Below are positions 1 through 64,000 of a stretch of DNA of 64,000 nucleotides, piece after piece. Source of the DNA: Pirellulales bacterium (GTDB lineage: Bacteria > Planctomycetota > Planctomycetia > Pirellulales > PALSA-1355); the NCBI GenBank assembly GCA_963733035.1, contig CAVTBU010000008.1, forward strand, positions 192,001 to 256,000, written 5' to 3'. Numbering within the stretch: position 1 is the first letter of the stretch; every line of letters begins with the position of its first letter. The notes under the pieces were generated by a model. The model did not search any database and was not told the origin of the DNA. It saw nothing but the letters and a program-made list of their open reading frames with translations. Position numbers and translations under genes: made by a program.

Positions 1-49
1 GGCATCCCGCCCCAGGTTCACCCGCCTCCAGCAAAGAGTCAGGATAGCC

Positions 50-3000
50 GTGCATCTCGATCATTTGCCAGGATCGTTTTTCGGTCCTTCGAACCTCGTT
101 GACCTGGTTCAGCATCGGGCCGCCCATTCGGCGCACGACCGAGCGTTCATCTACCTGGTCGACGGCGAGACCGAGGAAATCCAACTCACGTACCAGGAGC
201 TCGACCGCCAGGCTCGCGCTGTCGCCGTGCGCCTCCAGGAGCTGAATCTGGTCGGCGAGCGAGCGCTCCTGTTGTATCCGGCTGGCTTGGACTTCATCGC
301 CGCTTTTTTTGGATGCTTGTATGCCGGCGTCGTGGCCGTGCCCGCGTACCCGCCCCGGCGGAATCGTTCGCTCTCGCGAATTCAAGCCATTGCCGACGAC
401 GCCGAAGCCCGCATCGCCCTGACGACGTTTTCTGTTTGGGAACGCGTGCAACCGGTGCTCGACCAAACTCCCGATCTCACGAGAATTGAATGGCTCTGCA
501 CCGACAAGTTGCCGGCTGAAATCGAGGGACAATGGCAACAACCCGACGTACACGGCGACACGTTGGCGTTCCTGCAATACACGTCCGGGTCGACGGGCAT
601 CCCCAAGGGCGTCGTGCTCACACATGCCAACCTGATGCACAATTCGGCGTCGATCGCCTATGCATTCGAACATACCCGGAGCGGTAGCGGCGTGTTCTGG
701 TTGCCCAGTTACCATGACATGGGTCTGATCGGCGGCATCTTGCAGCCCCTCTACATCGGCCAGCCGAACGTGCTGATGAGCCCCATGGCCTTTTTGCAGA
801 AGCCGTTTCGCTGGTTGAAGGCGATCTCGCGATACCGCGCGACGATCGGCGGTGGACCCAATTTTGCCTACGACCTTTGCGTGCGGAAAATCACTCCGGA
901 ACAGCGGGCTACGCTCGACTTGAGCAGTTGGAATCTGGCGTTCAACGGCGCCGAACCGGTGCGGGCCGAAACGCTCGATGCGTTTAGCAAGACGTTCGAG
1001 CCGTGTGGTTTCCGCCGCACGGCGTTTTATCCCTGCTATGGCATGGCCGAAGCCACGCTGATCGTTACCGGCGGCTTTAAAGCGGCGCTACCCGTGGTAC
1101 GCACGTTCGACGCCGAGGCCCTGGAAAACAATCAGGTCGTCGACGCCTTGGCAGACGAGGAGGGCGCTCGCGAGATGGTCGGGAGCGGCGGCAAGCTGCT
1201 CGATCAACGAATCGTCATCGCACATCCGGAACACTTGACCACCATGCCGCCGGACCAGGTCGGCGAGATCTGGGTTTCCGGCCCCAGCGTGGCCCAGGGC
1301 TACTGGAACCGTCCCGAGGAAACGGAGCGGACGTTCCACGCGTATTTGAAGGACACCGGCGAAGGGCCGTTCCTACGTACCGGCGATTTGGGTTTCATGC
1401 AGGATGGCGAACTATTCATCACGGGGCGACTGAAAGATTTGATCATCATCCGCGGGCTGAACCACTATCCACAAGACATCGAGGCGACGGCGGAAAAAAG
1501 CCACTCGCGTTTGCGACCCGGCAACGGCGCGGCGTTCGCCTGCGAGATTGACGGCGTTGAGCGATTGATACTCGTCCAGGAAATTGAGCGAGGCCAGCAA
1601 AATGAGCTGGACGCGGTAATTGAATGCATTCGCCGAAATGTTTCGGTTGAGCATGAGTTAGCCGTCGACGCGGTGGCCTTGATGAAGGCCGGCAGCATCC
1701 CCAAGACGTCCAGCGGCAAGATCCAGCGTCATGCCTGCCGCCAGGCCTTTCTCGACGGGTCGCTCGAGGCGGTCGCCATGTGGCGAACCTGGAGTGGCCC
1801 CATCAAGCCGCCGGCTCCGCCGGAAATGGCACCCAGAAAGTCGGTCGGCGAAGTTCCGCGAGAGACAGCCCCCGCCGGCACCCCTCGCCTGAACGGTTCC
1901 TTGCAAGCTCCCGCCACGCAACTTGTCGACTTATCGACCGCGGAAGTTGTACTCGAACACGTGCGAAGGGTAGCCAAGGAGCGGGCCGTCGGCATTACGC
2001 TCGATAGCTCCATTCCGGAACTGGGGCTCGACTCGCTCGAGCGGATGGAAATCATCGCCGCGCTGGAAGAAACCTACGGCGGCCGTTTCCCCGAAGAGGT
2101 GCTGCCTCAGATCGAAACCGTGCGCGAGGTAGCCGCCGCAGTCGAAACGTATCTGGGCAAAACGCCCAAGACACCGGCCCTTCGTGCTGCCAGCGAGGAA
2201 ATTCCGGAGGAAACGTACCGCTTCGAGTTGTTTCCCGAATACCGTCGGCTGCAGCAGCAAATGCAGGACACTTATTCAGCCGGCTACCGCAATCCGTTTT
2301 TCACGGTTCACGAGCGGGTGATCAACGACACCACGCTCATCGACGGACGCGAGATGGTCAGTTTCTCGAGCTACAACTATGTTGGCACCTCGGGCGATCC
2401 TCGAGTCGTGGCCGCGGTGAAACGAGCCGTCGAACGCTACGGCACGAGCGTTTCGGCCAGCCGACTGGTCTCTGGCGAAAAGCCGATTCACCGCGAACTC
2501 GAACAGGCTCTGGCCGACTTCGTCGGCGTGGAAGCCGCGCTGGCCTTCGTCGGCGGTCATAGCACGAATGAAACGACGCTCGGTCATCTGCTTGGCCCAG
2601 GCGATCTGATTTTGCACGATGCCCTGGCCCACAACAGCATTATTCAGGGCGCGATTCTCTCGGGAGCCCGCCGGCGTTCCTTCCCGCACAACGACTGGCG
2701 CGAGCTCGACAAGCTGCTCGCGGAACTCCGACACACCTACCGACGCGTGGTGATCGCCATCGAAGGTGTTTACAGCATGGACGGCGATATCGCGGACTTG
2801 CCACAATTTATCGACGTGAAAAAGCGACACAAAGCGCTCCTCTATGTAGACGAGGCGCATTCGGCCGGCATCCTCGGCGCCCGCGGACGCGGCATCGCCG
2901 AGCACTTTGGCATCGACCCGCACGAAGTCGACATCTGGATGGGCACGCTCAGCAAAGCCTTCGGAAGCTGCGGCGGTTATATCGCCGGACCCAACGCCCT

Positions 3001-3487
3001 GATTGAGTATCTCAAATACACGGCCCCTGGCTTCTTGTTCGCCGCCGGCATGACGCCGCAAAACACGGCGGCGGCCTTGGCCGCCCTGCGATTGCTCGAA
3101 GCCGAGCCCGAACGGGTCACTCGGCTCCGCGAGCGCTCGGCCCTATTCCTTAAACTGGCTCGCCAACGCGGCCTCGACACGGGCCTCAGCGAAGGTTCGC
3201 CCGTAGTGCCGGTCATTCTGGGCCACTCGCTCGATTGCTTGCGATTGTCGCAGGCGTTGTTCGACCGGGGAATCAACGTCCAGCCGATTATGCATCCGGC
3301 CGTGGAGGAAAAAGCCGCTCGGCTGCGGTTCTTCATCACCTCAGAGCATTCCGAACGGCAGATCCGCGACACGATCGCGGCCGTCGCGGAAGAACTCAAG
3401 AAGATCGACCCGCGCTATCTTAAGAATCTGCACGGTACCAACGGCGCGCATGCATCAACGTCGGTCACGACGGCCGACGCACGCTGA
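50..3487 (+). CDS. Fatty acyl-AMP ligase - ACP - PLP-dependent alpha-oxoamine synthase (AONS/SPT family) fusion
   Basis: Adenylation motifs FLQYTSGSTGIPKG, YGMAEATL, LRTGDLG and PKTSSGK; ACP motif LGLDSL; AOS motifs DEAHS and GTLSKAFG (PLP Lys). Confidence 0.9.
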   Translation: MHLDHLPGSFFGPSNLVDLVQHRAAHSAHDRAFIYLVDGETEEIQLTYQELDRQARAVAVRLQELNLVGERALLLYPAGLDFIAAFFGCLYAGVVAVPAYPPRRNRSLSRIQAIADDAEARIALTTFSVWERVQPVLDQTPDLTRIEWLCTDKLPAEIEGQWQQPDVHGDTLAFLQYTSGSTGIPKGVVLTHANLMHNSASIAYAFEHTRSGSGVFWLPSYHDMGLIGGILQPLYIGQPNVLMSPMAFLQKPFRWLKAISRYRATIGGGPNFAYDLCVRKITPEQRATLDLSSWNLAFNGAEPVRAETLDAFSKTFEPCGFRRTAFYPCYGMAEATLIVTGGFKAALPVVRTFDAEALENNQVVDALADEEGAREMVGSGGKLLDQRIVIAHPEHLTTMPPDQVGEIWVSGPSVAQGYWNRPEETERTFHAYLKDTGEGPFLRTGDLGFMQDGELFITGRLKDLIIIRGLNHYPQDIEATAEKSHSRLRPGNGAAFACEIDGVERLILVQEIERGQQNELDAVIECIRRNVSVEHELAVDAVALMKAGSIPKTSSGKIQRHACRQAFLDGSLEAVAMWRTWSGPIKPPAPPEMAPRKSVGEVPRETAPAGTPRLNGSLQAPATQLVDLSTAEVVLEHVRRVAKERAVGITLDSSIPELGLDSLERMEIIAALEETYGGRFPEEVLPQIETVREVAAAVETYLGKTPKTPALRAASEEIPEETYRFELFPEYRRLQQQMQDTYSAGYRNPFFTVHERVINDTTLIDGREMVSFSSYNYVGTSGDPRVVAAVKRAVERYGTSVSASRLVSGEKPIHRELEQALADFVGVEAALAFVGGHSTNETTLGHLLGPGDLILHDALAHNSIIQGAILSGARRRSFPHNDWRELDKLLAELRHTYRRVVIAIEGVYSMDGDIADLPQFIDVKKRHKALLYVDEAHSAGILGARGRGIAEHFGIDPHEVDIWMGTLSKAFGSCGGYIAGPNALIEYLKYTAPGFLFAAGMTPQNTAAALAALRLLEAEPERVTRLRERSALFLKLARQRGLDTGLSEGSPVVPVILGHSLDCLRLSQALFDRGINVQPIMHPAVEEKAARLRFFITSEHSERQIRDTIAAVAEELKKIDPRYLKNLHGTNGAHASTSVTTADAR

Positions 3488-3787
3488 CACGGCTCCGCCG
3501 TCTCACGCCGATCGTGGTAGCCACCATCGAATCGTGGCAAACCAAACCGAGCTTGACGGGGAAATACGCACTGCATGCACTCATCTGCTGGCGCCTCGCA
3601 TTTGTTTTTGTCAACGTCTTGCGCCCGTTAATCGCCGATAACCAAACTGGCGGCATCGTCACGTTGCCGCCAGCCTGGTTTAGCGATGCTTCACCTCCAA
3701 CCGGGCTCGATCACCTCGTCCGTCGAACGGAAACTCCCGCCCCGTCCGCGTCCTGCCGCGGATGACCCACTCGAGAGGGATACTGCC

Positions 3788-4474
3788 GTGAGCAAGCTAC
3801 AATTGCTACCTTGGATTCGTCGCTGGCGTTCGAGCGTTTGGAGCGGCTGGCCGGAGGAAGCTTACAATCAACCTCGTTACCAGCAGCGCCTCGCGACCGT
3901 TCGTGAACACCTCGCCGAGTGCATCGACACGGCCCCGAAAGGCCCCGTGCGAATCATCAGCATGTGTGCCGGCGACGGCCGTGACTTGGTTGGCGTCCTC
4001 GCGTCGCATCGGCGTCAAGCGGACGTAGTCGCCTGGCTGGTGGAATTGAACCCCGAATCGTTTGCCGCGGGGCGTCGCCGAGCAAGCAGCGCCGGCCTTG
4101 AGCGTGCGGTACGTTTTCTCAACGAGGACGCGACGGCTTTTGCGACGTACCAGCAGCTGGCACCCGCAGATATCGTGCTTGCGTGCGGCGTTTGGGGACA
4201 TGTGCCGGCCGACGAACGAGCACAGTTAGTCGCGGCCTTGACCCGTCTGTGCAAGCCTGGAGGAAAAGTGATTTGGACGCGCGGCGTGTCGAAAGGCGCG
4301 ACGCGACTGCACGACATCCAATCGCTGTTTGCCGATTCCGAGTGGGATCAAACGCGCGCGAGTCTCACGTCCGATGGAAACTGGGCGGTGGTCACGCACT
4401 GCTACCAGGGCCCACTTCGAGAGCTGCCTGGCCACGGACAAATCTTCCATTTCGAGCGATGCGCGAAGTCGTAG
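3788..4474 (+). CDS. Class I SAM-dependent methyltransferase
   Basis: IISMCAGDGRD motif I, LVELNP acidic motif II, CKPGGKVIW; GTG at 3788 after GAGAGGGA. Confidence 0.75.
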   Translation: MSKLQLLPWIRRWRSSVWSGWPEEAYNQPRYQQRLATVREHLAECIDTAPKGPVRIISMCAGDGRDLVGVLASHRRQADVVAWLVELNPESFAAGRRRASSAGLERAVRFLNEDATAFATYQQLAPADIVLACGVWGHVPADERAQLVAALTRLCKPGGKVIWTRGVSKGATRLHDIQSLFADSEWDQTRASLTSDGNWAVVTHCYQGPLRELPGHGQIFHFERCAKS

Positions 4475-4519
4475 CACGTTTCCGCTGACGGATGCACGTT
4501 GAGTCGGCCTATCGCCGGG

Positions 4520-5498
4520 TTACACGTAGCCATTCTCACGAAACCACTGCCAGGCGTCGGCCGCGGACTCGCGAAACGGCCGCGAGCGGTAGCCCAGCTC
4601 GGCTTCAGCGCGCGCGCTGGAAAAGTTGCGTCGTTGCGCCGCGATTGCCGTGGCGGCGCTGTTCACGTCTGGTTCTCGGCCGGTCGACCTTTGCCACCAG
4701 GTCTCCAACATATCCGGCGCCGTATCGAATGAGCGGCCCCACGGGGAATATGGGGGGCGTGCCGCCGCTCACTTCGGCGAAAATTCGCCAGGCCTGGCGA
4801 TAGGTGAGCACGTGCCCCCCCAAGATGTAGCGCCGTCCTGCCTGTCCTCGCTCGAGCGCCGCGAGAATCCCATCGGCCACGTCGCGAACATCGCAAAAGC
4901 AATTTCCACCCGTCGGCACCCAAAGCCCCCAGCCTCTCCCCACCGAAAGCAACATCCGCCCGGACGACGGCTTCCAGTCGTAGGGGCCAATCATGAACCC
5001 CGGGTTGACGATCATGGCCCTGAGGCCCGCGGCAACCTCCTCGAGCACGACCTGCTCGGCCTGGCGTTTCGTCACGACGTACGGAATGGAAAGCCCGCCA
5101 ATAATCGGGGTTTCCTCGTCCACCGGCACATTGGCCGGTGCCCGTCCCAGCGCATCAATGCTGGAAACATGCACCATAGCAGCCCCGGCGGCCCGGGCAG
5201 CGCCGGCCACATGCCGCGTGCCGATCACATTGATCGCCTCCGCCTGCTGCATGCCGGTCCAGCCAATTCGCACCGACGCCGCGGCATGGACCACTCGATC
5301 GACGCCTCGCACGGCGTCGCTGACCGCCTGACGATCGCGAATATCTCCTGGCGCAACTTCCAGATTTCGCAACCCGGCCAGCGGGCGGGGATCGGCCGTT
5401 GCGCGGACCAGCACCCGCACGGTGTCCCCTTCAGCCAGAAGTCGTCGCACGACGTTGTTGCCAACGAGCCCCGTGGCCCCGGTGACCAGCGTAATCAT
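4520..5498 (-). CDS. NAD-dependent epimerase/dehydratase (HpnA/dihydroflavonol reductase-like), apparent frameshift near 4685
   Basis: TLVTGATGLVG Rossmann motif and YVVTK; the family C-terminus (SSARAEAELGY...WFRENGYV) continues in ORF 4520..4711. Confidence 0.8.
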
Positions 5499-5658
5499 CA
5501 CCCACCGCCCGTCCCGCACTTTCCGCCTGGTAACGCCCGAAAACGGCGTGTGCACGCCTCATCTCAACATGACAGAGCTAGGCAAAAGCGGCAATCCAAA
5601 ATAGAATGCTGGTGTGCGATCTGTTCTTTCTCATTTTCACCGCTGAGAGGTCGAAAGC

Positions 5659-5835
5659 GTGCTAACCGAGCAAGAAGTGACCCGCAGTTGGGCGCGTTTG
5701 TTCAAGGGGGAGAAAACCAGCGAGACCTTTGCCAAGGCAGAGACATTGCTGGACGAACTCCGCCCAGAGAGCCCTCTTCGTCACCGCTTGAGCAACGAGC
5801 TGGAAGAGTTGCGCGAGCTGGCGACGCAAGACTAG
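5659..5835 (+). CDS. Small hypothetical protein (58 aa, helical); below the ORF-track cutoff
   Basis: GAGAGG RBS, GTG start, MLTEQEVTRSWARLFKGEKTSETFAKAETLLDELRPESPLRHRLSNELEELRELATQD*, coding-like codon usage. Confidence 0.65.
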   Translation: MLTEQEVTRSWARLFKGEKTSETFAKAETLLDELRPESPLRHRLSNELEELRELATQD

Positions 5836-6066
5836 GCCAGTCAACAAGCCGCGTCTGAATCAAAATTGAACCGCGTCCTACGGGCGTTTTGTCATTGCCC
5901 GCCGCCCCAGTGCCGGTGGCTCGCAAATCGCGATCCGGCAATTGCGGTGTTCAGTCTCTCATTTGGACATCGCTCAAGGCGGTGTTCGCCCGTCGCTCAT
6001 GTTGCCGCCCACTGCCACCGCGGCCTCACAATCGCCAAGCGCCGCTCGAACGTTGGGTTCGATGAT

Positions 6067-7380
6067 TTAGCGGTTGATGGAGACACCAAAGTTCAAGCCG
6101 TTGGCGAAGAAGATCTGGTTGTCGTTCAAGTGGATGCCGACCAAGTTGACCGCATCGTAGTTGATGCTGTTGCTGGCCCGCGAGATGTTGCCGACAACCA
6201 GGCCCGTGTACCCCGCATTGATTGCCACGCTGCGTGTCACGTTGTAGGCGACATTCACGCGAAGCTCACCGACCGGCGAGAAGGTGGTCGTATACAAGTG
6301 ATTGTCGACTCCCAAGCCGCGCGAAATGCTGTCTCGCGTCTCCCGAGGGCGGATTCTGGAGTGCTAGGGTGCCAAAGTTCCCCTTGAGGTGCAGATTCTG
6401 GAAATTCGCCGCCGCCAAAAAGCGAGCGGATAGCGAAGTGACCCACCGTTGGCGTTGATGGAAAAATCGGACGCCAATCTGGGGACCGACGAGATTGTTC
6501 AATGCTCGCATGCTCCACTGGCTGGCATCGAGAATATTTGTTGAGAACGTACCGGTGCCGCCAGGACCGCCGATAGACAGCGTACCGCTTCCATTTCCGT
6601 CGCCCTGGACCCAGAACGTGTCGTTGATCTGCAGCCAGCGTACACCATAGAGACAGTTCGAAGTAAGCGCCCGTATGGAGCCTCCGAGCACGGTAGAATC
6701 GGCTAATTTCCACGCCGTTCATCTGCAGCAGATTCTTCATCCGGAATTCTTGAAAACGATAGGGAATCTCGAACGTTGCGAGCGGAGCCGCCCGAAAGGA
6801 ATCCCTGCAGGAGCCCCCCCGGATCGCCAAAGAAGAATGCCGGGGTTTCGTCAACGCGATACTGTCCCTGGCTGACATGGTCCAGTACGCTCACTAACCA
6901 CCCGTAGTCGTCGGTATCGACGTAGCCCATTTCCCAGCGATTGCCCCAGGCACCAGTGGCACCAATGAAACGATTGTCGACGCCGGGGCCATCGGCAAAC
7001 GGTGCGAATGGTTGGAATGGTGAACGGATTAGTTTCGTACTGCCAACATATGCCATCTGCGGCGCCGCCAACGACCAATACAGTCGCTCGAAGTCGAAGA
7101 AGTACCCAATGTTCGCCTTCTGGCCTCGCCCGTAGCTACTCGTTTCGGCCGGAGCGAACCAGTCGAACCGCGGTTCAAACCCCAACGGCTTGAACGGCTC
7201 GATGATCGGGTGCCCCGTGTCCGACCCGTCTTCCGCCATCGGCGCACTCGCGTTTTCGTAGTTGGGCGTCGGCGTGGGATAGTACACGCCCGAGTGAGCC
7301 GGTTGAGCGATTGCCCGCTCGGCCAGCAAGACCAAGGCTCCCAGCATCAGTAGCCAGATTGCCGTACGTCGAATCAACAT
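6067..7380 (-). CDS. Outer-membrane beta-barrel protein (BBP7-like), split by three apparent frameshifts
   Basis: Signal peptide; consecutive pieces in ORFs 6703..7389, 6255..6878, 6266..6691 and 6067..6315; NNLVGPQIG, FSPVGELRV and C-terminal strand ANGLNFGVSINR. Confidence 0.7.
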
Positions 7381-7874
7381 GTTTCGCATCCACCTTGGCT
7401 CGCACTTGGATTGCCGCGCGTCCGCCCTCCAACACCGAGAGCCCGCGCATTGGGTGTGACGGTTTTATCGGCCGTGCCTGTGACGCGAATTAAGTAAGAA
7501 CGGCAAAGTCTGCCGAAAAAGCCGGCCGTACGGCGGGTCCTGGCGTAAAGCTGGGTTCTCTGCGGCGAGTTGGCCGGCGGATTTCTGCCAAATCCCGATA
7601 GCATTGCTGTCGAAATTGACGTCTATTCACCGCAAATCGCCAGCAGGATTGGTATTTGGGGAAAAGTCTGCGGGCCGAAGGTTTGGCCTCCGCGCATCAC
7701 CGACCGCCGTGCCAAGCTTTCTTGCAGCCGTCCCTTCCGCCGCGGAGCATTCCGCAGCCAGGCTTGGGCCCGTTGTTTGTCGGTCCTTACGTCGACGCGT
7801 ATACTTTCGCTTGGAAGCCCCTTTTCCCCGAGCGGTTTCCCAAACTGCCCCTCTTCGAATAAAGGAACTTCACC

Positions 7875-8816
7875 ATGAAGCGACTCCGCCTGCTCGAATC
7901 GTTGGGATGCCTGGGTCTTGTGCTAGCGGGCTGGTGCGGGGGAGCGGTGGCCGATGAGCCGGCGACCAAGGTTGCCGAGACCAGACCCAAGTACATCCGT
8001 ATTACCCGCGATAAAGAAGACGAACCGATCGCCTTGCAGACGGCGATCGTGCATTTTGTGCCGGTCGATGCCGACGCGGGGAATCTGCATGTCGACCTGG
8101 TCGGGGCTGTGCACGTCGGGGAAAAGAGCTATTACGACGCCCTGAACGACGCATTCGAGGACTATGACGTCGTGCTCTACGAGCTGGTGGCGCCAGAGGG
8201 GACGCGAGTTCCCAAGGGGGGCAAGACCAGCGCGCATCCGGTGGCACTGTTGCAGAACGGCCTGAAAGGCATGCTGGCACTCGAGCATCAGCTCAATTTA
8301 GTCGACTACACCAAGGAGAACATGATCCACGCCGACATGTCTCCCGACGACTTTGCCAAGAGCATGGAGGACCGCAACGAGAGCTTCTTCGGCATGTTCG
8401 CCCGCATGATGGGACAAGCCATGGCCCAGCAGTCGGTTCAGAAGAACAAGACGTCCGACTTCGATGTGCTAGCGGCGCTGTTCAGCCCGGACCGCGCCAA
8501 ATCGATGAAGCGCATCATGGCCGAACAGTTTGAGAATGTCGAGGGGGTCATGGGAGCTCTCGAAGGCCCGGACGGCTCGACGATCATCACCGAGCGCAAC
8601 AAAGTTGCCCTCAAAAAGCTGGCGGAGCAGATCGCGGCCGGCAAAAAGAAGATTGCGATCTTTTACGGGGCAGGGCATTTGGGCGACATGGAAAAGCGCC
8701 TCACCGGCGAGGACTTCAAACTAAAGCGCTCCGGCGAGGACTGGCTCGACGCCTGGCACCTTGGCGCGGAGCCGCCCGCCAAACCTGCCGACGAAACTCC
8801 AAAGAAAGCCGCCTAG
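7875..8816 (+). CDS. Secreted conserved hypothetical protein (possibly TraB/GumN-related)
   Basis: AAAGGA RBS, signal peptide, GAVHVG, IITERN and FYGAGHL motifs. Confidence 0.65.
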   Translation: MKRLRLLESLGCLGLVLAGWCGGAVADEPATKVAETRPKYIRITRDKEDEPIALQTAIVHFVPVDADAGNLHVDLVGAVHVGEKSYYDALNDAFEDYDVVLYELVAPEGTRVPKGGKTSAHPVALLQNGLKGMLALEHQLNLVDYTKENMIHADMSPDDFAKSMEDRNESFFGMFARMMGQAMAQQSVQKNKTSDFDVLAALFSPDRAKSMKRIMAEQFENVEGVMGALEGPDGSTIITERNKVALKKLAEQIAAGKKKIAIFYGAGHLGDMEKRLTGEDFKLKRSGEDWLDAWHLGAEPPAKPADETPKKAA

Positions 8817-9074
8817 CCGTCAGTGGCGTTCCGCAACCGGCTGCTCGCCGTCGGGGCCAACCCCGTCAGTTTTGATGCAACTCGCATTGCTCGAGCCACG
8901 GTTTTTCAAGCGCCTGCGCGCGTGATAGCATGCATACCGAAAACCAAGGCGCCCGCTCCGGCCGTCTCGCTTTACACGCGCGCAGCGATGCTCCATACTA
9001 GCGGACCGCGATTGACCGCCGATGCGCCTCCAGTCGGCGTCGCGGTGTTGTTTTGGTGAGCGCGGGAGTGGTCC

Positions 9075-9893
9075 ATGGCAGGCCTGTCGGTCAGTGAATT
9101 GACGACCTATCGCTGGTCGTTCGAGGAAGATGTTGCCCAATACAAGGCGGCCGGCATCCAGGCGATGGGCGTCTGGCGGCGGAAACTAACCGACTACGGC
9201 GAACAGCGCGGAATCCAACTGCTGCGCGACAGCGGCTTGCGGGCCTCCAGTCTTCTGTGGGCCGGTGGATTCACCGGCAGCGACGGTCGCAGCTACGAGG
9301 AAAGCATCGCTGACGCGCGCGAGGCGATCCAGTTGGCCGCATCGCTCGAGGCCGGCTGCCTCGTCGTCTATAGCGGTGGTCGCAACGGCCATACACAAAA
9401 CCATGCCCGGCGGCTGTTTGCTACCGCGCTGCGCGAGTTGCTCCCTTGGGCCGAGGAGATGGGTGTCACACTGGCCGTGGAGCCGATGCACCCGGGCTGC
9501 GCCGAGGAGTGGACGTTTCTAACCAGCCTCGCCGAGGCAATGGCGTTAATCGACGGCATCGGTCACACGCGCGTCAAGCTCGTGTTCGACACCTATCACC
9601 TGGGATATGAGCGGACCATCATTGAGCAAATCGGCCGGATCGCCCCGCACATCGCCGTGGTCCACTTGGGAGACGGTTGCACGCCTCCTGATCGCGAACA
9701 AAACCGGAACTGTCTCGGCGAAGGGTCGCTCCCCTTGGGTCCGATGATAAAGGCGCTCCAACGCGCGGGCTACAGCGGACATTACGACGTCGAACTGCTG
9801 GGCGAATCCGTCGAACACCGCGACTACCGCGAATTGCTCGAGCACTCGAAGTGCGCGTTCCACAGATTGATGGCCTGCGCGGAACGGCCATAG
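9075..9893 (+). CDS. Sugar phosphate isomerase/epimerase (AP endonuclease 2 TIM barrel)
   Basis: Metal-ligand pattern LAVEPMH, FDTYH, VHLGD, YDVE. Confidence 0.85.
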   Translation: MAGLSVSELTTYRWSFEEDVAQYKAAGIQAMGVWRRKLTDYGEQRGIQLLRDSGLRASSLLWAGGFTGSDGRSYEESIADAREAIQLAASLEAGCLVVYSGGRNGHTQNHARRLFATALRELLPWAEEMGVTLAVEPMHPGCAEEWTFLTSLAEAMALIDGIGHTRVKLVFDTYHLGYERTIIEQIGRIAPHIAVVHLGDGCTPPDREQNRNCLGEGSLPLGPMIKALQRAGYSGHYDVELLGESVEHRDYRELLEHSKCAFHRLMACAERP

Positions 9894-9901
9894 CCGTTTG
9901 T

Positions 9902-11299
9902 CTAGAAGACGCGGTTCATGCCGTTGAGCGCCGCCACACGATAAGCCTCGGCCATCGTCGGATAGTTGAACGTCGTGTTCGTGAAATAGCGAATCGTATT
10001 GTATGGGGCGGGTTGGGCCATGATAGCCTGACCAATATGCACGATCTCCGCCGAGTTTTGCCCGAAACAGTGGATACCCAACAGCGCCAGCGTCTCACGA
10101 TGAAACAGCAGCTTGAGCATACCCACGGTTAGCCCGGTAATTTGCGCTCGGGCCAGATGCTTGAACTGGGCCTTCCCGACTTCGTAGGGCACCTTCTCCT
10201 CGGTCAACTGCCGCTCGGTCTTGCCGAGGGAGGAAATTTCGGGGCTGGTGTAAATGCCGGTGGGAATATCCTCGACGAGGTACAGGTTCACGTCGCCGCA
10301 GAAATGACTGGCGGCAAACCGCCCCTGATCATACGACGCACTTGCCAACGACGGATAGCCCACGACGTCCCCCACGGCGTAAATGTGCGGTTGCGCCGTC
10401 TGGTAGTGTTCGTTGACCTCGATCTGGCCACGGTGATTGGGTTTGACGCCGATGTTCTCCAGACCAAGAGTATCGGTGTTGCCGCTGCGGCCGTTGGCCC
10501 ACAACAGGATATCGGAGCGAACTTTTTTGCCGCTCTTTAGATGCAGAATCACACCTTCCCCGGTCCCCTCGACGCGCTCGTACTCCTCGCTGTGCAGGAT
10601 TCGCACCCCGTTTTCCGACAAGTGGTAGCTTAGCGCCGAAACGATCTCGTCGTCGAGAAACGACAACAGCCGATCGCGAGTGTTGATGAGCGTGACTCGG
10701 GCCTGCATGTTGCGCCACATCGACGCATACTCGCAGCCCACCACTCCGGCCCCATAAATCGTGATACTGGCGGGAGTGCGATTGAGCGTCAGCAGCGTGT
10801 CACTATCGAAAATGTTGGGGTGCGAAAAGTCGACATCCCGAGGGCGATACGGCCGCGAACCGCTGGCAATGACAAAGCCCCGCGCGGTAACCCGCTTGGT
10901 GGCACTTCCCGGGTTTTCGATCTCGATCGTATGCGGATCGACGAACCGCCCGGTGCCGGCCAGCAGATCGACGTCGTTGCGCTCGTAAAACCCTTCGCGC
11001 AGATCAACTTGTTTGGCGATCACGGCATTGGCCGTTGCCAACAGTTCCGGAAAGGAAAACCGCGATTGCGCCTCGAGCCGCGTATTGACGCGCAGCTGAT
11101 TGCAAAGGTTTGCGTGATAGATCGCCTGCCGCAGTGCCTTGCTGGGAATCGTGGCCCAATGCGTGCATCCGCCCCCCACGCATGAGAACCGCTCGATGGC
11201 TGCCACTCGCAGGCCTGCCTTGGAGGCCCGCATCGCGGCGCCTTCGCCACCTGGCCCGGTGCCGATGACCGCGAAATCGTACTGCTGCGTTTCCACCAT
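9902..11299 (-). CDS. sthA: Soluble pyridine nucleotide transhydrogenase
   Basis: Own AGGAGA RBS and [25 protein letters not shown] and [18 protein letters not shown] are typical of SthA. Confidence 0.92.
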
Positions 11300-11420
11300 G
11301 AATCTCCTCGGACAATACGAGCGGCTAACGCTTTTGCCGCCCGACGCAGCGTTTTCCGAGTCTCGCGACGAAGCCCGGACCGGTTGATCGCTGCCCCAGG
11401 CAAGGCTACGTCGCTGGTGC

Positions 11421-12886
11421 CTATTTTGCGCCCGGCTGCCGGGGATCAACTCCAAACATACCAGCCGGTCGGCCCCGCGAACGTATAACAACCCGTGCGA
11501 AAGGATCGGGGCGGCCCAGGCCGGATACCGCAACAGCCGTGCCGGCTGAAAGTCGAACGGATTCGGCTCGGTGAGCGGCCGTTCGACAAGTTCCGCCTTG
11601 GCCACCAGGTCGTACTTCCGCGGATTCACTTTGACGAGCCGCAGCGTACCGTCTTCCGACAGGCACACAAAGTGTCCATCGACATACAACAACGACGAGC
11701 GGGTCAGATCGGGCTCACTCCAGATCACTTCGCCGGTTTCGAATTCAATGCATCGCAACTCCGCATTTTCCGTATGACGCCCGCTCGAAGCATAGACGTA
11801 GCCGTCGAGATATACCGGCGTGTTCCAGTGCGTTTGCAAAACCTTATCCCGCGGATGGTCCTCGTCTGACCATACGACCTGCGGTGGCTGCCCGGCCTTG
11901 ACGCGGAGCAATGCGGCGCCCGGTCCGTATGTTTCAGAAATCAGCACCTGGTCGCCCACGACGACCGGTGTGCTGGCGTTCACGCTCTCCAAAATCTTCG
12001 CCCGCCAGGGAAACTGGAAATCGACTTTGCCGCTCGATGGCTCGAAACCCACCAATCCACCGCGCGCAAACACAAAACACCAGCGGCGACCGTCGATGGT
12101 GGCCAACTTGGGCCCCGCGTACGCAGCCAGTTCGTCGGTAATGGCATACTTCACTTTGCCGGTGCGCTTGTCGAACGCGACGATGCCGGTGCCGTTACCC
12201 TCGATCAAATCCAGCCGGCCAGGCGGCGCGCTCTTGCTCTCCGGCGGGCTGCCACCGATTTGCGCAATTAGCAGGTCGCCTTCGATCACCGGCGTGCTCC
12301 CCACGCCAAAGAAATTCTGAATCACGCCAAACTTCTCCGCCGTGTCGATCTTCCACAGCGGTTTGCCACTGGCCGCGTCAAGGCAATGCAGCATCCCTTC
12401 GGCGCCAAAGATGTACACGCGGCCGTCATCGACAACCGGCGAACACCGTGGACCGTTGTCGTAGCCGTAAAGATCCTCGAAGTCGCTATCGTAGGTAAAC
12501 TGCCATTGCGGCTTTCCCCTCAAGCGATCGACACAGCGCAACCGAGCCTGGTCGCCGTCGCGGTCGAATTGATAAAGCCGGCCCGTAGCGATCGTCGGCA
12601 TGCCGTAACCCGACCCCAGCTTGAGTTGCCACACGAGCGGCGGGCCGCTGGCGGGCCACTGGGTGAGAATGCCGGTTTCGGTCGACTTGCTATCGGCCGT
12701 AGGTCCCAAAAAATATGGCCAATCGGTGCCTTGCTGAAGGGCGCCCCCGGAGGCTCCGGGAGCCTCCGCCGCGCGACCTGGCGTCGCCGCCATCAATAAA
12801 GTTGCCAGGCCGACAACGAAAATGGTGAACCAGTCAGCATTTCCCCGTTCGGGTGAGCGGGCTAGGATTGGGTGGCGCACATTCAT
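11421..12886 (-). CDS. PQQ-like beta-propeller protein (secreted); stop codon apparently lost by a 1-nt indel
   Basis: DWPYFLGP start, repeated SP(V)..G.(V)Y blades, [14 protein letters not shown] end; adding one C in the C-run near 11442 gives ...LIPRQPGAK* at 11421. Confidence 0.75.
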
Positions 12887-12907
12887 GGCTTTAGTTTCGG
12901 TCGAACC

Positions 12908-13327
12908 TTGCTAGTCGTCAATTCACGAATCCAGATTCCCGACACCGAACTTCAGTGGTCGTTTGTGCGCAGTTCCGGTCCGGGCGGGCAAAACGTCAAT
13001 AAGGTCAGCAGCAAGGCGGTGCTCCGCTTGCGCATGATCGACAGTCCGTCCATACCACCAGACGTCCGCGAGCGATTCCGAACGCGCTATCGAAGCCGCC
13101 TGACCAGCGAAGGCGAAATCGTGATCAGCAGTCAGCGCTACCGCGATCAGGGCCGCAATGTCGAAGACGCCAAGGAAAAACTAGCTGCTCTGATCGCCAG
13201 CGTCGCGACTCCGCCAAAAAAACGCAATCCAACCAAACCGTCGCGGGCGGCCGTGGCCAGACGGATCGAATCCAAACAGGCCACTTCCAAAAAAAAGCAA
13301 CTCCGCCGCCGAGTGCGCGAGGAATAA
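12908..13327 (+). CDS. arfB: Alternative ribosome rescue peptidyl-tRNA hydrolase ArfB
   Basis: [13 protein letters not shown] (GGQ), QRYRDQGRN, basic C-terminal tail. Confidence 0.92.
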
Positions 13328-13535
13328 GGCCAGGGGGCGCTCGTTGCTGGAAGACTTTGCGGGCTGGGAAAACTGTCCGGGAGGTGAGCCTTACAAGTCG
13401 GTGTAGTTTCTCGGCACAAGAGAAAGTCGCGATCGTGCGACATCCGATGATTGTACTAGGGGACGCGACCAGCCCGCGTCCTCCCCGCCTCGCCGACCCT
13501 TCCCCCACGCTTACGACTGAAAGGGACGCTGCGCA

Positions 13536-14093
13536 ATGAAGCCGATCCTCGCTTGCGTCATCGTATTGGTGGCTTGCCAATCCGCACTCGCCCAGTGCTG
13601 CTGCGATCACTGCGGCTGCCAGTCCAATTGCCAAAAGGTCTGTCGTGTCGTGTGCGAAGTCAAAAAGGTTCCCAAGATCACCTACTGCTGCGAATGCGAA
13701 GACATCTGCATTCCAGGGCGAAGTTGTCGCTGCAAAGTCTGTGACGAATGCGGCCACCACAAAATCGTCTACACGCCGACTTGCGGCGAGGTCATCACTC
13801 GCAAGAAGCCCGTCAGGAAGGAAACCTTGGAAGAGAAGGTAACCTACAAGTGGGTCGTCGAAACGCTCTGTTGCAACTGCGCTAAGCGGTGTGCGGCAAC
13901 CGATCAGGCGACGCCGCCGCTGGATGACCGGGAGATGGCCGCGCGAATTCCAACGGTGTCAGACAACGCAACCGCGCTACCCGTTGGTTTTCAGTCACCG
14001 ACCGACGAGCAGCCTGTCGCCGAAACCGAAGCCGGGGAGACCAGTCGGTTTGACTTACGGCGAATTCTTCGGCCGTGGGCCGGGCAGAAATAG
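13536..14093 (+). CDS. Secreted cysteine-rich hypothetical protein
   Basis: Signal peptide followed by 21 Cys in about 100 aa and a low-complexity tail. Confidence 0.7.
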   Translation: MKPILACVIVLVACQSALAQCCCDHCGCQSNCQKVCRVVCEVKKVPKITYCCECEDICIPGRSCRCKVCDECGHHKIVYTPTCGEVITRKKPVRKETLEEKVTYKWVVETLCCNCAKRCAATDQATPPLDDREMAARIPTVSDNATALPVGFQSPTDEQPVAETEAGETSRFDLRRILRPWAGQK

Positions 14094-14329
14094 CCGCTCG
14101 TCAGACGACTTGCGTCGAGCGACGCAATGCCCCCCGGGAATCGATGGCCAGGGGCGGGCACCGGACCGCGGCCGAAATTTCGTCGCGGCGAAGCGCCCCG
14201 CCAAAAATCTGGGCAGCTGGACTCCGATCGCAGAGTGTTTGGCGCTGCGGTGGTCCGCCGGGGGGCTCGCAGATATAATGAGGGCGACAACTTCGACACG
14301 TTTCCCTCATTTGAATACGCAGCGTCGCA

Positions 14330-15073
14330 ATGGCCAGGCGACTTGACATCGACCGCCTTCTGCAGGAGTGGCCGTACGAGCCGGGCGAAATCAGTGCGCA
14401 CCTGGTGAAGGCGGTTGGCGGCCGAGAAGTGCTGCAAATGCGGGTGGAAATGGGCGTGCTGCAGCTCGAAACGACCGGCCGGCCGGATGGCGAACGCCCC
14501 GGCGGGCTGTCGACCTATTTTGACCTGCTGCAACAAGTGGCCGCCGAGGAAGGAAACGACGTGTTCGTGCTCGACGGCGAACAATGCGCCGAGGCCGACC
14601 GCGAGTTCATGCAGTATTACCACCGCCGCGTGTGCTGGCTGGCGCTGCGAGAATTTCGCCGGGCGGCCGTCGACGCCGAGCACACGCTCGGACTAATGGA
14701 CTTCTGCCGCGACCACTCCCCCTCCGAGGAATGGACCCTGTCGCACGAACAGTACCGACCGTTCGTTCTGTTCCACCGCACCCAGGCCGCCACCTTGGCG
14801 CGACTGGAGGAAGAAGGGGCGGAAGCCGCCATGCAGGAAATCAACGGCGGCTTAAACGAGTTCCACGACCTGTTCGTTCAATACGACGCCGAAGAGCAGT
14901 TCGACGACGACGACCTGGTGTGCCGTCTGCAGGAACTCCGAGACACCCTGCGGCAGCAATACAAGGTCAAGCCCACGCTCGCCGAGCAATTGGCCCAAGC
15001 CGTGGCTGACGAGCAATACGAGCTAGCTGCCAAGCTCCGCGACGAACTCTCGCGCCGCAACAAGTCCGCCTGA
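14330..15073 (+). CDS. Conserved protein with C-terminal UvrB/UvrC (UVR) motif
   Basis: C-terminal LAQAVADEQYELAAKLRDEL. Confidence 0.8.
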   Translation: MARRLDIDRLLQEWPYEPGEISAHLVKAVGGREVLQMRVEMGVLQLETTGRPDGERPGGLSTYFDLLQQVAAEEGNDVFVLDGEQCAEADREFMQYYHRRVCWLALREFRRAAVDAEHTLGLMDFCRDHSPSEEWTLSHEQYRPFVLFHRTQAATLARLEEEGAEAAMQEINGGLNEFHDLFVQYDAEEQFDDDDLVCRLQELRDTLRQQYKVKPTLAEQLAQAVADEQYELAAKLRDELSRRNKSA

Positions 15074-15270
15074 TCGCGGCCTTTGCTGGTTCGCGCAAAA
15101 GCGAGGTTCTCAAGTCGTCCGTCACACGACCTTCCCGCGGCCCCGCCATCTCCGCCTGCGCCCCGGTAAAGTACGTCGACTCTATGGGTGAACAAATCGT
15201 TGCGGCAAACCTGCGCACCATGATCAGCTTTGCAGGCAATAGCGGTTTTGTAATTTCGAATTGTAAATCC

Positions 15271-15290
15271 GTACACTACCACTAGTGTAC
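15271..15290. promoter_or_regulatory. Perfect 8-bp inverted repeat, candidate activator or repressor site
   Basis: GTACACTA-CCAC-TAGTGTAC in an AT-rich tract about 75-95 bp upstream of the sigma54 motif. Confidence 0.45.
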
Positions 15291-15363
15291 AAACATCGGG
15301 GCTCCCCGCGCAACTCTCGATTCTTCAACGCAATAGCAATTCGCCAAGATTTTCGAGTGCCTT

Positions 15364-15379
15364 TGGCACGCCCGCTGCT
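15364..15379 (+). promoter_or_regulatory. sigma54 -24/-12 promoter of csrA paralog 1
   Basis: TGGCACGCCCGCTGCT versus consensus TGGCACG-N4-TTGC(A/T). Confidence 0.7.
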
Positions 15380-15452
15380 TTAGGGACCAGCAACCGGAAC
15401 AGTTCACCTCTGATAGCATCCCATCTCAATCGAAGACAAAGGAGTGTTTCTC

Positions 15453-15842
15453 ATGTTGGTTCTTACCCGCAAAGCGAAGCAGCAAATTCAAATTGGTCCG
15501 TACGTCACGGTCACGATTCTGCAAGTGAAAGGGCAAGCGGTGCGGGTCGGCATCGAAGCCCCCAAGGATGTCACGGTATTGCGAACCGAGTTGGCCGAGA
15601 AGCTCGTGGACGGCAGCTTCGATCCGACGGTTTCGGCCGCGCTGGAAAAAGTCGAGCGCGAGTCGGAAATATCTTCGGCCCCGAAGCACGAACAAGAGAG
15701 TGGCCGAGCAAAACGCTCAGCCGGTGGGTCCCTGCGATGCCGGGCTCCTCGCGTCGATGTAGCACCATTGACTTCGCCCTACCAGTCGATGGGCCCGGCA
15801 TCGCTTTTACGGCCGCGTCGTCGTCGACTGACGACCAAGTAG
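15453..15842 (+). CDS. csrA: Carbon storage regulator CsrA paralog with C-terminal extension
   Basis: MLVLTRK...VRVGIEAPKDVTVLRTEL; AAGGAG RBS. Confidence 0.88.
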   Translation: MLVLTRKAKQQIQIGPYVTVTILQVKGQAVRVGIEAPKDVTVLRTELAEKLVDGSFDPTVSAALEKVERESEISSAPKHEQESGRAKRSAGGSLRCRAPRVDVAPLTSPYQSMGPASLLRPRRRRLTTK

Positions 15843-15971
15843 CAGCGGACACGAATCGGAGCGGAGTGCGTCCACTAAGGGGGCACGCCGAAGTCTCTGC
15901 CCCGAGCTTCGACGTACTGGACGGCTAGATCGACACCCTGGGATTGCCAAGCCACCCGTCGCACCCGCCCG

Positions 15972-16012
15972 CAGAGGCGGCCGCCCATCAGGCGGCCGCC
16001 TCTGTTTTTTTT
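15972..16012 (+). terminator. Rho-independent terminator
   Basis: 14-bp stem CAGAGGCGGCCGCC/GGCGGCCGCCTCTG followed by T8. Confidence 0.85.
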
Positions 16013-16148
16013 CGCCCGCGAAACCGAGTGCATCGCCGTTCCCCGCGCACCGCGCCGAGGTCCGAACTCGGTCGCGAACATGCTACACTCGAAACAGGAG
16101 TGCGACTTCTCCCATCGCCCAAGCTTTCCAAATCCTCCTCGCGCTGCC

Positions 16149-17930
16149 ATGCCCTCTGCCGACGAACTGCTCAGCACCGCCTTGGCTCAGCATCGCTCTG
16201 GCAATCTGCCACGAGCCGAGCAGCTCTACCGACAGGTGTTGGCCCAGGCGCCCGCGGCGGCCGATGCCTGGCACCTGTTCGGCGCGCTGTATGTACAGGA
16301 CGACCGGCCCGCCGAGGGCATCGCGGCCATCGAACGAGCCATCGACCTGAATCCCGCGAATGCCGACTACTACAGTCATTTGGGCGCCGCTCAAAGCAAG
16401 CTCGGCCAACACGAAGCCGCGCTTGAGAACCTCCGCCGCGCGGTCCGCCTGTCGCCGCAGTCAGCCATCTTGCACTACAACCTGGGCACGGCCCTGCGAA
16501 ATGCCGGACAACTGGCAGACGCCGTTGCCAGCTTTCGCCACGCCGTCGCTGCCGACCCTGCGAACTCCGAAGCTCACTTCAACCTGGCCAATGCGCTGCG
16601 CGATCTTGGGCAGTTTGCCGAAGCCGAAACCAGCTTTCGCGCTGCCCTGGAGGCGCGTCCGAACTATGTCAAAGCGATGGTCAACCTCGGTGGAGTCCTC
16701 AACGAACTCGAGCGTCGCGACGAAGGGATCGCCGTACTCATGCGCACCGTCGAGCTCGACCCGCGGCACGCCCGGGCCCACCTCAACCTGGGCAGCATCC
16801 TGCGCGACGCGGGCCGATTTGCCGAAGCCGTCGGCCATCTCGAGACGGCGGTCTCGCTGGCACCGAATCTTGCCGAAGCGCACAACAATCTCGGCACCGC
16901 CTACCAGGCGCTGGCCAGGTTCGACCAAGCGTCGGCATGTTACGAGCGGGCACTCCAGCTCGATCCCCAGCTTCCCGACGCCCATTTTTCGCACGCGACA
17001 AATCTCTTGCGGCTGGGATACCTGACCGAGGGCTTCGCCGAATACGAATGGCGCTGGAAGTGCAGCGGTTTCGCCGACCGCAAGTTCCCACAGCCGCGTT
17101 GGCAAGGCGAACCGCTCACGGCGCGCACGATTCTGCTGTTCGCCGAGCAAGGACTCGGCGACACGCTACAGTTCGTACGCTACGCGGCCGCAGTGCAAGC
17201 CCGCGGCGGCAAAGTGGTCGTCGAATGCCAGCCGCCGGTCGAGCCGATTCTGGCCGCCTGCCGGGGCATCGACCAAATCGTGGCCGCCGGTTCGCAATTG
17301 CCGGCCTTCGATGTTTGGTGCCCGTTGATGAGCCTGCCGGGCGTTCTCAAACTTGACGAAAGCCAACTCTGGCAAGGCCCCTACTTGACGCCCGATCCAG
17401 AACGCGTCGAAAAATGGCGCGCCCGCCTGGCCACGATTCGCGGCTTTCGCGTGGGGCTCTGTTGGCAGGGAAATCCGAAACACCTCTTTGATCGGCAAAG
17501 ATCCTTGCCGCTTGAATTGTTGGCGCCGCTGGCCGCCATTCCCGACGTGCAACTCATCAGCCTGCAGAAGGGCCCTGGCACCGAGCAGATTCGAGCGTGT
17601 TCGTTTCCGCTCCACGAATTGGGCGACACGCTCGATGCCGATGGCGCGTTTCTCGACACAGCCGCCGCCATGCAGCATCTCGATCTCGTGATCGCGGTTG
17701 ATACGGCGCTGGCCCATTTGGCGGGCGCGATGGATCGTCCGGTTTGGATTCCCCTCTCTGCCAACGGCGATTGGCGGTGGACTAGCGATCGCAACGACAG
17801 TCCCTGGTATCCCGGCACGCGGCTTTTCCGGCAGCACCGATTAGACGACTGGAACGAGGTGGTCGAGCGCATCGCCGGCGCCCTTCGCGCTCTGGTTGCC
17901 GAGCGAGACGGACAGTCCCGCGGCGCATAA
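16149..17930 (+). CDS. TPR-repeat glycosyltransferase (GT9-like C-terminus)
   Basis: Multiple AEAHxNLG TPRs; EQGLGDTLQF, VDTALAHLAGA, SPWYP. Confidence 0.88.
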   Translation: MPSADELLSTALAQHRSGNLPRAEQLYRQVLAQAPAAADAWHLFGALYVQDDRPAEGIAAIERAIDLNPANADYYSHLGAAQSKLGQHEAALENLRRAVRLSPQSAILHYNLGTALRNAGQLADAVASFRHAVAADPANSEAHFNLANALRDLGQFAEAETSFRAALEARPNYVKAMVNLGGVLNELERRDEGIAVLMRTVELDPRHARAHLNLGSILRDAGRFAEAVGHLETAVSLAPNLAEAHNNLGTAYQALARFDQASACYERALQLDPQLPDAHFSHATNLLRLGYLTEGFAEYEWRWKCSGFADRKFPQPRWQGEPLTARTILLFAEQGLGDTLQFVRYAAAVQARGGKVVVECQPPVEPILAACRGIDQIVAAGSQLPAFDVWCPLMSLPGVLKLDESQLWQGPYLTPDPERVEKWRARLATIRGFRVGLCWQGNPKHLFDRQRSLPLELLAPLAAIPDVQLISLQKGPGTEQIRACSFPLHELGDTLDADGAFLDTAAAMQHLDLVIAVDTALAHLAGAMDRPVWIPLSANGDWRWTSDRNDSPWYPGTRLFRQHRLDDWNEVVERIAGALRALVAERDGQSRGA

Positions 17931-17967
17931 AAAACCCCGGAACCTTGCCGCTACAAGATTCCGGGGT
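17929..17967. terminator. Stem-loop directly after the TPR-GT stop
   Basis: ACCCCGGAA/TTCCGGGGT with a 5' A-run. Confidence 0.5.
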
Positions 17968-18217
17968 CACGTGCACGACTGGCCATACGGCCAGCAGGGA
18001 CCCCTTCAGTGTAGCCGGGCTGCCCTGAAACACAAGTTTTCCAGTGGCATTTCCAGGGAGAATCCTGGGCTTCGACGACACCACGGCGGCGATGCGTCAG
18101 CCGCGTCGCGAGCCGCCGACGCATCGAAAAGCGTTGACGCTGGAAAATCGGGGCGGCTATACTGCGACTACCCCACATGCCGGCACTGGCCCAAGCTCCC
18201 GTAAGCCGAGTTGCCCG

Positions 18218-19850
18218 ATGACCTTCCGAACGCCAACCCTCGCCTGCCTCGTGCTTGCCACCGTCGTCGTGTGGCTCGTGCCTCGCACGGCGCGTTGAAG
18301 CCGCGACTCCGGCAAATTCCGATGCACCACCCGAGAATTCAACGGCCAACTTGCGGCTGAGCCCCGGCGATCTAGATGCCCTGATCGACGCCCAACCGGG
18401 CGCCGCCGATCAGCACGCCGATCAATCAGACGCCCAGTTTCTGCGTCGCTTGAGTTTCGACCTCATCGGCCGGCAACCGAAGCTGGACGAACAACGCGAG
18501 TACGCGTCCGACCAATCACCCGATCGCGACCAGCGAACCATTGAACGGTTGCTCGCCAGTGACGAATTCGGCGCGAATTGGGCGAACTACTGGTGCGACA
18601 CGATCGCCTATCGCGTCCCCCCGCCGGAACTGACTTACCTCAACTACCAGCCGCTCAAAACCTGGCTGGCCGGCAAGTTGAACGAAAACGTTCCCTGGAG
18701 CGACATCGTTCGCGCCTTGATCACGGCCACCGGCAAGGTCGACGACGTGCCGGCCGCCACCTTTGTCGGCTATCACGCCGCCAATGCCACGAACCTGGCC
18801 GGCGAAACGAGCCGCATTTTTCTCGGTCAGCAAATTGGCTGCGCCCAATGCCACGATCACCCGTTCGATCGTTGGCAGCGGTCGCAGTTTCATGAGTTGG
18901 CGGCGTTCTTCGCGCGTGCCAAAAGCAAGCTCCCCTGGAACGACGGTGGCGGCACGATCGTGTCGGCGGCCGACAAGGGGGAATACCTGATGCCCGACAT
19001 GGAAGATCCGCGCAAGGAGGGAAGCATGATGCAGCCCACCGTGCTCGATGGCGACCCCTTGGGCAACGGCAAGAGCGATGCCGAGCGGCGCGAGCAGTTG
19101 GCCGCCTGGATCACCTCGCGCGACAACCCCTGGTTCGCCCGCGCCCTGACCAATCGCATCTGGGCCCGCACGATGGGCCGCGGCTTCTACGAACCGATCG
19201 ACGACCTGGGCGATTCTCAAACTCCGCTCTGGAGCGAGGTGCACCAGGCGATCTCGGCCCATTTCAAATCAACCGGCTATGATCTCAAGGATCTGTTCCG
19301 CCTGATCGTCAGCACGAATGCCTATCGGCACGGCGTGCGCACGGCCGACGCGGCAACCGCCGAGACCGCGGCCGAAGCGCCGCTCCGCCTGCGCGGCGAT
19401 GAAGTCTACGCGGCACTCACGGTCGGCATCCAGCTGCCCAACTACACGCCCCCGAAAGTCGAACCGACCGACGCAATTCGTTTTCCGCCACCGCCCAAGA
19501 GCACGCGCGACCTGATTCATGCCGTGTTTGGCAACGACCCGTCGTTCGCGCCGGTCGATGCGCCGCGCACGATGTCGCAGGCACTCTGGATGATGAACAA
19601 CGAACAGTTGCAGGCGCAGATCGACGCCTCGCCCGACAGTGGCACGATGCTGGCCCGGTTGCTCGCCGCCCAGGCGGACGACGCCAATGTAGTTGGCCAG
19701 TTGTACCGCCGCGTGCTGGCCCGCGCGGCGACCGACAGCGAACGGCAACTGGCCCTCGACCACGTGCGCAGCGTCGGCGATCGGCGATCGGCATTCGAAG
19801 ACCTGCTGTGGGGCCTGGTCAACTCCACCGAATTCACCACCCGGCGTTAG
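18218..19850 (+). CDS. DUF1549/DUF1553 protein (CxxCH); apparent frameshift after the signal peptide
   Basis: FLRRLSFDLIGR, CAQCHDHPFD, NPWFARALTNRIW, WGLVNSTEF; signal peptide MTFRTPTLACLVLAT lies in another frame. Confidence 0.85.
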
Positions 19851-19858
19851 GCGGACTC

Positions 19859-21183
19859 GTGCTACACGAACAGACTATTCTCGACGTCGGCATGTCCCCC
19901 TCGGGCGTAATCAGCCGCCGCGGATTCCTCCGCCGCACGGCCGCCGCGAGTCTGGGACTCGGCGCTGCGGCTCGGCTGGCACGACCTGCTCGTGGCCAAG
20001 GCCGACGAACTTCGCCAGCGCGGCAAGTCGATGATCCTCTTGTGGATGGACGGCGGGCCGAGCCAGTACGACACGTTCAATCCCAAGCCGGGCTCCAAGT
20101 ACCAAGGCCCCGCGCATGCCATCAACACCGTGCTGCCCGGCGTGCAAGTGGCCGAAGATTGGCCGCAAATGGCCCGCAAGCTCGACCAGGTAGCCCTCGT
20201 GCGTTCGATGGTCAGCGACGAGAAGGATCATGAGCGCGATCGCGCTGGTGCGAACCGGCTACCATCTGACGCCGGCGGTCCGCTATCCCACGTGGGGCGC
20301 CGTCGTGGCCCGCGATCGCCAGCGCTTCGAAGCGGACTTGCCGTCGTTCGTCCGCATCGGCCGGCCGCGGATCACCACCCGCGACGTCGACGCCGGCGTG
20401 CTGGGCGTTCGCTACAACCCGTTCAAGGTCGACGTGCCGGGCAAGTTGCCGCCGAACGTGGCGCCCACGGTTCCCCCCAGCGTGGTCGAGCGCCGCCTGG
20501 CGCTCACCGAACGGCTCGACGCCGAGTTTGCCAAGCGCGGGGGCAGCCAGGCCGTCGCCGAAAAGCAGGACGTCTATCGCCGCACCTCTCGCATGGTGCT
20601 CAGCCCGCGGGTGGGCGTGTTTGATCTGTCGAACGAGCCCGACCCGTTGCGCGATGCCTACGGCCGCACCGAATTCGGCCAGGGCTGTCTGTTGGCCCGG
20701 CGGTTGGTGGAGCAGGGGGTCAGTTTCGTCGAGGTGATCAGCACCGGTTCGGTCGGCGACCAGGGTTGGGACACGCACAAGCTCGGCTTCGAGCAGAACC
20801 CGCTGTTGTGCAACGAGGCCGACCCGGCCTATGCCACGCTGCTAACCGATCTGGCCGATCGGGGCCTGTTGGAAAACACGCTCGTCGTGTGGATGGGCGA
20901 GTTCGGCCGCACGCCCAAGTTCAAACCCGACGGCGGCCGCGAGCACTACAGCGAAGGCTGGCTCGTGGGCCTCTCCGGCGCCGGCGTGCGCGGCGGCCAG
21001 GTCATCGGCGCCACCGACCCCGACGGCGTGCACGTCACCGATCGCCCGGTGGGCGTGGGCGACCTGTTCATGACCTTCTGCCAGGTGCTGGGCATCGACC
21101 CCACCGAGGAATACATCACCGCCGACCGCCGCCCCATCAAAATCGTCGAGCACGGCGAAGTGATTGGCGAGCTGTTCGGCTAG
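19859..21183 (+). CDS. DUF1501 protein with Tat-like signal; two apparent frameshifts (near 19970 and 20235)
   Basis: SRRGFL, LWMDGGPSQYDTF, LLARRLVE, GWDTH, GEFGRTP spread over three frames. Confidence 0.85.
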
Positions 21184-21386
21184 CTGCCGCCTGGCGGTTC
21201 GTTTAATGCTTCAGCCTGGGCAGCGACTTTCCCTTGGATCCCAGCCTGTATTACACACTGGACCTGGTGAACGGCGGATTGCGGCCAGCCGAGGCAACTT
21301 CACAGTGTGTCTCGATTTGCTTGCTTCGGCCGCCGCTCGTATCCTGGCAACCGTGCGTCACCGTCGTCTCTCCCCAGGTATAAGCA

Positions 21387-22199
21387 ATGTATCGAGTCTG
21401 GACCTCACTCACCTGGCGAAAAGCCGCGATTAGCGCCGCGGCTCTATTGATCGCCTGCGGTGCGCTCGCGGTGATGGTTGACAGCAAGCGTGAAAAGGCC
21501 ATCGCCGCCGCGAAGGAATACGGGCGCGTCGTCGGACTCGGTGGCCGTGTTTACAGCGTATCGCTGCATGATCGCGAGGCAGTCGACAAGGTTCTTCCTC
21601 TCCTTCAACATGTGAGTGAACTGCGTGAGCTAAAAATCGGAGGAGTTGATTTGACCGTCGCTGATATTCAACGAATTGGCGAATTGAAAACACTTACTTC
21701 CCTGTGGCTGAACGCATGTGGGCTGCGAGATGCGGAAGTCGCCTCGCTTGACAAACTCACTCAACTGACCGAGCTTCATATGATCAGCAACCCTATCACC
21801 GATCGAGGTCTTCAGCTTCTGGGGAGAATGACGCAACTCAAATACGTAGACCTGAGCGCGACCGAGATTCAAGGTGAAGGTTTGAAGTATCTGGCAGCCG
21901 CGACTGACTTGGAGGAGCTACGGTTGACAAACACTCGAATCGACGACACATCCATCGGCGTATGCGCTCAACTGAAAAACCTAAAGCGTCTGTACTTTTC
22001 TGAGACCGCAATTACTTTGAAGGGGCTAATGGAGCTTGTCAACTTGCATTGGCTACAAAGTATTGGCGTGCCAGACGAAATACCGGCATCAGATCTAATA
22101 AGGTTTCAGGAGGCACTCCTAAAGTCGAGGCGAGCAGCTCGCGAGGCGGGCGAGAATGTTCCGGACAACGACAACCCTCTATTCTCGATACCTTCGTAG
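21387..22199 (+). CDS. Membrane-anchored leucine-rich repeat protein, paralog 1
   Basis: N-terminal hydrophobic helix; LxxLxLxxTxI(T)D repeats of about 24 aa. Confidence 0.85.
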   Translation: MYRVWTSLTWRKAAISAAALLIACGALAVMVDSKREKAIAAAKEYGRVVGLGGRVYSVSLHDREAVDKVLPLLQHVSELRELKIGGVDLTVADIQRIGELKTLTSLWLNACGLRDAEVASLDKLTQLTELHMISNPITDRGLQLLGRMTQLKYVDLSATEIQGEGLKYLAAATDLEELRLTNTRIDDTSIGVCAQLKNLKRLYFSETAITLKGLMELVNLHWLQSIGVPDEIPASDLIRFQEALLKSRRAAREAGENVPDNDNPLFSIPS

Positions 22200-22354
22200 C
22201 AAAGACGATACGGGGCATCGCAAACCCCTAACAGATTCCAGCGAAATCGCATCAAATTAAACGAATGCACCGTCTCTTATCCTCACTCACCTGGCGAAAA
22301 GCCGCGATTATCGCCGGCGCTCTATTGATCGCCTGCGGTGCGCTCGCGGTGATG
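21403..22354 (+). repeat. Direct repeat of the 5' ends of the two LRR genes
   Basis: Identical 30 nt (21403-21432 and 22281-22310) and 36 nt (21441-21476 and 22319-22354). Confidence 0.9.
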
Positions 22355-23077
22355 ATCGAAACTCGGCACGCAAAGGCCATCGCCGCCGCGAAGAAGTACG
22401 GGATGGTCCAAACAGTTTCTGGCCGTGTTTACACAGTACGGCTTCTCAATCACAAGGCCGTCGATGAAGTCCTTCCGTTACTCAAGGATGTGCCCGAAAT
22501 GGGTGAATTGATCATCGGCGGTGTTGACCTGACGCCAGCTGATATCCAAATGATCGGAGAACTCACACAGTTGGAAAGCCTGCGGTTGGGAGGATGCGAC
22601 CTGTCGGGCGACGAATTGTCACCACTTGGCAAGCTCAAAAAAATTAGGTCTATTGGTCTGATGAAAAACCCACTTGCGGATCGGGGTATGCGGTTTCTGC
22701 GCGAAATGAAAAAACTGCAGAAGATCGATCTGAATTCAACTACCATTCACGGAGAAGGGATCACATATCTGGTAGATCTGCCAAACCTGAAAGAACTACG
22801 GCTCGAGGGTACGAAAGTCGACGACAGTACCGTCGGTCTATGCGCGAAATTGAGCCGATTACGCAATCTCCGGCTTCATAATACCAAAGTTACTGCCGAT
22901 GGATTAATGCAGTTGACGAACATGTTTTGGCTTGACTCGCTTGGAATTCCGGACGGTATTTCGGAAGCCGCCATGGATTCCATCGCCGAGGCATTCGTCA
23001 AAGAGCGAAAAAAGGCACGAGCATCCGGAAAAGATGTGCCTCCCGGTGACGTGCCGCCTTTTGGGACGTTTTTCTGA
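22265..23077 (+). CDS. Membrane-anchored leucine-rich repeat protein, paralog 2
   Basis: Same length (270 aa) and architecture as 21387..22199. Confidence 0.85.
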   Translation: MHRLLSSLTWRKAAIIAGALLIACGALAVMIETRHAKAIAAAKKYGMVQTVSGRVYTVRLLNHKAVDEVLPLLKDVPEMGELIIGGVDLTPADIQMIGELTQLESLRLGGCDLSGDELSPLGKLKKIRSIGLMKNPLADRGMRFLREMKKLQKIDLNSTTIHGEGITYLVDLPNLKELRLEGTKVDDSTVGLCAKLSRLRNLRLHNTKVTADGLMQLTNMFWLDSLGIPDGISEAAMDSIAEAFVKERKKARASGKDVPPGDVPPFGTFF

Positions 23078-23658
23078 CTTGTGTCCCTTTAATTCACACA
23101 TGTGGTCAGCGGCCACGCCGTCTTTTGAATGCGAAATCCGCGGGTCTTTCCCACTTCGTTCCTTTCAAATTTGCCCGCTTGAAATCGGGCCAGCACCTGG
23201 TGCACAATCGCGAGCAGTCCGGTGGCCTGCGTGGCCAAGCGAGGACGTTAATCCTGGGGCGTAGGATCGGCTTGTCTGAGCCCCGGCGCAAGCATGCATG
23301 CGATTCGGTGAACAACGTTTCGCGGCCGCTTATGTCCTCGACCCATGCTCCTCCGATCGCCAGCGCTAGCTGCAGATAGCGCTCGGTGTGGGAGGTCGTG
23401 CCGCGGGAGCTTTGCCCAAGTCTCAGGCGTGTCCCGATCGGCGGGAACGGCGTACGGTTGGAAACGACCGCCTGAGCAAAAACGGGTGGCCGTTCCGCGT
23501 GCCGCTGTTCTCGGTCGATGGTCGAGGAGTGGTCAACTAACCCTTAACAAGCGTTTCAGAGTCCAATCCCGGCTCAACCGGGCCAGCGGCACCATTTTTA
23601 TTTCTTCGCCAGCGCCGCTGCGCGCTTGCTCCGCGCGCTCGTATCCCTTGCCTCTTCA

Positions 23659-23744
23659 CTTTGTGACTTCGTGCCTTGGTGGTAAATCCCTTGCTTGGAC
23701 TTTACGACAGAAGAATCAACCACCAAGGCACCAAGAACACAAAG
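23659..23744. repeat. Imperfect ~25-bp inverted repeat (REP-like)
   Basis: CTTTGTGACTTCGTGCCTTGGTGGT ... ACCACCAAGGCACCAAGAACACAAAG. Confidence 0.65.
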
Positions 23745-23944
23745 AAGGAAAAAATGACGGGGCGAAGGCAATGCTACCGGGGGACGCGTCTCATCCTTGG
23801 ATTGCCGCGGCCTGCTTTCAGATACGAATGTTTCACCATCAACTCGCGGCCGTCGCGCCCCAGACGCTTGCCCACTGGGTCGGCTTGAACCACAATCAGA
23901 CCAGTCGGTGGCACTCACGCTTGAACTCTGGCTGGAAAATCACC

Positions 23945-24859
23945 ATGCATCGTTGCCTTGGCCTGCTTCTCTGTTGTCTCGTGTTGGGAGGTATCGCCCG
24001 CGCCGCCGAGGAGGATCCTTTCACTCGCCGCGAGGACGTGATCTATGGCCGCAAGTTCGGCACCGCCCTGACGATGGACGTCTTCACGCCCAAGGAGAAA
24101 CCGAACGGGGCAGGGGTGATCTGGACCGTCAGTGGCGGCTGGTTCTCGTCGCACGAGCATATCAATCTCGACTTTTTGCGCGAGCTCTTGTCGCGCGGCT
24201 ACACGGTGTTTGCCGTGGTGCATGGCAGCCAGCCAAAATACACGGTTCCCGAGGCGGTGGCCGACATGACCACCGCGGTGCGCTACATCCGCGCGCACGC
24301 CAAGGAGTTCGGCATCGATCCGAACCGCATCGGCATCACCGGCGGTTCGGCCGGCGGCCACCTCTCGCTGATGATTGGCACGGCCAGCACGCCGGCCGAT
24401 CCCAACGCCGACGAGGACGACCTGGTGGCCAATACCGACAGCCGCGTGCAAGCCGTCGCCTGTTTCTTCCCGCCAACCGACTTTCTCAACTACGGCACTC
24501 CCGGGTTTGCGTGGCTGAACCAGGGTCCCAAGGATCCGCTCCGTGCCGCGTTCGACTTCGAGCAATGGAATCCGGAGCGAAAATACTTCGAAGCGGTCGA
24601 TGAACCGACGCGCCGCGAAATCGCCAAACAAATCTCCCCCGCCTATCACGTCACGAGCGACGATCCGCCCACGCTGATCATCCACGGCGACCGGGACTAC
24701 CTGGTACCGCTCCAGCAGTCGGAGTTGATGATCGAAAAATTCAAGGCGGCCGGCGTCCCCTGCGAACTCGTCGTGAAAAAGGGGGAGGGGCACGGCTGGA
24801 AGAACTGGCAAGACGACATGCGGACGATTGCCGATTGGTTTGATAAGTATTTGAAATGA
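23945..24859 (+). CDS. Secreted alpha/beta hydrolase (esterase)
   Basis: Signal peptide, SGGW, GGSAGGHL, HGDRD, GEGHGW triad motifs. Confidence 0.88.
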   Translation: MHRCLGLLLCCLVLGGIARAAEEDPFTRREDVIYGRKFGTALTMDVFTPKEKPNGAGVIWTVSGGWFSSHEHINLDFLRELLSRGYTVFAVVHGSQPKYTVPEAVADMTTAVRYIRAHAKEFGIDPNRIGITGGSAGGHLSLMIGTASTPADPNADEDDLVANTDSRVQAVACFFPPTDFLNYGTPGFAWLNQGPKDPLRAAFDFEQWNPERKYFEAVDEPTRREIAKQISPAYHVTSDDPPTLIIHGDRDYLVPLQQSELMIEKFKAAGVPCELVVKKGEGHGWKNWQDDMRTIADWFDKYLK

Positions 24860-24952
24860 ATGTTTGGAGTGAACCGAGTCAACGGAATTCAGCGTGGTAA
24901 CGCGACGCGCGGCGAACGGGTCGACCGCGAACTTGAGAAACGAAGTCACATC

Positions 24953-24987
24953 AAAAAAGGGGCCGGAAGCACATGCTCCCGGCCCCT
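24953..24987 (-). terminator. Rho-independent terminator between convergent genes
   Basis: AGGGGCCGG/CCGGCCCCT stem with an A6 run (U-tail on the minus strand). Confidence 0.75.
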
Positions 24988-25009
24988 GCGTTGCTACCCC
25001 GTGCTTCGC

Positions 25010-26437
25010 TCAGTTGCCGCCGGCGGTTGTGGCGGCCGAGTCGATCGGCGGCGTGGGCTGCTTGTATTCGTGAGGCAGCACGTCCGGCACGACTTTCACG
25101 CGCGTGGTGACCTTCAAGGGCGGCGAACCCGGGTTCGCGTAAGTCAATTCGATCATGTAGGCCGTATAGCCTTCGGCCGGCTTTTCGACGCCGCCCGAAT
25201 AGCTGCCGTCGGCACTGGCCTCGAGCGACTTGCTCTTCCACACGCGGCCGATGCGATCGACGCGGAAGTCGCGGGTCTTGGGATTCGTGGCATGCCACAA
25301 CTTGACGGCCGTCGGCTTTTGATCGCTCGTCACGCGCATCGAGTCGTCATCCTTGACTTCCCAGGAATACACCGGAAGTTTGGTACCGTTGATCACCGAG
25401 TTGTAAAACGAAAGCAGCGTGAACGGCACGTCGGTTCCGCGCAGGCTATGCTCGGCATTGGGCACATAGCGGAGGTACTTCGGCGCGGGCAGATCGTCCC
25501 AATAGAACTGCGACGAATCAGGCAGGAAGAACTGATCGCCCGTGGCGTTGACAACGTACTTGGGCATCGTCAGCCGGCTTCGATATTCGTACGGCTCGAC
25601 GATCTTCATCAGGGCCGCGTACTGCGGCGAACCGCTCCACTGCATGATCTTTTCGGCCGTGTAGTCGCCGACGGCCGGAGCCCAAAAGCCGTAGGCTTTC
25701 CAGTGATGCTCGAACGACGGGACGATGTTGAGCATGTCGATTACCAGTGGCACGATGCCCACCACGCGGTTGTCCACGCACGCGGTCGTCCAGGTGGTCC
25801 AGCCGCGCTTCGAGCCGCCGCAGACGACGAACTTGTCGACCTTTACCTTGCCCCCTTCGTCGGTGGCGCAAAAATCGGTGACGGTGTCCATCGCTCGCAC
25901 GGCCGCCTTGGTCATCGGCAGGCGAGCCGGCCACTTCGTGTCGCCCGTGCGGAGGAACTTGTCCCAGGTGTAGGCAATCAGCGAGTCTTCGGTCCGCTTG
26001 CGGGTTTCGCCGTTAAAGACCACCGGCTCATTGGGAACCATCTTCAATTCGGTGACGACCGAATTGCTCCCTTTGGCCAGCTCGGAAGTCAATGGATCGA
26101 CCTTGTCCGGAGGCGCGCCCCCGTTGCTCCCTCCCGAAATGTAGAGCAGACCGAGCGAGGTTTGCACGTTGTCGGGTCGGGTGACGATCATCCAATGTTT
26201 CCACACCGGCTGGTCAACTTCATCGGTCGACAGCCAGGTTTGCGAGGTCATCTCAAGCACGTAGGTCGTGAAACCGTCGCCGGGAAGCGTATTGATCAGC
26301 TTGTAGCTGTAGGTCGGGTCCGGTTTGGCCACGTATTCGTCGAGCGGCGTGCGCTCCTCTCCGGGAGCGGCACCCATGAACAGGACGCAAACGAACAGTA
26401 GCAGGGCAGGTGCCCATCGATCAGCGAGGCGATGCAT
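25010..26437 (-). CDS. PhoPQ-activated pathogenicity-related (PqaA-type) alpha/beta hydrolase
   Basis: MTSQTW, GGSKRGWTTW, ATGDQFFLPD, VPNAEH. Confidence 0.88.
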   Translation of the reverse strand: MHRLADRWAPALLLFVCVLFMGAAPGEERTPLDEYVAKPDPTYSYKLINTLPGDGFTTYVLEMTSQTWLSTDEVDQPVWKHWMIVTRPDNVQTSLGLLYISGGSNGGAPPDKVDPLTSELAKGSNSVVTELKMVPNEPVVFNGETRKRTEDSLIAYTWDKFLRTGDTKWPARLPMTKAAVRAMDTVTDFCATDEGGKVKVDKFVVCGGSKRGWTTWTTACVDNRVVGIVPLVIDMLNIVPSFEHHWKAYGFWAPAVGDYTAEKIMQWSGSPQYAALMKIVEPYEYRSRLTMPKYVVNATGDQFFLPDSSQFYWDDLPAPKYLRYVPNAEHSLRGTDVPFTLLSFYNSVINGTKLPVYSWEVKDDDSMRVTSDQKPTAVKLWHATNPKTRDFRVDRIGRVWKSKSLEASADGSYSGGVEKPAEGYTAYMIELTYANPGSPPLKVTTRVKVVPDVLPHEYKQPTPPIDSAATTAGGN

Positions 26438-26750
26438 GGCGGCGGGTCCTCATATCACTCGGGAAGCCGGAAGGAGAGAAACGTCCAGAGAACGCAGAAC
26501 TTGCAATGTAACTACCCGCGGGGTCAGGCTCAATCGATCACCGAAAAAACCGGCCGCAAGGCTGACTTAACCCGAGCTACTCGATGCGTCTAGCCGCGGT
26601 GTGAGTTCGACGGACCCAGGGAGCGGCTGCCTGCCGGTTCGCCCGCCAGATTGACTTTGGCCGGCCGCCAATGCTAGAATCCGCTTCCGATCAAGGATGG
26701 TTGATGCGTTTCGAATCGGCCCAAGTTCCTTGGAGTAGGGAGGGGGGAAC

Positions 26751-28130
26751 ATGTTACGGATCGATGCGGGAAGATCGGGTCGCTATTGCGACGGAATGAG
26801 CAGGCGTAGCTTCGTGCAGCTGGGCGTGGCCGGCATGGCCAGCATCGGGCTGCCGCAGATTCTGCGAGCCAAGGAGGCCTCGCGTCTGGCAGGACATCCT
26901 GGCAAAGACACGGCCGTCATCATGCTGTGGCTCGACGGCGGGCCCTCGCACATGGACACCTACGACCTCAAGCCGCAAGCTCCCCCCGAGTATCGCGGTC
27001 TGTGGAACCCAATCCGCACGAACGTGCCGGGAATCGAAATCACGGAATTGTTTCCGCGACAAGCCAAAATCGCCGACAAGTTCTCGATCATTCGCTCGCT
27101 GCACCACGACAACGGCGACCACTTTACCGGCGGTCACTACATGCTCACCTCGCGCGGCGGCGCCAGCGGCGCGGACACGACGGGCAAATACCCGTCGATC
27201 GGTTCGATCGCCACCAAGCTGCTGGGCCCGCGCAAGTCGGGCATGCCGGCCTATGCGGCCGTTCCCTATGCGGCCAGCATTGGACTGCGTCCCGGCTACT
27301 TCGGCGCCAACTACCTGGGCAATTCGTACAACCCGTTCGAAACTAACGGCGATCCCAACGCGGCCGATTTCAAAGTCGACAACATCCAGCTTTCCGGCTC
27401 GATGACCATCGACCGCCTGGAAGACCGCCGCGGGCTGCTCGCTCATTTCGATCGCTTGCGGCGAGACATGGACACGTCCGGCGCCATGGAAACGATGGAC
27501 CAGTTCGACCACAGAGCCTACGAGATGGTCGCCGGCGGCGCAGCGCGCAAAGCGTTCGACATTGCCAGCGAGGACGAGGCGACGCGCGACCTGTATGGAC
27601 GTCACAGCTGGGGCCAAAGCACGCTCCTGGCCCGCCGGTTGGTCGAGGCAGGTTCTACCTGGGTCACGGTGCACATGGGCGGCTGGGACCACCACTGGGA
27701 TCTGAAAACCGGCTACGAGCGCAATCTGCCGATCGTCGACGCCCTGGTCTCGGCGCTATTGGTCGACCTCGAGCAGCGCGGCATGCTCGAAAAGACGATG
27801 GTCATTCTCTGTGGCGAGTTCAGCCGGACGCCACGCATGAACGACGGCGGCAACGGCGGCCCAGCAGGGAGCATGGGGACGCCCGGCCGCGATCACTGGG
27901 GTAACGCCCTCAGCGTACTGATCGGCGGCGGAGGTATTCAAGGCGGCCGCGTCGTCGGCGCGACAAACCGATTGGGCGAAGTGCCCAGCGACCGCCCGCT
28001 CGAACCGTGCGACCTGCACGCCACGATCTACCATTGCCTGGGCATCGATCCGTCCACGCACTTCCTCAACCTGGCCGGCCGGCCCGTGCCGGTGATCGAC
28101 CGCGGGGAAGTCATTTCGGAACTGCTGTAG
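26751..28130 (+). CDS. DUF1501 protein
   Basis: SRRSF, WLDGGPSHMDTYD, LLARRLVE, GWDHH, GEFSRTP, GRDHW. Confidence 0.9.
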   Translation: MLRIDAGRSGRYCDGMSRRSFVQLGVAGMASIGLPQILRAKEASRLAGHPGKDTAVIMLWLDGGPSHMDTYDLKPQAPPEYRGLWNPIRTNVPGIEITELFPRQAKIADKFSIIRSLHHDNGDHFTGGHYMLTSRGGASGADTTGKYPSIGSIATKLLGPRKSGMPAYAAVPYAASIGLRPGYFGANYLGNSYNPFETNGDPNAADFKVDNIQLSGSMTIDRLEDRRGLLAHFDRLRRDMDTSGAMETMDQFDHRAYEMVAGGAARKAFDIASEDEATRDLYGRHSWGQSTLLARRLVEAGSTWVTVHMGGWDHHWDLKTGYERNLPIVDALVSALLVDLEQRGMLEKTMVILCGEFSRTPRMNDGGNGGPAGSMGTPGRDHWGNALSVLIGGGGIQGGRVVGATNRLGEVPSDRPLEPCDLHATIYHCLGIDPSTHFLNLAGRPVPVIDRGEVISELL

Positions 28131-28169
28131 CCTGCCGGCCTTCGGCACCAGCGCGATAACGTTCGACCG

Positions 28170-29102
28170 CTACGCTTCTTGCGGCGCGGCGCCGATTTCG
28201 GCCAGGTAGCCTTCGATCTGTTCGCGGTGTTCCGGGCGGAATCGCTGGAACGGCTCGGCCATAAAGTCGTCGCAGATGGCCAGGCAGGACAGGGCGCATT
28301 TCAGGCCCTTGATAAACGCCGAACCATGTTGGCCGACCGAGTAGATCGTCTGGCCGATGCGGAGCACCTGCGCGTGCAGTTTAAGCACGGTCTCGATCTG
28401 GCCCGTGGCTGCCGCCTCGTACAGGTCAACGTAAAGTCTGGGAAACAGATTCGCTCCGCCGCACACGCCGCCGTGCGCTCCGAACAAGACCGACTCTCCC
28501 AACAGCTCCTCCGGACCGACGAGCAGCGAAAAATCAGGCCGCGCCGCGCAAATCGACCGAAGCTTGTGAAAGTAGATCATTTGCGCCGAACTGTCTTTCA
28601 GGCCCACGACATTGGGAATTTGCAACGCCTCACGGACCGTGTGCGGATCGAACGTGATCTTCGTGTGGCTCGGCATGTTGTACAGAAACATCGGTAGCGG
28701 CAGGTCGGCTGCAATGTCCTGAACGTATTCGAGCAGCTCCGGCTGTCCGGCCGGAAAATAATAGGGTGCCGAAAGGACGACACCCTGAGCGCCGGCCTCG
28801 GCGGCGTGGTTGGCCAGATGAACCGTTTCGGCGTAAGACGTGTCGGTCACGCCGACCAGCACCGGTATGCGACCGGCCACTTGACGGCAGACTTGCGTAA
28901 CCAGCTCATGCCGCAAACGATAGCTAAGACTCGGAGCTTCGCCGGTCGTTCCGAGGATAAACAACCCATGCACACCGCCGCCGAGCAGGTGGTCGACAAG
29001 CCGCTCGGTGCCGGAGACGTCGAGCGTGTCGCGATCGGACAGGGGGGTGACCATGGGCGGAACGATGCCACGTAGCGGAATCGGCAGGGGAGACGCACTC
29101 AC
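28170..29102 (-). CDS. Dihydrodipicolinate synthase / N-acetylneuraminate lyase family protein
   Basis: GTTGE, LYNMP, GLKDSS. Confidence 0.88.
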   Translation of the reverse strand: MSASPLPIPLRGIVPPMVTPLSDRDTLDVSGTERLVDHLLGGGVHGLFILGTTGEAPSLSYRLRHELVTQVCRQVAGRIPVLVGVTDTSYAETVHLANHAAEAGAQGVVLSAPYYFPAGQPELLEYVQDIAADLPLPMFLYNMPSHTKITFDPHTVREALQIPNVVGLKDSSAQMIYFHKLRSICAARPDFSLLVGPEELLGESVLFGAHGGVCGGANLFPRLYVDLYEAAATGQIETVLKLHAQVLRIGQTIYSVGQHGSAFIKGLKCALSCLAICDDFMAEPFQRFRPEHREQIEGYLAEIGAAPQEA

Positions 29103-29262
29103 GGTCCAGTTTCCTCACAGGTCGATTCGAGGGACTCAAACCATTCGAGTATGACGAGCGAGAGCAATACTGGCCAGCCCCGCTCGGGCCCGAAAGAAAC
29201 CTCATGCGGCTGAAAGTTTTGTAGCCCTTTAGCCGCCGGCACGCATGCAGTAGATTCTATAT

Positions 29263-30225
29263 GTGACCCACCACGAATCTGCACTCGCCACCGACCCGCT
29301 CTCGGCCGCCGACCCTCCGGCTGACCCGTCGGACGGCCAACCCCTGCTCCCCTACGTGTGGATGCTCTCGGGCTCGCTCGCCTTCTCCGGAATGGCCACG
29401 CTGGCTCATGCATTGGCCGGTCGCTGCGACTGGGAGCTAGTGGCAACGATTCGCGCCGGTCTGGCGTTGGTCTTTGCCACCGTGCTGGCCCTGAAAGCCG
29501 GGGCACGCATGGCGTTCCTTCGACCGCGGATTCTCTGGGTTCGCAGCATCGCCGGGACAATTAGTCTGCTGTGTACCTTTTATGCACTGCCTCGACTACC
29601 GATTTCCGACGTGCTCACGCTGACGAACATGTTTCCTGTCTGGGTGGCGCTGCTCTCCTGGCCGCTGGCAGGCGAGCGCCCCACCAAAGATGCCTGGGTG
29701 GCCATCGGCGTGGGCTTAGTCGGCGTGGTGCTGGTCACCCAGCCTCATTTCGCCGGGTCGGCGCCAATGCCGGTGCTGGCGGCCGTGACCGCGTCGTTCA
29801 GCACCTCGATCGCCATGCTTGGGTTGCATCGGCTCCGCGACGTCGATCCGCGGGCAATCGTGGCACACTTCTCGGGCGTATCACTGGTTGCCTGTCTGAT
29901 CCTGATGCTGCTCGACCCGGTCGATTCGTGGGCCGGGTCGAACCTTGAAACCACGACGCTGTTGATGTTGGCTGGCCTGGGTGTATGTGCCACCATCGGG
30001 CAATTGTTCCTCACAAAGGCCTTTGCCGCGGGGCCGCCGGCACGCGTATCGGTGGTGGCACTCACGCAAGTTGGATTTGCCTTGCTATTCGACATGGCAA
30101 TTTGGGGGCGCACTTTTAGCCCTCTATCATTGGCCGGCATCGTTCTGGTGATGGCGCCTACGGCATGGTTGCTCGTCACACAGCGGCTCGACACGGACCT
30201 TTCCATTGAGCCTCCGGCATCTTAG
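29263..30225 (+). CDS. DMT/EamA family transporter
   Basis: About 10 hydrophobic helices; two EamA halves; GQLFLTKAF. Confidence 0.85.
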   Translation: MTHHESALATDPLSAADPPADPSDGQPLLPYVWMLSGSLAFSGMATLAHALAGRCDWELVATIRAGLALVFATVLALKAGARMAFLRPRILWVRSIAGTISLLCTFYALPRLPISDVLTLTNMFPVWVALLSWPLAGERPTKDAWVAIGVGLVGVVLVTQPHFAGSAPMPVLAAVTASFSTSIAMLGLHRLRDVDPRAIVAHFSGVSLVACLILMLLDPVDSWAGSNLETTTLLMLAGLGVCATIGQLFLTKAFAAGPPARVSVVALTQVGFALLFDMAIWGRTFSPLSLAGIVLVMAPTAWLLVTQRLDTDLSIEPPAS

Positions 30226-30266
30226 GATAGACGCGTACGCATTCGAGCATCGATGCCGGGCTTCGC

Positions 30267-30839
30267 ATGATGGACGACACCGTGACCAGCCTTCAAGCGC
30301 ATATTTTGATCGCCACGCCCGAACTAGCGGAACCGTTTACGCGGAGCGTCGTGCTGCTCGTTCGTCACAACGAGGATGGCGCGCTGGGCCTGATTCTCAA
30401 TCGCCGTACCAGCGCCGACCTCAAAGACGCCTGGGACAAGCTCAGCGAAGTGCCCTGCCAGCTCGAGACGTCCATTTTTCTGGGTGGCCCCTGCGAAGGT
30501 CCGCTGGTCGCGCTGCACACGCACGAGTTTCTGCTTGAGATGGAAGTCATGCCCGGCCTCTATTTCTGTGCGGGCAAGGACAAACTCGAAACGTTGGCCT
30601 CGCAAACCGAGGACGGACAGCCCACGGCAAAATTCTTTGCCGGCTACGCCGGTTGGGCACCGGGTCAACTCGAGGGAGAAATTGCCCGGGGGAGCTGGTC
30701 GGTAATGCCCGCCAAGCCGGAGCACGTTTTTTGCCACGAAGACGAGCTCTGGACCCGAACGACGCGATTCGTGGCAGACTCCGCGTGGCGGTCGGCGCTC
30801 GGAATCACCCACGTCCCCAGTGACTTGCGGGAAAACTGA
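30267..30839 (+). CDS. YqgE/AlgH family protein
   Basis: GALGLILNR, GGP, FAGYAGWAPGQLEGE. Confidence 0.9.
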   Translation: MMDDTVTSLQAHILIATPELAEPFTRSVVLLVRHNEDGALGLILNRRTSADLKDAWDKLSEVPCQLETSIFLGGPCEGPLVALHTHEFLLEMEVMPGLYFCAGKDKLETLASQTEDGQPTAKFFAGYAGWAPGQLEGEIARGSWSVMPAKPEHVFCHEDELWTRTTRFVADSAWRSALGITHVPSDLREN

Positions 30840-30946
30840 GGCGAACGTGGGCTTCTGTTCCGCGAACAGTTGCGAGCGGCGCCATGCTCGCACAGACGCT
30901 AGTCTGGCATTCATGCACCCGTTGGTCGCTTTAACGCCTGGCCAAA

Positions 30947-31216
30947 TCAGGCCGCCATCCGGTGCGGTTCGATTTCCTCGAATAGGTTGACCGTCCGCAG
31001 CATGTTGCCGTCCGCGTCGTAAAACTGCACCAATCCCACGTCGATCATCCACATGGCGAGGAAGTCGTCGACGCGATAGCTGCGGGCCACGTAGCGGCCG
31101 TCGTCAAGCATGATTCGCTCATCGACGTCTTGCAGGGCGTCCTCGTCCACATCGAGTTCGAGAAACGTGCGGTGTACAATCGTACGGATTTGATCGGGCG
31201 TCGGTAGAACGGTCAT
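30947..31216 (-). CDS. Small conserved hypothetical protein
   Basis: AAGGAGG RBS; compact acidic 89-aa ORF with coding-like codon usage. Confidence 0.8.
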   Translation of the reverse strand: MTVLPTPDQIRTIVHRTFLELDVDEDALQDVDERIMLDDGRYVARSYRVDDFLAMWMIDVGLVQFYDADGNMLRTVNLFEEIEPHRMAA

Positions 31217-31555
31217 AAACGCAACCTCCTTGTTGCTTGGACCCGGCGGTCCGTGCCGGGCTCCACTCGGAATGCGAGAGTGTAGCGTGCGGCCTTGCTT
31301 TGATGAAGACGAGGTTTTCGCCGGACCGGCGATTTGGCCCGTGATATCATCTCCACGATATCAAGATCGGCCGTCGGCAAATCAGGTCTTGACGAATCCG
31401 CCCCCGGTAGGCCGAAACATCTGCGCTGCATCGACGCAAGTCGTTACGCTGCGCGGTCCACGTGCCTGTCAATGGTCATTTGACCGGGCGGGCGGCTGCT
31501 GTCATCTTGGTACAGGCGGCACACGTTCAAATGTTTTTCGAGGGGACCACGCCAG

Positions 31556-32017
31556 ATGGCTTCGCGAACGATCAGCGGCGTCGACGAATTACGTGGGTTG
31601 GTAGGCCAGGAGGTCGGACAAAGCGAATGGCTGACCGTCACTCAGGAAATAATCGACGCATTTGCGGCGGTGACGGGCGACCACCAATGGATTCATGTCG
31701 ATCGCCAGCGGGCTGCCAGCGAAAGTCCCTTCGGTACAACCATTGCCCACGGCTTCCTTACCCTCTCGCTAATCACCCAACTCCACAGCCAATCGGTATC
31801 CATCGAAGGCGGTAAAATGGGCCTGAATTACGGGCTCAATCGGGTCCGCTTCGTCAGCCCGGTGCGGGCTGGCGTTCGCATTCGTTCGCGCAGCAGTGTT
31901 CAGGCCGTAAACGATTTTCTAGGCGGCATTCAGGTGACCTGGAAGATCACGGTCGAAACCGAAAACGAACCCAAGCCGGCGATGGTCGCCGAGTGGTTGA
32001 CCCGAATGTACAACTGA
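31556..32017 (+). CDS. MaoC family dehydratase
   Basis: TGDHQWIHVD, TIAHGFLTLS, NYGLNRVRF. Confidence 0.92.
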   Translation: MASRTISGVDELRGLVGQEVGQSEWLTVTQEIIDAFAAVTGDHQWIHVDRQRAASESPFGTTIAHGFLTLSLITQLHSQSVSIEGGKMGLNYGLNRVRFVSPVRAGVRIRSRSSVQAVNDFLGGIQVTWKITVETENEPKPAMVAEWLTRMYN

Positions 32018-32430
32018 GTGGCCGCGCGTTCTTTATTCTCAGCGCGACGCATTCAGTCGTCATTCGATCGATCAACGGCGCTGCGACTTCGACGCGTCTC
32101 TCGTGAACCCATTTAGCAGCGGTTCTACGCGACGCTGGCGACGAAAACGTCCAAAAAACCGGCAATTCCACATCGCTCAAGTTGCCGAGGGGGCCCCCCA
32201 TTGCGCCGGGATCGTCCGTCACGATCGTCAGAATCTCGTGCTTGGACGCGCATAGAATGTTCAACCGTCCCAAACGGAACTGCAAAACACAGCATTTTTT
32301 GCTCGGTCGCCCGGCGCGCACGTGCCGTGACCTAGCATGTTGGTAGTGCAGTGAACGTCCGTCGGTGACGCGAGTGATGCTTCGGTGCAACGCTTCGGCC
32401 AGCTTGCCGGGCGGCGCGGCGAAACAAACT

Positions 32431-32446
32431 TGGCGTGCCGGTCGCA
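32431..32446 (+). promoter_or_regulatory. Possible sigma54 -24/-12 promoter of csrA paralog 2
   Basis: TGGCGTGCCGGTCGCA with correct GG-N10-GC spacing, ending 37 nt before the ATG. Confidence 0.5.
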
Positions 32447-32483
32447 TCGACTAAGGGCAGCCCAACACAGGAGGGGCACCACC

Positions 32484-32699
32484 ATGCTCGTCTTATCTCG
32501 GAAGGTAAACGAGACCATCATCATTAACGACAACATCGTGATTACCGTCGTCGACATCCGCGGCGACAAGGTCCGGCTTGGTATCGAAGCGCCAAAGGAC
32601 GTTCCGGTGCACCGCCAGGAGGTGTACGACGCGATTAAACGTGCCGAGGGAACGGAAGGCGCACACAGGGCAGATTCCTCGAATTCTTCGAACTCATAG
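32484..32699 (+). CDS. csrA: Carbon storage regulator CsrA
   Basis: MLVLSRKVNETIII...VRLGIEAPKDVPVHRQEVY; AGGAGG RBS. Confidence 0.95.
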   Translation: MLVLSRKVNETIIINDNIVITVVDIRGDKVRLGIEAPKDVPVHRQEVYDAIKRAEGTEGAHRADSSNSSNS

Positions 32700-32708
32700 G
32701 GAGATCCC

Positions 32709-33029
32709 ATGACCACCCAAGAAAAAACACAGAAGCCAATGACGAAGACGGAAATCGCGACGCACTTGAGCGAGCGAACCGGTTTGAACAAGGCCCAAAT
32801 CTCCAGCGTCTTCGAGTCGTTGGCCGATCTGGTCGCCAAACAGCTCAACGAAGGCCCCGGCATCTTTACGCTGCCTGGCCTGCTCAAGATCAAGGTGGTC
32901 CGCAAGCCGGCCGTCGCTGAGCGGACGGGTATCAATCCCTTCACCAAGCAGGAAACCACGTTCAAGGCCAAACCGGCTCGCAACGTGATCAAATTGCAGG
33001 CGCTCAAGAACCTGAAGCAAATGGTCTAA
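32709..33029 (+). CDS. HU family DNA-binding protein
   Basis: MTKTEIA, GINPFT arm, 106 aa and basic. Confidence 0.92.
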   Translation: MTTQEKTQKPMTKTEIATHLSERTGLNKAQISSVFESLADLVAKQLNEGPGIFTLPGLLKIKVVRKPAVAERTGINPFTKQETTFKAKPARNVIKLQALKNLKQMV

Positions 33030-33091
33030 CGACCAACCAGCTTGAGCGAGATACAACGGCAGCCGGAAAGGAATCTGGCTAGCCACGTAGC

Positions 33092-33129
33092 AGCCGTCCT
33101 CGTTGATTTCAGCGAGGACGGCTTTTTTT
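33092..33129 (+). terminator. Rho-independent terminator of csrA-HU
   Basis: AGCCGTCCTCGTTGA/TCAGCGAGGACGGCT followed by a T-run. Confidence 0.85.
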
Positions 33130-33466
33130 ACTTGGGGACTCCGCGCCGGAATTCCCACCGCCTCCCAAACCGGCAGCGCTGAATCGAAAAACCCGCCAGG
33201 CGACGCCCGCCCGGGTCGGCCACCGTGGCGGGTTTCACCCCAGCCGAGCGTAACGTACCAAGACGACTCTGTTAAACCAGATATCAACTAGGAAGCCCGT
33301 TTTGTTTCAAAAACCTTGGCTGTAGTCCACGCAATTGTGGACGACATCCGGCCCAGCGGAGATCTGCGCGAGCGGGAGCTTCGTTCGTCCTGGTCGGCAG
33401 GAAATTTAACCCTTGGCGAGCTCGCCCGTATTCTCGATCGGGCACTTTCAGAAGGCGAAACTTCGT

Positions 33467-34672
33467 TCAAGAGGTCGGCGCGATTCGCCCGGTACCCAGC
33501 GATTCGAGCCGGGCGACAATCTCTGCGATTTGCCGGTGTTCGTCAAAATCCGCGTAGCGTTCCGCAAATCTTGCCGCGCCCTGCAACCGTTCGCCCTCGG
33601 CAAGCAACTTCTGAAATTGCCGCTCAATCTCGACAGCCTGGTCTGGTGGTGCTGGCAGGCCCGCATTCATCCGCATGATAGCCATCGCCAGCAGCGACTG
33701 CTCGACGTAGATCGGAATCTGCAGCGACGGTTTGCCAGCACGCAAGATGCTCACTGCCGTGCCGTGATTCGCGTTCAGAATCGCCACGTCACATTCTTGG
33801 GCGACGCGATCGATATCCAACGGCTCGGTCTCGAATCGCACGGTCGACCCTTGAAACCGCCTCCGCAATTCCTCGGGGATCTCGTTGCCGAAAACAATGG
33901 CCGGCTGGCCCGAGCGGCGAATCACGTCGAGTAGTGCCGGCAGTTCCGGAAACGGCTTCAGGTAGGCATAAATCTTCTTACCTGACGCCGCCGGCCAAAC
34001 CGGCTGTTTACCGAAACCACCCGACCACGCTCCCCAGTAGCGCACGCCGGGACGTGCACCATAGTGATCGAGTTCGGAAAACGTGACGAGCAAGTGCTCG
34101 TCACTAGGATGATATAGGGCGGCAAGATGCTCTAGCGGCGGCAGACGCAGGTGTTCGAGGACCTGATTGGCGACATCGAGCACGGTCTGATCATCGCGCA
34201 GCAACTGTGCGGGATCTGGATTCAGCCAGGGCTGCAGGCAGGGCATGGGTGTCTGATCAGGAGGAAGGAAGAACCCCGTCCCCAGCGTGACGCGCTTGGC
34301 GCGTGACCCTCGCGCGGCCAAGAGGGCCGTCGGGCTATGATCGAAGACAATCACATCGGGATCGACTTGCCGAAAGATATTGCGCCACGCCTCGCTCAAC
34401 GTGCGCAGTTCACCAGCATCACAAAAGCCGTTCTCGTAAAGGATATGAGAAAAACTAAGGGTCGGCCCCAGGTAGCGAGTACGCTGCTGTTTGAACGGCG
34501 CTTGCCAGCACGAAATGCTCTCCGCATTGAATATCGATCCGGCCTTGGCCAAGTCGCGTAGAACCAGCGCGACGCGGTGTCCCCTGGCGCTAAGCCCCGC
34601 AACGAGGGGGCGCAGGTTGATCAAGTGTCCTAATCCGTACCCAAGTTCCCAGGTGAAAAGGTAGGTGGCCAT
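33467..34672 (-). CDS. GT-B glycosyltransferase (GT1/GT28-like)
   Basis: WELGYGLGH, PDVIVFDHSP, AGKPSLQIP..EQ. Confidence 0.8.
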   Translation of the reverse strand: MATYLFTWELGYGLGHLINLRPLVAGLSARGHRVALVLRDLAKAGSIFNAESISCWQAPFKQQRTRYLGPTLSFSHILYENGFCDAGELRTLSEAWRNIFRQVDPDVIVFDHSPTALLAARGSRAKRVTLGTGFFLPPDQTPMPCLQPWLNPDPAQLLRDDQTVLDVANQVLEHLRLPPLEHLAALYHPSDEHLLVTFSELDHYGARPGVRYWGAWSGGFGKQPVWPAASGKKIYAYLKPFPELPALLDVIRRSGQPAIVFGNEIPEELRRRFQGSTVRFETEPLDIDRVAQECDVAILNANHGTAVSILRAGKPSLQIPIYVEQSLLAMAIMRMNAGLPAPPDQAVEIERQFQKLLAEGERLQGAARFAERYADFDEHRQIAEIVARLESLGTGRIAPTS

Positions 34673-34821
34673 GATCTCATGAACCACCCTGGATCAGGAC
34701 GGTCGACTGGGGAGAACGACATTCCGCATGCTGAGGACACGCGCGACGCAAGCGGTCTCCATTATCCCGCGTCAAATCAATCAGGTACGTAATTTGCCTG
34801 CGATCACGTCCGCATTCGGAG

Positions 34822-34892
34822 CTGCCCAGCAAGGATTCGAACCTTGACTAAATGGTTCAGAGCCATTCGTGCTACCGTTACACCACCGGGCA
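34822..34892 (-). tRNA. tRNA-Gln (anticodon CUG), CCA not encoded
   Basis: TGCCCGG-TGGTGTAACGGTAGCAC-G-AATGG-CT-CTG-AA-CCATT-TAGT-CAAGG-TTCGAAT-CCTTG-CTGGGCA-G: full cloverleaf with U1-A72. Confidence 0.95.
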
Positions 34893-35118
34893 AAGAGGGC
34901 CGCGCCTGGCGGGAGCTGACACTCCAACTTGGCGACCGCATTTAAGCCTAGAATTGAGCCCTTTGTCCGTCAAGGCCGCCGGGCCCGCACGACCGGAGCA
35001 ACCCGTTGGTCGCGGCGGAAGCCGCCGGGTGTTCGCTGGTCAAACATTGGTTATACTGGAGTTTTGCGGCACTCGATCCCTCTTTGCCACATCGGCCCTA
35101 CCCGGGGCACCTGTCGCG

Positions 35119-35412
35119 ATGGCCAGTGATGCGAACGAAGCACCCGAGCGGCGCGTCGTGCATTATTCGGGCCGTGTCCAGGGAGTCGGTTTTCGCTACA
35201 CGGCTCGTGGACTGGCGGAGCGCCACGATGTGCGAGGATTCGTCCAAAACCTGGCAGACGGTCGCGTGTTGCTGGTGGTTGAAGACGTCCCCAGTAAGCT
35301 CGACCGACTGCTAGCCTCGATCGCCGACGAAATGGCCCAGTTCATTCGCAACACGCAATCGCAAGTTCTACCTGCCTGTGGCGAATTCACCGATTTCCAA
35401 ATCCGCCGATAA
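35119..35412 (+). CDS. acyP: Acylphosphatase
   Basis: GRVQGVGFRY and GFVQNLADGRV. Confidence 0.92.
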   Translation: MASDANEAPERRVVHYSGRVQGVGFRYTARGLAERHDVRGFVQNLADGRVLLVVEDVPSKLDRLLASIADEMAQFIRNTQSQVLPACGEFTDFQIRR

Positions 35413-35453
35413 CATCTCTCAAAACGCCTCTATCCAAGCCGGAACTTCTCTCC

Positions 35454-36962
35454 ATGTTCGGAATGCCCGTACTCGTTCTTGGACTCTTGCACACCTGGCT
35501 GACCCCCTTTTGGCTGCTTAGCGTGGGCGTGGCGGCCGGAGTCGTGACTCTGGCGATCCTCTACGGCGTATTGTTCCTGGCTTGGCGGCCGGCAGCCGAC
35601 TTCCTGGTGGCAAGCGTACGCGAAGGGATATTGCTGCCCCTCTTTTATCTCGCATTGTTCCTCACCGGTTTTGCCGTCTTGGGCACGTTTTTGATTCCAG
35701 CCTTGCCGTATCGAACCGTCGCCACATCAATTGCGCGCTTGCCGAACGTCGGCACACGCAGTTGGGACTTCGAGATTCCGGCCGAAACCACGGACTACAA
35801 ACTTGAAAAACTGCATCTGCGCCTTCCGGAGCTCAAGTCTTTTTCTGCCGACGCCGACGGGCCGCTCGCGATCAGCACAAATATTGTATCGGGACTGGGC
35901 CAGACACTCGGGATGCGTGTTGGTCCGGCCGCAGACGTCAGCTGGCAGCGCCCCGAGATTGAGGAAAAGAAACCCGCGTTCGAACCGCCATTCACCAACT
36001 GGACCGTCACGAACACCAGTTCGGCGCCGGTGAAATTGCACTTGGTTACGGTCACGAATTTGGAATTTCCCCAAGTCTACATCGTGCCCGTCACGGCGCT
36101 TTGTTTGATCGGGCTCGTCGGCGCGTATGTTGGCATGCGCACGGCACTTCCCAAAGTATCGGCCATCGCGCTAACCACCGCTCGCGACTCAATGTCCCAA
36201 CCCTTGTTTTACCTGGCATTGGGACTAGGCACATGCGGTCTCTTGGCCTTCGTCTATATTCCCTACAACACGTTCGGCGAAGATATCAAGATGCTCAAGG
36301 ACTCCGGCCTGATTTGGATCATGGTTTGGGGAATGATCGTCGCGATTTGGTCAGCAAGCGTGTCGATTTCCGAGGAGGTCGAGGGCCGGACAGCATTGAC
36401 GGTGCTCTCGAAGCCCGTCCAGCGACGGCAATTCATCCTCGGCAAGTTCCTAGGAGTGCTCGGACCGGTTGTCGTGTTGTTCATTGTCTTGGGCGTGCTG
36501 TTTCTGCTAACCGTTTCGTTCAAGGTCGTGCATGATGCCCGCGAAACGGCCAAAACCGAACCACCCTGGCAGCTTTGCTATCTTGAAATGGTCCGAATCA
36601 TACCGGGTCTCGTACTCGCATTCTTCGAGACGGTCGTATTGGCAGCGATTAGCGTTGCAATTTCCACTCGGCTGCCAATGCTTGCCAACTTGATCATTTG
36701 CTCATCAATCTACGTGCTAGGCCACCTCGTCCCGCTGGTCGTCAATTCGTCGGTTGGAAAGTTTGAAATCGTGCGATTTGTAGGGCAATTCATCGCCACC
36801 GTGCTGCCGGTACTCGATCACTTCAACATCCAGGCCGCGGTCGCCGCAGGTGTACGCGTACCGCTCGACTATTTGGGAATGGCGCTCGTGTATTGCGTGC
36901 TTTATTCCGCAATCGCGATGCTCGTGGGGCTGGCGATGTTCGAAGACCGCGATTTGGCGTGA
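35454..36962 (+). CDS. ABC-2 type transporter permease with N-terminal extra domain
   Basis: EEVEGRTALTVLSKPVQRRQFILGKFLG; C-terminal FEDRDL. Confidence 0.85.
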   Translation: MFGMPVLVLGLLHTWLTPFWLLSVGVAAGVVTLAILYGVLFLAWRPAADFLVASVREGILLPLFYLALFLTGFAVLGTFLIPALPYRTVATSIARLPNVGTRSWDFEIPAETTDYKLEKLHLRLPELKSFSADADGPLAISTNIVSGLGQTLGMRVGPAADVSWQRPEIEEKKPAFEPPFTNWTVTNTSSAPVKLHLVTVTNLEFPQVYIVPVTALCLIGLVGAYVGMRTALPKVSAIALTTARDSMSQPLFYLALGLGTCGLLAFVYIPYNTFGEDIKMLKDSGLIWIMVWGMIVAIWSASVSISEEVEGRTALTVLSKPVQRRQFILGKFLGVLGPVVVLFIVLGVLFLLTVSFKVVHDARETAKTEPPWQLCYLEMVRIIPGLVLAFFETVVLAAISVAISTRLPMLANLIICSSIYVLGHLVPLVVNSSVGKFEIVRFVGQFIATVLPVLDHFNIQAAVAAGVRVPLDYLGMALVYCVLYSAIAMLVGLAMFEDRDLA

Positions 36963-37143
36963 GCCAGGCCGCCGGTGTCTCTCCAACGACCACGAACTGC
37001 CGCCCGTCGCTCGACTGCGCGCCGGCGCCGTGAGACATTGGCAAGACCCCATGATTCTGGCCGCGTGCGGCCGCATATCCGGAGCTGCCTCCCGGCGTAC
37101 CGCGTGGCGATGGCCGCGCCTGGCTCCAATTCTCGGGCGGTGC

Positions 37144-38238
37144 TCAGCCCGCTTCGCGATGGACCGGAGGGTGGGAAAGCGGAAGACGCCAGTGAGGGCC
37201 GCGCAGGATGGGTGGCGTCTTGGAGCGCGCCTGCCAGCGATGCGATTGGACCGATTCGACGACCGCCTCGGCCACAGCCAGGGCATCTCGCCCTTGTTGC
37301 CCCGTAACGCGCGGTTGCGTGCCCGCACGTACCGCATCGACGAAGTCTCGCAGTTCATCCGCCAATGCGTTGCGTGATTCAACGGCGACGGGTTCGAGTT
37401 TCAAAATGTCGGCGAAGACTCGCTCCTTGAACCCGATCTTCTGCTCCGCCGGCAGGGAGTTGTAGTCAAAGCTGCCGTTGCGCACTGCCTCGCAGGGCGT
37501 AATGACCTTCACGGCCCGCAGGCCGAAGTCGATTTCCGCGAACCCTTCTGCCGACCACAATTGCATTCGCCGATTGGGAGTTTCGCTGCAGCTTACGCGC
37601 GAGGCGCTCAAATTGGCCACACAGCCGTCTGCAAATTCGAGCCGCGCCTGGGCGGCATCTTCCTTTTGTCCCAGAATGGGCACCCCGATTGCATCCACGC
37701 GTGCCAGGGGTGCCTCGACAAGCGAAAGCACCAGGTCGATGTCGTGGATCATCAAATCGTGCACGACGCCAATATCCGTCGAACGCCCGGTAAAGCCACT
37801 CGCTCGGATGGCATCGATGTATTGTGGCCGGCGAATCCTTGCCGCTGCCGCCGTGAACGCGGGATTAAAGCGCTCGATGTGTCCAACTTGCAAGATAGCG
37901 CCGTTTCGACGCGCCGTATCGACTAGCTCATCTGCTTCGGCAACGCTCGCTGCGATCGGCTTTTCAACGAGCAGCGGCGTACTCTGCCCAAGAAAGTCGA
38001 TAGCCACATCGCGATGAAACCGCGTCGGCGTGGCAATTACGGCCGCATCCACACGGCCGATCAACTCGCGGTGGTCAGCGAATGGCGTCGTGCCCGAGTC
38101 GAATGCTACTTGTTCGCGGGCCTGTCGCTCCGGGTCAGCCACGCCCACGAGCACGACGTCGTCCATTTGCGCGATGAGTCGCGCATGGATTCGCCCCAGA
38201 TGGCCAGTCCCGATGACCGCCAGTTTCAAAGGTTTCAC
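37144..38238 (-). CDS. Gfo/Idh/MocA oxidoreductase (GnnA-like)
   Basis: GTGHLG, VEKP, GHIERFNPA, DLMIHDID; start overlaps the lpxA stop. Confidence 0.85.
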   Translation of the reverse strand: MKPLKLAVIGTGHLGRIHARLIAQMDDVVLVGVADPERQAREQVAFDSGTTPFADHRELIGRVDAAVIATPTRFHRDVAIDFLGQSTPLLVEKPIAASVAEADELVDTARRNGAILQVGHIERFNPAFTAAAARIRRPQYIDAIRASGFTGRSTDIGVVHDLMIHDIDLVLSLVEAPLARVDAIGVPILGQKEDAAQARLEFADGCVANLSASRVSCSETPNRRMQLWSAEGFAEIDFGLRAVKVITPCEAVRNGSFDYNSLPAEQKIGFKERVFADILKLEPVAVESRNALADELRDFVDAVRAGTQPRVTGQQGRDALAVAEAVVESVQSHRWQARSKTPPILRGPHWRLPLSHPPVHREAG

Positions 38239-39041
38239 GCCGCTCTCCTGCGTTCCCGAGCCCGGCCGTGCTTGCCTTCCTGCTGCATTTGCACGAAGCT
38301 TAATAGCTCGTTGACGGGCGGAATCAACTGGTCGTTGCCCCGCAAGATCTCGCGAGCGTGATCCAGCCCGACCTTGGCGCGGTAGAGCAGTCGGTGCGCT
38401 TCAGCGAGCGAATTGATGACGTCCGGCGCGAAGTCATTTCGCTTGAGCGCCACGACGTTGATACAGCGCGGTCGCGCGGGATGACCTTCCACCAGCATAA
38501 AGGGTGGCACGTCGTGCAAGACGCGGCTGCAGCCGCTGATGAAACTGTAGCTGCCAACCGAGGCATAGTGATGAATCGCCACGGCGCCCGACAGCGAGGC
38601 GTGGTCGTGCACGTGAACGTGACCGCCAAGCAGCGTGCCGTTGGCAATCACGATGTGACTTCCAAGGCGGCAATCGTGGGCCACGTGCGAGCACGCCATC
38701 AAGAAGTTGTGGCTGCCAACGGTCGTGACGCCATCCTCTTTTTCGCTGGCGCGGTTGATCGTAACGCATTCGCGAATCACATTGTGATCGCCAATTACGA
38801 CCTGCGTATCACTGCCGCGATAGCTGATGTCTTGAGGTTCGCCACCAATGACTACGCCGGGCCAAAGATGATTGTGCTGCCCCAGCGTCACGCGTCCCAT
38901 GAGCGTGACGTTGTTCTCCAGGCGCGTGCCACGCCCGATGCGAGCATTCGGCCCGATCACGCAAAAAGGGCCGATCTCAACGTCCACGTCGATTTCCGCC
39001 CGAGGATGAATCGACACGTTGTCCGCGATACAGGTAGCCAT
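38235..39041 (-). CDS. lpxA: Acyl-ACP--UDP-N-acetylglucosamine O-acyltransferase
   Basis: Hexapeptide repeats, GGEPQD, HVAHDC, DVPPF. Confidence 0.95.
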   Translation of the reverse strand: MATCIADNVSIHPRAEIDVDVEIGPFCVIGPNARIGRGTRLENNVTLMGRVTLGQHNHLWPGVVIGGEPQDISYRGSDTQVVIGDHNVIRECVTINRASEKEDGVTTVGSHNFLMACSHVAHDCRLGSHIVIANGTLLGGHVHVHDHASLSGAVAIHHYASVGSYSFISGCSRVLHDVPPFMLVEGHPARPRCINVVALKRNDFAPDVINSLAEAHRLLYRAKVGLDHAREILRGNDQLIPPVNELLSFVQMQQEGKHGRARERRRAA

Positions 39042-39132
39042 GATAGCGCTCCGCATCCTTTCGTTTCGCTCTGCTACGGGCCTCCTTGCCCGCAGTTGTG
39101 GCAAACGATTTTGGCCCCTCCGTCGCTGGCCG

Positions 39133-40005
39133 CTAGGCGCTGCGACGCCGGCCTTCCACAATTTCCTCTTCGACGAGCAGGGCCCTGACGAGCTCCGCGT
39201 TCAATCGATGCCCGCTTCGATGGGCGATAAAATGCCCGACCAAATCACAACCGGCCAGGGCCAGGTCCCCCACCAAATCAAGGGCCTTATGGCGCACGCA
39301 CTCGTCGCGGTATCGTAGTTCATTTTCGACCGGCCCATTTTTGTCGAACACCAATACATTCTGATAGGTCGCACGACGACCCAGGCCCTTGGAAATCAAC
39401 CACTCCGCTTCCTCTTGTAGGACAAACGTCCGACTGGGAGCCAACTCACGCTCGAACGACTCGGGAGTCACTGCCAACTGTAACGTCTGCCGGCCGATGG
39501 CGTTGCCGCTACCGTAGTCCAACCGAAACTTGACCGACAATGCCCCGTTGGGACTCGGTCGGGCCTCGACCCAGGAATCCTCGGTCCCAAGCCGGGTGAC
39601 ATTTCGCACCACCAATCGCGGCCGCAGCGCAGCCTGTTCAACGAGGCCGGCTTGTCCGAGTGCCTCGACAAATGGCTGTGCCGAGCCGTCGCAGCCTGGC
39701 ATCTCGGCTTCGTCGACCCACACTTCGCAATTATCAATTTGCAATCCCGACAAGGCGGCCATCACATGCTCAACCATTTCGACGCTGGCCCGGCCACTGG
39801 TCAGCGTTGTTCTCCGCGGCGTTTCGATGCGGTTGGCCACCGAGGCGCCAATCCGGGCCTCTCCCAGATCACGGCGGACAAAGACGATTCCCGTGTCCGG
39901 GGCCGCAGGCCGAAACTCCAGCCGAACATCTCGGCCGCTCCAAAAACCAAACCCAAAGACCGAAACCGCCTGGGAGATCGTGCGTTGATTTCGTAGTGCG
40001 TGCAT
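39133..40005 (-). CDS. lpxC: UDP-3-O-acyl-N-acetylglucosamine deacetylase
   Basis: QRTI, VEHVMAAL, DGSA, RHKALDLVGDL, SGHRLN. Confidence 0.95.
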   Translation of the reverse strand: MHALRNQRTISQAVSVFGFGFWSGRDVRLEFRPAAPDTGIVFVRRDLGEARIGASVANRIETPRRTTLTSGRASVEMVEHVMAALSGLQIDNCEVWVDEAEMPGCDGSAQPFVEALGQAGLVEQAALRPRLVVRNVTRLGTEDSWVEARPSPNGALSVKFRLDYGSGNAIGRQTLQLAVTPESFERELAPSRTFVLQEEAEWLISKGLGRRATYQNVLVFDKNGPVENELRYRDECVRHKALDLVGDLALAGCDLVGHFIAHRSGHRLNAELVRALLVEEEIVEGRRRSA

Positions 40006-40080
40006 CAAGGCTGTTTGTGCGAACGACTGGGAAGAACTTTTGGACAACGCAGCGAACAGGGCCCTCCGTCGGCACCCGGC

Positions 40081-40731
40081 CTAGCGGCGCGGCGTGCCCC
40101 GCGGTTGAGCGGCCACGGCTGCCTTGCGGTTCAAGTCAGCCAGGATCACATCGGTGATGTCAATGTTCTTGTCGTAGTACATGACCAACTTGAACACTTC
40201 CATCTGCACCATTTCACGGTTATTCGGGTCGATGGGAGCACCGTTAAACCGCAGCACGAGCTGAATCCCATGTTGCTGTGAATACTCGGCAACCGCGGCC
40301 GTCAGCTCCTGGTAAGCCTTGAGATAGTAGGTGCTCTCCTTCTCGGCGAAGTCACGGCGCTTCGAAGCGACATCCAACTTCCAATCGCTCTCGGCCTTCG
40401 TGATCTCTTCCTCAAGCCGCTTGTATTCAGGACTCCCCGGCTGGAACGCCTTCAATCCTTCGGCCTTCTTTTGGATGCCGTCGCGGACCTTCTTGAGATC
40501 GTCCTCAGCCTTCTGCGCGAGGTTCTTGTAATACTCCATCGCGCTCTTGAGCTTGGAGTAGTTTTCAAGAATGAAGGTAACATCGATCACGGCGATGCCG
40601 TGCGGGCAACTTGGCGCTGCTGCCGGAGCGGCCGGACGAGCGAGCGGTTGCGGTTGCGCCAACACGCGGTCGGCAGCGCACGCAAAACAAGCGACGGCCA
40701 CGAGCGTGGCCACGAAGAGAGATGTTCGCAC
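40081..40731 (-). CDS. skp: OmpH/Skp periplasmic chaperone
   Basis: Signal peptide, IAVIDV, long helices, IDITDVIL; upstream of the lpx genes. Confidence 0.85.
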   Translation of the reverse strand: MRTSLFVATLVAVACFACAADRVLAQPQPLARPAAPAAAPSCPHGIAVIDVTFILENYSKLKSAMEYYKNLAQKAEDDLKKVRDGIQKKAEGLKAFQPGSPEYKRLEEEITKAESDWKLDVASKRRDFAEKESTYYLKAYQELTAAVAEYSQQHGIQLVLRFNGAPIDPNNREMVQMEVFKLVMYYDKNIDITDVILADLNRKAAVAAQPRGTPRR

Positions 40732-40736
40732 GTTTG

Positions 40737-40821
40737 AGCACTCCTTGCTGTAGACGGCTGGTCGTCCGTGACCTTGCGCTGTCCATCCGCAGGACATTCC
40801 GACCGGACCTGTCCAAGCAGG
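40737..40821 (-). promoter_or_regulatory. Leader with four GGA-loop hairpins (putative CsrA sites)
   Basis: CCTG-CTTGGA-CAGG, TGTCC-TGCGGAT-GGACA, GGTC-ACGGAC-GACC and AGCA-AGGAG-TGCT (the RBS). Confidence 0.6.
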
Positions 40822-41018
40822 GCCCGGGGGGGGTCGATTTCAGGGCGGTATTCTGCCGAGAAGGCCAATTTTCGTAAAGGCCAATAATCGCCCGCGTTTT
40901 CCCGAGGGTTCGCCAGCTATCGCCCAAGCTTCATTTACACGCGAATTGCAATCCGGCGTTCAAAACGCGTCTTGCGTGCTCAGCGCGGAGGACAGGCCAA
41001 ACGGGGTTCGCAATTAGC

Positions 41019-43052
41019 CTAGCGCGGCGGATCGAGTGTCACTTCAATTTTCACTTCCTGCCCCTTGCGTTTGACGATCACCGGCACTTTATCGCCCGCT
41101 TTGTACTTGCGCAAAGCACTGTCGAAGTCTTCCAAGTTGCCGATCTTACTCTCGCCAAAACGAACGATGTTATCTCCAGCCTGCAATCCGGCCCTTTCGG
41201 CTGGCCCCCCCTTGGTCACACCACTTAGCGCATAGCCCGGCTCTTCCTGCGCAAAGTCGGGAATGCTGCCAAAATACGGCCGATCGCCGCCACCGCCCAG
41301 CGACTCATTGCCGCCATGCACTTCCTGATATTGGGGCCTGGTATCGGCAGTCGCCAGCGCCAGCGCCATTTCACAAACCATCTCGGCAATCCGTCGCATG
41401 CCCGCTACATTCAACTTCTCAAAGTCGTCGGTGGGACGGTGATAGTCAGTGTGCGTGCCCGTGAAAAAAAACAATACCGGCACTTTCACGCCGTAGAACG
41501 AAGAATGATCGCTCGGCCCGAAACCGCTGGGCTTCTTGGTCACTTCAAAGCCGTAGTCTTTGCCAAATCGATCAACCAGGGCGTCAAATTCCTTCGCCGT
41601 GCCCGTGCCATGAACGATCAGCTTCTCATCGGTCAGCCGGCCGACCATGTCGAGGTTCAACATTGCCACGGTCTTGTCGATCGGAATGAGCGGCTCGCGG
41701 ACGTACCGGGCGCTGCCGATCAGACCACGTTCCTCGCCGGTGAAGGCGATAAAGACAATCCTCCGGGACGGCTTGCCCCGGGCCGCGATTTGCCGAGCGA
41801 CCTCGATTAACACGGTGGTGCCCGATCCGTTGTCGTCGGCGCCGTTGTGAATCTCGTGCACTCCCGGAGCCGCCGAACCCGCACCTCCCATCCCCAGATG
41901 GTCGTAGTGGGCTCCAATCACGATGCTTTCATCGGCATGCGGGCCTTCCCCCTCAAGAACACCGACCACGTTCTTGACCTCGACCTCGTGTCGCTCGACG
42001 TTTGTTTCGCCAGCCACTCGCCAGCCCGTCAATTCGCGACTTTGCGGAGTGGGCCCCTTATCGATCTGCAGCTCAAGCTCGGCGAGGGACGTACCGAGCG
42101 CGGATTCCACCACTTTGTTTAGCTCGCTGCGACGACAAAATAGGATCGGAAACTGCCGGCCCTCCGAGCCCTCGGAGCCTGCGCCCTCGAAAGGCAGCAG
42201 CGGGTCCTCGGCCTTCTGCAATTCGTCGGCATAGCGACGGAGTTCTTCGGCCAGTTGTTGAACCTTCTGCTGGTGCTTCTGCCAATCCTCTTGCGTGGGC
42301 TTTTCGACTTCCTTGAACTTGGCGTTGGTCTCTGCAATCTCGTCGACCGCCGCTTGCCAGCGATCGCGTACGGCGGCACTTTTCTTCCGAATATCGAATT
42401 CATCCGTGCAGAAAATGACCGCCGCCGCGCCGTGCTCGTATGCATTCGATACTTTGCGCCGAAAAGGAGCGTGCTGCGAATTGTCGGTGCCGTCGAAAAC
42501 GCTGTGCGGGTTGGCCTGCTGCGGCTCGTGACGGAGGATGACCACGGCCTTGCCCTTGACGTCGACTCCGTCATAGTCGTCGTAGTTTTCATGCTTTCCC
42601 GTGATACCGTATCCGACGAAAGTCAACGGCACGTCGAACTCGCCCGATCCGCCGATTGCCAGCGGCGTGAAGCCCTCGCCTAGTTTGACCTCGATTCGTC
42701 GCGGCTGGCCGCTCTCGCTTGCCGGGCCAACGAACGTGAGCGTATTCGGCGAACCCAGCTCCGCGCCGGTCACCATGTTGAACTTTTGAAAAGGCTGCCC
42801 ATCGAAAAGCTCCGTCTTCAGTCCAATCTCGCGGAATTGTTTGGCAATGTATTCGGCCGCCAGGTTAAGGCCCTCCGTTCCCACGCCACGCCCTTCGAGT
42901 TCATCGCTCGACAGATATTTGGCCGTGATCGCAAGCCGCCCTTCGATGGCACTGGAATCCTCGCCATCGGCAGCCGCCGCCGCAACCGGCGCGGCTACAA
43001 AGAGAAACATTGCCAGGAAAAACCGCCGCGAGGGGGAGTTCGAACGATTCAT
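41019..43052 (-). CDS. M28 family peptidase with PA and PDZ domains
   Basis: GAHYDH, GADDNGSG, TGEE, NLDMVG, SDH, DYH; C-terminal PDZ. Confidence 0.92.
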   Translation of the reverse strand: MNRSNSPSRRFFLAMFLFVAAPVAAAAADGEDSSAIEGRLAITAKYLSSDELEGRGVGTEGLNLAAEYIAKQFREIGLKTELFDGQPFQKFNMVTGAELGSPNTLTFVGPASESGQPRRIEVKLGEGFTPLAIGGSGEFDVPLTFVGYGITGKHENYDDYDGVDVKGKAVVILRHEPQQANPHSVFDGTDNSQHAPFRRKVSNAYEHGAAAVIFCTDEFDIRKKSAAVRDRWQAAVDEIAETNAKFKEVEKPTQEDWQKHQQKVQQLAEELRRYADELQKAEDPLLPFEGAGSEGSEGRQFPILFCRRSELNKVVESALGTSLAELELQIDKGPTPQSRELTGWRVAGETNVERHEVEVKNVVGVLEGEGPHADESIVIGAHYDHLGMGGAGSAAPGVHEIHNGADDNGSGTTVLIEVARQIAARGKPSRRIVFIAFTGEERGLIGSARYVREPLIPIDKTVAMLNLDMVGRLTDEKLIVHGTGTAKEFDALVDRFGKDYGFEVTKKPSGFGPSDHSSFYGVKVPVLFFFTGTHTDYHRPTDDFEKLNVAGMRRIAEMVCEMALALATADTRPQYQEVHGGNESLGGGGDRPYFGSIPDFAQEEPGYALSGVTKGGPAERAGLQAGDNIVRFGESKIGNLEDFDSALRKYKAGDKVPVIVKRKGQEVKIEVTLDPPR

Positions 43053-43379
43053 GGGCTGCGTCGTTTCAAGCAAGCGGATGGCGGGGAAGGCACGCGTCAT
43101 ACGGCAAACGCGTTGCTGGAAGAGGGAACTCCGAACACCTGATTCTTTGTCGCTCACCGCAACTCGTCAAGTCGTGGCGGTCTCCGGCGCTGGATCGCGC
43201 CGGTTGTACCCGTCACACGGCCTCCTGGCAAACCGTGCGGCCGGTCGGGGAACGGGCAGCAAGGGCAAAAGCCTATCATTGCCCCCGAATGCCCCATAAA
43301 ATGCAGGGAGCCGCGAAAGCGGGCGTTTCGACTAGCTAGTCGAACGCCGACGGACCATCTACCTGCGTCCAAGGGAGTT

Positions 43380-45107
43380 GTGCTCGTGCCCTCGCTGTAC
43401 GTCGCCAAGGGTCAGGATCAGGGCGCGCTGTTCGATATCGACGAAGGCAAGGTCGGCATCGGCCGCGACGCCGCGAACGCAATACGCCTGCACGATACGG
43501 AAGTCTCACGCCGACATGCCGAACTCTGCTACGACGGCAGTGTCTGCCTTGTCGTTGACCTGGGGAGTTCGAACGGCACGTTCGTCAACGGCCACCGCAT
43601 CGACGAAGAGAATCAGCTCGCCACCGGCGATCGCGTGCAGGTTGGCGGAACCGTCATGCTCTTCACTGATGAAGCCGGGCGAATGCCCGAGGACATCTCG
43701 GACAAGGTCGACATCACGCCGGGCTTGATCTCCGACAGCTCGCGGATCATCCGCAAGATGAGCCATCAGGAAGGCAGCCAACTGTTGAATTTCGACTTCG
43801 AGGGGGCCGCCAGCCCCTGGTTGGCCCGCGCTCGTAGCAATTTGCAGATCATGTATCGCACGGCTTTGGCTGTCAGCCACACGCTCGACATCGATCAATT
43901 GCTAGGGCGCATCATGCAGTTGATCTTCGAGTGGGTTGAAGCCGATCGGGGCTGCATCATGCTACTCGATGAGCAAACGAAGCAACTGGTACCCAAAGTC
44001 CGCCGCAATCGTCAGGGAGTGGAATCTCCCGAGAAACTGGCCATCAGCAAAACAATTCTTGATTATGTGATGCAGCACAATGAGGGCGTGTTAACGAGCG
44101 ATGCCAAGGAGGACCTGCGCTGGGACAACGCGGCCAGCATCGTGCAGATGGGCATTCGCGAGGCGATTTGCGTGCCGATGCAGGGTCGCTACGACGTCGT
44201 GGGCGTTATCTACATCGATACCTCGATCACACCGCAGCGGATCATTCAGCAAAAGGGACAACAGAACAAGTTCACCGAAGAGCATCTCAAGTTGATGATT
44301 GCGATCGCCCACCAGGCCGCGCTCGCGGTAGAAGACACGCGCCACTACGGAGCGATGATGCAGGCCGAACGGCTGGCGGCCGTCGGCCAAACGATCGCTT
44401 TGCTGTCGCACCACATCAAGAACATCCTGCAGGGCATTAGCGGAGGCAGCTACGTCGTGGAACTCGGCCTGGAACAGCGCGACGAGGAAAAGATTCGTAA
44501 AGGCTGGAACAACGTCAACCGAAATCTAAACAAGATTTCGGCCATGGTGCTAGACATGCTCACGTTCAGCAAGGAGCGCGAGCCAGACCCGGTTCCCAGC
44601 GACATCAACAAGGTGGTCGCCGAAGTTGTCGAACTGGCCCAGGCCAAGGCAGCCGAACAACACGTGACCGTCGAGTACCGCCCTGGTGACGACATTCCCA
44701 CCTTTGCCTTCGACCCCGAGGGCATCCATCGGGCCGTGCTGAATGTCGCTGCCAACGCCGTGGACGCCTGCGAAGACAGAGAGGACGGCAAAGTCATTAT
44801 CGCCACCGCATATTGCGCGGAACAGGGTGTTGTGCAAATCACAATCGAAGACAACGGTGTGGGAATTCCGCCCGAAGATATCGACAAGATCTTTACGATC
44901 TTCGTTTCGGGCAAGGGAAGCCGTGGCACGGGACTAGGCTTGCCCGTGAGTCGCAAGATCCTGCAGGAACATGGCGGCAACATTCACGTCACCAGCACGG
45001 TTGGACAGGGAAGCCGCTTCACGCTGGATTTTCCAGCAGTTACCGCCGGCACCCTCGCAGAAAAGTCAGCGGCGGAAGCCAAAACGGGCGAGATGTCCCG
45101 CCCCTAG
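43380..45107 (+). CDS. FHA-GAF-histidine kinase
   Basis: FHA (IGR, VSRRH, SSNGTFVNG), GAF, H-box SHHIKNIL, DNGVGI and GTGLGL. Confidence 0.92.
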   Translation: MLVPSLYVAKGQDQGALFDIDEGKVGIGRDAANAIRLHDTEVSRRHAELCYDGSVCLVVDLGSSNGTFVNGHRIDEENQLATGDRVQVGGTVMLFTDEAGRMPEDISDKVDITPGLISDSSRIIRKMSHQEGSQLLNFDFEGAASPWLARARSNLQIMYRTALAVSHTLDIDQLLGRIMQLIFEWVEADRGCIMLLDEQTKQLVPKVRRNRQGVESPEKLAISKTILDYVMQHNEGVLTSDAKEDLRWDNAASIVQMGIREAICVPMQGRYDVVGVIYIDTSITPQRIIQQKGQQNKFTEEHLKLMIAIAHQAALAVEDTRHYGAMMQAERLAAVGQTIALLSHHIKNILQGISGGSYVVELGLEQRDEEKIRKGWNNVNRNLNKISAMVLDMLTFSKEREPDPVPSDINKVVAEVVELAQAKAAEQHVTVEYRPGDDIPTFAFDPEGIHRAVLNVAANAVDACEDREDGKVIIATAYCAEQGVVQITIEDNGVGIPPEDIDKIFTIFVSGKGSRGTGLGLPVSRKILQEHGGNIHVTSTVGQGSRFTLDFPAVTAGTLAEKSAAEAKTGEMSRP

Positions 45108-45122
45108 CGGTCCGTCTGGCTG

Positions 45123-45794
45123 CTAGTCTGTGTAGCCGGCCGGTTTGCCCACGAACGGATTGTTTTGCTTTTCCTCGCCGACGGTCGTCGTCGGCCCGTG
45201 CCCTGGCAACACGATTGTGGCCGCGTCCAGCGAGAACAGCTTCTCCCAAATCCCGGCAGCTAGTTGCTCAAAGCTGCCATCGGGAAAGTCGGTGCGGCCG
45301 ATGCTGCCGGCAAACAAAACGTCGCCTCCAAAGACAATCGCCGGTTGCACGTTCTGAACGATGAACACGACGTGGCCGCTCGAGTGCCCCGGTATTTCGC
45401 GCACCAGCAAATCAAAGCCGGCCCCGCTATACATGTCGCCCTCTCCCACCAAAATATCCCCCGGCGGACTGACCAGGTGAGCACCAAATGCGGCGGAAAG
45501 GTTTAGCGCCGGGCTCGTCAATTTGTCGGCATCGCCGCGGCTGACGACGATCGGGCAGTCGGGATAGCAGCGTTTGAGCTCTCCGTTGCCCGCGATGTGA
45601 TCGCTATGCCCGTGCGTGATCAGAATGGCCGCCGGGGTCAGTCCCTCGCGCTTGAGATGCGCGATGATTTCGTCTGGTTCGAGCCCCGGGTCCACCACCA
45701 AACAGTCGCTGCGACCCAGCAGATAGGCGATGTAAGTGTTTTCCTCAAAGGGAGCGGAAACGACCGCCGCCACCCGGATCGACGAAGAGTCCAC
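45123..45794 (-). CDS. MBL-fold metallo-hydrolase (glyoxalase II-like)
   Basis: THGHSDH, PGHS, GD, PGHG. Confidence 0.92.
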   Translation of the reverse strand: MDSSSIRVAAVVSAPFEENTYIAYLLGRSDCLVVDPGLEPDEIIAHLKREGLTPAAILITHGHSDHIAGNGELKRCYPDCPIVVSRGDADKLTSPALNLSAAFGAHLVSPPGDILVGEGDMYSGAGFDLLVREIPGHSSGHVVFIVQNVQPAIVFGGDVLFAGSIGRTDFPDGSFEQLAAGIWEKLFSLDAATIVLPGHGPTTTVGEEKQNNPFVGKPAGYTD

Positions 45795-46180
45795 AAAATC
45801 GCCCTTTCCTGAATTGCGTGCGATCTAGTAAAAGCAGGCAAGTCCTACCGACCCCCGTCGGTCCTGTGCTTGCAACGGATTAGGTAAACAGGGCCGGTCG
45901 CACGAAGCAATGTAATATAAGTCCAAGCGCCGTGGCGATAAACCACCTAGGGCGGCGAATTGGCCACGCCGTGGGCTAATTGGCTCTGATGACCTCGAAC
46001 GGCACTCCACACTAGCGCGTGCAAGCTTGGCTAGCGGGATTTGGCTAGCAAAACCCAAACCTTTTCTTGCACTCACGCCGGAGAAGAATTGCTGCTGTAT
46101 GCCGGACGCAAGAGGCCCGAAGCGCCGCTTCGCGCGATTTTCAATCGTCCGGGTTCAGCAACTCTGTCAGGAGACAATTG

Positions 46181-47119
46181 ATGACCCACGGTAAATGGCT
46201 ACTTGGATTGGCAGTGACCGGCAGCTCGTTGGCCCTTGCAACCACCAGCCTGTTGGCCCAAGCACCCGCAACCGGCGGACGCCCAGGGCGCGATCAGCTG
46301 CCGCGGCCCGTGTATCGCGTGGGACAACTGCCCGACAACCAGCCCCGAGTGGCGGCGAATAACAACCTGCCTTCCCAGCCGGCGACGCCATCGCCCCAGG
46401 AGCCGACGGCACCCAACCCCGCCGAGCATCCGCTTGAGCCCGCGTTGCGGATGGCCCGGGCGGCAGTCATCAATATCAACGAAAACATCCATGACTACTC
46501 GGCCGTGATGGTCAAACGCGAGCGAGTCAATGGAAAGCTCAATGAGCAGGAGTTCATGTACATTAAAATTCGGCACCAGCCGTTCAGCGTGTACATGTAC
46601 TTCCTGGGCCCGGAGAAGCTTCGCGGCCAAGAGGCGATTTACGTCGAGGGCCAAAACAACGGCAACCTGCTGGGGCACGGCGTGGGAATTAAGAAAATCG
46701 CCGGCACCGTTCCGTTGCAGCCGACCGGAGCCTTGGCCATGGCCGGTCAGCGATACCCGATCACGGAGATTGGCTTTCTGAACCTGACAAAGCGGCTGGT
46801 CGAGGTCGCCGAGCAAGACAAGCAATATGGCGAGTGTGAAGTTAAATTCTATAAGGGCGCCAAGATCAACGGCCGCTCGGCCACTTGCATCCAGGTCGAG
46901 CACCCCGTGCCCCGCAAGAACTTTCGCTTTCACAAAGCCTTGGTGTTCGTCGACGACGAGTTGAATATTCCAGTGCGCTACGAAGCCTACGACTGGCCGG
47001 CCACGCCGGGCGGTCCGCCGCAATTGCTCGAAGAGTACACCTACACGGACATCAAACTGAACAATGGCTTCACCGACGCCGACTTCAGCGAGCACAATCC
47101 CAACTACCATTTCCATTAA
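46181..47119 (+). CDS. DUF1571-like secreted protein
   Basis: Signal peptide, KRERVNG, PFSVYMYF, RYPITEIG, LLEEYTY. Confidence 0.8.
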   Translation: MTHGKWLLGLAVTGSSLALATTSLLAQAPATGGRPGRDQLPRPVYRVGQLPDNQPRVAANNNLPSQPATPSPQEPTAPNPAEHPLEPALRMARAAVININENIHDYSAVMVKRERVNGKLNEQEFMYIKIRHQPFSVYMYFLGPEKLRGQEAIYVEGQNNGNLLGHGVGIKKIAGTVPLQPTGALAMAGQRYPITEIGFLNLTKRLVEVAEQDKQYGECEVKFYKGAKINGRSATCIQVEHPVPRKNFRFHKALVFVDDELNIPVRYEAYDWPATPGGPPQLLEEYTYTDIKLNNGFTDADFSEHNPNYHFH

Positions 47120-47146
47120 CTCGATCGGTTCGAGTAACGTCAACGG

Positions 47147-47186
47147 AAAAGGGCCACCGACACAGCGATTCGTCGGTGGCCCTTTT
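47147..47186. terminator. Bidirectional terminator
   Basis: AAAAGGGCCACCGAC/GTCGGTGGCCCTTTT between convergent genes. Confidence 0.85.
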
Positions 47187-47208
47187 GCTTTGGCAGCTCG
47201 CCAAATCG

Positions 47209-48762
47209 CTAGTAGCGTGATCCGGCAGGTCGGGTGGCCGTTTGCTCCCGCGCCGGCATGACCAGTTCGGTGCCGGGGCGCAGGTAGTCGAAGTCCTCGC
47301 CGAGAATGTCACGATTGAGCTGGTAGATTTCAGCCCAGCGCGAAGCCTTACCGAGTTCGTAACGCGCGATGTCGAACAGCGTGTCCCCTTCGGCGACGAT
47401 ATAGACGTCGTCATCGGCGCGCCGCTGGGCTGCCGCCGGCGGTAGCGAACGAGGCTGCACTAATGCGCTCTTTCGCTGTTTCGGGCAAAGACTCGGAAAG
47501 TCGCGTTCGAGTTCCTCGCTCGGTGGCACCGCAACCTGTGAACCGACCGTCAACTTATCGGATCGCGGCAGACTCGAACGATTGCGCGCCGCCAAGGCTT
47601 TGAAGAAGCCGCCGGTGCCGTAAACCTTTTCGGATATGCTCCACAGAGTATCGCCGGGCTGCACGGTATACATCCCATTTTCCACCGGAAGCGGCTCGCT
47701 GTCGGCTGTCATGGCACCAAGTTGGGCGGTTGAAGTGCTCGTCTGCCAATCATCGGCCGCGGTCCGTGGACCCGACTCAGAGCGATCAAAGGCGCTCCGC
47801 TGCCCTTCTGTCGCCGCCTCGGCCGTCGCGCTTGGTTCCGGTTCCGATTCGTATCGATCGAACGCCGACCCTGACTCTTCGGCCTGTGAAGCGCTGGTTG
47901 TTCGTTGAGCCGAATCGATCGCCCCGAACGATTCCACTTGCTTTGAATCGCCTGGCAGAATTTGCTCTGCTTCGGATGACGACGCCTCCTGCGATCCAAA
48001 CGGATCACGACCGCCAGGCGCCGTGGCAGCATCGCCATCTGCGTTGTCGAATGGATCGCGTCGCGGCATCGTCGGCGCTTGCGTCGCGGTCGTTCCCGAG
48101 GCGTAGGGGTCGGCTGCCGGCAGTTCCATCTCGGAGGCAACAGTAGTACTGGATCCTTGGGCCGTGTCGATTGGTTCCTGGGCGCTCAAGCGACGTAACG
48201 GATTGCCGCTTTGAGAAGGGTTAGCTTGCGGCAACTCGAACGCCCCCTCCTCGCTCACCTGAGCCGGCTCGGTTTTCATCACCATATCAACGGGCTCACC
48301 GGACTGTCGGTCAAATGGCCCGGCGCTCGGGGTTGATTCAGCGGAAAACTCCGGTTGACCCTCCTCTGTTTCAGAAGGCTGGCTCACACTCACCTGCGGA
48401 GCCAGTCCCAAATCCGGCTGCGATGGTTCCCCAGGATTGGCATATGGATCTCGCGGCAACTCGGCATCGGCCTGGGGCTGATCCGGCATGTACGACGCAG
48501 TCGGGGCCTGGTCCACTGTCGCGACATCCGGCTCCTGTTGGTCGTCCCACAACTTCGAGCGGATGCCACCCGGTTCAGGGCTCGCCACGACGACGTTTGG
48601 CTCGGCCATCCCGTCACTCGACAGAGGCTCGATCGGTGCTCTTGCCTCTTCGACACCGCTCGACGCGGGATGGCTGGCCGCGAAATATCGGAACAGCAAG
48701 ACGCCAAAGATCGACAACAGCATGCCGATCACGGCTAGCCCTATTTTCGTTTCCTTGCCCAT
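47209..48762 (-). CDS. Membrane-anchored protein with long acidic linker and two LysM domains
   Basis: N-terminal TM helix; YTVQPGDTLWSIS and YIVAEGDTLFDIA; AGGAGG RBS. Confidence 0.88.
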   Translation of the reverse strand: MGKETKIGLAVIGMLLSIFGVLLFRYFAASHPASSGVEEARAPIEPLSSDGMAEPNVVVASPEPGGIRSKLWDDQQEPDVATVDQAPTASYMPDQPQADAELPRDPYANPGEPSQPDLGLAPQVSVSQPSETEEGQPEFSAESTPSAGPFDRQSGEPVDMVMKTEPAQVSEEGAFELPQANPSQSGNPLRRLSAQEPIDTAQGSSTTVASEMELPAADPYASGTTATQAPTMPRRDPFDNADGDAATAPGGRDPFGSQEASSSEAEQILPGDSKQVESFGAIDSAQRTTSASQAEESGSAFDRYESEPEPSATAEAATEGQRSAFDRSESGPRTAADDWQTSTSTAQLGAMTADSEPLPVENGMYTVQPGDTLWSISEKVYGTGGFFKALAARNRSSLPRSDKLTVGSQVAVPPSEELERDFPSLCPKQRKSALVQPRSLPPAAAQRRADDDVYIVAEGDTLFDIARYELGKASRWAEIYQLNRDILGEDFDYLRPGTELVMPAREQTATRPAGSRY

Positions 48763-48835
48763 GATTTTAGCCTCCTGCTTCATGGCCGACGCGTGCTCGA
48801 AATTCGTCACGCGCGGGTAATCCACGTCCTTGGTT

Positions 48836-49723
48836 TCATCCGGCGCGTTTCGCAACGCGGAGCTTCGCGCTATGCGCGCGGGGATTTCGCAAGACTTCGG
48901 CTTCGCTCGGCCTGAGCGGTTTGCGGGTGACCATCTCCCAGCGCTGGTCGTCACGAAATGCTTCTTTAATGATCCGATCTTCCAGCGAGTGGAAACTGAT
49001 TGCCGCCAGTCGTCCGCCCGGCGCCAAGTAGTTCGGAAAAATGGCCAACGCTCGGCGAAGCGACCCCAGTTCGTCGTTCACGGCAATTCGCAAGGCCTGG
49101 AAAGTTCGAGTCGCCGGATCGATCCGCCGGGTGTCGGCCGATCGGGGAACCACGGCCCGGACCAGGTCCGCCAGATCCTTGGCAGTGCGAATTGGCTGTG
49201 TGGTTCTACGCTCGACGATCGAGCGGGCAATTCGTCGGCTATGCCGCTCTTCGCCCAGCTGATAAATCAGATCGGCAAGCTCCGTGACTTTCAGTCGCTC
49301 AAGCAGTCGCCACGCCGGCTCGCCACTATCGGTGTCAAAGCGCAGATCGAGCTCTCCCGCCGAGTCGAAGCTGAATCCGCGCTCGCTGTCGGCAAGCTGA
49401 TCGCTCGATAGTCCCAGATCGAGAACGATGCCATCAACCCTGTCGATTCCCACTTGCTCGAGCACTTCACCCAGTTCGCAGAAGTTGGCGGCGGCGATTT
49501 TCACCGGCAGGCCGGCCAGGTTGTTCTCCGCGGCCGCCAAGGCCGTCTCATCACGGTCAAGCGCAATTACCAGCCCATCAGCTCCAACCTTCTCGGCCAA
49601 GGCTCGGGTGTGTCCGCCACCGCCGAGCGTGCCATCAATGAACGTCTGACCGGCGCACGGCTGGAGCGCTGCCACGACCTCGTTGAGCATGACCGAAATG
49701 TGAATGGAAGGGGAAGGGGACAT
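48836..49723 (-). CDS. rsmH: 16S rRNA m4C1402 methyltransferase RsmH
   Basis: HISVM, DGTLGGGGH, DLGLSS, FQALRIAVNDEL, SFHSLEDR, NPRAHSAKLR. Confidence 0.95.
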   Translation of the reverse strand: MSPSPSIHISVMLNEVVAALQPCAGQTFIDGTLGGGGHTRALAEKVGADGLVIALDRDETALAAAENNLAGLPVKIAAANFCELGEVLEQVGIDRVDGIVLDLGLSSDQLADSERGFSFDSAGELDLRFDTDSGEPAWRLLERLKVTELADLIYQLGEERHSRRIARSIVERRTTQPIRTAKDLADLVRAVVPRSADTRRIDPATRTFQALRIAVNDELGSLRRALAIFPNYLAPGGRLAAISFHSLEDRIIKEAFRDDQRWEMVTRKPLRPSEAEVLRNPRAHSAKLRVAKRAG

Positions 49724-49803
49724 GCCGCGCGAGTAATCGGTGGGTATGGTTGCCAGTGCCATCCCCCGCATTGAAACCACAAACTGCAAATGGGGACAGG
49801 TCA

Positions 49804-49995
49804 AAGCCCCGACCCGGGACACCTCCTTGCGCCCGGGATGGTGGGGCTTGCGGGACGCGGCCTCTAGCACCGCGCTCCGCTGACGTTCGCAAAACCCGAT
49901 AGCAATCCTTGCTTCGGGCCTGTCGAGCCGCAGGCGGTCAGTCGGTGGCCTGTGACTGACCTCCCAGCTCGCACAAGCAAATTGCGAACGTCGGA
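49804..49995 (-). ncRNA. Candidate structured cis-RNA between mraZ and rsmH
   Basis: 11-bp closing helix enclosing three hairpins, then two more hairpins; G-U pairs favour the minus strand. Confidence 0.5.
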
Positions 49996-50063
49996 CGGAC
50001 AAACCTGGCATGAACTCCTGCGATTAGGCCACCCGCCGTGTAGCGTATTGATCTGCTTCTCCC

Positions 50064-50513
50064 CTACGAGGCGGGCTTTTCGAAGGCCGCTTCGGCGATT
50101 CGGTCGTATTGGCTCTGTCGATCGGCTACGTACTGCTCCCAACGGCCGCGGTCCCAAAGCTCCAAGTGGTCGAGCACGCCGACGAGCACGGCTTCTTTGC
50201 CCAGTCCGGCCAGAGCAGCCAACTCAGGCGGAACGCGTACTCGCCCCTGGCCGTCCAACTCCACCGCTTGTGCCCGAGCATAGAACAGGCGGCTGTAGGC
50301 CCGCACGTCCGTTGCATTGGGTGAGGCCTGTGCCAGACGCCGAGCCAACTCGGCGAGAGATTCCTCCGTGTAAATAGCCAACGAGCCGTCGGTGCCTGGC
50401 GTGACATACAGCACTCCTTTGGCCAGGGCCCCCAGGGCTTCTCTGAGAGGCTTGGGAATTGCGACTCGAAGCTTTTCGTCGACCGCTCGTCCAAACGTTC
50501 CGGTCAACAACAT
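50064..50513 (-). CDS. mraZ: Transcriptional regulator MraZ
   Basis: VDEKLRVAIP, LDGQGRVRVP, VGVLDHLELWD; upstream of rsmH. Confidence 0.93.
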   Translation of the reverse strand: MLLTGTFGRAVDEKLRVAIPKPLREALGALAKGVLYVTPGTDGSLAIYTEESLAELARRLAQASPNATDVRAYSRLFYARAQAVELDGQGRVRVPPELAALAGLGKEAVLVGVLDHLELWDRGRWEQYVADRQSQYDRIAEAAFEKPAS

Positions 50514-50517
50514 GCTT

Positions 50518-50573
50518 CACCACAAATCCCCACAACTCACCAACGAAGCCCAAAGATAGCCAGTTCCCGCCAT
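50518..50573 (-). promoter_or_regulatory. MraZ-binding repeat array
   Basis: TGG recurs six times at exact 10-nt period just upstream of mraZ (GTGGTG, GTGGGG, TTGGTG, TTGGGC, CTGGCT, ATGGCG). Confidence 0.75.
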
Positions 50574-50687
50574 GCGTCAAGCGCATTTTTTTGACCAATC
50601 GGTCGGCGCGGGAACATTCGAACCGAAAGTGTTACGCGGCCGTGCTCTGCGACAAAAAACGGCGCGGGAAAAAACTTCACGCGATCG

Positions 50688-51845
50688 TTAGATGCCCCCC
50701 GCCAGCAGCTCGCGGTAAAGCCGTTCGTAGGCGGTCATCATCGCGGCAAAGGAAAATGCGTGGTCGACATAGTCGCGATTCGCGTTTTCCAGCGTCTGAC
50801 GCAGCGTCGAATTGTTGAGAAGTGCTGCAATTCTCTCGGCAAATCCGCGCGGATCGTTGACCGCCACAACCTGTTGCGGTGCCATTGGCCCGAGGGCTTC
50901 GCGGACGCCTTCGACGTCGGTCGCCACCATCGCACGCCCGGCGGCCATGGCTTCAAGCACGACGTTCGGCATACCTTCCCAGCGCGAAGGGACTACGACC
51001 AGATCACTGGCCGCCAAGATACTTGGCACGTCGCCGCGAAAGCCCAGAAACCGCACCGGCATCGGACAGCGACGTTTGGCTAACGCCTCCAATTCCCTCC
51101 GCTCAGGCCCTTCGCCCACGAGCAGCAATTCGACATTTGGCACCTTCGGCGCAACGTCACGGAGCAGTTCCAACAACCAGGCAATGCCCTTCTGGCGATC
51201 GAGCCGTCCGATGCAAGTGACGACCTGTGCGGAAAGACTGACGCCGATCGACTCTCGAGCGGCCGGAACCACCGCGACGAATCGTTGTACATCTACCGCG
51301 TTGGGAATCACCACCAATTTTTCCGCCGGCAGCCCGCCCTCTGAAATCGAGAACTGGCGCACCGACTCGCTCACGCAAACATGCCTGTCGACGAAACGGT
51401 CCGACCACCGCGACGCCCACAAATGCCAACCGGCGCGCCTCTCGGCGACGCGAATGCCGGTGACCACGTGCGGAACGCCAACCCGACGCGCGGCCCACGC
51501 GCAGGCTAGGTTTGCATGAAACAAGAACGTCTGCACGATCCGTGGAGAATCGATCTTCATTTGCCGCCGCAATTGCTTCAGCAAGCGAGGCAGCGCGATC
51601 GTGCTCCGCGCCCCGAAGCAGTGTACCGGTACGCCGGCGTCTTCCAGTCGGTCGGCCAAGGAGGTGGGATTGCCGGCCGGCCGCGGACCGAGACAATAAA
51701 CCACGGGGTCGAACTTCGTGCGGTCCAGCCGCGTGACGAGTTCCACCAGCGCCCGCTCCGCTCCGCCAGGATCGAGCTCCGTAATGCAAAAGGCGACTTT
51801 GATGGACACGTTCGCCGGTCGATCTTTAGTTTGACTCGAGCTCAT
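50688..51845 (-). CDS. GT4 glycosyltransferase
   Basis: GGAER, IGRLDRQKG, EGMPNVVLEAMAAG. Confidence 0.92.
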   Translation of the reverse strand: MSSSQTKDRPANVSIKVAFCITELDPGGAERALVELVTRLDRTKFDPVVYCLGPRPAGNPTSLADRLEDAGVPVHCFGARSTIALPRLLKQLRRQMKIDSPRIVQTFLFHANLACAWAARRVGVPHVVTGIRVAERRAGWHLWASRWSDRFVDRHVCVSESVRQFSISEGGLPAEKLVVIPNAVDVQRFVAVVPAARESIGVSLSAQVVTCIGRLDRQKGIAWLLELLRDVAPKVPNVELLLVGEGPERRELEALAKRRCPMPVRFLGFRGDVPSILAASDLVVVPSRWEGMPNVVLEAMAAGRAMVATDVEGVREALGPMAPQQVVAVNDPRGFAERIAALLNNSTLRQTLENANRDYVDHAFSFAAMMTAYERLYRELLAGGI

Positions 51846-51927
51846 CGGTCCGCCGCGCTACCGCCTTCGTTCGACAATTCAATCCCGTTCAAGTTTACCA
51901 CTGAAATTCCGACTCGTAGAATCGCCC

Positions 51928-52977
51928 GTGGCGCACGAACTTTCCGAATACGACTACGACCTGCCCAAGCGCCTCATTGCGCAGCATCCGTTGCAGCGCC
52001 GCACCGACGCGCGATTGCTGGTCGTCAACCGGGCCGCAGGGAGTCTCGCACACCATCATATTCGCGATTTGCCCGGCTTGTTGCGGCCGGGGGATTGCCT
52101 GGTTATTAACGACACACGCGTCATTCCAGCCCGATTAGTTGGGTTTCGCGTTGCCACAGACGGCCGCTGGGAGGGGCTATTCCTCTCGGCCGACGACAAA
52201 GGGAATTGGCGACTCTTGGCCAAATCGCGTGGAAAGTTGCAGGCCGGCGAATCGGTCGCCCTCACCAATCAGCAGCTTCAAGAGGTTTTTCGGCTGCGGC
52301 TGTTGCTCAAAGAGCCGGAGGGCTCCTGGATCGCGCGGCCGGAGATCGCAGGGGCGCCATTTGAACTCCTCGAGCGCGTCGGCCGCGTGCCGTTGCCCCC
52401 CTACATTCGCGACGGCGAGATGAGCGACGCGGATCGCGAGCGATACCAAACCGTCTTTGGCGAAAAGCCCGGCGCGGTGGCCGCTCCGACAGCCGGCTTG
52501 CACTTCACGCAGGATCTGCTCAAGCGGCTGGAAGAGGCCGGGATGAGCATCGCGCGAGTCACGCTGCACGTGGGCCAGGATACGTTTCGGCCCGTCACTG
52601 CCGAAACGCTCGACGGCCACCAAATGCATAGCGAGTGGTGCGAGATCACATTCAACGCCGTTGAGAAAATCACGGCAGCTAGGAATGCTGGCGGGCGAGT
52701 CGTGGCAATTGGGACGACGTCGGTACGAACGCTCGAATCGGCAGTCCGCGGCGGGCGTCTGGAACCCTTCGCCGGGTCGACGGACCTGTTCATCCGTCCG
52801 CCCTATGAATTTCGCGCTGTCGACGCGTTGTTGACAAACTTTCACCTGCCGCGCACGACGCTGCTGGTGCTCGTGCGAACTTTCGGCGGTGACGATTTGA
52901 TTCGCCGAGCCTACGGTGAAGCGATTCGCGAAGAGTATCGCTTCTACAGTTACGGTGATGCCATGCTTATTTTGTGA
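51928..52977 (+). CDS. queA: S-adenosylmethionine:tRNA ribosyltransferase-isomerase
   Basis: PLPPYI, AAPTAGLHF, GTTSVR, TNFHLP, FYSYGDAM. Confidence 0.96.
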   Translation: MAHELSEYDYDLPKRLIAQHPLQRRTDARLLVVNRAAGSLAHHHIRDLPGLLRPGDCLVINDTRVIPARLVGFRVATDGRWEGLFLSADDKGNWRLLAKSRGKLQAGESVALTNQQLQEVFRLRLLLKEPEGSWIARPEIAGAPFELLERVGRVPLPPYIRDGEMSDADRERYQTVFGEKPGAVAAPTAGLHFTQDLLKRLEEAGMSIARVTLHVGQDTFRPVTAETLDGHQMHSEWCEITFNAVEKITAARNAGGRVVAIGTTSVRTLESAVRGGRLEPFAGSTDLFIRPPYEFRAVDALLTNFHLPRTTLLVLVRTFGGDDLIRRAYGEAIREEYRFYSYGDAMLIL

Positions 52978-53115
52978 AAAATCGCGATGGAGTTCGCAGT
53001 TTCTACTCGCGCGTGTTCGGCAGCATTCCAGAAGGTGCTATCGCTCGCTCGGCGGTCTGTTAGAATCGTGGACTGAGCCTCCGCCCGTCGTTCTCACGCC
53101 TGAAAGGATGCCGCC

Positions 53116-53739
53116 GTGACGCAAGTGCAAACCGAATGCGTTTTGGTCGTGCCGACCGAACAGTTCCACCGTCTCGGACACTTCCAAGGCTTCTCGCGCG
53201 ACGTCGATCGCTACCTCGGCGAACTTCTTAATCCCGAGCACACGAGCTACCGACCTCGGCATGAGGTGGAGGAAGATCCCAGTTTCAAGCAGTTGATCCC
53301 ATACGTTATTTTCCGATACACGGACGGATCCGGCCGCGTGCACTTGTTTCAATACACCCGCGGCAAAGGGCAGGGGGAGGGACGCCTGCATAGCAAAAAA
53401 AGCGTCGGCATCGGTGGCCACATTTCGTCCGACGATAACGCCGCTGGCGCCCATGGGTCGACCGCCTACGAGGAAGGCATGCGCCGCGAACTGGCCGAGG
53501 AAGTAACGATTAACACCAAATACCGCGAACAATGTGCCGGCCTCATCAACGACGACGAAACCGAGGTGGGCAAAGTGCACCTGGGAGTCGTGCATGTTTT
53601 CGACGTCGAATCGCCCAACGTCCGCCCGCTGGAGACTGACATCTGCGAGGCTGGGTTCCGCCCGCTGGACGAGATCCTGGCCGACACCAGCGGGTTTGAA
53701 ACTTGGTCTTCCATCTGTCTCGAGGCCCTTTTCGCCTGA
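53116..53739 (+). CDS. NUDIX-like phosphoesterase
   Basis: KQLIPY, SVGIGGHI, GMRRELAEEV, VGKVHLG. Confidence 0.8.
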   Translation: MTQVQTECVLVVPTEQFHRLGHFQGFSRDVDRYLGELLNPEHTSYRPRHEVEEDPSFKQLIPYVIFRYTDGSGRVHLFQYTRGKGQGEGRLHSKKSVGIGGHISSDDNAAGAHGSTAYEEGMRRELAEEVTINTKYREQCAGLINDDETEVGKVHLGVVHVFDVESPNVRPLETDICEAGFRPLDEILADTSGFETWSSICLEALFA

Positions 53740-54295
53740 TTTCCCAGGTACGACGTCGTCGCTGCGGACCTTGACGCACACCATGACACCCGTCATACTT
53801 TGCTGACATTGCACCTCCCCTCGGAACAGGAGAAGTGGTTATGATTCGTTGGAATACTGCGCTTGCGGTATCGTTTCAGTCGTCGTTCGCAGCCGCATCC
53901 GCACGTAGCGTGATGGTTGTGCAAGACGACGCTCGTCCCCCAGCCGGGACTCTCGCGGCCGACTTGCCGTTCGGAACGTCGCGCAACGACGGGACCCGAC
54001 TGCTCCGGCTTGCGAAATGCGCACCCACGGCCACCACGGGTCTCGCCTCGCTTTGATTGACTCACCTCGGTTGCGCAACCACTTGCCCGTGCAACCGAGG
54101 TCGCGTGCGCTGACGACGTGCTGTTGGTCACTCACAGCCGTCGTCACGCACGCATCGCTTCTGGTCGCACAGAGGCATTGTTATCCGCCACGCAACAGCC
54201 GGCGCAGCGCAAGATCATGTGGGCATCTGCACAAATCAACGACTGGCGGCCCTACCCGAGCAGGAGAAGGACGGCGAAGCATGCCGTCCGGACGA

Positions 54296-55633
54296 CTATT
54301 GTAGGGCCTTGAGCAGGATGCTCGTGACCAACGCGCCGGCGGCCAGGATGAGCGGCGTGACGACGACGGCCACCAGCGGCCAACTTGTCGTCGGCTCTTC
54401 CTGAACGAAGCCGGGGCTACGACGGAAATCCGGCACGGTCTCCTGGCCAGCCGAAGCCACTGGGTCAGTCGGTTGCGAGACCTGGCTGGAGCTTTCGTCC
54501 TGATTGAAAGGCAGGTCGTCGAACAAACCGGGCTCGGTGTCGGACAGAGACGGCTGCTGGCCACGGCCGCTGCCAGACGACTGCGAAATGTCGTATTTCA
54601 CGGAGTCACGCGCCCACGGAGCCAGGCGCCGCACCACCTCTTCGGTCGATTGCAACCGTTTTTGCGGGTCCTTTTCCATCATGGCCGCGATGACGTCAAC
54701 AAAGTCGTCGCTCAATTCGAGGTTGAACCGCCGGGGGTTAAGCGGAATATCCTCGCAATGCCGACGGGCTTTGTCACGCTGCGTGCCACCGGGAAAAGGC
54801 ACCTTCCCGGTTACGGCGTAGTAAAGCGTGCAACCGAGTGAATAGATGTCGCTAATCGCCGACAATTTCGATGGCGAGGTAATGTGCTCCGGCGACAGAT
54901 AATCAGCGGTCCCCACGATGCGGCCAGCCCGCGGGTCATCTGGATCTTCAACCCCCAAAAACCCTGCCAATCCCAGGTCCGAGACCTTGGTCAACCCGTC
55001 AGGCGTCACCAGCAAGTTGCCGGGTTTCACGTCGCGATGCACCATGCCGCGTATATGGGCGTGCCCCAGTCCGCAGGCCGCCTGCGAAATGATTGTGGCG
55101 GCATCCTGCATCGAGAGCTTGCCTCGCGCCCGGACCAGTTTCCGTAGGTCGGCGCCGGGCACGAACTCAGTGACCAGAAAATACACGTTGCCATCGTGCC
55201 CGGCGTCGAAAGCTCGGACGAGATTCTGATGGTCCAGCTGTGCCTGTGCACGGATCTCGCGCGTGAAGCTGGCGATCGCGTCAGGAGTAGAACGATGCCG
55301 CGGCAGCACTTTAATTGCCACGACGCGGCCCATCAAACGGTGCTCGGCCTTGAATACCTGCCCCATGCCCCCCTGACCAATCGAATCGATGACCTGGTAG
55401 GGGCCGAGGTTGAACTTCGCTCGGCCAACCTTGAGTTGTTCGGCCTGCCAGCGGTTCAGATGGCCTTGTTCGACGAGCTTGGCAGCCAATGGCGCATCTT
55501 CGACAACGGTCCAGGTCCCCACCGGTCCGGCATCGGCGCGCACAGCCGCTTCGGCTGCGAGGATCTGCTCGACGGTGAGCAGTCCGCTGGCCAGAGCCGA
55601 GCGACGGAACACAGTAAGGGGTAGACTATCCAC
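54296..55633 (-). CDS. Ser/Thr protein kinase with C-terminal TM helix
   Basis: GQGGMG, VAIK, HRDVKPGN, DLG, YLSPE. Confidence 0.93.
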   Translation of the reverse strand: MDSLPLTVFRRSALASGLLTVEQILAAEAAVRADAGPVGTWTVVEDAPLAAKLVEQGHLNRWQAEQLKVGRAKFNLGPYQVIDSIGQGGMGQVFKAEHRLMGRVVAIKVLPRHRSTPDAIASFTREIRAQAQLDHQNLVRAFDAGHDGNVYFLVTEFVPGADLRKLVRARGKLSMQDAATIISQAACGLGHAHIRGMVHRDVKPGNLLVTPDGLTKVSDLGLAGFLGVEDPDDPRAGRIVGTADYLSPEHITSPSKLSAISDIYSLGCTLYYAVTGKVPFPGGTQRDKARRHCEDIPLNPRRFNLELSDDFVDVIAAMMEKDPQKRLQSTEEVVRRLAPWARDSVKYDISQSSGSGRGQQPSLSDTEPGLFDDLPFNQDESSSQVSQPTDPVASAGQETVPDFRRSPGFVQEEPTTSWPLVAVVVTPLILAAGALVTSILLKALQ

Positions 55634-55873
55634 AGCTTTCGCGGCGTCAGGGACAACGCGCCACGGAGTCGGGCCGAAGGTTCGCCTATACCAACGATAT
55701 CACGAATGTGATTGACTCTTCGCTGCTCCCCTTCCAAGCCTTCAACATAGGCCAACCGCTAAGCGACTGAATAGCCTAAAAACCAGCAGAATTCACAAAT
55801 GCGCAAAACCGCGCCAGCTCGAGCATGCGGCTGCTGGGCCCAACGAGACGATCGCTAGACTCCCCGATTTTCC

Positions 55874-56551
55874 CTATTCCAGCCTCATCATCCGCCAAGA
55901 CGGCGGCAGCGGGGCAACCAAGTCTATCGGTATGTGACGAACGGGATGATCCACCACGAGCCGCCGAGCGTGCAGGGCCATTCCTGCCGGAAATGCTCGT
56001 GCCCGAGCGTACTTGCATTCACCCCATACCGGAAAGCCCCGCGAGGCGAGCTGGACGCGAATTTGGTGTTTTCGGCCGGTCAAAAGCTCGATTTCTAACA
56101 AGTTTCCGCCTGAAACCTGCTGCTTCAATCGGTACCGCAGACGTGCTTCCTTGGCGCCTGACACGTCGGCCGTCACCACCGCCATTCGCTGCCGAAGATC
56201 ATCTTTGACCACCCAATCGACCAGTTCGGCCTCGGGGGGCTCGATTTTTCCAGATACGATCGCCCAGTAGCTTTTCTGCACCGCGCGGCTGCGGAATTGT
56301 TCGGAAAGCCGCGCCGCCGCTTTGGAGGTGCGAGCCAGGATCACCACTCCAGATGTCGCGGTATCGAGTCGTGAAACAACACCGAGATAAACGTTGCCCG
56401 GCTTCTGGTAACGCCGTTTGATATACTGCCGGGCCAGCACAACCAGGCTGGTTTCGCCGGCGGCGACGCCCATCGTGGCCAACCCCGGCGGCTTATTGAC
56501 GGCGAGCAGATGATTGTCTTCAAAAAGGATTTCCAGATTGCTTGAATTCAT
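55874..56551 (-). CDS. RluA family pseudouridine synthase
   Basis: NKPPGL, SRLDTATSG, TGRKHQIR, LHA. Confidence 0.92.
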   Translation of the reverse strand: MNSSNLEILFEDNHLLAVNKPPGLATMGVAAGETSLVVLARQYIKRRYQKPGNVYLGVVSRLDTATSGVVILARTSKAAARLSEQFRSRAVQKSYWAIVSGKIEPPEAELVDWVVKDDLRQRMAVVTADVSGAKEARLRYRLKQQVSGGNLLEIELLTGRKHQIRVQLASRGFPVWGECKYARARAFPAGMALHARRLVVDHPVRHIPIDLVAPLPPSWRMMRLE

Positions 56552-56630
56552 CGTCAAGATGGAATCGCGCGGGTGTCGGAATCAACCTAGCCAGAAACCA
56601 CAACGGCGCGACAATCGTATCAGATCGTAG

Positions 56631-57248
56631 ATGACCACGCCTGACGCCAAATTGATCCTGGCCAGCGGTTCCCCGCAGCGCAAGGCGTTGCTCACCGCCG
56701 CCGGCTACGCGTTCCGCGTCGTTGCGCCCGGCGCTGCCGCCGAATGCGGTGTTTGCAGCCGCGAAAGCCCTGGCGAATTGGTCGCCCGACTGGCACGTCA
56801 GAAAGCCGCCGATGTCGCAACGCAGTTGGCAACTGAAGCGGCCTCGCACGAGATCATCGTGGCTTGCGACACCGTGGCCGAATGCCTGGGTAAAATTCTC
56901 GGCAAACCCGTAAATCGAACGCATGCGCGGGAAATGCTGCAGTTATTGAGCGGCCATGAGCATCGCGTCTACAGTGGGTTGTGCCTGTGGCCCCGAGACA
57001 AGCGCGAGCCCCAAACCCGTGTCGCCCGCACGACATTGCGAATGGAGGCCCTTGATGATCAACGAATCGACGAATACTTGAACAGCGGGCTGTGGGAGGG
57101 CAAGGCCGGGGCGTTTGGCTATCAGGACCGAGTGGACTGGCTGTCAATCGTCGCAGGTAGTGAGTCGAACGTAATTGGGCTGCCAATGGAGCTGCTGGCC
57201 GCGATGTTTTCGGGCAGCCCAATCGCTAATGAAAATTCTGTGGGGTGA
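56631..57248 (+). CDS. maf: Maf family nucleoside triphosphate pyrophosphatase
   Basis: LILASGSPQR, CDT, LGKP, GKAGAFG, NVIGLP. Confidence 0.92.
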   Translation: MTTPDAKLILASGSPQRKALLTAAGYAFRVVAPGAAAECGVCSRESPGELVARLARQKAADVATQLATEAASHEIIVACDTVAECLGKILGKPVNRTHAREMLQLLSGHEHRVYSGLCLWPRDKREPQTRVARTTLRMEALDDQRIDEYLNSGLWEGKAGAFGYQDRVDWLSIVAGSESNVIGLPMELLAAMFSGSPIANENSVG

Positions 57249-57500
57249 CCCCTCCCAAGGGTAATGCCTCCCGCCGTACGATTGCAGGGGAAGTTACAAT
57301 TGAATGGTGTGCCCCAACCGACATTCGATTGAGCTGCGGGGGCCCTCTCTTGCCGCTGCCCAGCCGGCAACGATAAGGTGTAAGTTGGTGGTTTCGTGGA
57401 CATTTCTTGCCGCCAACAGAACTCTAGAATCCATTGACTTGCGACCGCCACGGGCCGGATCCGGTCTGTCGCGGTTCGTGCTGGCAACGAGACCAAATTG

Positions 57501-59525
57501 ATGCTTGCCTACCTGGTCATTCGTGAGGGCTCAAAATGGGCCGACGTCTTCCGACTGGTTCCCGGCCAGGCGGTGACGATCGGCCGCGCCCCGACCAATC
57601 AGGTGGTAATCAAGGACGAGCGTTGTAGCCGTTGCCACGCCGAAATCTTCTTTTCCGAAGATCGGTGGGTACTTCGAGACCTGGATAGCCGCAATGGTAC
57701 GGCGGTGGGAAGCACGCGAGTACGCGGCGACTACGTTTTACAGGCCGGCAATATTGTGCGGATCGGCCAATCTCAACTGCGTTTCGTGCACGACCTTTCG
57801 AAGGCGTTCACCGAGAGCAACATCGTTCCACAGGACGAAATCTCGACTGCGGCTCCCGTCGAGGCGAGCAAGACTCCGCCGGCCACGGACGATTCAAGCG
57901 TGCTTTCGATCCACGAACCCTCCACGATCACGCACCGCCGAATGCAGACCCGGTTTCTGGAACCGCACGAACCGGAAGAAAACTTGCCAAAGATCGGTCA
58001 GGCCGCCGCGAGCTTATGCCGCCTGGCATTCGAATTGGCGCAGGCCCCGGATCTGACCACGATTGCCGACCTGGCGTTGGCCGGCGTGTTTCAAGCGACC
58101 CAAGTGGACGCCGGCGCCGTGTTCGTTCTGCCGCGGCACTACGAGGGCGAACCGCACGTGAACGATCTGGAAATGATCGCCGCTCGCACGGATTCAACCG
58201 TGCCTTATCACCGCGTCTCGGGAGTACTAGCATCCACCGTACTCCGCGAAGGAGAAGCCGTGTTGGCCCGAAACGTAATGGGCGACAGCACGCTAGGTAG
58301 TCGCGACAGCAAGGGTGTGGTGGACGCCACCAGCGTGATCTGCGCCCCCATTCGCCGTGGCAAACGCGTGTTGGGTCTCATGCACTTGTATTCAACTGAC
58401 GACGATCGCGTGCCGGATCCGGACGATCTGGAATTCACGCTGGCCGTGGCGAACACCGTGGCCGTGGCGATCGACAACCTGAGCAGTCGCGAAGAGTTGG
58501 CCGAGGACCTCAGCCATATTCGAAATGAAAACTTGCAACTGCGCGAACGACTGGGTGTGCAGAGCGAGATCGTCGGCTCAAGCATTGCGATGGCCAAAGT
58601 GGCACAGGAAATCGGCCGCGCAGCGCCCAGCCGCGCCACGGTGCTCATCCGCGGCGAAAGTGGCGTGGGCAAGGAACTCGTGGCTCGGGCCGTGCACTTC
58701 TCGAGCCCGCGTCGCAAGGGACCGTTTGTGTGTGTCAACTGCGCGGCCTTGTCGCGGAGCCTACTAGCCAGTGAGCTATTCGGACACGAGGAAGGCGCGT
58801 TCACCGGGGCCACGCAGCGTAAGATGGGCAAGTTCGAGGCATCGGACACCGGCACGCTAATGCTCGATGAGATCGGCGAAATGAGCCCGGCCACGCAGGC
58901 CAAGTTTCTCCGCGTATTGGAAGGGCATCCGTTCGAACGCGTCGGCGGCACGGAAACGATCAAGGTCGATGTTCGCGTGATCGCAGCGACAAATCGGGAC
59001 TTGGAGCGCGACGTGGCCGAGGGTCGCTTCCGTCGCGATCTTTATTTTCGCCTTCGCGTCTTGGAAATCCTCGTGCCGCCGCTGCGCAAACGCCCCGAAG
59101 ACATTCCTGAACTGTCGCACTACTTCTTACAGAAGTTCAATACCGAAACCGGGCGCAAGCTGCGGGGCTTTACGCCCCCGGCCATGGAGTTGATGCGCAA
59201 GTACCGTTGGCCCGGCAACGTCCGCGAGTTGAAGAACGTGGTCGAACGCGCCGTGGTACTGGCCCGTGGTGAATTTCTCGAGCCAGACGACCTGACACTC
59301 TCCAAACTATCCACCGCTGGCGACACGGCGGAAAATGCCGTTAGACCGGACGAGTTCCAACCGGCCTCGCTGGCGGAAGTCGAGCGCGAGCACATTTTGG
59401 CAACTCTCTTGGCCACGGGCTGGAACAAGAGCCAAACGGCGGCGCTGCTGGGAATTGAGCGAACCACGCTCGACCGCAAGATTCGCCGCTACGAACTGCT
59501 CGACGAGCGCGCCAAACGAGGCTAA
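57501..59525 (+). CDS. FHA-GAF sigma54-dependent transcriptional activator
   Basis: FHA (IGR, SRCH, SRNGT), [25 protein letters not shown], Fis-type HTH. Confidence 0.94.
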
Positions 59526-59631
59526 ACAAGCTCGCCTCGCTCGCACCCCATGACTAAACTGGGGCTGGCAACAAACGATATCCTCGGCGGAACCAGCCGC
59601 CCCGACTGTCTCCTACCCCAGGCCCCCTTTC

Positions 59632-60732
59632 ATGAGAAATCTACGAGCCGCGGTCATCGGCCGCACTGGACACGGCGACTACGGACATGGCATCGACCTC
59701 GTTTGGAACGACCTCCCAGGAGTCGAACTGGTGGCCGTAGCCGATGACAACAAGATGGGCCTGGCCAAAAAAGCTCAGCAGCTCAAAATCGACAAAGCAT
59801 ATGCTGACTACCGGAAAATGCTCGATGAGGTGAAGCCCGACCTGGTCAGCATCGGTTGTCGCTGGCTCGATCAACACCACGACATCGTCGTGGCCGCCGC
59901 GGACCGAGGTGTCCACATCTACCTGGAGAAGCCGCTCTGCCGCACCCTGGCCGAAGCCGACGAGATGGCGGATGCGCTGGAAAGGACCCACACCAAGCTT
60001 GTCTGCGCCCACACGACGCGGCACAGTCCCAGGCTGAAAGTCATGCAACAGATGATCGCCGATGGCAAAATCGGCCGCATTCTGGAGCTACGCGGGCGGG
60101 GAAAGGAGGATCACCGGGGAGGCGGCGAGGACCTATGGGTGCTTGGCACGCACATCATGGACTTGATGCGCATTTTTGGCGGCGACCCGGCCTGGTGCTA
60201 CGCGATGGTCCATGCGGGTGGAGAGCCCGTGACGAAAGCTGACGTCGTCGAGGGCGCCGAGGGCATCGGCCCTCTGGCCGGAGACGCCATTGCCGCGATG
60301 TACGGAATGCCCAACGACATCACCGCCTACTTTGCCACCCAGCGCAAGGCGGCCCCTAAACGCACCCGTTTTGGCCTGACAATCTTAGGCACCGAGGGCG
60401 TGCTGGAAATGTCAACCGGATATCTTCCGGCCGTCAAGTTTCTTCCCGAGTCGAGTTGGTCGGCCGGTCAAACGGGCGCCAAGTGGCAAAACGTGACGAG
60501 CGCCGGCATCGGCAAGCCTGAGCCACTCACGCGTGACAAAGATCCGAACGGCAATCGCCCCTGCGTTCTCGAATTGTTGTCATCGATCCGCGAGAACCGC
60601 ACGCCCAGCGGCGGCATCTATGACGCCCGCGCCGCAGTCGAAATGATCGTCTCCGTGTACGAATCGCATCGACTTGGCGGACCGGCAAAGTTTCCGCTGC
60701 AAAACCGCGAGAACCCCCTGTTGTCGCTCTGA
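59632..60732 (+). CDS. Gfo/Idh/MocA oxidoreductase
   Basis: AAVIG, YLEKP, GTHIMD. Confidence 0.88.
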   Translation: MRNLRAAVIGRTGHGDYGHGIDLVWNDLPGVELVAVADDNKMGLAKKAQQLKIDKAYADYRKMLDEVKPDLVSIGCRWLDQHHDIVVAAADRGVHIYLEKPLCRTLAEADEMADALERTHTKLVCAHTTRHSPRLKVMQQMIADGKIGRILELRGRGKEDHRGGGEDLWVLGTHIMDLMRIFGGDPAWCYAMVHAGGEPVTKADVVEGAEGIGPLAGDAIAAMYGMPNDITAYFATQRKAAPKRTRFGLTILGTEGVLEMSTGYLPAVKFLPESSWSAGQTGAKWQNVTSAGIGKPEPLTRDKDPNGNRPCVLELLSSIRENRTPSGGIYDARAAVEMIVSVYESHRLGGPAKFPLQNRENPLLSL

Positions 60733-60842
60733 TAACTGCGCAGCAGTCAATATCGAAGAGGAGTCTCCCCCGTTTCACACTCTCGCCAACTCAGAGCACG
60801 GGCGGCATGGATAGACGCCGCGTGTTCTACCCATAAAAGCGT

Positions 60843-61253
60843 CTAGCGAACACTTACGCTCGTGGCGTCCGGCTCGCCGACGTTCAGGAATGCCTCGACG
60901 CTACCTGCACTCTGGGCCCCGGTCAGTTGCTTTCGGGTCCAGCTACCATCCGATTTCTTCTGAAACATCACGAGCTGAGGAATTGAGCCCCCCTTCATCA
61001 GCTTGCCGGCCAGCGCGCTGTCAGCATCCGTATTAACGTAGGCGAAAGCTACCTTGCCCAGAGCGCCTTTCTTTTCGACCTCAGGCAACGTGGAGTACTT
61101 CATGGTCCGGCAACCTGGACACCAGTCGGCACCCACGAGAACGACGAGTGGCTTGCCCGTCTCTTCGGTCTGCTTGAAGGCGGTGGCGTAATCGTTTGCG
61201 CCGGCGGTCAGGGCCGCGGCCGACAGAAGCATGTTGAGGGTCAGGTGAATCAC
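60843..61253 (-). CDS. Secreted thioredoxin-family protein
   Basis: Signal peptide, GADWCPGC, SIP cis-Pro; AAGGAG RBS. Confidence 0.85.
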   Translation of the reverse strand: MIHLTLNMLLSAAALTAGANDYATAFKQTEETGKPLVVLVGADWCPGCRTMKYSTLPEVEKKGALGKVAFAYVNTDADSALAGKLMKGGSIPQLVMFQKKSDGSWTRKQLTGAQSAGSVEAFLNVGEPDATSVSVR

Positions 61254-61792
61254 GTTGAGACGCTCCTTCGTGAAAAAAGGTACGAACACGCGTTGTAAAA
61301 CGCCGCGTGTGATGTCGGCCCCAAGGGGAAAACCGCGAACTCAAAACTCGAGTCGCTTGGCGGCTGGGAGGGGGACTTAGGCGGGCCGACGACCGTCAAC
61401 TTCGACGCTCATTTGGCGGCGGCTTCCGTTCCACTCCTCGCTAGTCGAACTGGGCGGTCATCGGTTTCAAATTCGAGGCTCCAGTCTAACCGGGGGATCT
61501 ATGCATGCAACCGTAAAGAAGGGAAACTTTTCCATATCCACAGGTGGGGTAATTGCTAGCTACGAGACATCCAGATCCCGCCGTGCATCGCGGCTACGAA
61601 CTATCCGTGCGACACGTAAGCCCTTTTCAGATAAGGGACTCGAATTGTCACCGATGGGCTTCGCGGTGATTGAGAATTCGACGCCGCCCGATATAATCAC
61701 CTGCGGTTCGGGCACGATTGACAGCATGGGCTCATTTCTCGCTATTTCGCACGGAACTCCTCGCCCCCGGGCCTTGTTTCAAAGCCATTCTT

Positions 61793-62809
61793 ATGAAGTT
61801 ACGCGTTGGCCTCGTCGGCGTGGGCAATGCCTGGGAACTTAGACACCGGCCCGCTTTGCGCGCGCTGAGCGATCGTTTCGAAGTGCGAGCTGTTTGTGAA
61901 CCAGTCGCCCATCGGGCCGCTATCGCGGCTCGCGACTTCTCCTGCGATGCGGTCGATGGATTTCGAGCGCTGACTCAGCGCGAGGACATCGACGCCGTTA
62001 TGGTGCTTTCTGGGCAGTGGTTCGGCGCCTTACCCATCCTGGCCGCGTGCGATGCTGGCAAAGCCGTATATTGTGCCGCCGCTCTGGATTTCGACCCGGT
62101 TCAGGCTCGGCAAATTAAGGATCGCATTGAGTCCTCTGGGGTGGCCTTTATGGCTGAGTTTCCGCGGCGGCAAGCGCCGGCCACACTGCGGCTCAAGGAG
62201 CTAATTGCCACGCGATTGGGCAGCCCACGGCTACTGTTTTGCCATCAGCGGGTGCCAACCGAATCGCGGCAGGGGCATCGTGCCACCCCCACCGCTCCGG
62301 TTTCGCGGACGCATGATCTCGTCGAACTGGTCGATTGGTGTCGGTACGTTGCCGGTTGCGAACCTACGTCGGCGCTCGGTCTGACGCACGTGAGCCAAAC
62401 CGAGCCGCAGGAAATCGACTACGAGATGATGAGTCTCGATTTCTCAGATAGCAACCCGGGCACCAAAATCACGGCCCAGATCAGTTCCGGGCGCTATATG
62501 CCGGCCTGCTGGCCCGAGGCCGTATCATTTCGGCCGCCAGCCGCGCTGCAGGTCGCATGCGAGGAGGGCATTGCCTTCATCGACCTGCCGTCAACATTGA
62601 TCTGGTTCGACCACGCTGGCCGGCACATGGAAGCCCTGGAAAGCGAGCGATCCGTCGGCGAACAGATGCTCTCGCAGTTTCACCGCAGCGTTACCAGCTT
62701 GGTCCGTAGCACGAGCGGGCTGGAAGATGCGTATCGGGCCATGCTCATCGTGCAACAAGCCCATCGCAGCGCGGCAGAAGGTCGCCGCATCGCATTGCCG
62801 TTTGCTTGA
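61793..62809 (+). CDS. Gfo/Idh/MocA-like oxidoreductase (degenerate EKP motif)
   Basis: VGLVGVG Rossmann start, DIDAV, AGKAVYC. Confidence 0.8.
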   Translation: MKLRVGLVGVGNAWELRHRPALRALSDRFEVRAVCEPVAHRAAIAARDFSCDAVDGFRALTQREDIDAVMVLSGQWFGALPILAACDAGKAVYCAAALDFDPVQARQIKDRIESSGVAFMAEFPRRQAPATLRLKELIATRLGSPRLLFCHQRVPTESRQGHRATPTAPVSRTHDLVELVDWCRYVAGCEPTSALGLTHVSQTEPQEIDYEMMSLDFSDSNPGTKITAQISSGRYMPACWPEAVSFRPPAALQVACEEGIAFIDLPSTLIWFDHAGRHMEALESERSVGEQMLSQFHRSVTSLVRSTSGLEDAYRAMLIVQQAHRSAAEGRRIALPFA

Positions 62810-62879
62810 ACGCGATGGCCAGAATTTGACGCCCACCAAGCCCATGACGGCGTTCATCCGAGCGGGATTGGACCTGGCG

Positions 62880-63983
62880 TCAATCCAACTCTTCGAGCCA
62901 CAGGCGAATTTCGTTTTCGTATTCGCTGGCCAGATCGCCCTTGATGAGTTGGCGATGGAACGCCGCAGCCCCCTCCTTGAGCAAGTCCGCGGCCTCGGCG
63001 CTGGGGAAGCGGCGCATCGGGTCAGGGGCGACGAGCGTGCGGCAAAAATTCATCAACAATTCGTTGCACACGACCTCCTGCGGCAACAACTGCGGCAGAC
63101 GTTGCGCGAGCAGCCGCTTCGCTTCGAGCAGCTCCCTTAGCGTCGTCATACCGGCAAACGGCGGACAACCGGCCAACATTTCGATCAGCACGTAACCCAA
63201 GCTGGCCAGGTCGCTTCGCGGTGAGCAATCGGCCCCTTCCAACACCTCCGGAGCGGCATATGCCGGCGTGCAGGTTCGCTGAATTGGAGCATTGGTCAAC
63301 TCAAATGCTGAACCAATATCAACGATCTTGGCGTTCCCAGTCCGCTTGAGCATGATGTTCGAAGGTTTCACGTCGCCATGTACGATCTCCTCGCGATGTA
63401 GTGCGGCGAGCGCCGCCAGACACTCGCGGACGATCGAGATTGCAATCCCCGGCTTGAGTCGCGGCTGCACGGGGCCAAGCGTCACGATGACATTGTTCAA
63501 ATATTCCCAACGCCGGTTGCTTACCCGCTCGTGCGTGCGGTCAAGCATCTTGCGGGTCAACAACTGGCAGAGGTCGTAGCCGTCGATCCATTCCATCTCC
63601 ATGATGCGAATGCGATTGCGGTCGACGAAGTTCTGCACGTCGAGCAGATTATCCTGTTGAATCTGCGCCACGAGGGCGGCAATCGAAGCAATCCGCTGCA
63701 TCGCTTCATCGTAGCTGCGGGCGTCTTCATAGCGGGCCGGCGAAAAGATTTTCAGCGCCACTGGCAACGTGAAGTTGTCGGTGCCGCGCCGCTCGCTCAG
63801 ATAGACCACGCCCTGTCCACCCGCCCCCAATCGCCGCGTCAGATGCAAGTGTTCGGTCCAGCTCATCCGCTGGCCGCCAACGACCTCGTCGTAGCGTTGC
63901 AATAGTTCGTCCGGACAGCGGGATGCCGGCTGCCCCTCAAAATCAAGGGTAGGCGTCCCCTGGTGATACGTCGTCGTCAACAT
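62880..63983 (-). CDS. Cytoplasmic Ser/Thr protein kinase
   Basis: GAGGQG, VALK, HGDVKPSN, DIG, YAAPE. Confidence 0.9.
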   Translation of the reverse strand: MLTTTYHQGTPTLDFEGQPASRCPDELLQRYDEVVGGQRMSWTEHLHLTRRLGAGGQGVVYLSERRGTDNFTLPVALKIFSPARYEDARSYDEAMQRIASIAALVAQIQQDNLLDVQNFVDRNRIRIMEMEWIDGYDLCQLLTRKMLDRTHERVSNRRWEYLNNVIVTLGPVQPRLKPGIAISIVRECLAALAALHREEIVHGDVKPSNIMLKRTGNAKIVDIGSAFELTNAPIQRTCTPAYAAPEVLEGADCSPRSDLASLGYVLIEMLAGCPPFAGMTTLRELLEAKRLLAQRLPQLLPQEVVCNELLMNFCRTLVAPDPMRRFPSAEAADLLKEGAAAFHRQLIKGDLASEYENEIRLWLEELD

Positions 63984-64000
63984 GGCGTGAAGGCTCGTGA

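Follow-up and report, generated by a model that had tools for sequence, protein, structure and literature searches.

Conserved ANGGAN hexaloop hairpins as predicted CsrA sites on envelope mRNAs of a Pirellulales bacterium

The closest described system is repression by CsrA, RsmA and RsmE (RsmE-hcnA, PDB 2JPP; RsmN-RsmZ hairpin 2), which uses the same hexaloop as reported here, with a fixed A and GGA, on or near the Shine-Dalgarno (SD) sequence. In PMC7652899 and PMC3791407, CsrA-type recognition is given as an ANGGAN hexaloop with variable N positions, and a CsrA dimer is said to bridge sites 10-63 nt apart, the best spacing being more than 18 nt; PMC3791407 also assigns Arg44 a role in RNA binding. 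Three further systems are relevant: the E. coli glgC leader, where one CsrA dimer bridges an upstream hairpin and an SD site, the CsrA-FliW-flagellin switch of Bacillus subtilis, and the sponge RNAs CsrB/CsrC and RsmX/Y/Z. The enterobacterial Csr system is a single protein buffered by CsrB. Next to nothing is known of how planctomycetes regulate genes post-transcriptionally. FliW has been proposed as a CsrA antagonist in Planctomycetes (PMC4682653), and our literature search found no mapped CsrA regulon for this phylum; the literature found on planctomycete csrA remarks on its abundance and names no targets.

The window analysed here is a 64,000-nt stretch of a Pirellulales bacterium (contig CAVTBU010000008.1), and coordinates count from its first letter. 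It contains two csrA genes, in agreement with the original prediction:

15453 to 15842, plus strand: csrA paralog 1 (csrA1), 129 aa, with a long C-terminal tail; matches PF02599 and keeps L4, R6 and R44.
32484 to 32699, plus strand: csrA paralog 2 (csrA2), 71 aa, with the top Pfam score of the 14 paralogs.

The genome carries 14 csrA genes, all above the PF02599 curated cut-off (53-93 bits), and their RNA-binding residues on strands beta1 and beta5 are intact, with L2, L4, R6, G33, R44 and E46 invariant in all 14 proteins. The PDB relatives of csrA2 are CsrA, RsmA and RsmE (E-values 2e-15 to 7e-15); the proteins match both the family and the chains of the described system, with Arg44 kept. The biochemistry of that system comes from Gammaproteobacteria with one to three paralogs, in contrast to the 14 predicted RNA-binding paralogs here, and all 131 genomes of the class carry csrA in 2-17 copies. 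The feature is genome- and class-wide rather than specific to the window, and nothing links the hairpins described below to the window's two csrA genes over the remaining twelve. As in the B. subtilis switch, one csrA adjoins the genome's single fliW, but only one of the 14 paralogs has this context and the hairpins lie on non-flagellar housekeeping genes. When CsrA homologs were assayed in B. subtilis, roughly half failed to repress a GGA leader (PMC13443453), so some of the paralogs may be inactive.

The original prediction read A(N)GGA hairpins across the window as a Csr regulon, and the eight stretches that it quoted are all present where it placed them, on the mRNA strand. We distinguished a loose class, in which A(N)GGA may lie in a small loop of any kind, from a strict class, in which a stem of 4 bp or more closes an ANGGAN hexaloop, exactly the CsrA/RsmE shape. 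The predicted enrichment of the loose class was not found: in non-SD leaders genome-wide, 101 of 684 sense cases compare with 111 of 757 antisense cases and 93.9 after dinucleotide shuffling, and within the window 22 of 67 sense ANGGA compare with 14 of 55 antisense. The strict class in the window comprises six of the 45 sense non-coding ANGGA, plus one site in the 3'UTR of an HU-family gene, versus none of 34 on the antisense strand. Genome-wide, strict hexaloops at SD sites number 43 of 887 with 4-bp stems against 15.6 expected (z 7.0; 2.8-fold) and 20 against 5.8 with 5-bp stems. When SD positions are excluded, and after removal of a repeated sequence family of about 12 copies that inflated the non-SD count, the strict motif keeps its excess at 5 bp (16 versus 5.8; 0 of 1000 permutations) and is marginal at 4 bp (24 versus 16.9; 61 of 1000 permutations). 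The bulk of the signal sits on the SD rather than elsewhere.

The excess is narrow. It is absent from the antisense strand (13 versus 12.2), from coding DNA and from SD sites without an A at -2 (35 versus 42.5), and it persists in the A[CGT]GGA subset, where SD strength is no greater (20 versus 8.8), and when gene calls are dropped (40 versus 17.7). Other loop sizes are mostly at chance level genome-wide; among all loops of 4-6 nt with a 5-bp closing stem, those with GGA did not rise above controls, with the exception of A(N)GGA pentaloops (37 versus 20 antisense and 29 shuffled). Genes with an SD hexaloop are not enriched in signal-peptide-like N-termini (15 of 43 versus 240 of 844, p 0.39). 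A second 4-bp hexaloop lies within 120 nt in 3 of these 43 genes versus 9 of the other 844, and any upstream ANGGA is found for 16 and 222, respectively. The hairpins could be ordinary SD sequences with chance stems, to which nothing binds. GGA is the SD core, the anti-SD of this genome is standard and the loose motif shows no excess, and this explanation suits DUF1571, perhaps thioredoxin, LysM, DUF1501 and fabI, and about 16 of the 43 SD matches. Because that many are expected by chance, individual members require separate testing. Chance pairing leaves unexplained, however, the 2.8-fold excess of a single geometry, the need for the A at -2 and the absence of the excess from csrA-less genomes. 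It also fails to account for hairpins away from the SD that persist in relatives with variable N positions and compensatory stem changes, and it is refuted by conservation at skp, lpxA/lpxC, lpxD, waaA and the mraZ-rsmH RNA, so that we consider it scarcely credible.

Two csrA-less genomes (G049 and G027) show no hexaloop excess (6 of 275 versus 8.5 expected). In a 2x2 pattern test, 40 csrA-rich genomes gave an odds ratio of 1.45 (1.25-1.69) and 40 csrA-less genomes one of 1.06, or 0.82 without one repeat-laden genome, a comparison confounded by kinship since all csrA-rich genomes come from a single class and the csrA-less genomes from others. The csrA-rich families f89 and f90 gave no signal in this test (odds ratios 0.86 and 0.91), and the signal was not significantly correlated with the number of csrA copies (Spearman 0.19, p 0.23). 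Replication in 0.8 Mb of another csrA-rich genome (G323), a length at which the test is underpowered, was not significant at 4 bp (5 versus 3.0; 170 of 1000); at 5 bp the result was marginal (4 versus 1.4; 45 of 1000).

Conserved hexaloops are found in the leaders of lipid A and outer-membrane genes, of which two lie in the window:

39074 to 39095, minus strand: lpxA hexaloop on an 8-bp stem, located between lpxC and lpxA about 40 nt upstream of the lpxA start, not an SD.
40737 to 40749, minus strand: skp (OmpH) SD site, AAGGAG in a 7-nt loop, the downstream half of a two-site leader; the start is a GTG at 40731.
40760 to 40773, minus strand: skp upstream hexaloop on a 4-bp stem, lying 23 nt 5' of the SD site, not itself an SD.

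The lpxA hairpin is present in 17 of the 18 closest relatives. Covariation, proposed as a check for such stems, was found here, with 16 cells altered on both sides and 0 of 500 shuffles as high; among relatives, G-U pairs stand in for G-C and A-U pairs. The lpxC leaders carry 25 hexaloops per 70 leaders, versus 0.4 shuffled and none antisense, and the sites shift between the lpxA and lpxC leaders from lineage to lineage. Hexaloops placed on the SD itself are found for lpxD in 17 of 18 relatives and for waaA in 16 of 19, with none antisense for either gene, and for murE and lolC/E in five of five relatives each. The fabI hexaloop is kept in just 3 of 18, and the lpxB and lpxK leaders of this genome have none. 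These hairpins might genuinely form in the RNA and modulate translation or mRNA stability without any protein. Covariation demonstrates structure, not a ligand; many of the hairpins lie on the SD, and the lpxD and waaA stems, in which a purine-rich 5' arm faces a UCC 3' arm, could damp ribosome access. Such structures would have no need of an invariant A and GGA at the non-SD sites of lpxA, skp upstream, the HU 3'UTR and the terminator cap described below, and enrichment is mostly missing from loops of other sizes and from SDs that lack the -2 A, and is missing from csrA-less genomes. We therefore regard protein-free structure as distinctly unlikely.

Four sites had been predicted in the skp leader; one is a strict hexaloop and a second is the SD site with its 7-nt loop. 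The upstream hexaloop is kept in 59 of 72 anchored loci, and its N positions take all four bases (N2: A25/C16/T14/G3; N6: A26/C23/T8/G1). Its distance to the SD site is 18-29 nt in 57 of 58, which falls within the published bridging range. Searched against the genome, a model of this two-site leader gave no other good match. The stem is preserved mainly by identity, with weak covariation, and forms a conserved dyad, GGTC-N6-GACC, as might be expected if another RNA-binding protein, or a transcription factor acting on inverted-repeat DNA, were the reader. Stem sequence nevertheless varies between genes around a constant loop, the excess is confined to the mRNA strand, and G-U replacements occur in the lpxA stem. 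The loop is also exactly the published CsrA consensus in a genome with 14 CsrA genes, and a different reader is thus very improbable.

The skp leader resembles that of glgC, with its hexaloop 18-29 nt upstream of the SD site. The same look, two sites 10-63 nt apart with one over the SD, is seen at lpxA and at an 89-aa gene. The latter and csrA1 carry SD hexaloops in the window:

30947 to 31216, minus strand: 89-aa gene with no Pfam or NCBIfam match, a candidate target.
31221 to 31236, minus strand: hexaloop of the 89-aa gene, 5 bp, over the SD; in four of four relatives, with loop AAGGAG or ATGGAG.
31245 to 31257, minus strand: second ACGGA of the 89-aa gene, in a 7-nt loop 23 nt upstream of the SD site.
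15434 to 15449, plus strand: csrA1 hexaloop hairpin, 5 bp, over the csrA1 SD; a hexaloop on at least 3 bp in 12 of 15 relatives with csrA there.

At the upstream site of the 89-aa gene, GGA is present in four of four relatives and a strict hexaloop in one. The csrA1 hairpin is likely an autoregulation site. Whereas glgC serves glycogen synthesis, the targets here are outer-membrane, lipid A and peptidoglycan genes, with sites mobile between lpxA and lpxC.

The conserved ANGGAN hexaloops are probably sites for at least one of the 14 CsrA proteins, predicted from comparative sequence data to block ribosome loading on envelope mRNAs and csrA1. Since envelope mRNAs carry conserved CsrA-shaped hexaloops, CsrA likely controls envelope building here. 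The proposed Csr regulon, one that includes envelope, lipid A and division-related genes, is thus well supported for the ANGGAN hexaloop, by enrichment, the csrA-less contrast and conservation, and not for the loose motif. One or more CsrA proteins would bind the hexaloops of skp, lpxA or lpxC, lpxD, waaA, lolC/E and murE. Where the loop is the SD (lpxD, waaA, murE, lolC/E, csrA1 and the 89-aa gene), binding would repress translation, and the two-site leaders of skp and lpxA may be repressed by tethering and bridging.

Further conserved hexaloops lie in a 3'UTR and in the mraZ-rsmH spacer:

33061 to 33080, plus strand: hexaloop in the 3'UTR of the HU-family gene, 7 bp, directly 5' of a terminator hairpin.
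49797 to 50008, minus strand: conserved structured RNA of about 210 nt in the mraZ-rsmH spacer, single copy, with a terminator-like hairpin at its end.
49817 to 49834, minus strand: ANGGAN hexaloop capping the final hairpin of the mraZ-rsmH RNA.
49901 to 49913, minus strand: second ANGGA of the mraZ-rsmH RNA, in a 7-nt loop; ANGGA there in 12 of 14 aligned sequences.

The HU hairpin is kept in four of six relatives, with loops ATGGAC, AGGGAA, ATGGAA and AAGGAA. The mraZ-rsmH RNA has a fold z of -4.4, and none of 500 shuffles reached its count of 24 both-side changes. Its capping hexaloop is found in 17 of 19 relatives in which mraZ adjoins rsmH, and the A, the GGA and the closing pair are invariant in the alignment (A3) except for one gap. 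The two sites predicted in this spacer thus comprise one strict hexaloop and one 7-nt loop. Rfam at gathering score across the window returned only tRNA, and an E-value search of the spacer a single chance match; from its sequence, the element is a new, uncatalogued structured RNA. A leader peptide in the spacer (open frame 48836-50011) was rejected because neither start codon nor frame is conserved among relatives, and a promoter reading of an AGGAG...CGTC pair at the 5' end of the RNA was rejected because the spacing is variable, at 5-17 nt. A single sigma70-like promoter was found, upstream of mraZ.

Like CsrB/CsrC and RsmX/Y/Z, the mraZ-rsmH RNA is structured, terminator-ended and bears GGA loops, but it has only two or three sites, unlike those many-site sponges, and no Rfam match. 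More speculatively, this RNA and the HU 3'UTR may serve termination or stability control, or act as a low-valency CsrA sponge. CsrA might bind the sites described above but mainly activate or stabilise mRNAs, or titrate on sponge RNAs, an explanation that shares the binding claim with repression. It is most plausible for these two elements, whose conserved sites are far from any start, and the mraZ-rsmH RNA is sometimes found apart from its neighbors: at least one locus has rsmH without mraZ, one has mraZ without rsmH and one, a distant match, has neither within 1.5 kb. PMC7652899 reports effects of CsrA on termination and RNA stability. Most of the excess is nevertheless directly on the SD, so that bound CsrA would keep the ribosome off, and the mraZ-rsmH RNA, with its few GGA sites, is mostly directly 5' of rsmH; activation or titration as the main mode is rather unlikely.

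The hexaloops give a short, conserved list of candidate targets with exact loop bases: skp, lpxA/lpxC, lpxD, waaA, lolC/E, murE and csrA1. If the proposed control is real, CsrA would govern essential envelope biogenesis in this organism and recognition by the different paralogs could be addressed on native RNAs. A broader and more tentative idea, on which we place less than even weight, is that in Planctomycetia a flagellar regulator has turned into 2-17 CsrA paralogs that form the main translational control of envelope growth. Such a circuit would span lipid A synthesis, lipoprotein export, outer-membrane protein chaperoning and peptidoglycan synthesis, with the structured RNA behind mraZ as a CsrA-gated terminator or sponge linking the division-and-wall cluster. 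It would be a many-paralog post-transcriptional growth circuit, unlike the single-protein, CsrB-buffered enterobacterial one.

The remaining sites named in the original prediction are less clear:

26688 to 26703, plus strand: DUF1501 hexaloop hairpin, 5 bp, about 50 nt upstream of the DUF1501 gene; in three of five relatives, all of the same genus.
46165 to 46176, plus strand: DUF1571 SD, an AGGA tetraloop on a 4-bp stem with C at -2, 8 nt upstream of the ATG.
48769 to 48779, minus strand: LysM gene SD, an AGGAG pentaloop with no A at -2.
61260 to 61271, minus strand: hexaloop of a thioredoxin-like gene, 3 bp only, over the SD.

Among all sites named, csrA1, DUF1501, the HU 3'UTR, lpxA and one each at the 89-aa gene, skp and mraZ-rsmH are strict, and DUF1571, LysM and thioredoxin are not. 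Several had been considered too far from a start to be SDs, which holds for lpxA, skp upstream and the HU 3'UTR; those of csrA1, the 89-aa gene, DUF1571 and LysM coincide with the SD, and that of thioredoxin is at SD distance from a GTG. DUF1571 was rejected as a CsrA site, being an ordinary SD with a chance stem (at least 3 bp in two of eight relatives with a visible start). The thioredoxin hairpin, identical in three of four relatives (all of the same genus) with no covariation, is absent from the predicted minimum-energy fold and, like that of DUF1501, is uncertain as a CsrA site. The LysM pentaloop is identical in five of eight relatives and replaced by a strict hexaloop in one; its geometry is not enriched genome-wide (16 versus 14.3), and it is possibly, with uncertainty, a weaker CsrA site. 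No convincing CsrB-like cluster of GGA hairpins was found in non-coding DNA, the best windows holding 4-5 loose hairpins. The gap beside glgC in this genome contains one strict hexaloop.

A(N)GGA-in-loop hairpins throughout the window had been proposed to mark a Csr regulon. All eight quoted stretches were found on the mRNA strand, and the gene names agree with Pfam (two csrA, HU, lpxA, lpxC, OmpH/Skp, DUF1571, LysM, mraW/rsmH, mraZ, thioredoxin-like). The window and two features placed in it are:
G000:C8:192001-256000: the window, in a 6.65-Mb genome (G000, contig C8)
34821-34892, minus strand: tRNA-Gln(CTG)
49797-50008, minus strand: structured RNA of ~210 nt in the mraZ-rsmH spacer, fold z -4.4

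The G000 gene set comprises 5543 genes from a home-made hexamer model, with approximate starts. GGAG and AGGA are most frequent 10-15 nt before starts and the anti-Shine-Dalgarno (anti-SD) sequence is standard, so a GGA is to be expected close to starts. With start-proximal sites taken out first, the loose motif (A(N)GGA in any small loop) was at chance level: in non-SD leaders a hairpin held 101 of 684 ANGGA on the sense strand, 111 of 757 antisense and 93.9 in shuffles; within the window the counts were 22/67 sense versus 14/55 antisense. The predicted signal failed for this loose motif but held for a stricter class, the ANGGAN hexaloop on a stem of at least 4 bp. Among 25 loop geometries tested around each SD-position GGA, with 5' flanks permuted among sites sharing the two preceding bases, the hexaloop stands out at 4 bp for AAGGA (23 vs 7.4 expected) and A[CGT]GGA (20 vs 8.8), and not for SD sites lacking A at -2 (7 vs 12.6 and 28 vs 27.7). 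Two wider loops were also raised for AAGGA (z 4.1 and 3.6), the first sharing the helix register of the hexaloop. Pooled and GC-stratified, strict hexaloops occupy 43 of 887 SD sites at 4 bp (15.6 expected, z 7.0) and 20 at 5 bp (5.8 expected), with no excess at the 2051 SD sites without the A (35 vs 42.5), nor for ANGGA on either strand of coding DNA (samples of 6000) or on the antisense strand of leaders. A test free of gene calls, which required three exact pairs around an AAGGAN followed by ATG, counted 40 of 942 against 17.7 expected.

The signal extends to non-SD leaders, 20-150 nt upstream. Once duplicates, one repeat family and all sites followed at 3-16 nt by a start codon had been dropped, 16 hexaloops were counted at 5 bp (5.8 expected, 0/1000 permutations) and, a marginal excess, 24 at 4 bp (16.9 expected, 61/1000), with no antisense excess (13 vs 12.2 and 26 vs 33.3, respectively). 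Strict sites account for 6 of 45 sense non-coding ANGGA in the window, plus the HU 3'UTR, and for none of 34 antisense; elsewhere in G000 they number 124 of 3203. The repeat family taken out, a CATCGC-ATGGAT-GCGATG hairpin at ~12 places in G000 (e.g. C5:1996171, C6:921661, C10:190559), probably represents a repeated coding segment, read on its reverse strand, that escaped the gene caller.

CsrA binding and repression modes are established in other bacteria. Judged from sequence, the hexaloop signal is real, conserved and regulatory, more narrowly defined than at first and with a wider reach, and the hairpins are probably CsrA-family sites. In two papers, high-affinity RsmE targets are hairpins with an ANGGAN hexanucleotide loop and variable N positions, two sites being bridged over 10-63 nt with an optimum >18 nt (PMC7652899), and the same consensus is given with a role for Arg44 (PMC3791407). 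G000 has 14 csrA matches above the Pfam cut-off, all 14 keeping L2, L4, R6, G33, R44 and E46, and a single fliW adjoining one of them. Copy number is 2-17 in each of the 131 class genomes searched, one of which is G000; csrA is present in 101 of 251 genomes of the phylum sample, at 0-2 copies outside the class. One report likewise describes high prevalence in Planctomycetota, as many as 15 paralogs in one genome, and failure of about half of 555 homologs to repress B. subtilis hag (PMC13443453); other papers propose FliW control for Planctomycetes (PMC4682653), place sigma54 promoters at csrA in Planctomycetia (PMC12316311) and, for the PVC group, only list 8 sRNA families (PMC9029176). No mapped planctomycete Csr regulon was found in the literature, most subscription papers lying outside the search, and no CsrB-like RNA was found in G000 non-coding DNA. 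One paralog, L014 (G000:C4:205526-205672, minus), is a 257-aa fusion.

The G000 pipeline gave no excess in two csrA-less genomes analysed over 1.2 Mb (G049) and 0.4 Mb (G027), with 6 of 275 against 8.5 expected. In 0.8 Mb of G323, which has 8 csrA, the count was 5 of 132 (3.0 expected, not significant) at 4 bp and 4 against 1.4 at 5 bp (45/1000 permutations). A 2x2 pattern test, which sets paired against crossed purine/pyrimidine stems flanking AAGGAN ahead of an ATG, was picked on G000 from 15 designs and applied to 80 other genomes; its counts include coding noise and its figures are hand-transcribed. In 40 csrA-rich genomes the odds ratio reached 1.45 (1.25-1.69), exceeding 1 in 30, versus 1.06 (0.90-1.24) in 40 csrA-less genomes, exceeding 1 in 17, where zero csrA is inferred for 20 from absence in the phylum-sample match list. 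The rank-test p of 0.0004 between the groups overstates the difference, since they belong to different classes. Families f89 and f90 gave no signal, and the odds ratio did not correlate with csrA copy number. The csrA-less G065 contains one search pattern 161 times, versus ~10 in other genomes, a high-copy repeat; without it the csrA-less odds ratio is 0.82.

Conservation at skp, lpxA and lpxC was drawn from 80 lpxC loci, the closest relatives being Pirellulales and other Planctomycetia records. Covariation in orthologous leaders, the check proposed with the original prediction, was borne out at lpxA, whose hairpin lies ~40 nt 5' of the start; 17 of the 18 closest relatives retain it. Across 16 sequences (3 near-duplicates excluded), 88.5% of stem cells pair, with 16 both-side changes (0/500 shuffles as high; 38-48% pairing in slid controls). 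At skp, the upstream hexaloop is kept in 59 of 72 loci with an anchored SD site (window included, near-duplicates kept, 8 of 80 loci not anchored), but the stem is mostly identical across loci, with 7 both-side changes. All four bases occur at both N positions, and 57 of 58 have the SD site 18-29 nt away. After near-duplicate removal, 16 hexaloops were counted in 57 lpxA leaders and 25 in 70 lpxC leaders (shuffles 0.4, antisense 0). Those at lpxC belong to lineages further removed and are frequently paired, so the site moves within the operon. The lpxB and lpxK leaders of G000 have no hexaloop. A CsrA-family protein would bind these hairpins, repress where the hexaloop covers the SD, and could bridge two sites at the skp and lpxA leaders. 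A promoter-like TTTACG-17 nt-CAGAAT (40850-40878, minus) is kept in most skp orthologs ~80-100 nt 5' of the hairpin, so both skp sites would fall in the 5'UTR.

Conservation of the remaining named sites was uneven. At csrA1, 12 of 15 relatives retain the SD hairpin, a likely autoregulation site; the hexaloops of the 89-aa gene and HU 3'UTR are kept in 4/4 and 4/6. The DUF1501 (3/5) and thioredoxin (3/4) sites are kept within the genus only, and the LysM pentaloop has the same sequence in 5 of 8 relatives and is a hexaloop in one. DUF1571 was rejected as a CsrA site, its stem being retained in just 2 of 8. Two further csrA paralogs (G000:C5:401551 and C5:1348172) have a 3-bp hexaloop over the SD, hinting at cross-regulation among paralogs. 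A 513-aa plus-strand ORF at 24860-26401 has no Pfam match; the gene preferred by the codon model is an ORF overlapping it on the minus strand (25010-26377).

The mraZ-rsmH RNA is single-copy in G000 and has no Rfam match. It shows 24 both-side changes in 14 sequences (0/500 shuffles), the structure being taken from the same alignment. A model of the RNA matched 25 of the 33 loci examined, including 14 training sequences; with strict filters the RNA was found in 4 of 14 genomes of the same order and in none of 46 more distant ones. It usually lies 5' of rsmH; in one matched locus mraZ stands without rsmH, and in another both genes are absent. One ANGGA sits in a 7-nt loop and one hexaloop caps a terminator-like hairpin; a spacer hexaloop occurs in 17 of 19 relatives with mraZ adjoining rsmH. 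The 5' GTCCGTCCG hardly varies, and the consensus fold leaves it unpaired. The first long hairpin has a GGCCAC loop, invariant in 16/16 aligned sequences, which could form a pseudoknot with a GTGGC stretch downstream in several sequences. GTGG(G) direct repeats (50514-50545, minus), between a sigma70-like promoter (50580-50553) and the mraZ start, resemble the MraZ operator.

Of the 43 SD-hexaloop genes, ~16 are expected by chance. For 40 of them, located outside the window, the scan covered at most the first 200 residues, with one doubtful call omitted; many gave no match. Those that matched include lpxD, waaA, murE, lolC/E, fabI, two glycosyltransferases, an rmlD-like gene, a FadL-like porin, a TonB receptor, an OmpA-domain protein and an arnT-like transferase, but also parA, cysS, methylases and glutamate dehydrogenase. 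The match to murA is an internal start. The hexaloop recurs in relatives at lpxD (17/18), waaA (16/19), murE (5/5) and lolC/E (5/5), and at fabI in 3/18 only, with 0 antisense throughout; these five were picked for looking like envelope genes and so do not measure envelope enrichment. The best further candidate targets are four leaders with 2-3 tandem strict hexaloops, closest pairs 19-30 nt apart:
C6:810043-810175, minus strand: tandem hexaloops
C6:221402-221426, plus strand: tandem hexaloops
C7:304593-304623, minus strand: tandem hexaloops
C5:2290546-2290571, plus strand: tandem hexaloops
A further locus, L328 (G000:C6:183100-183720, plus), in a gap convergent with glgC, has a terminator and a single ANGGAN hairpin of 8 bp.
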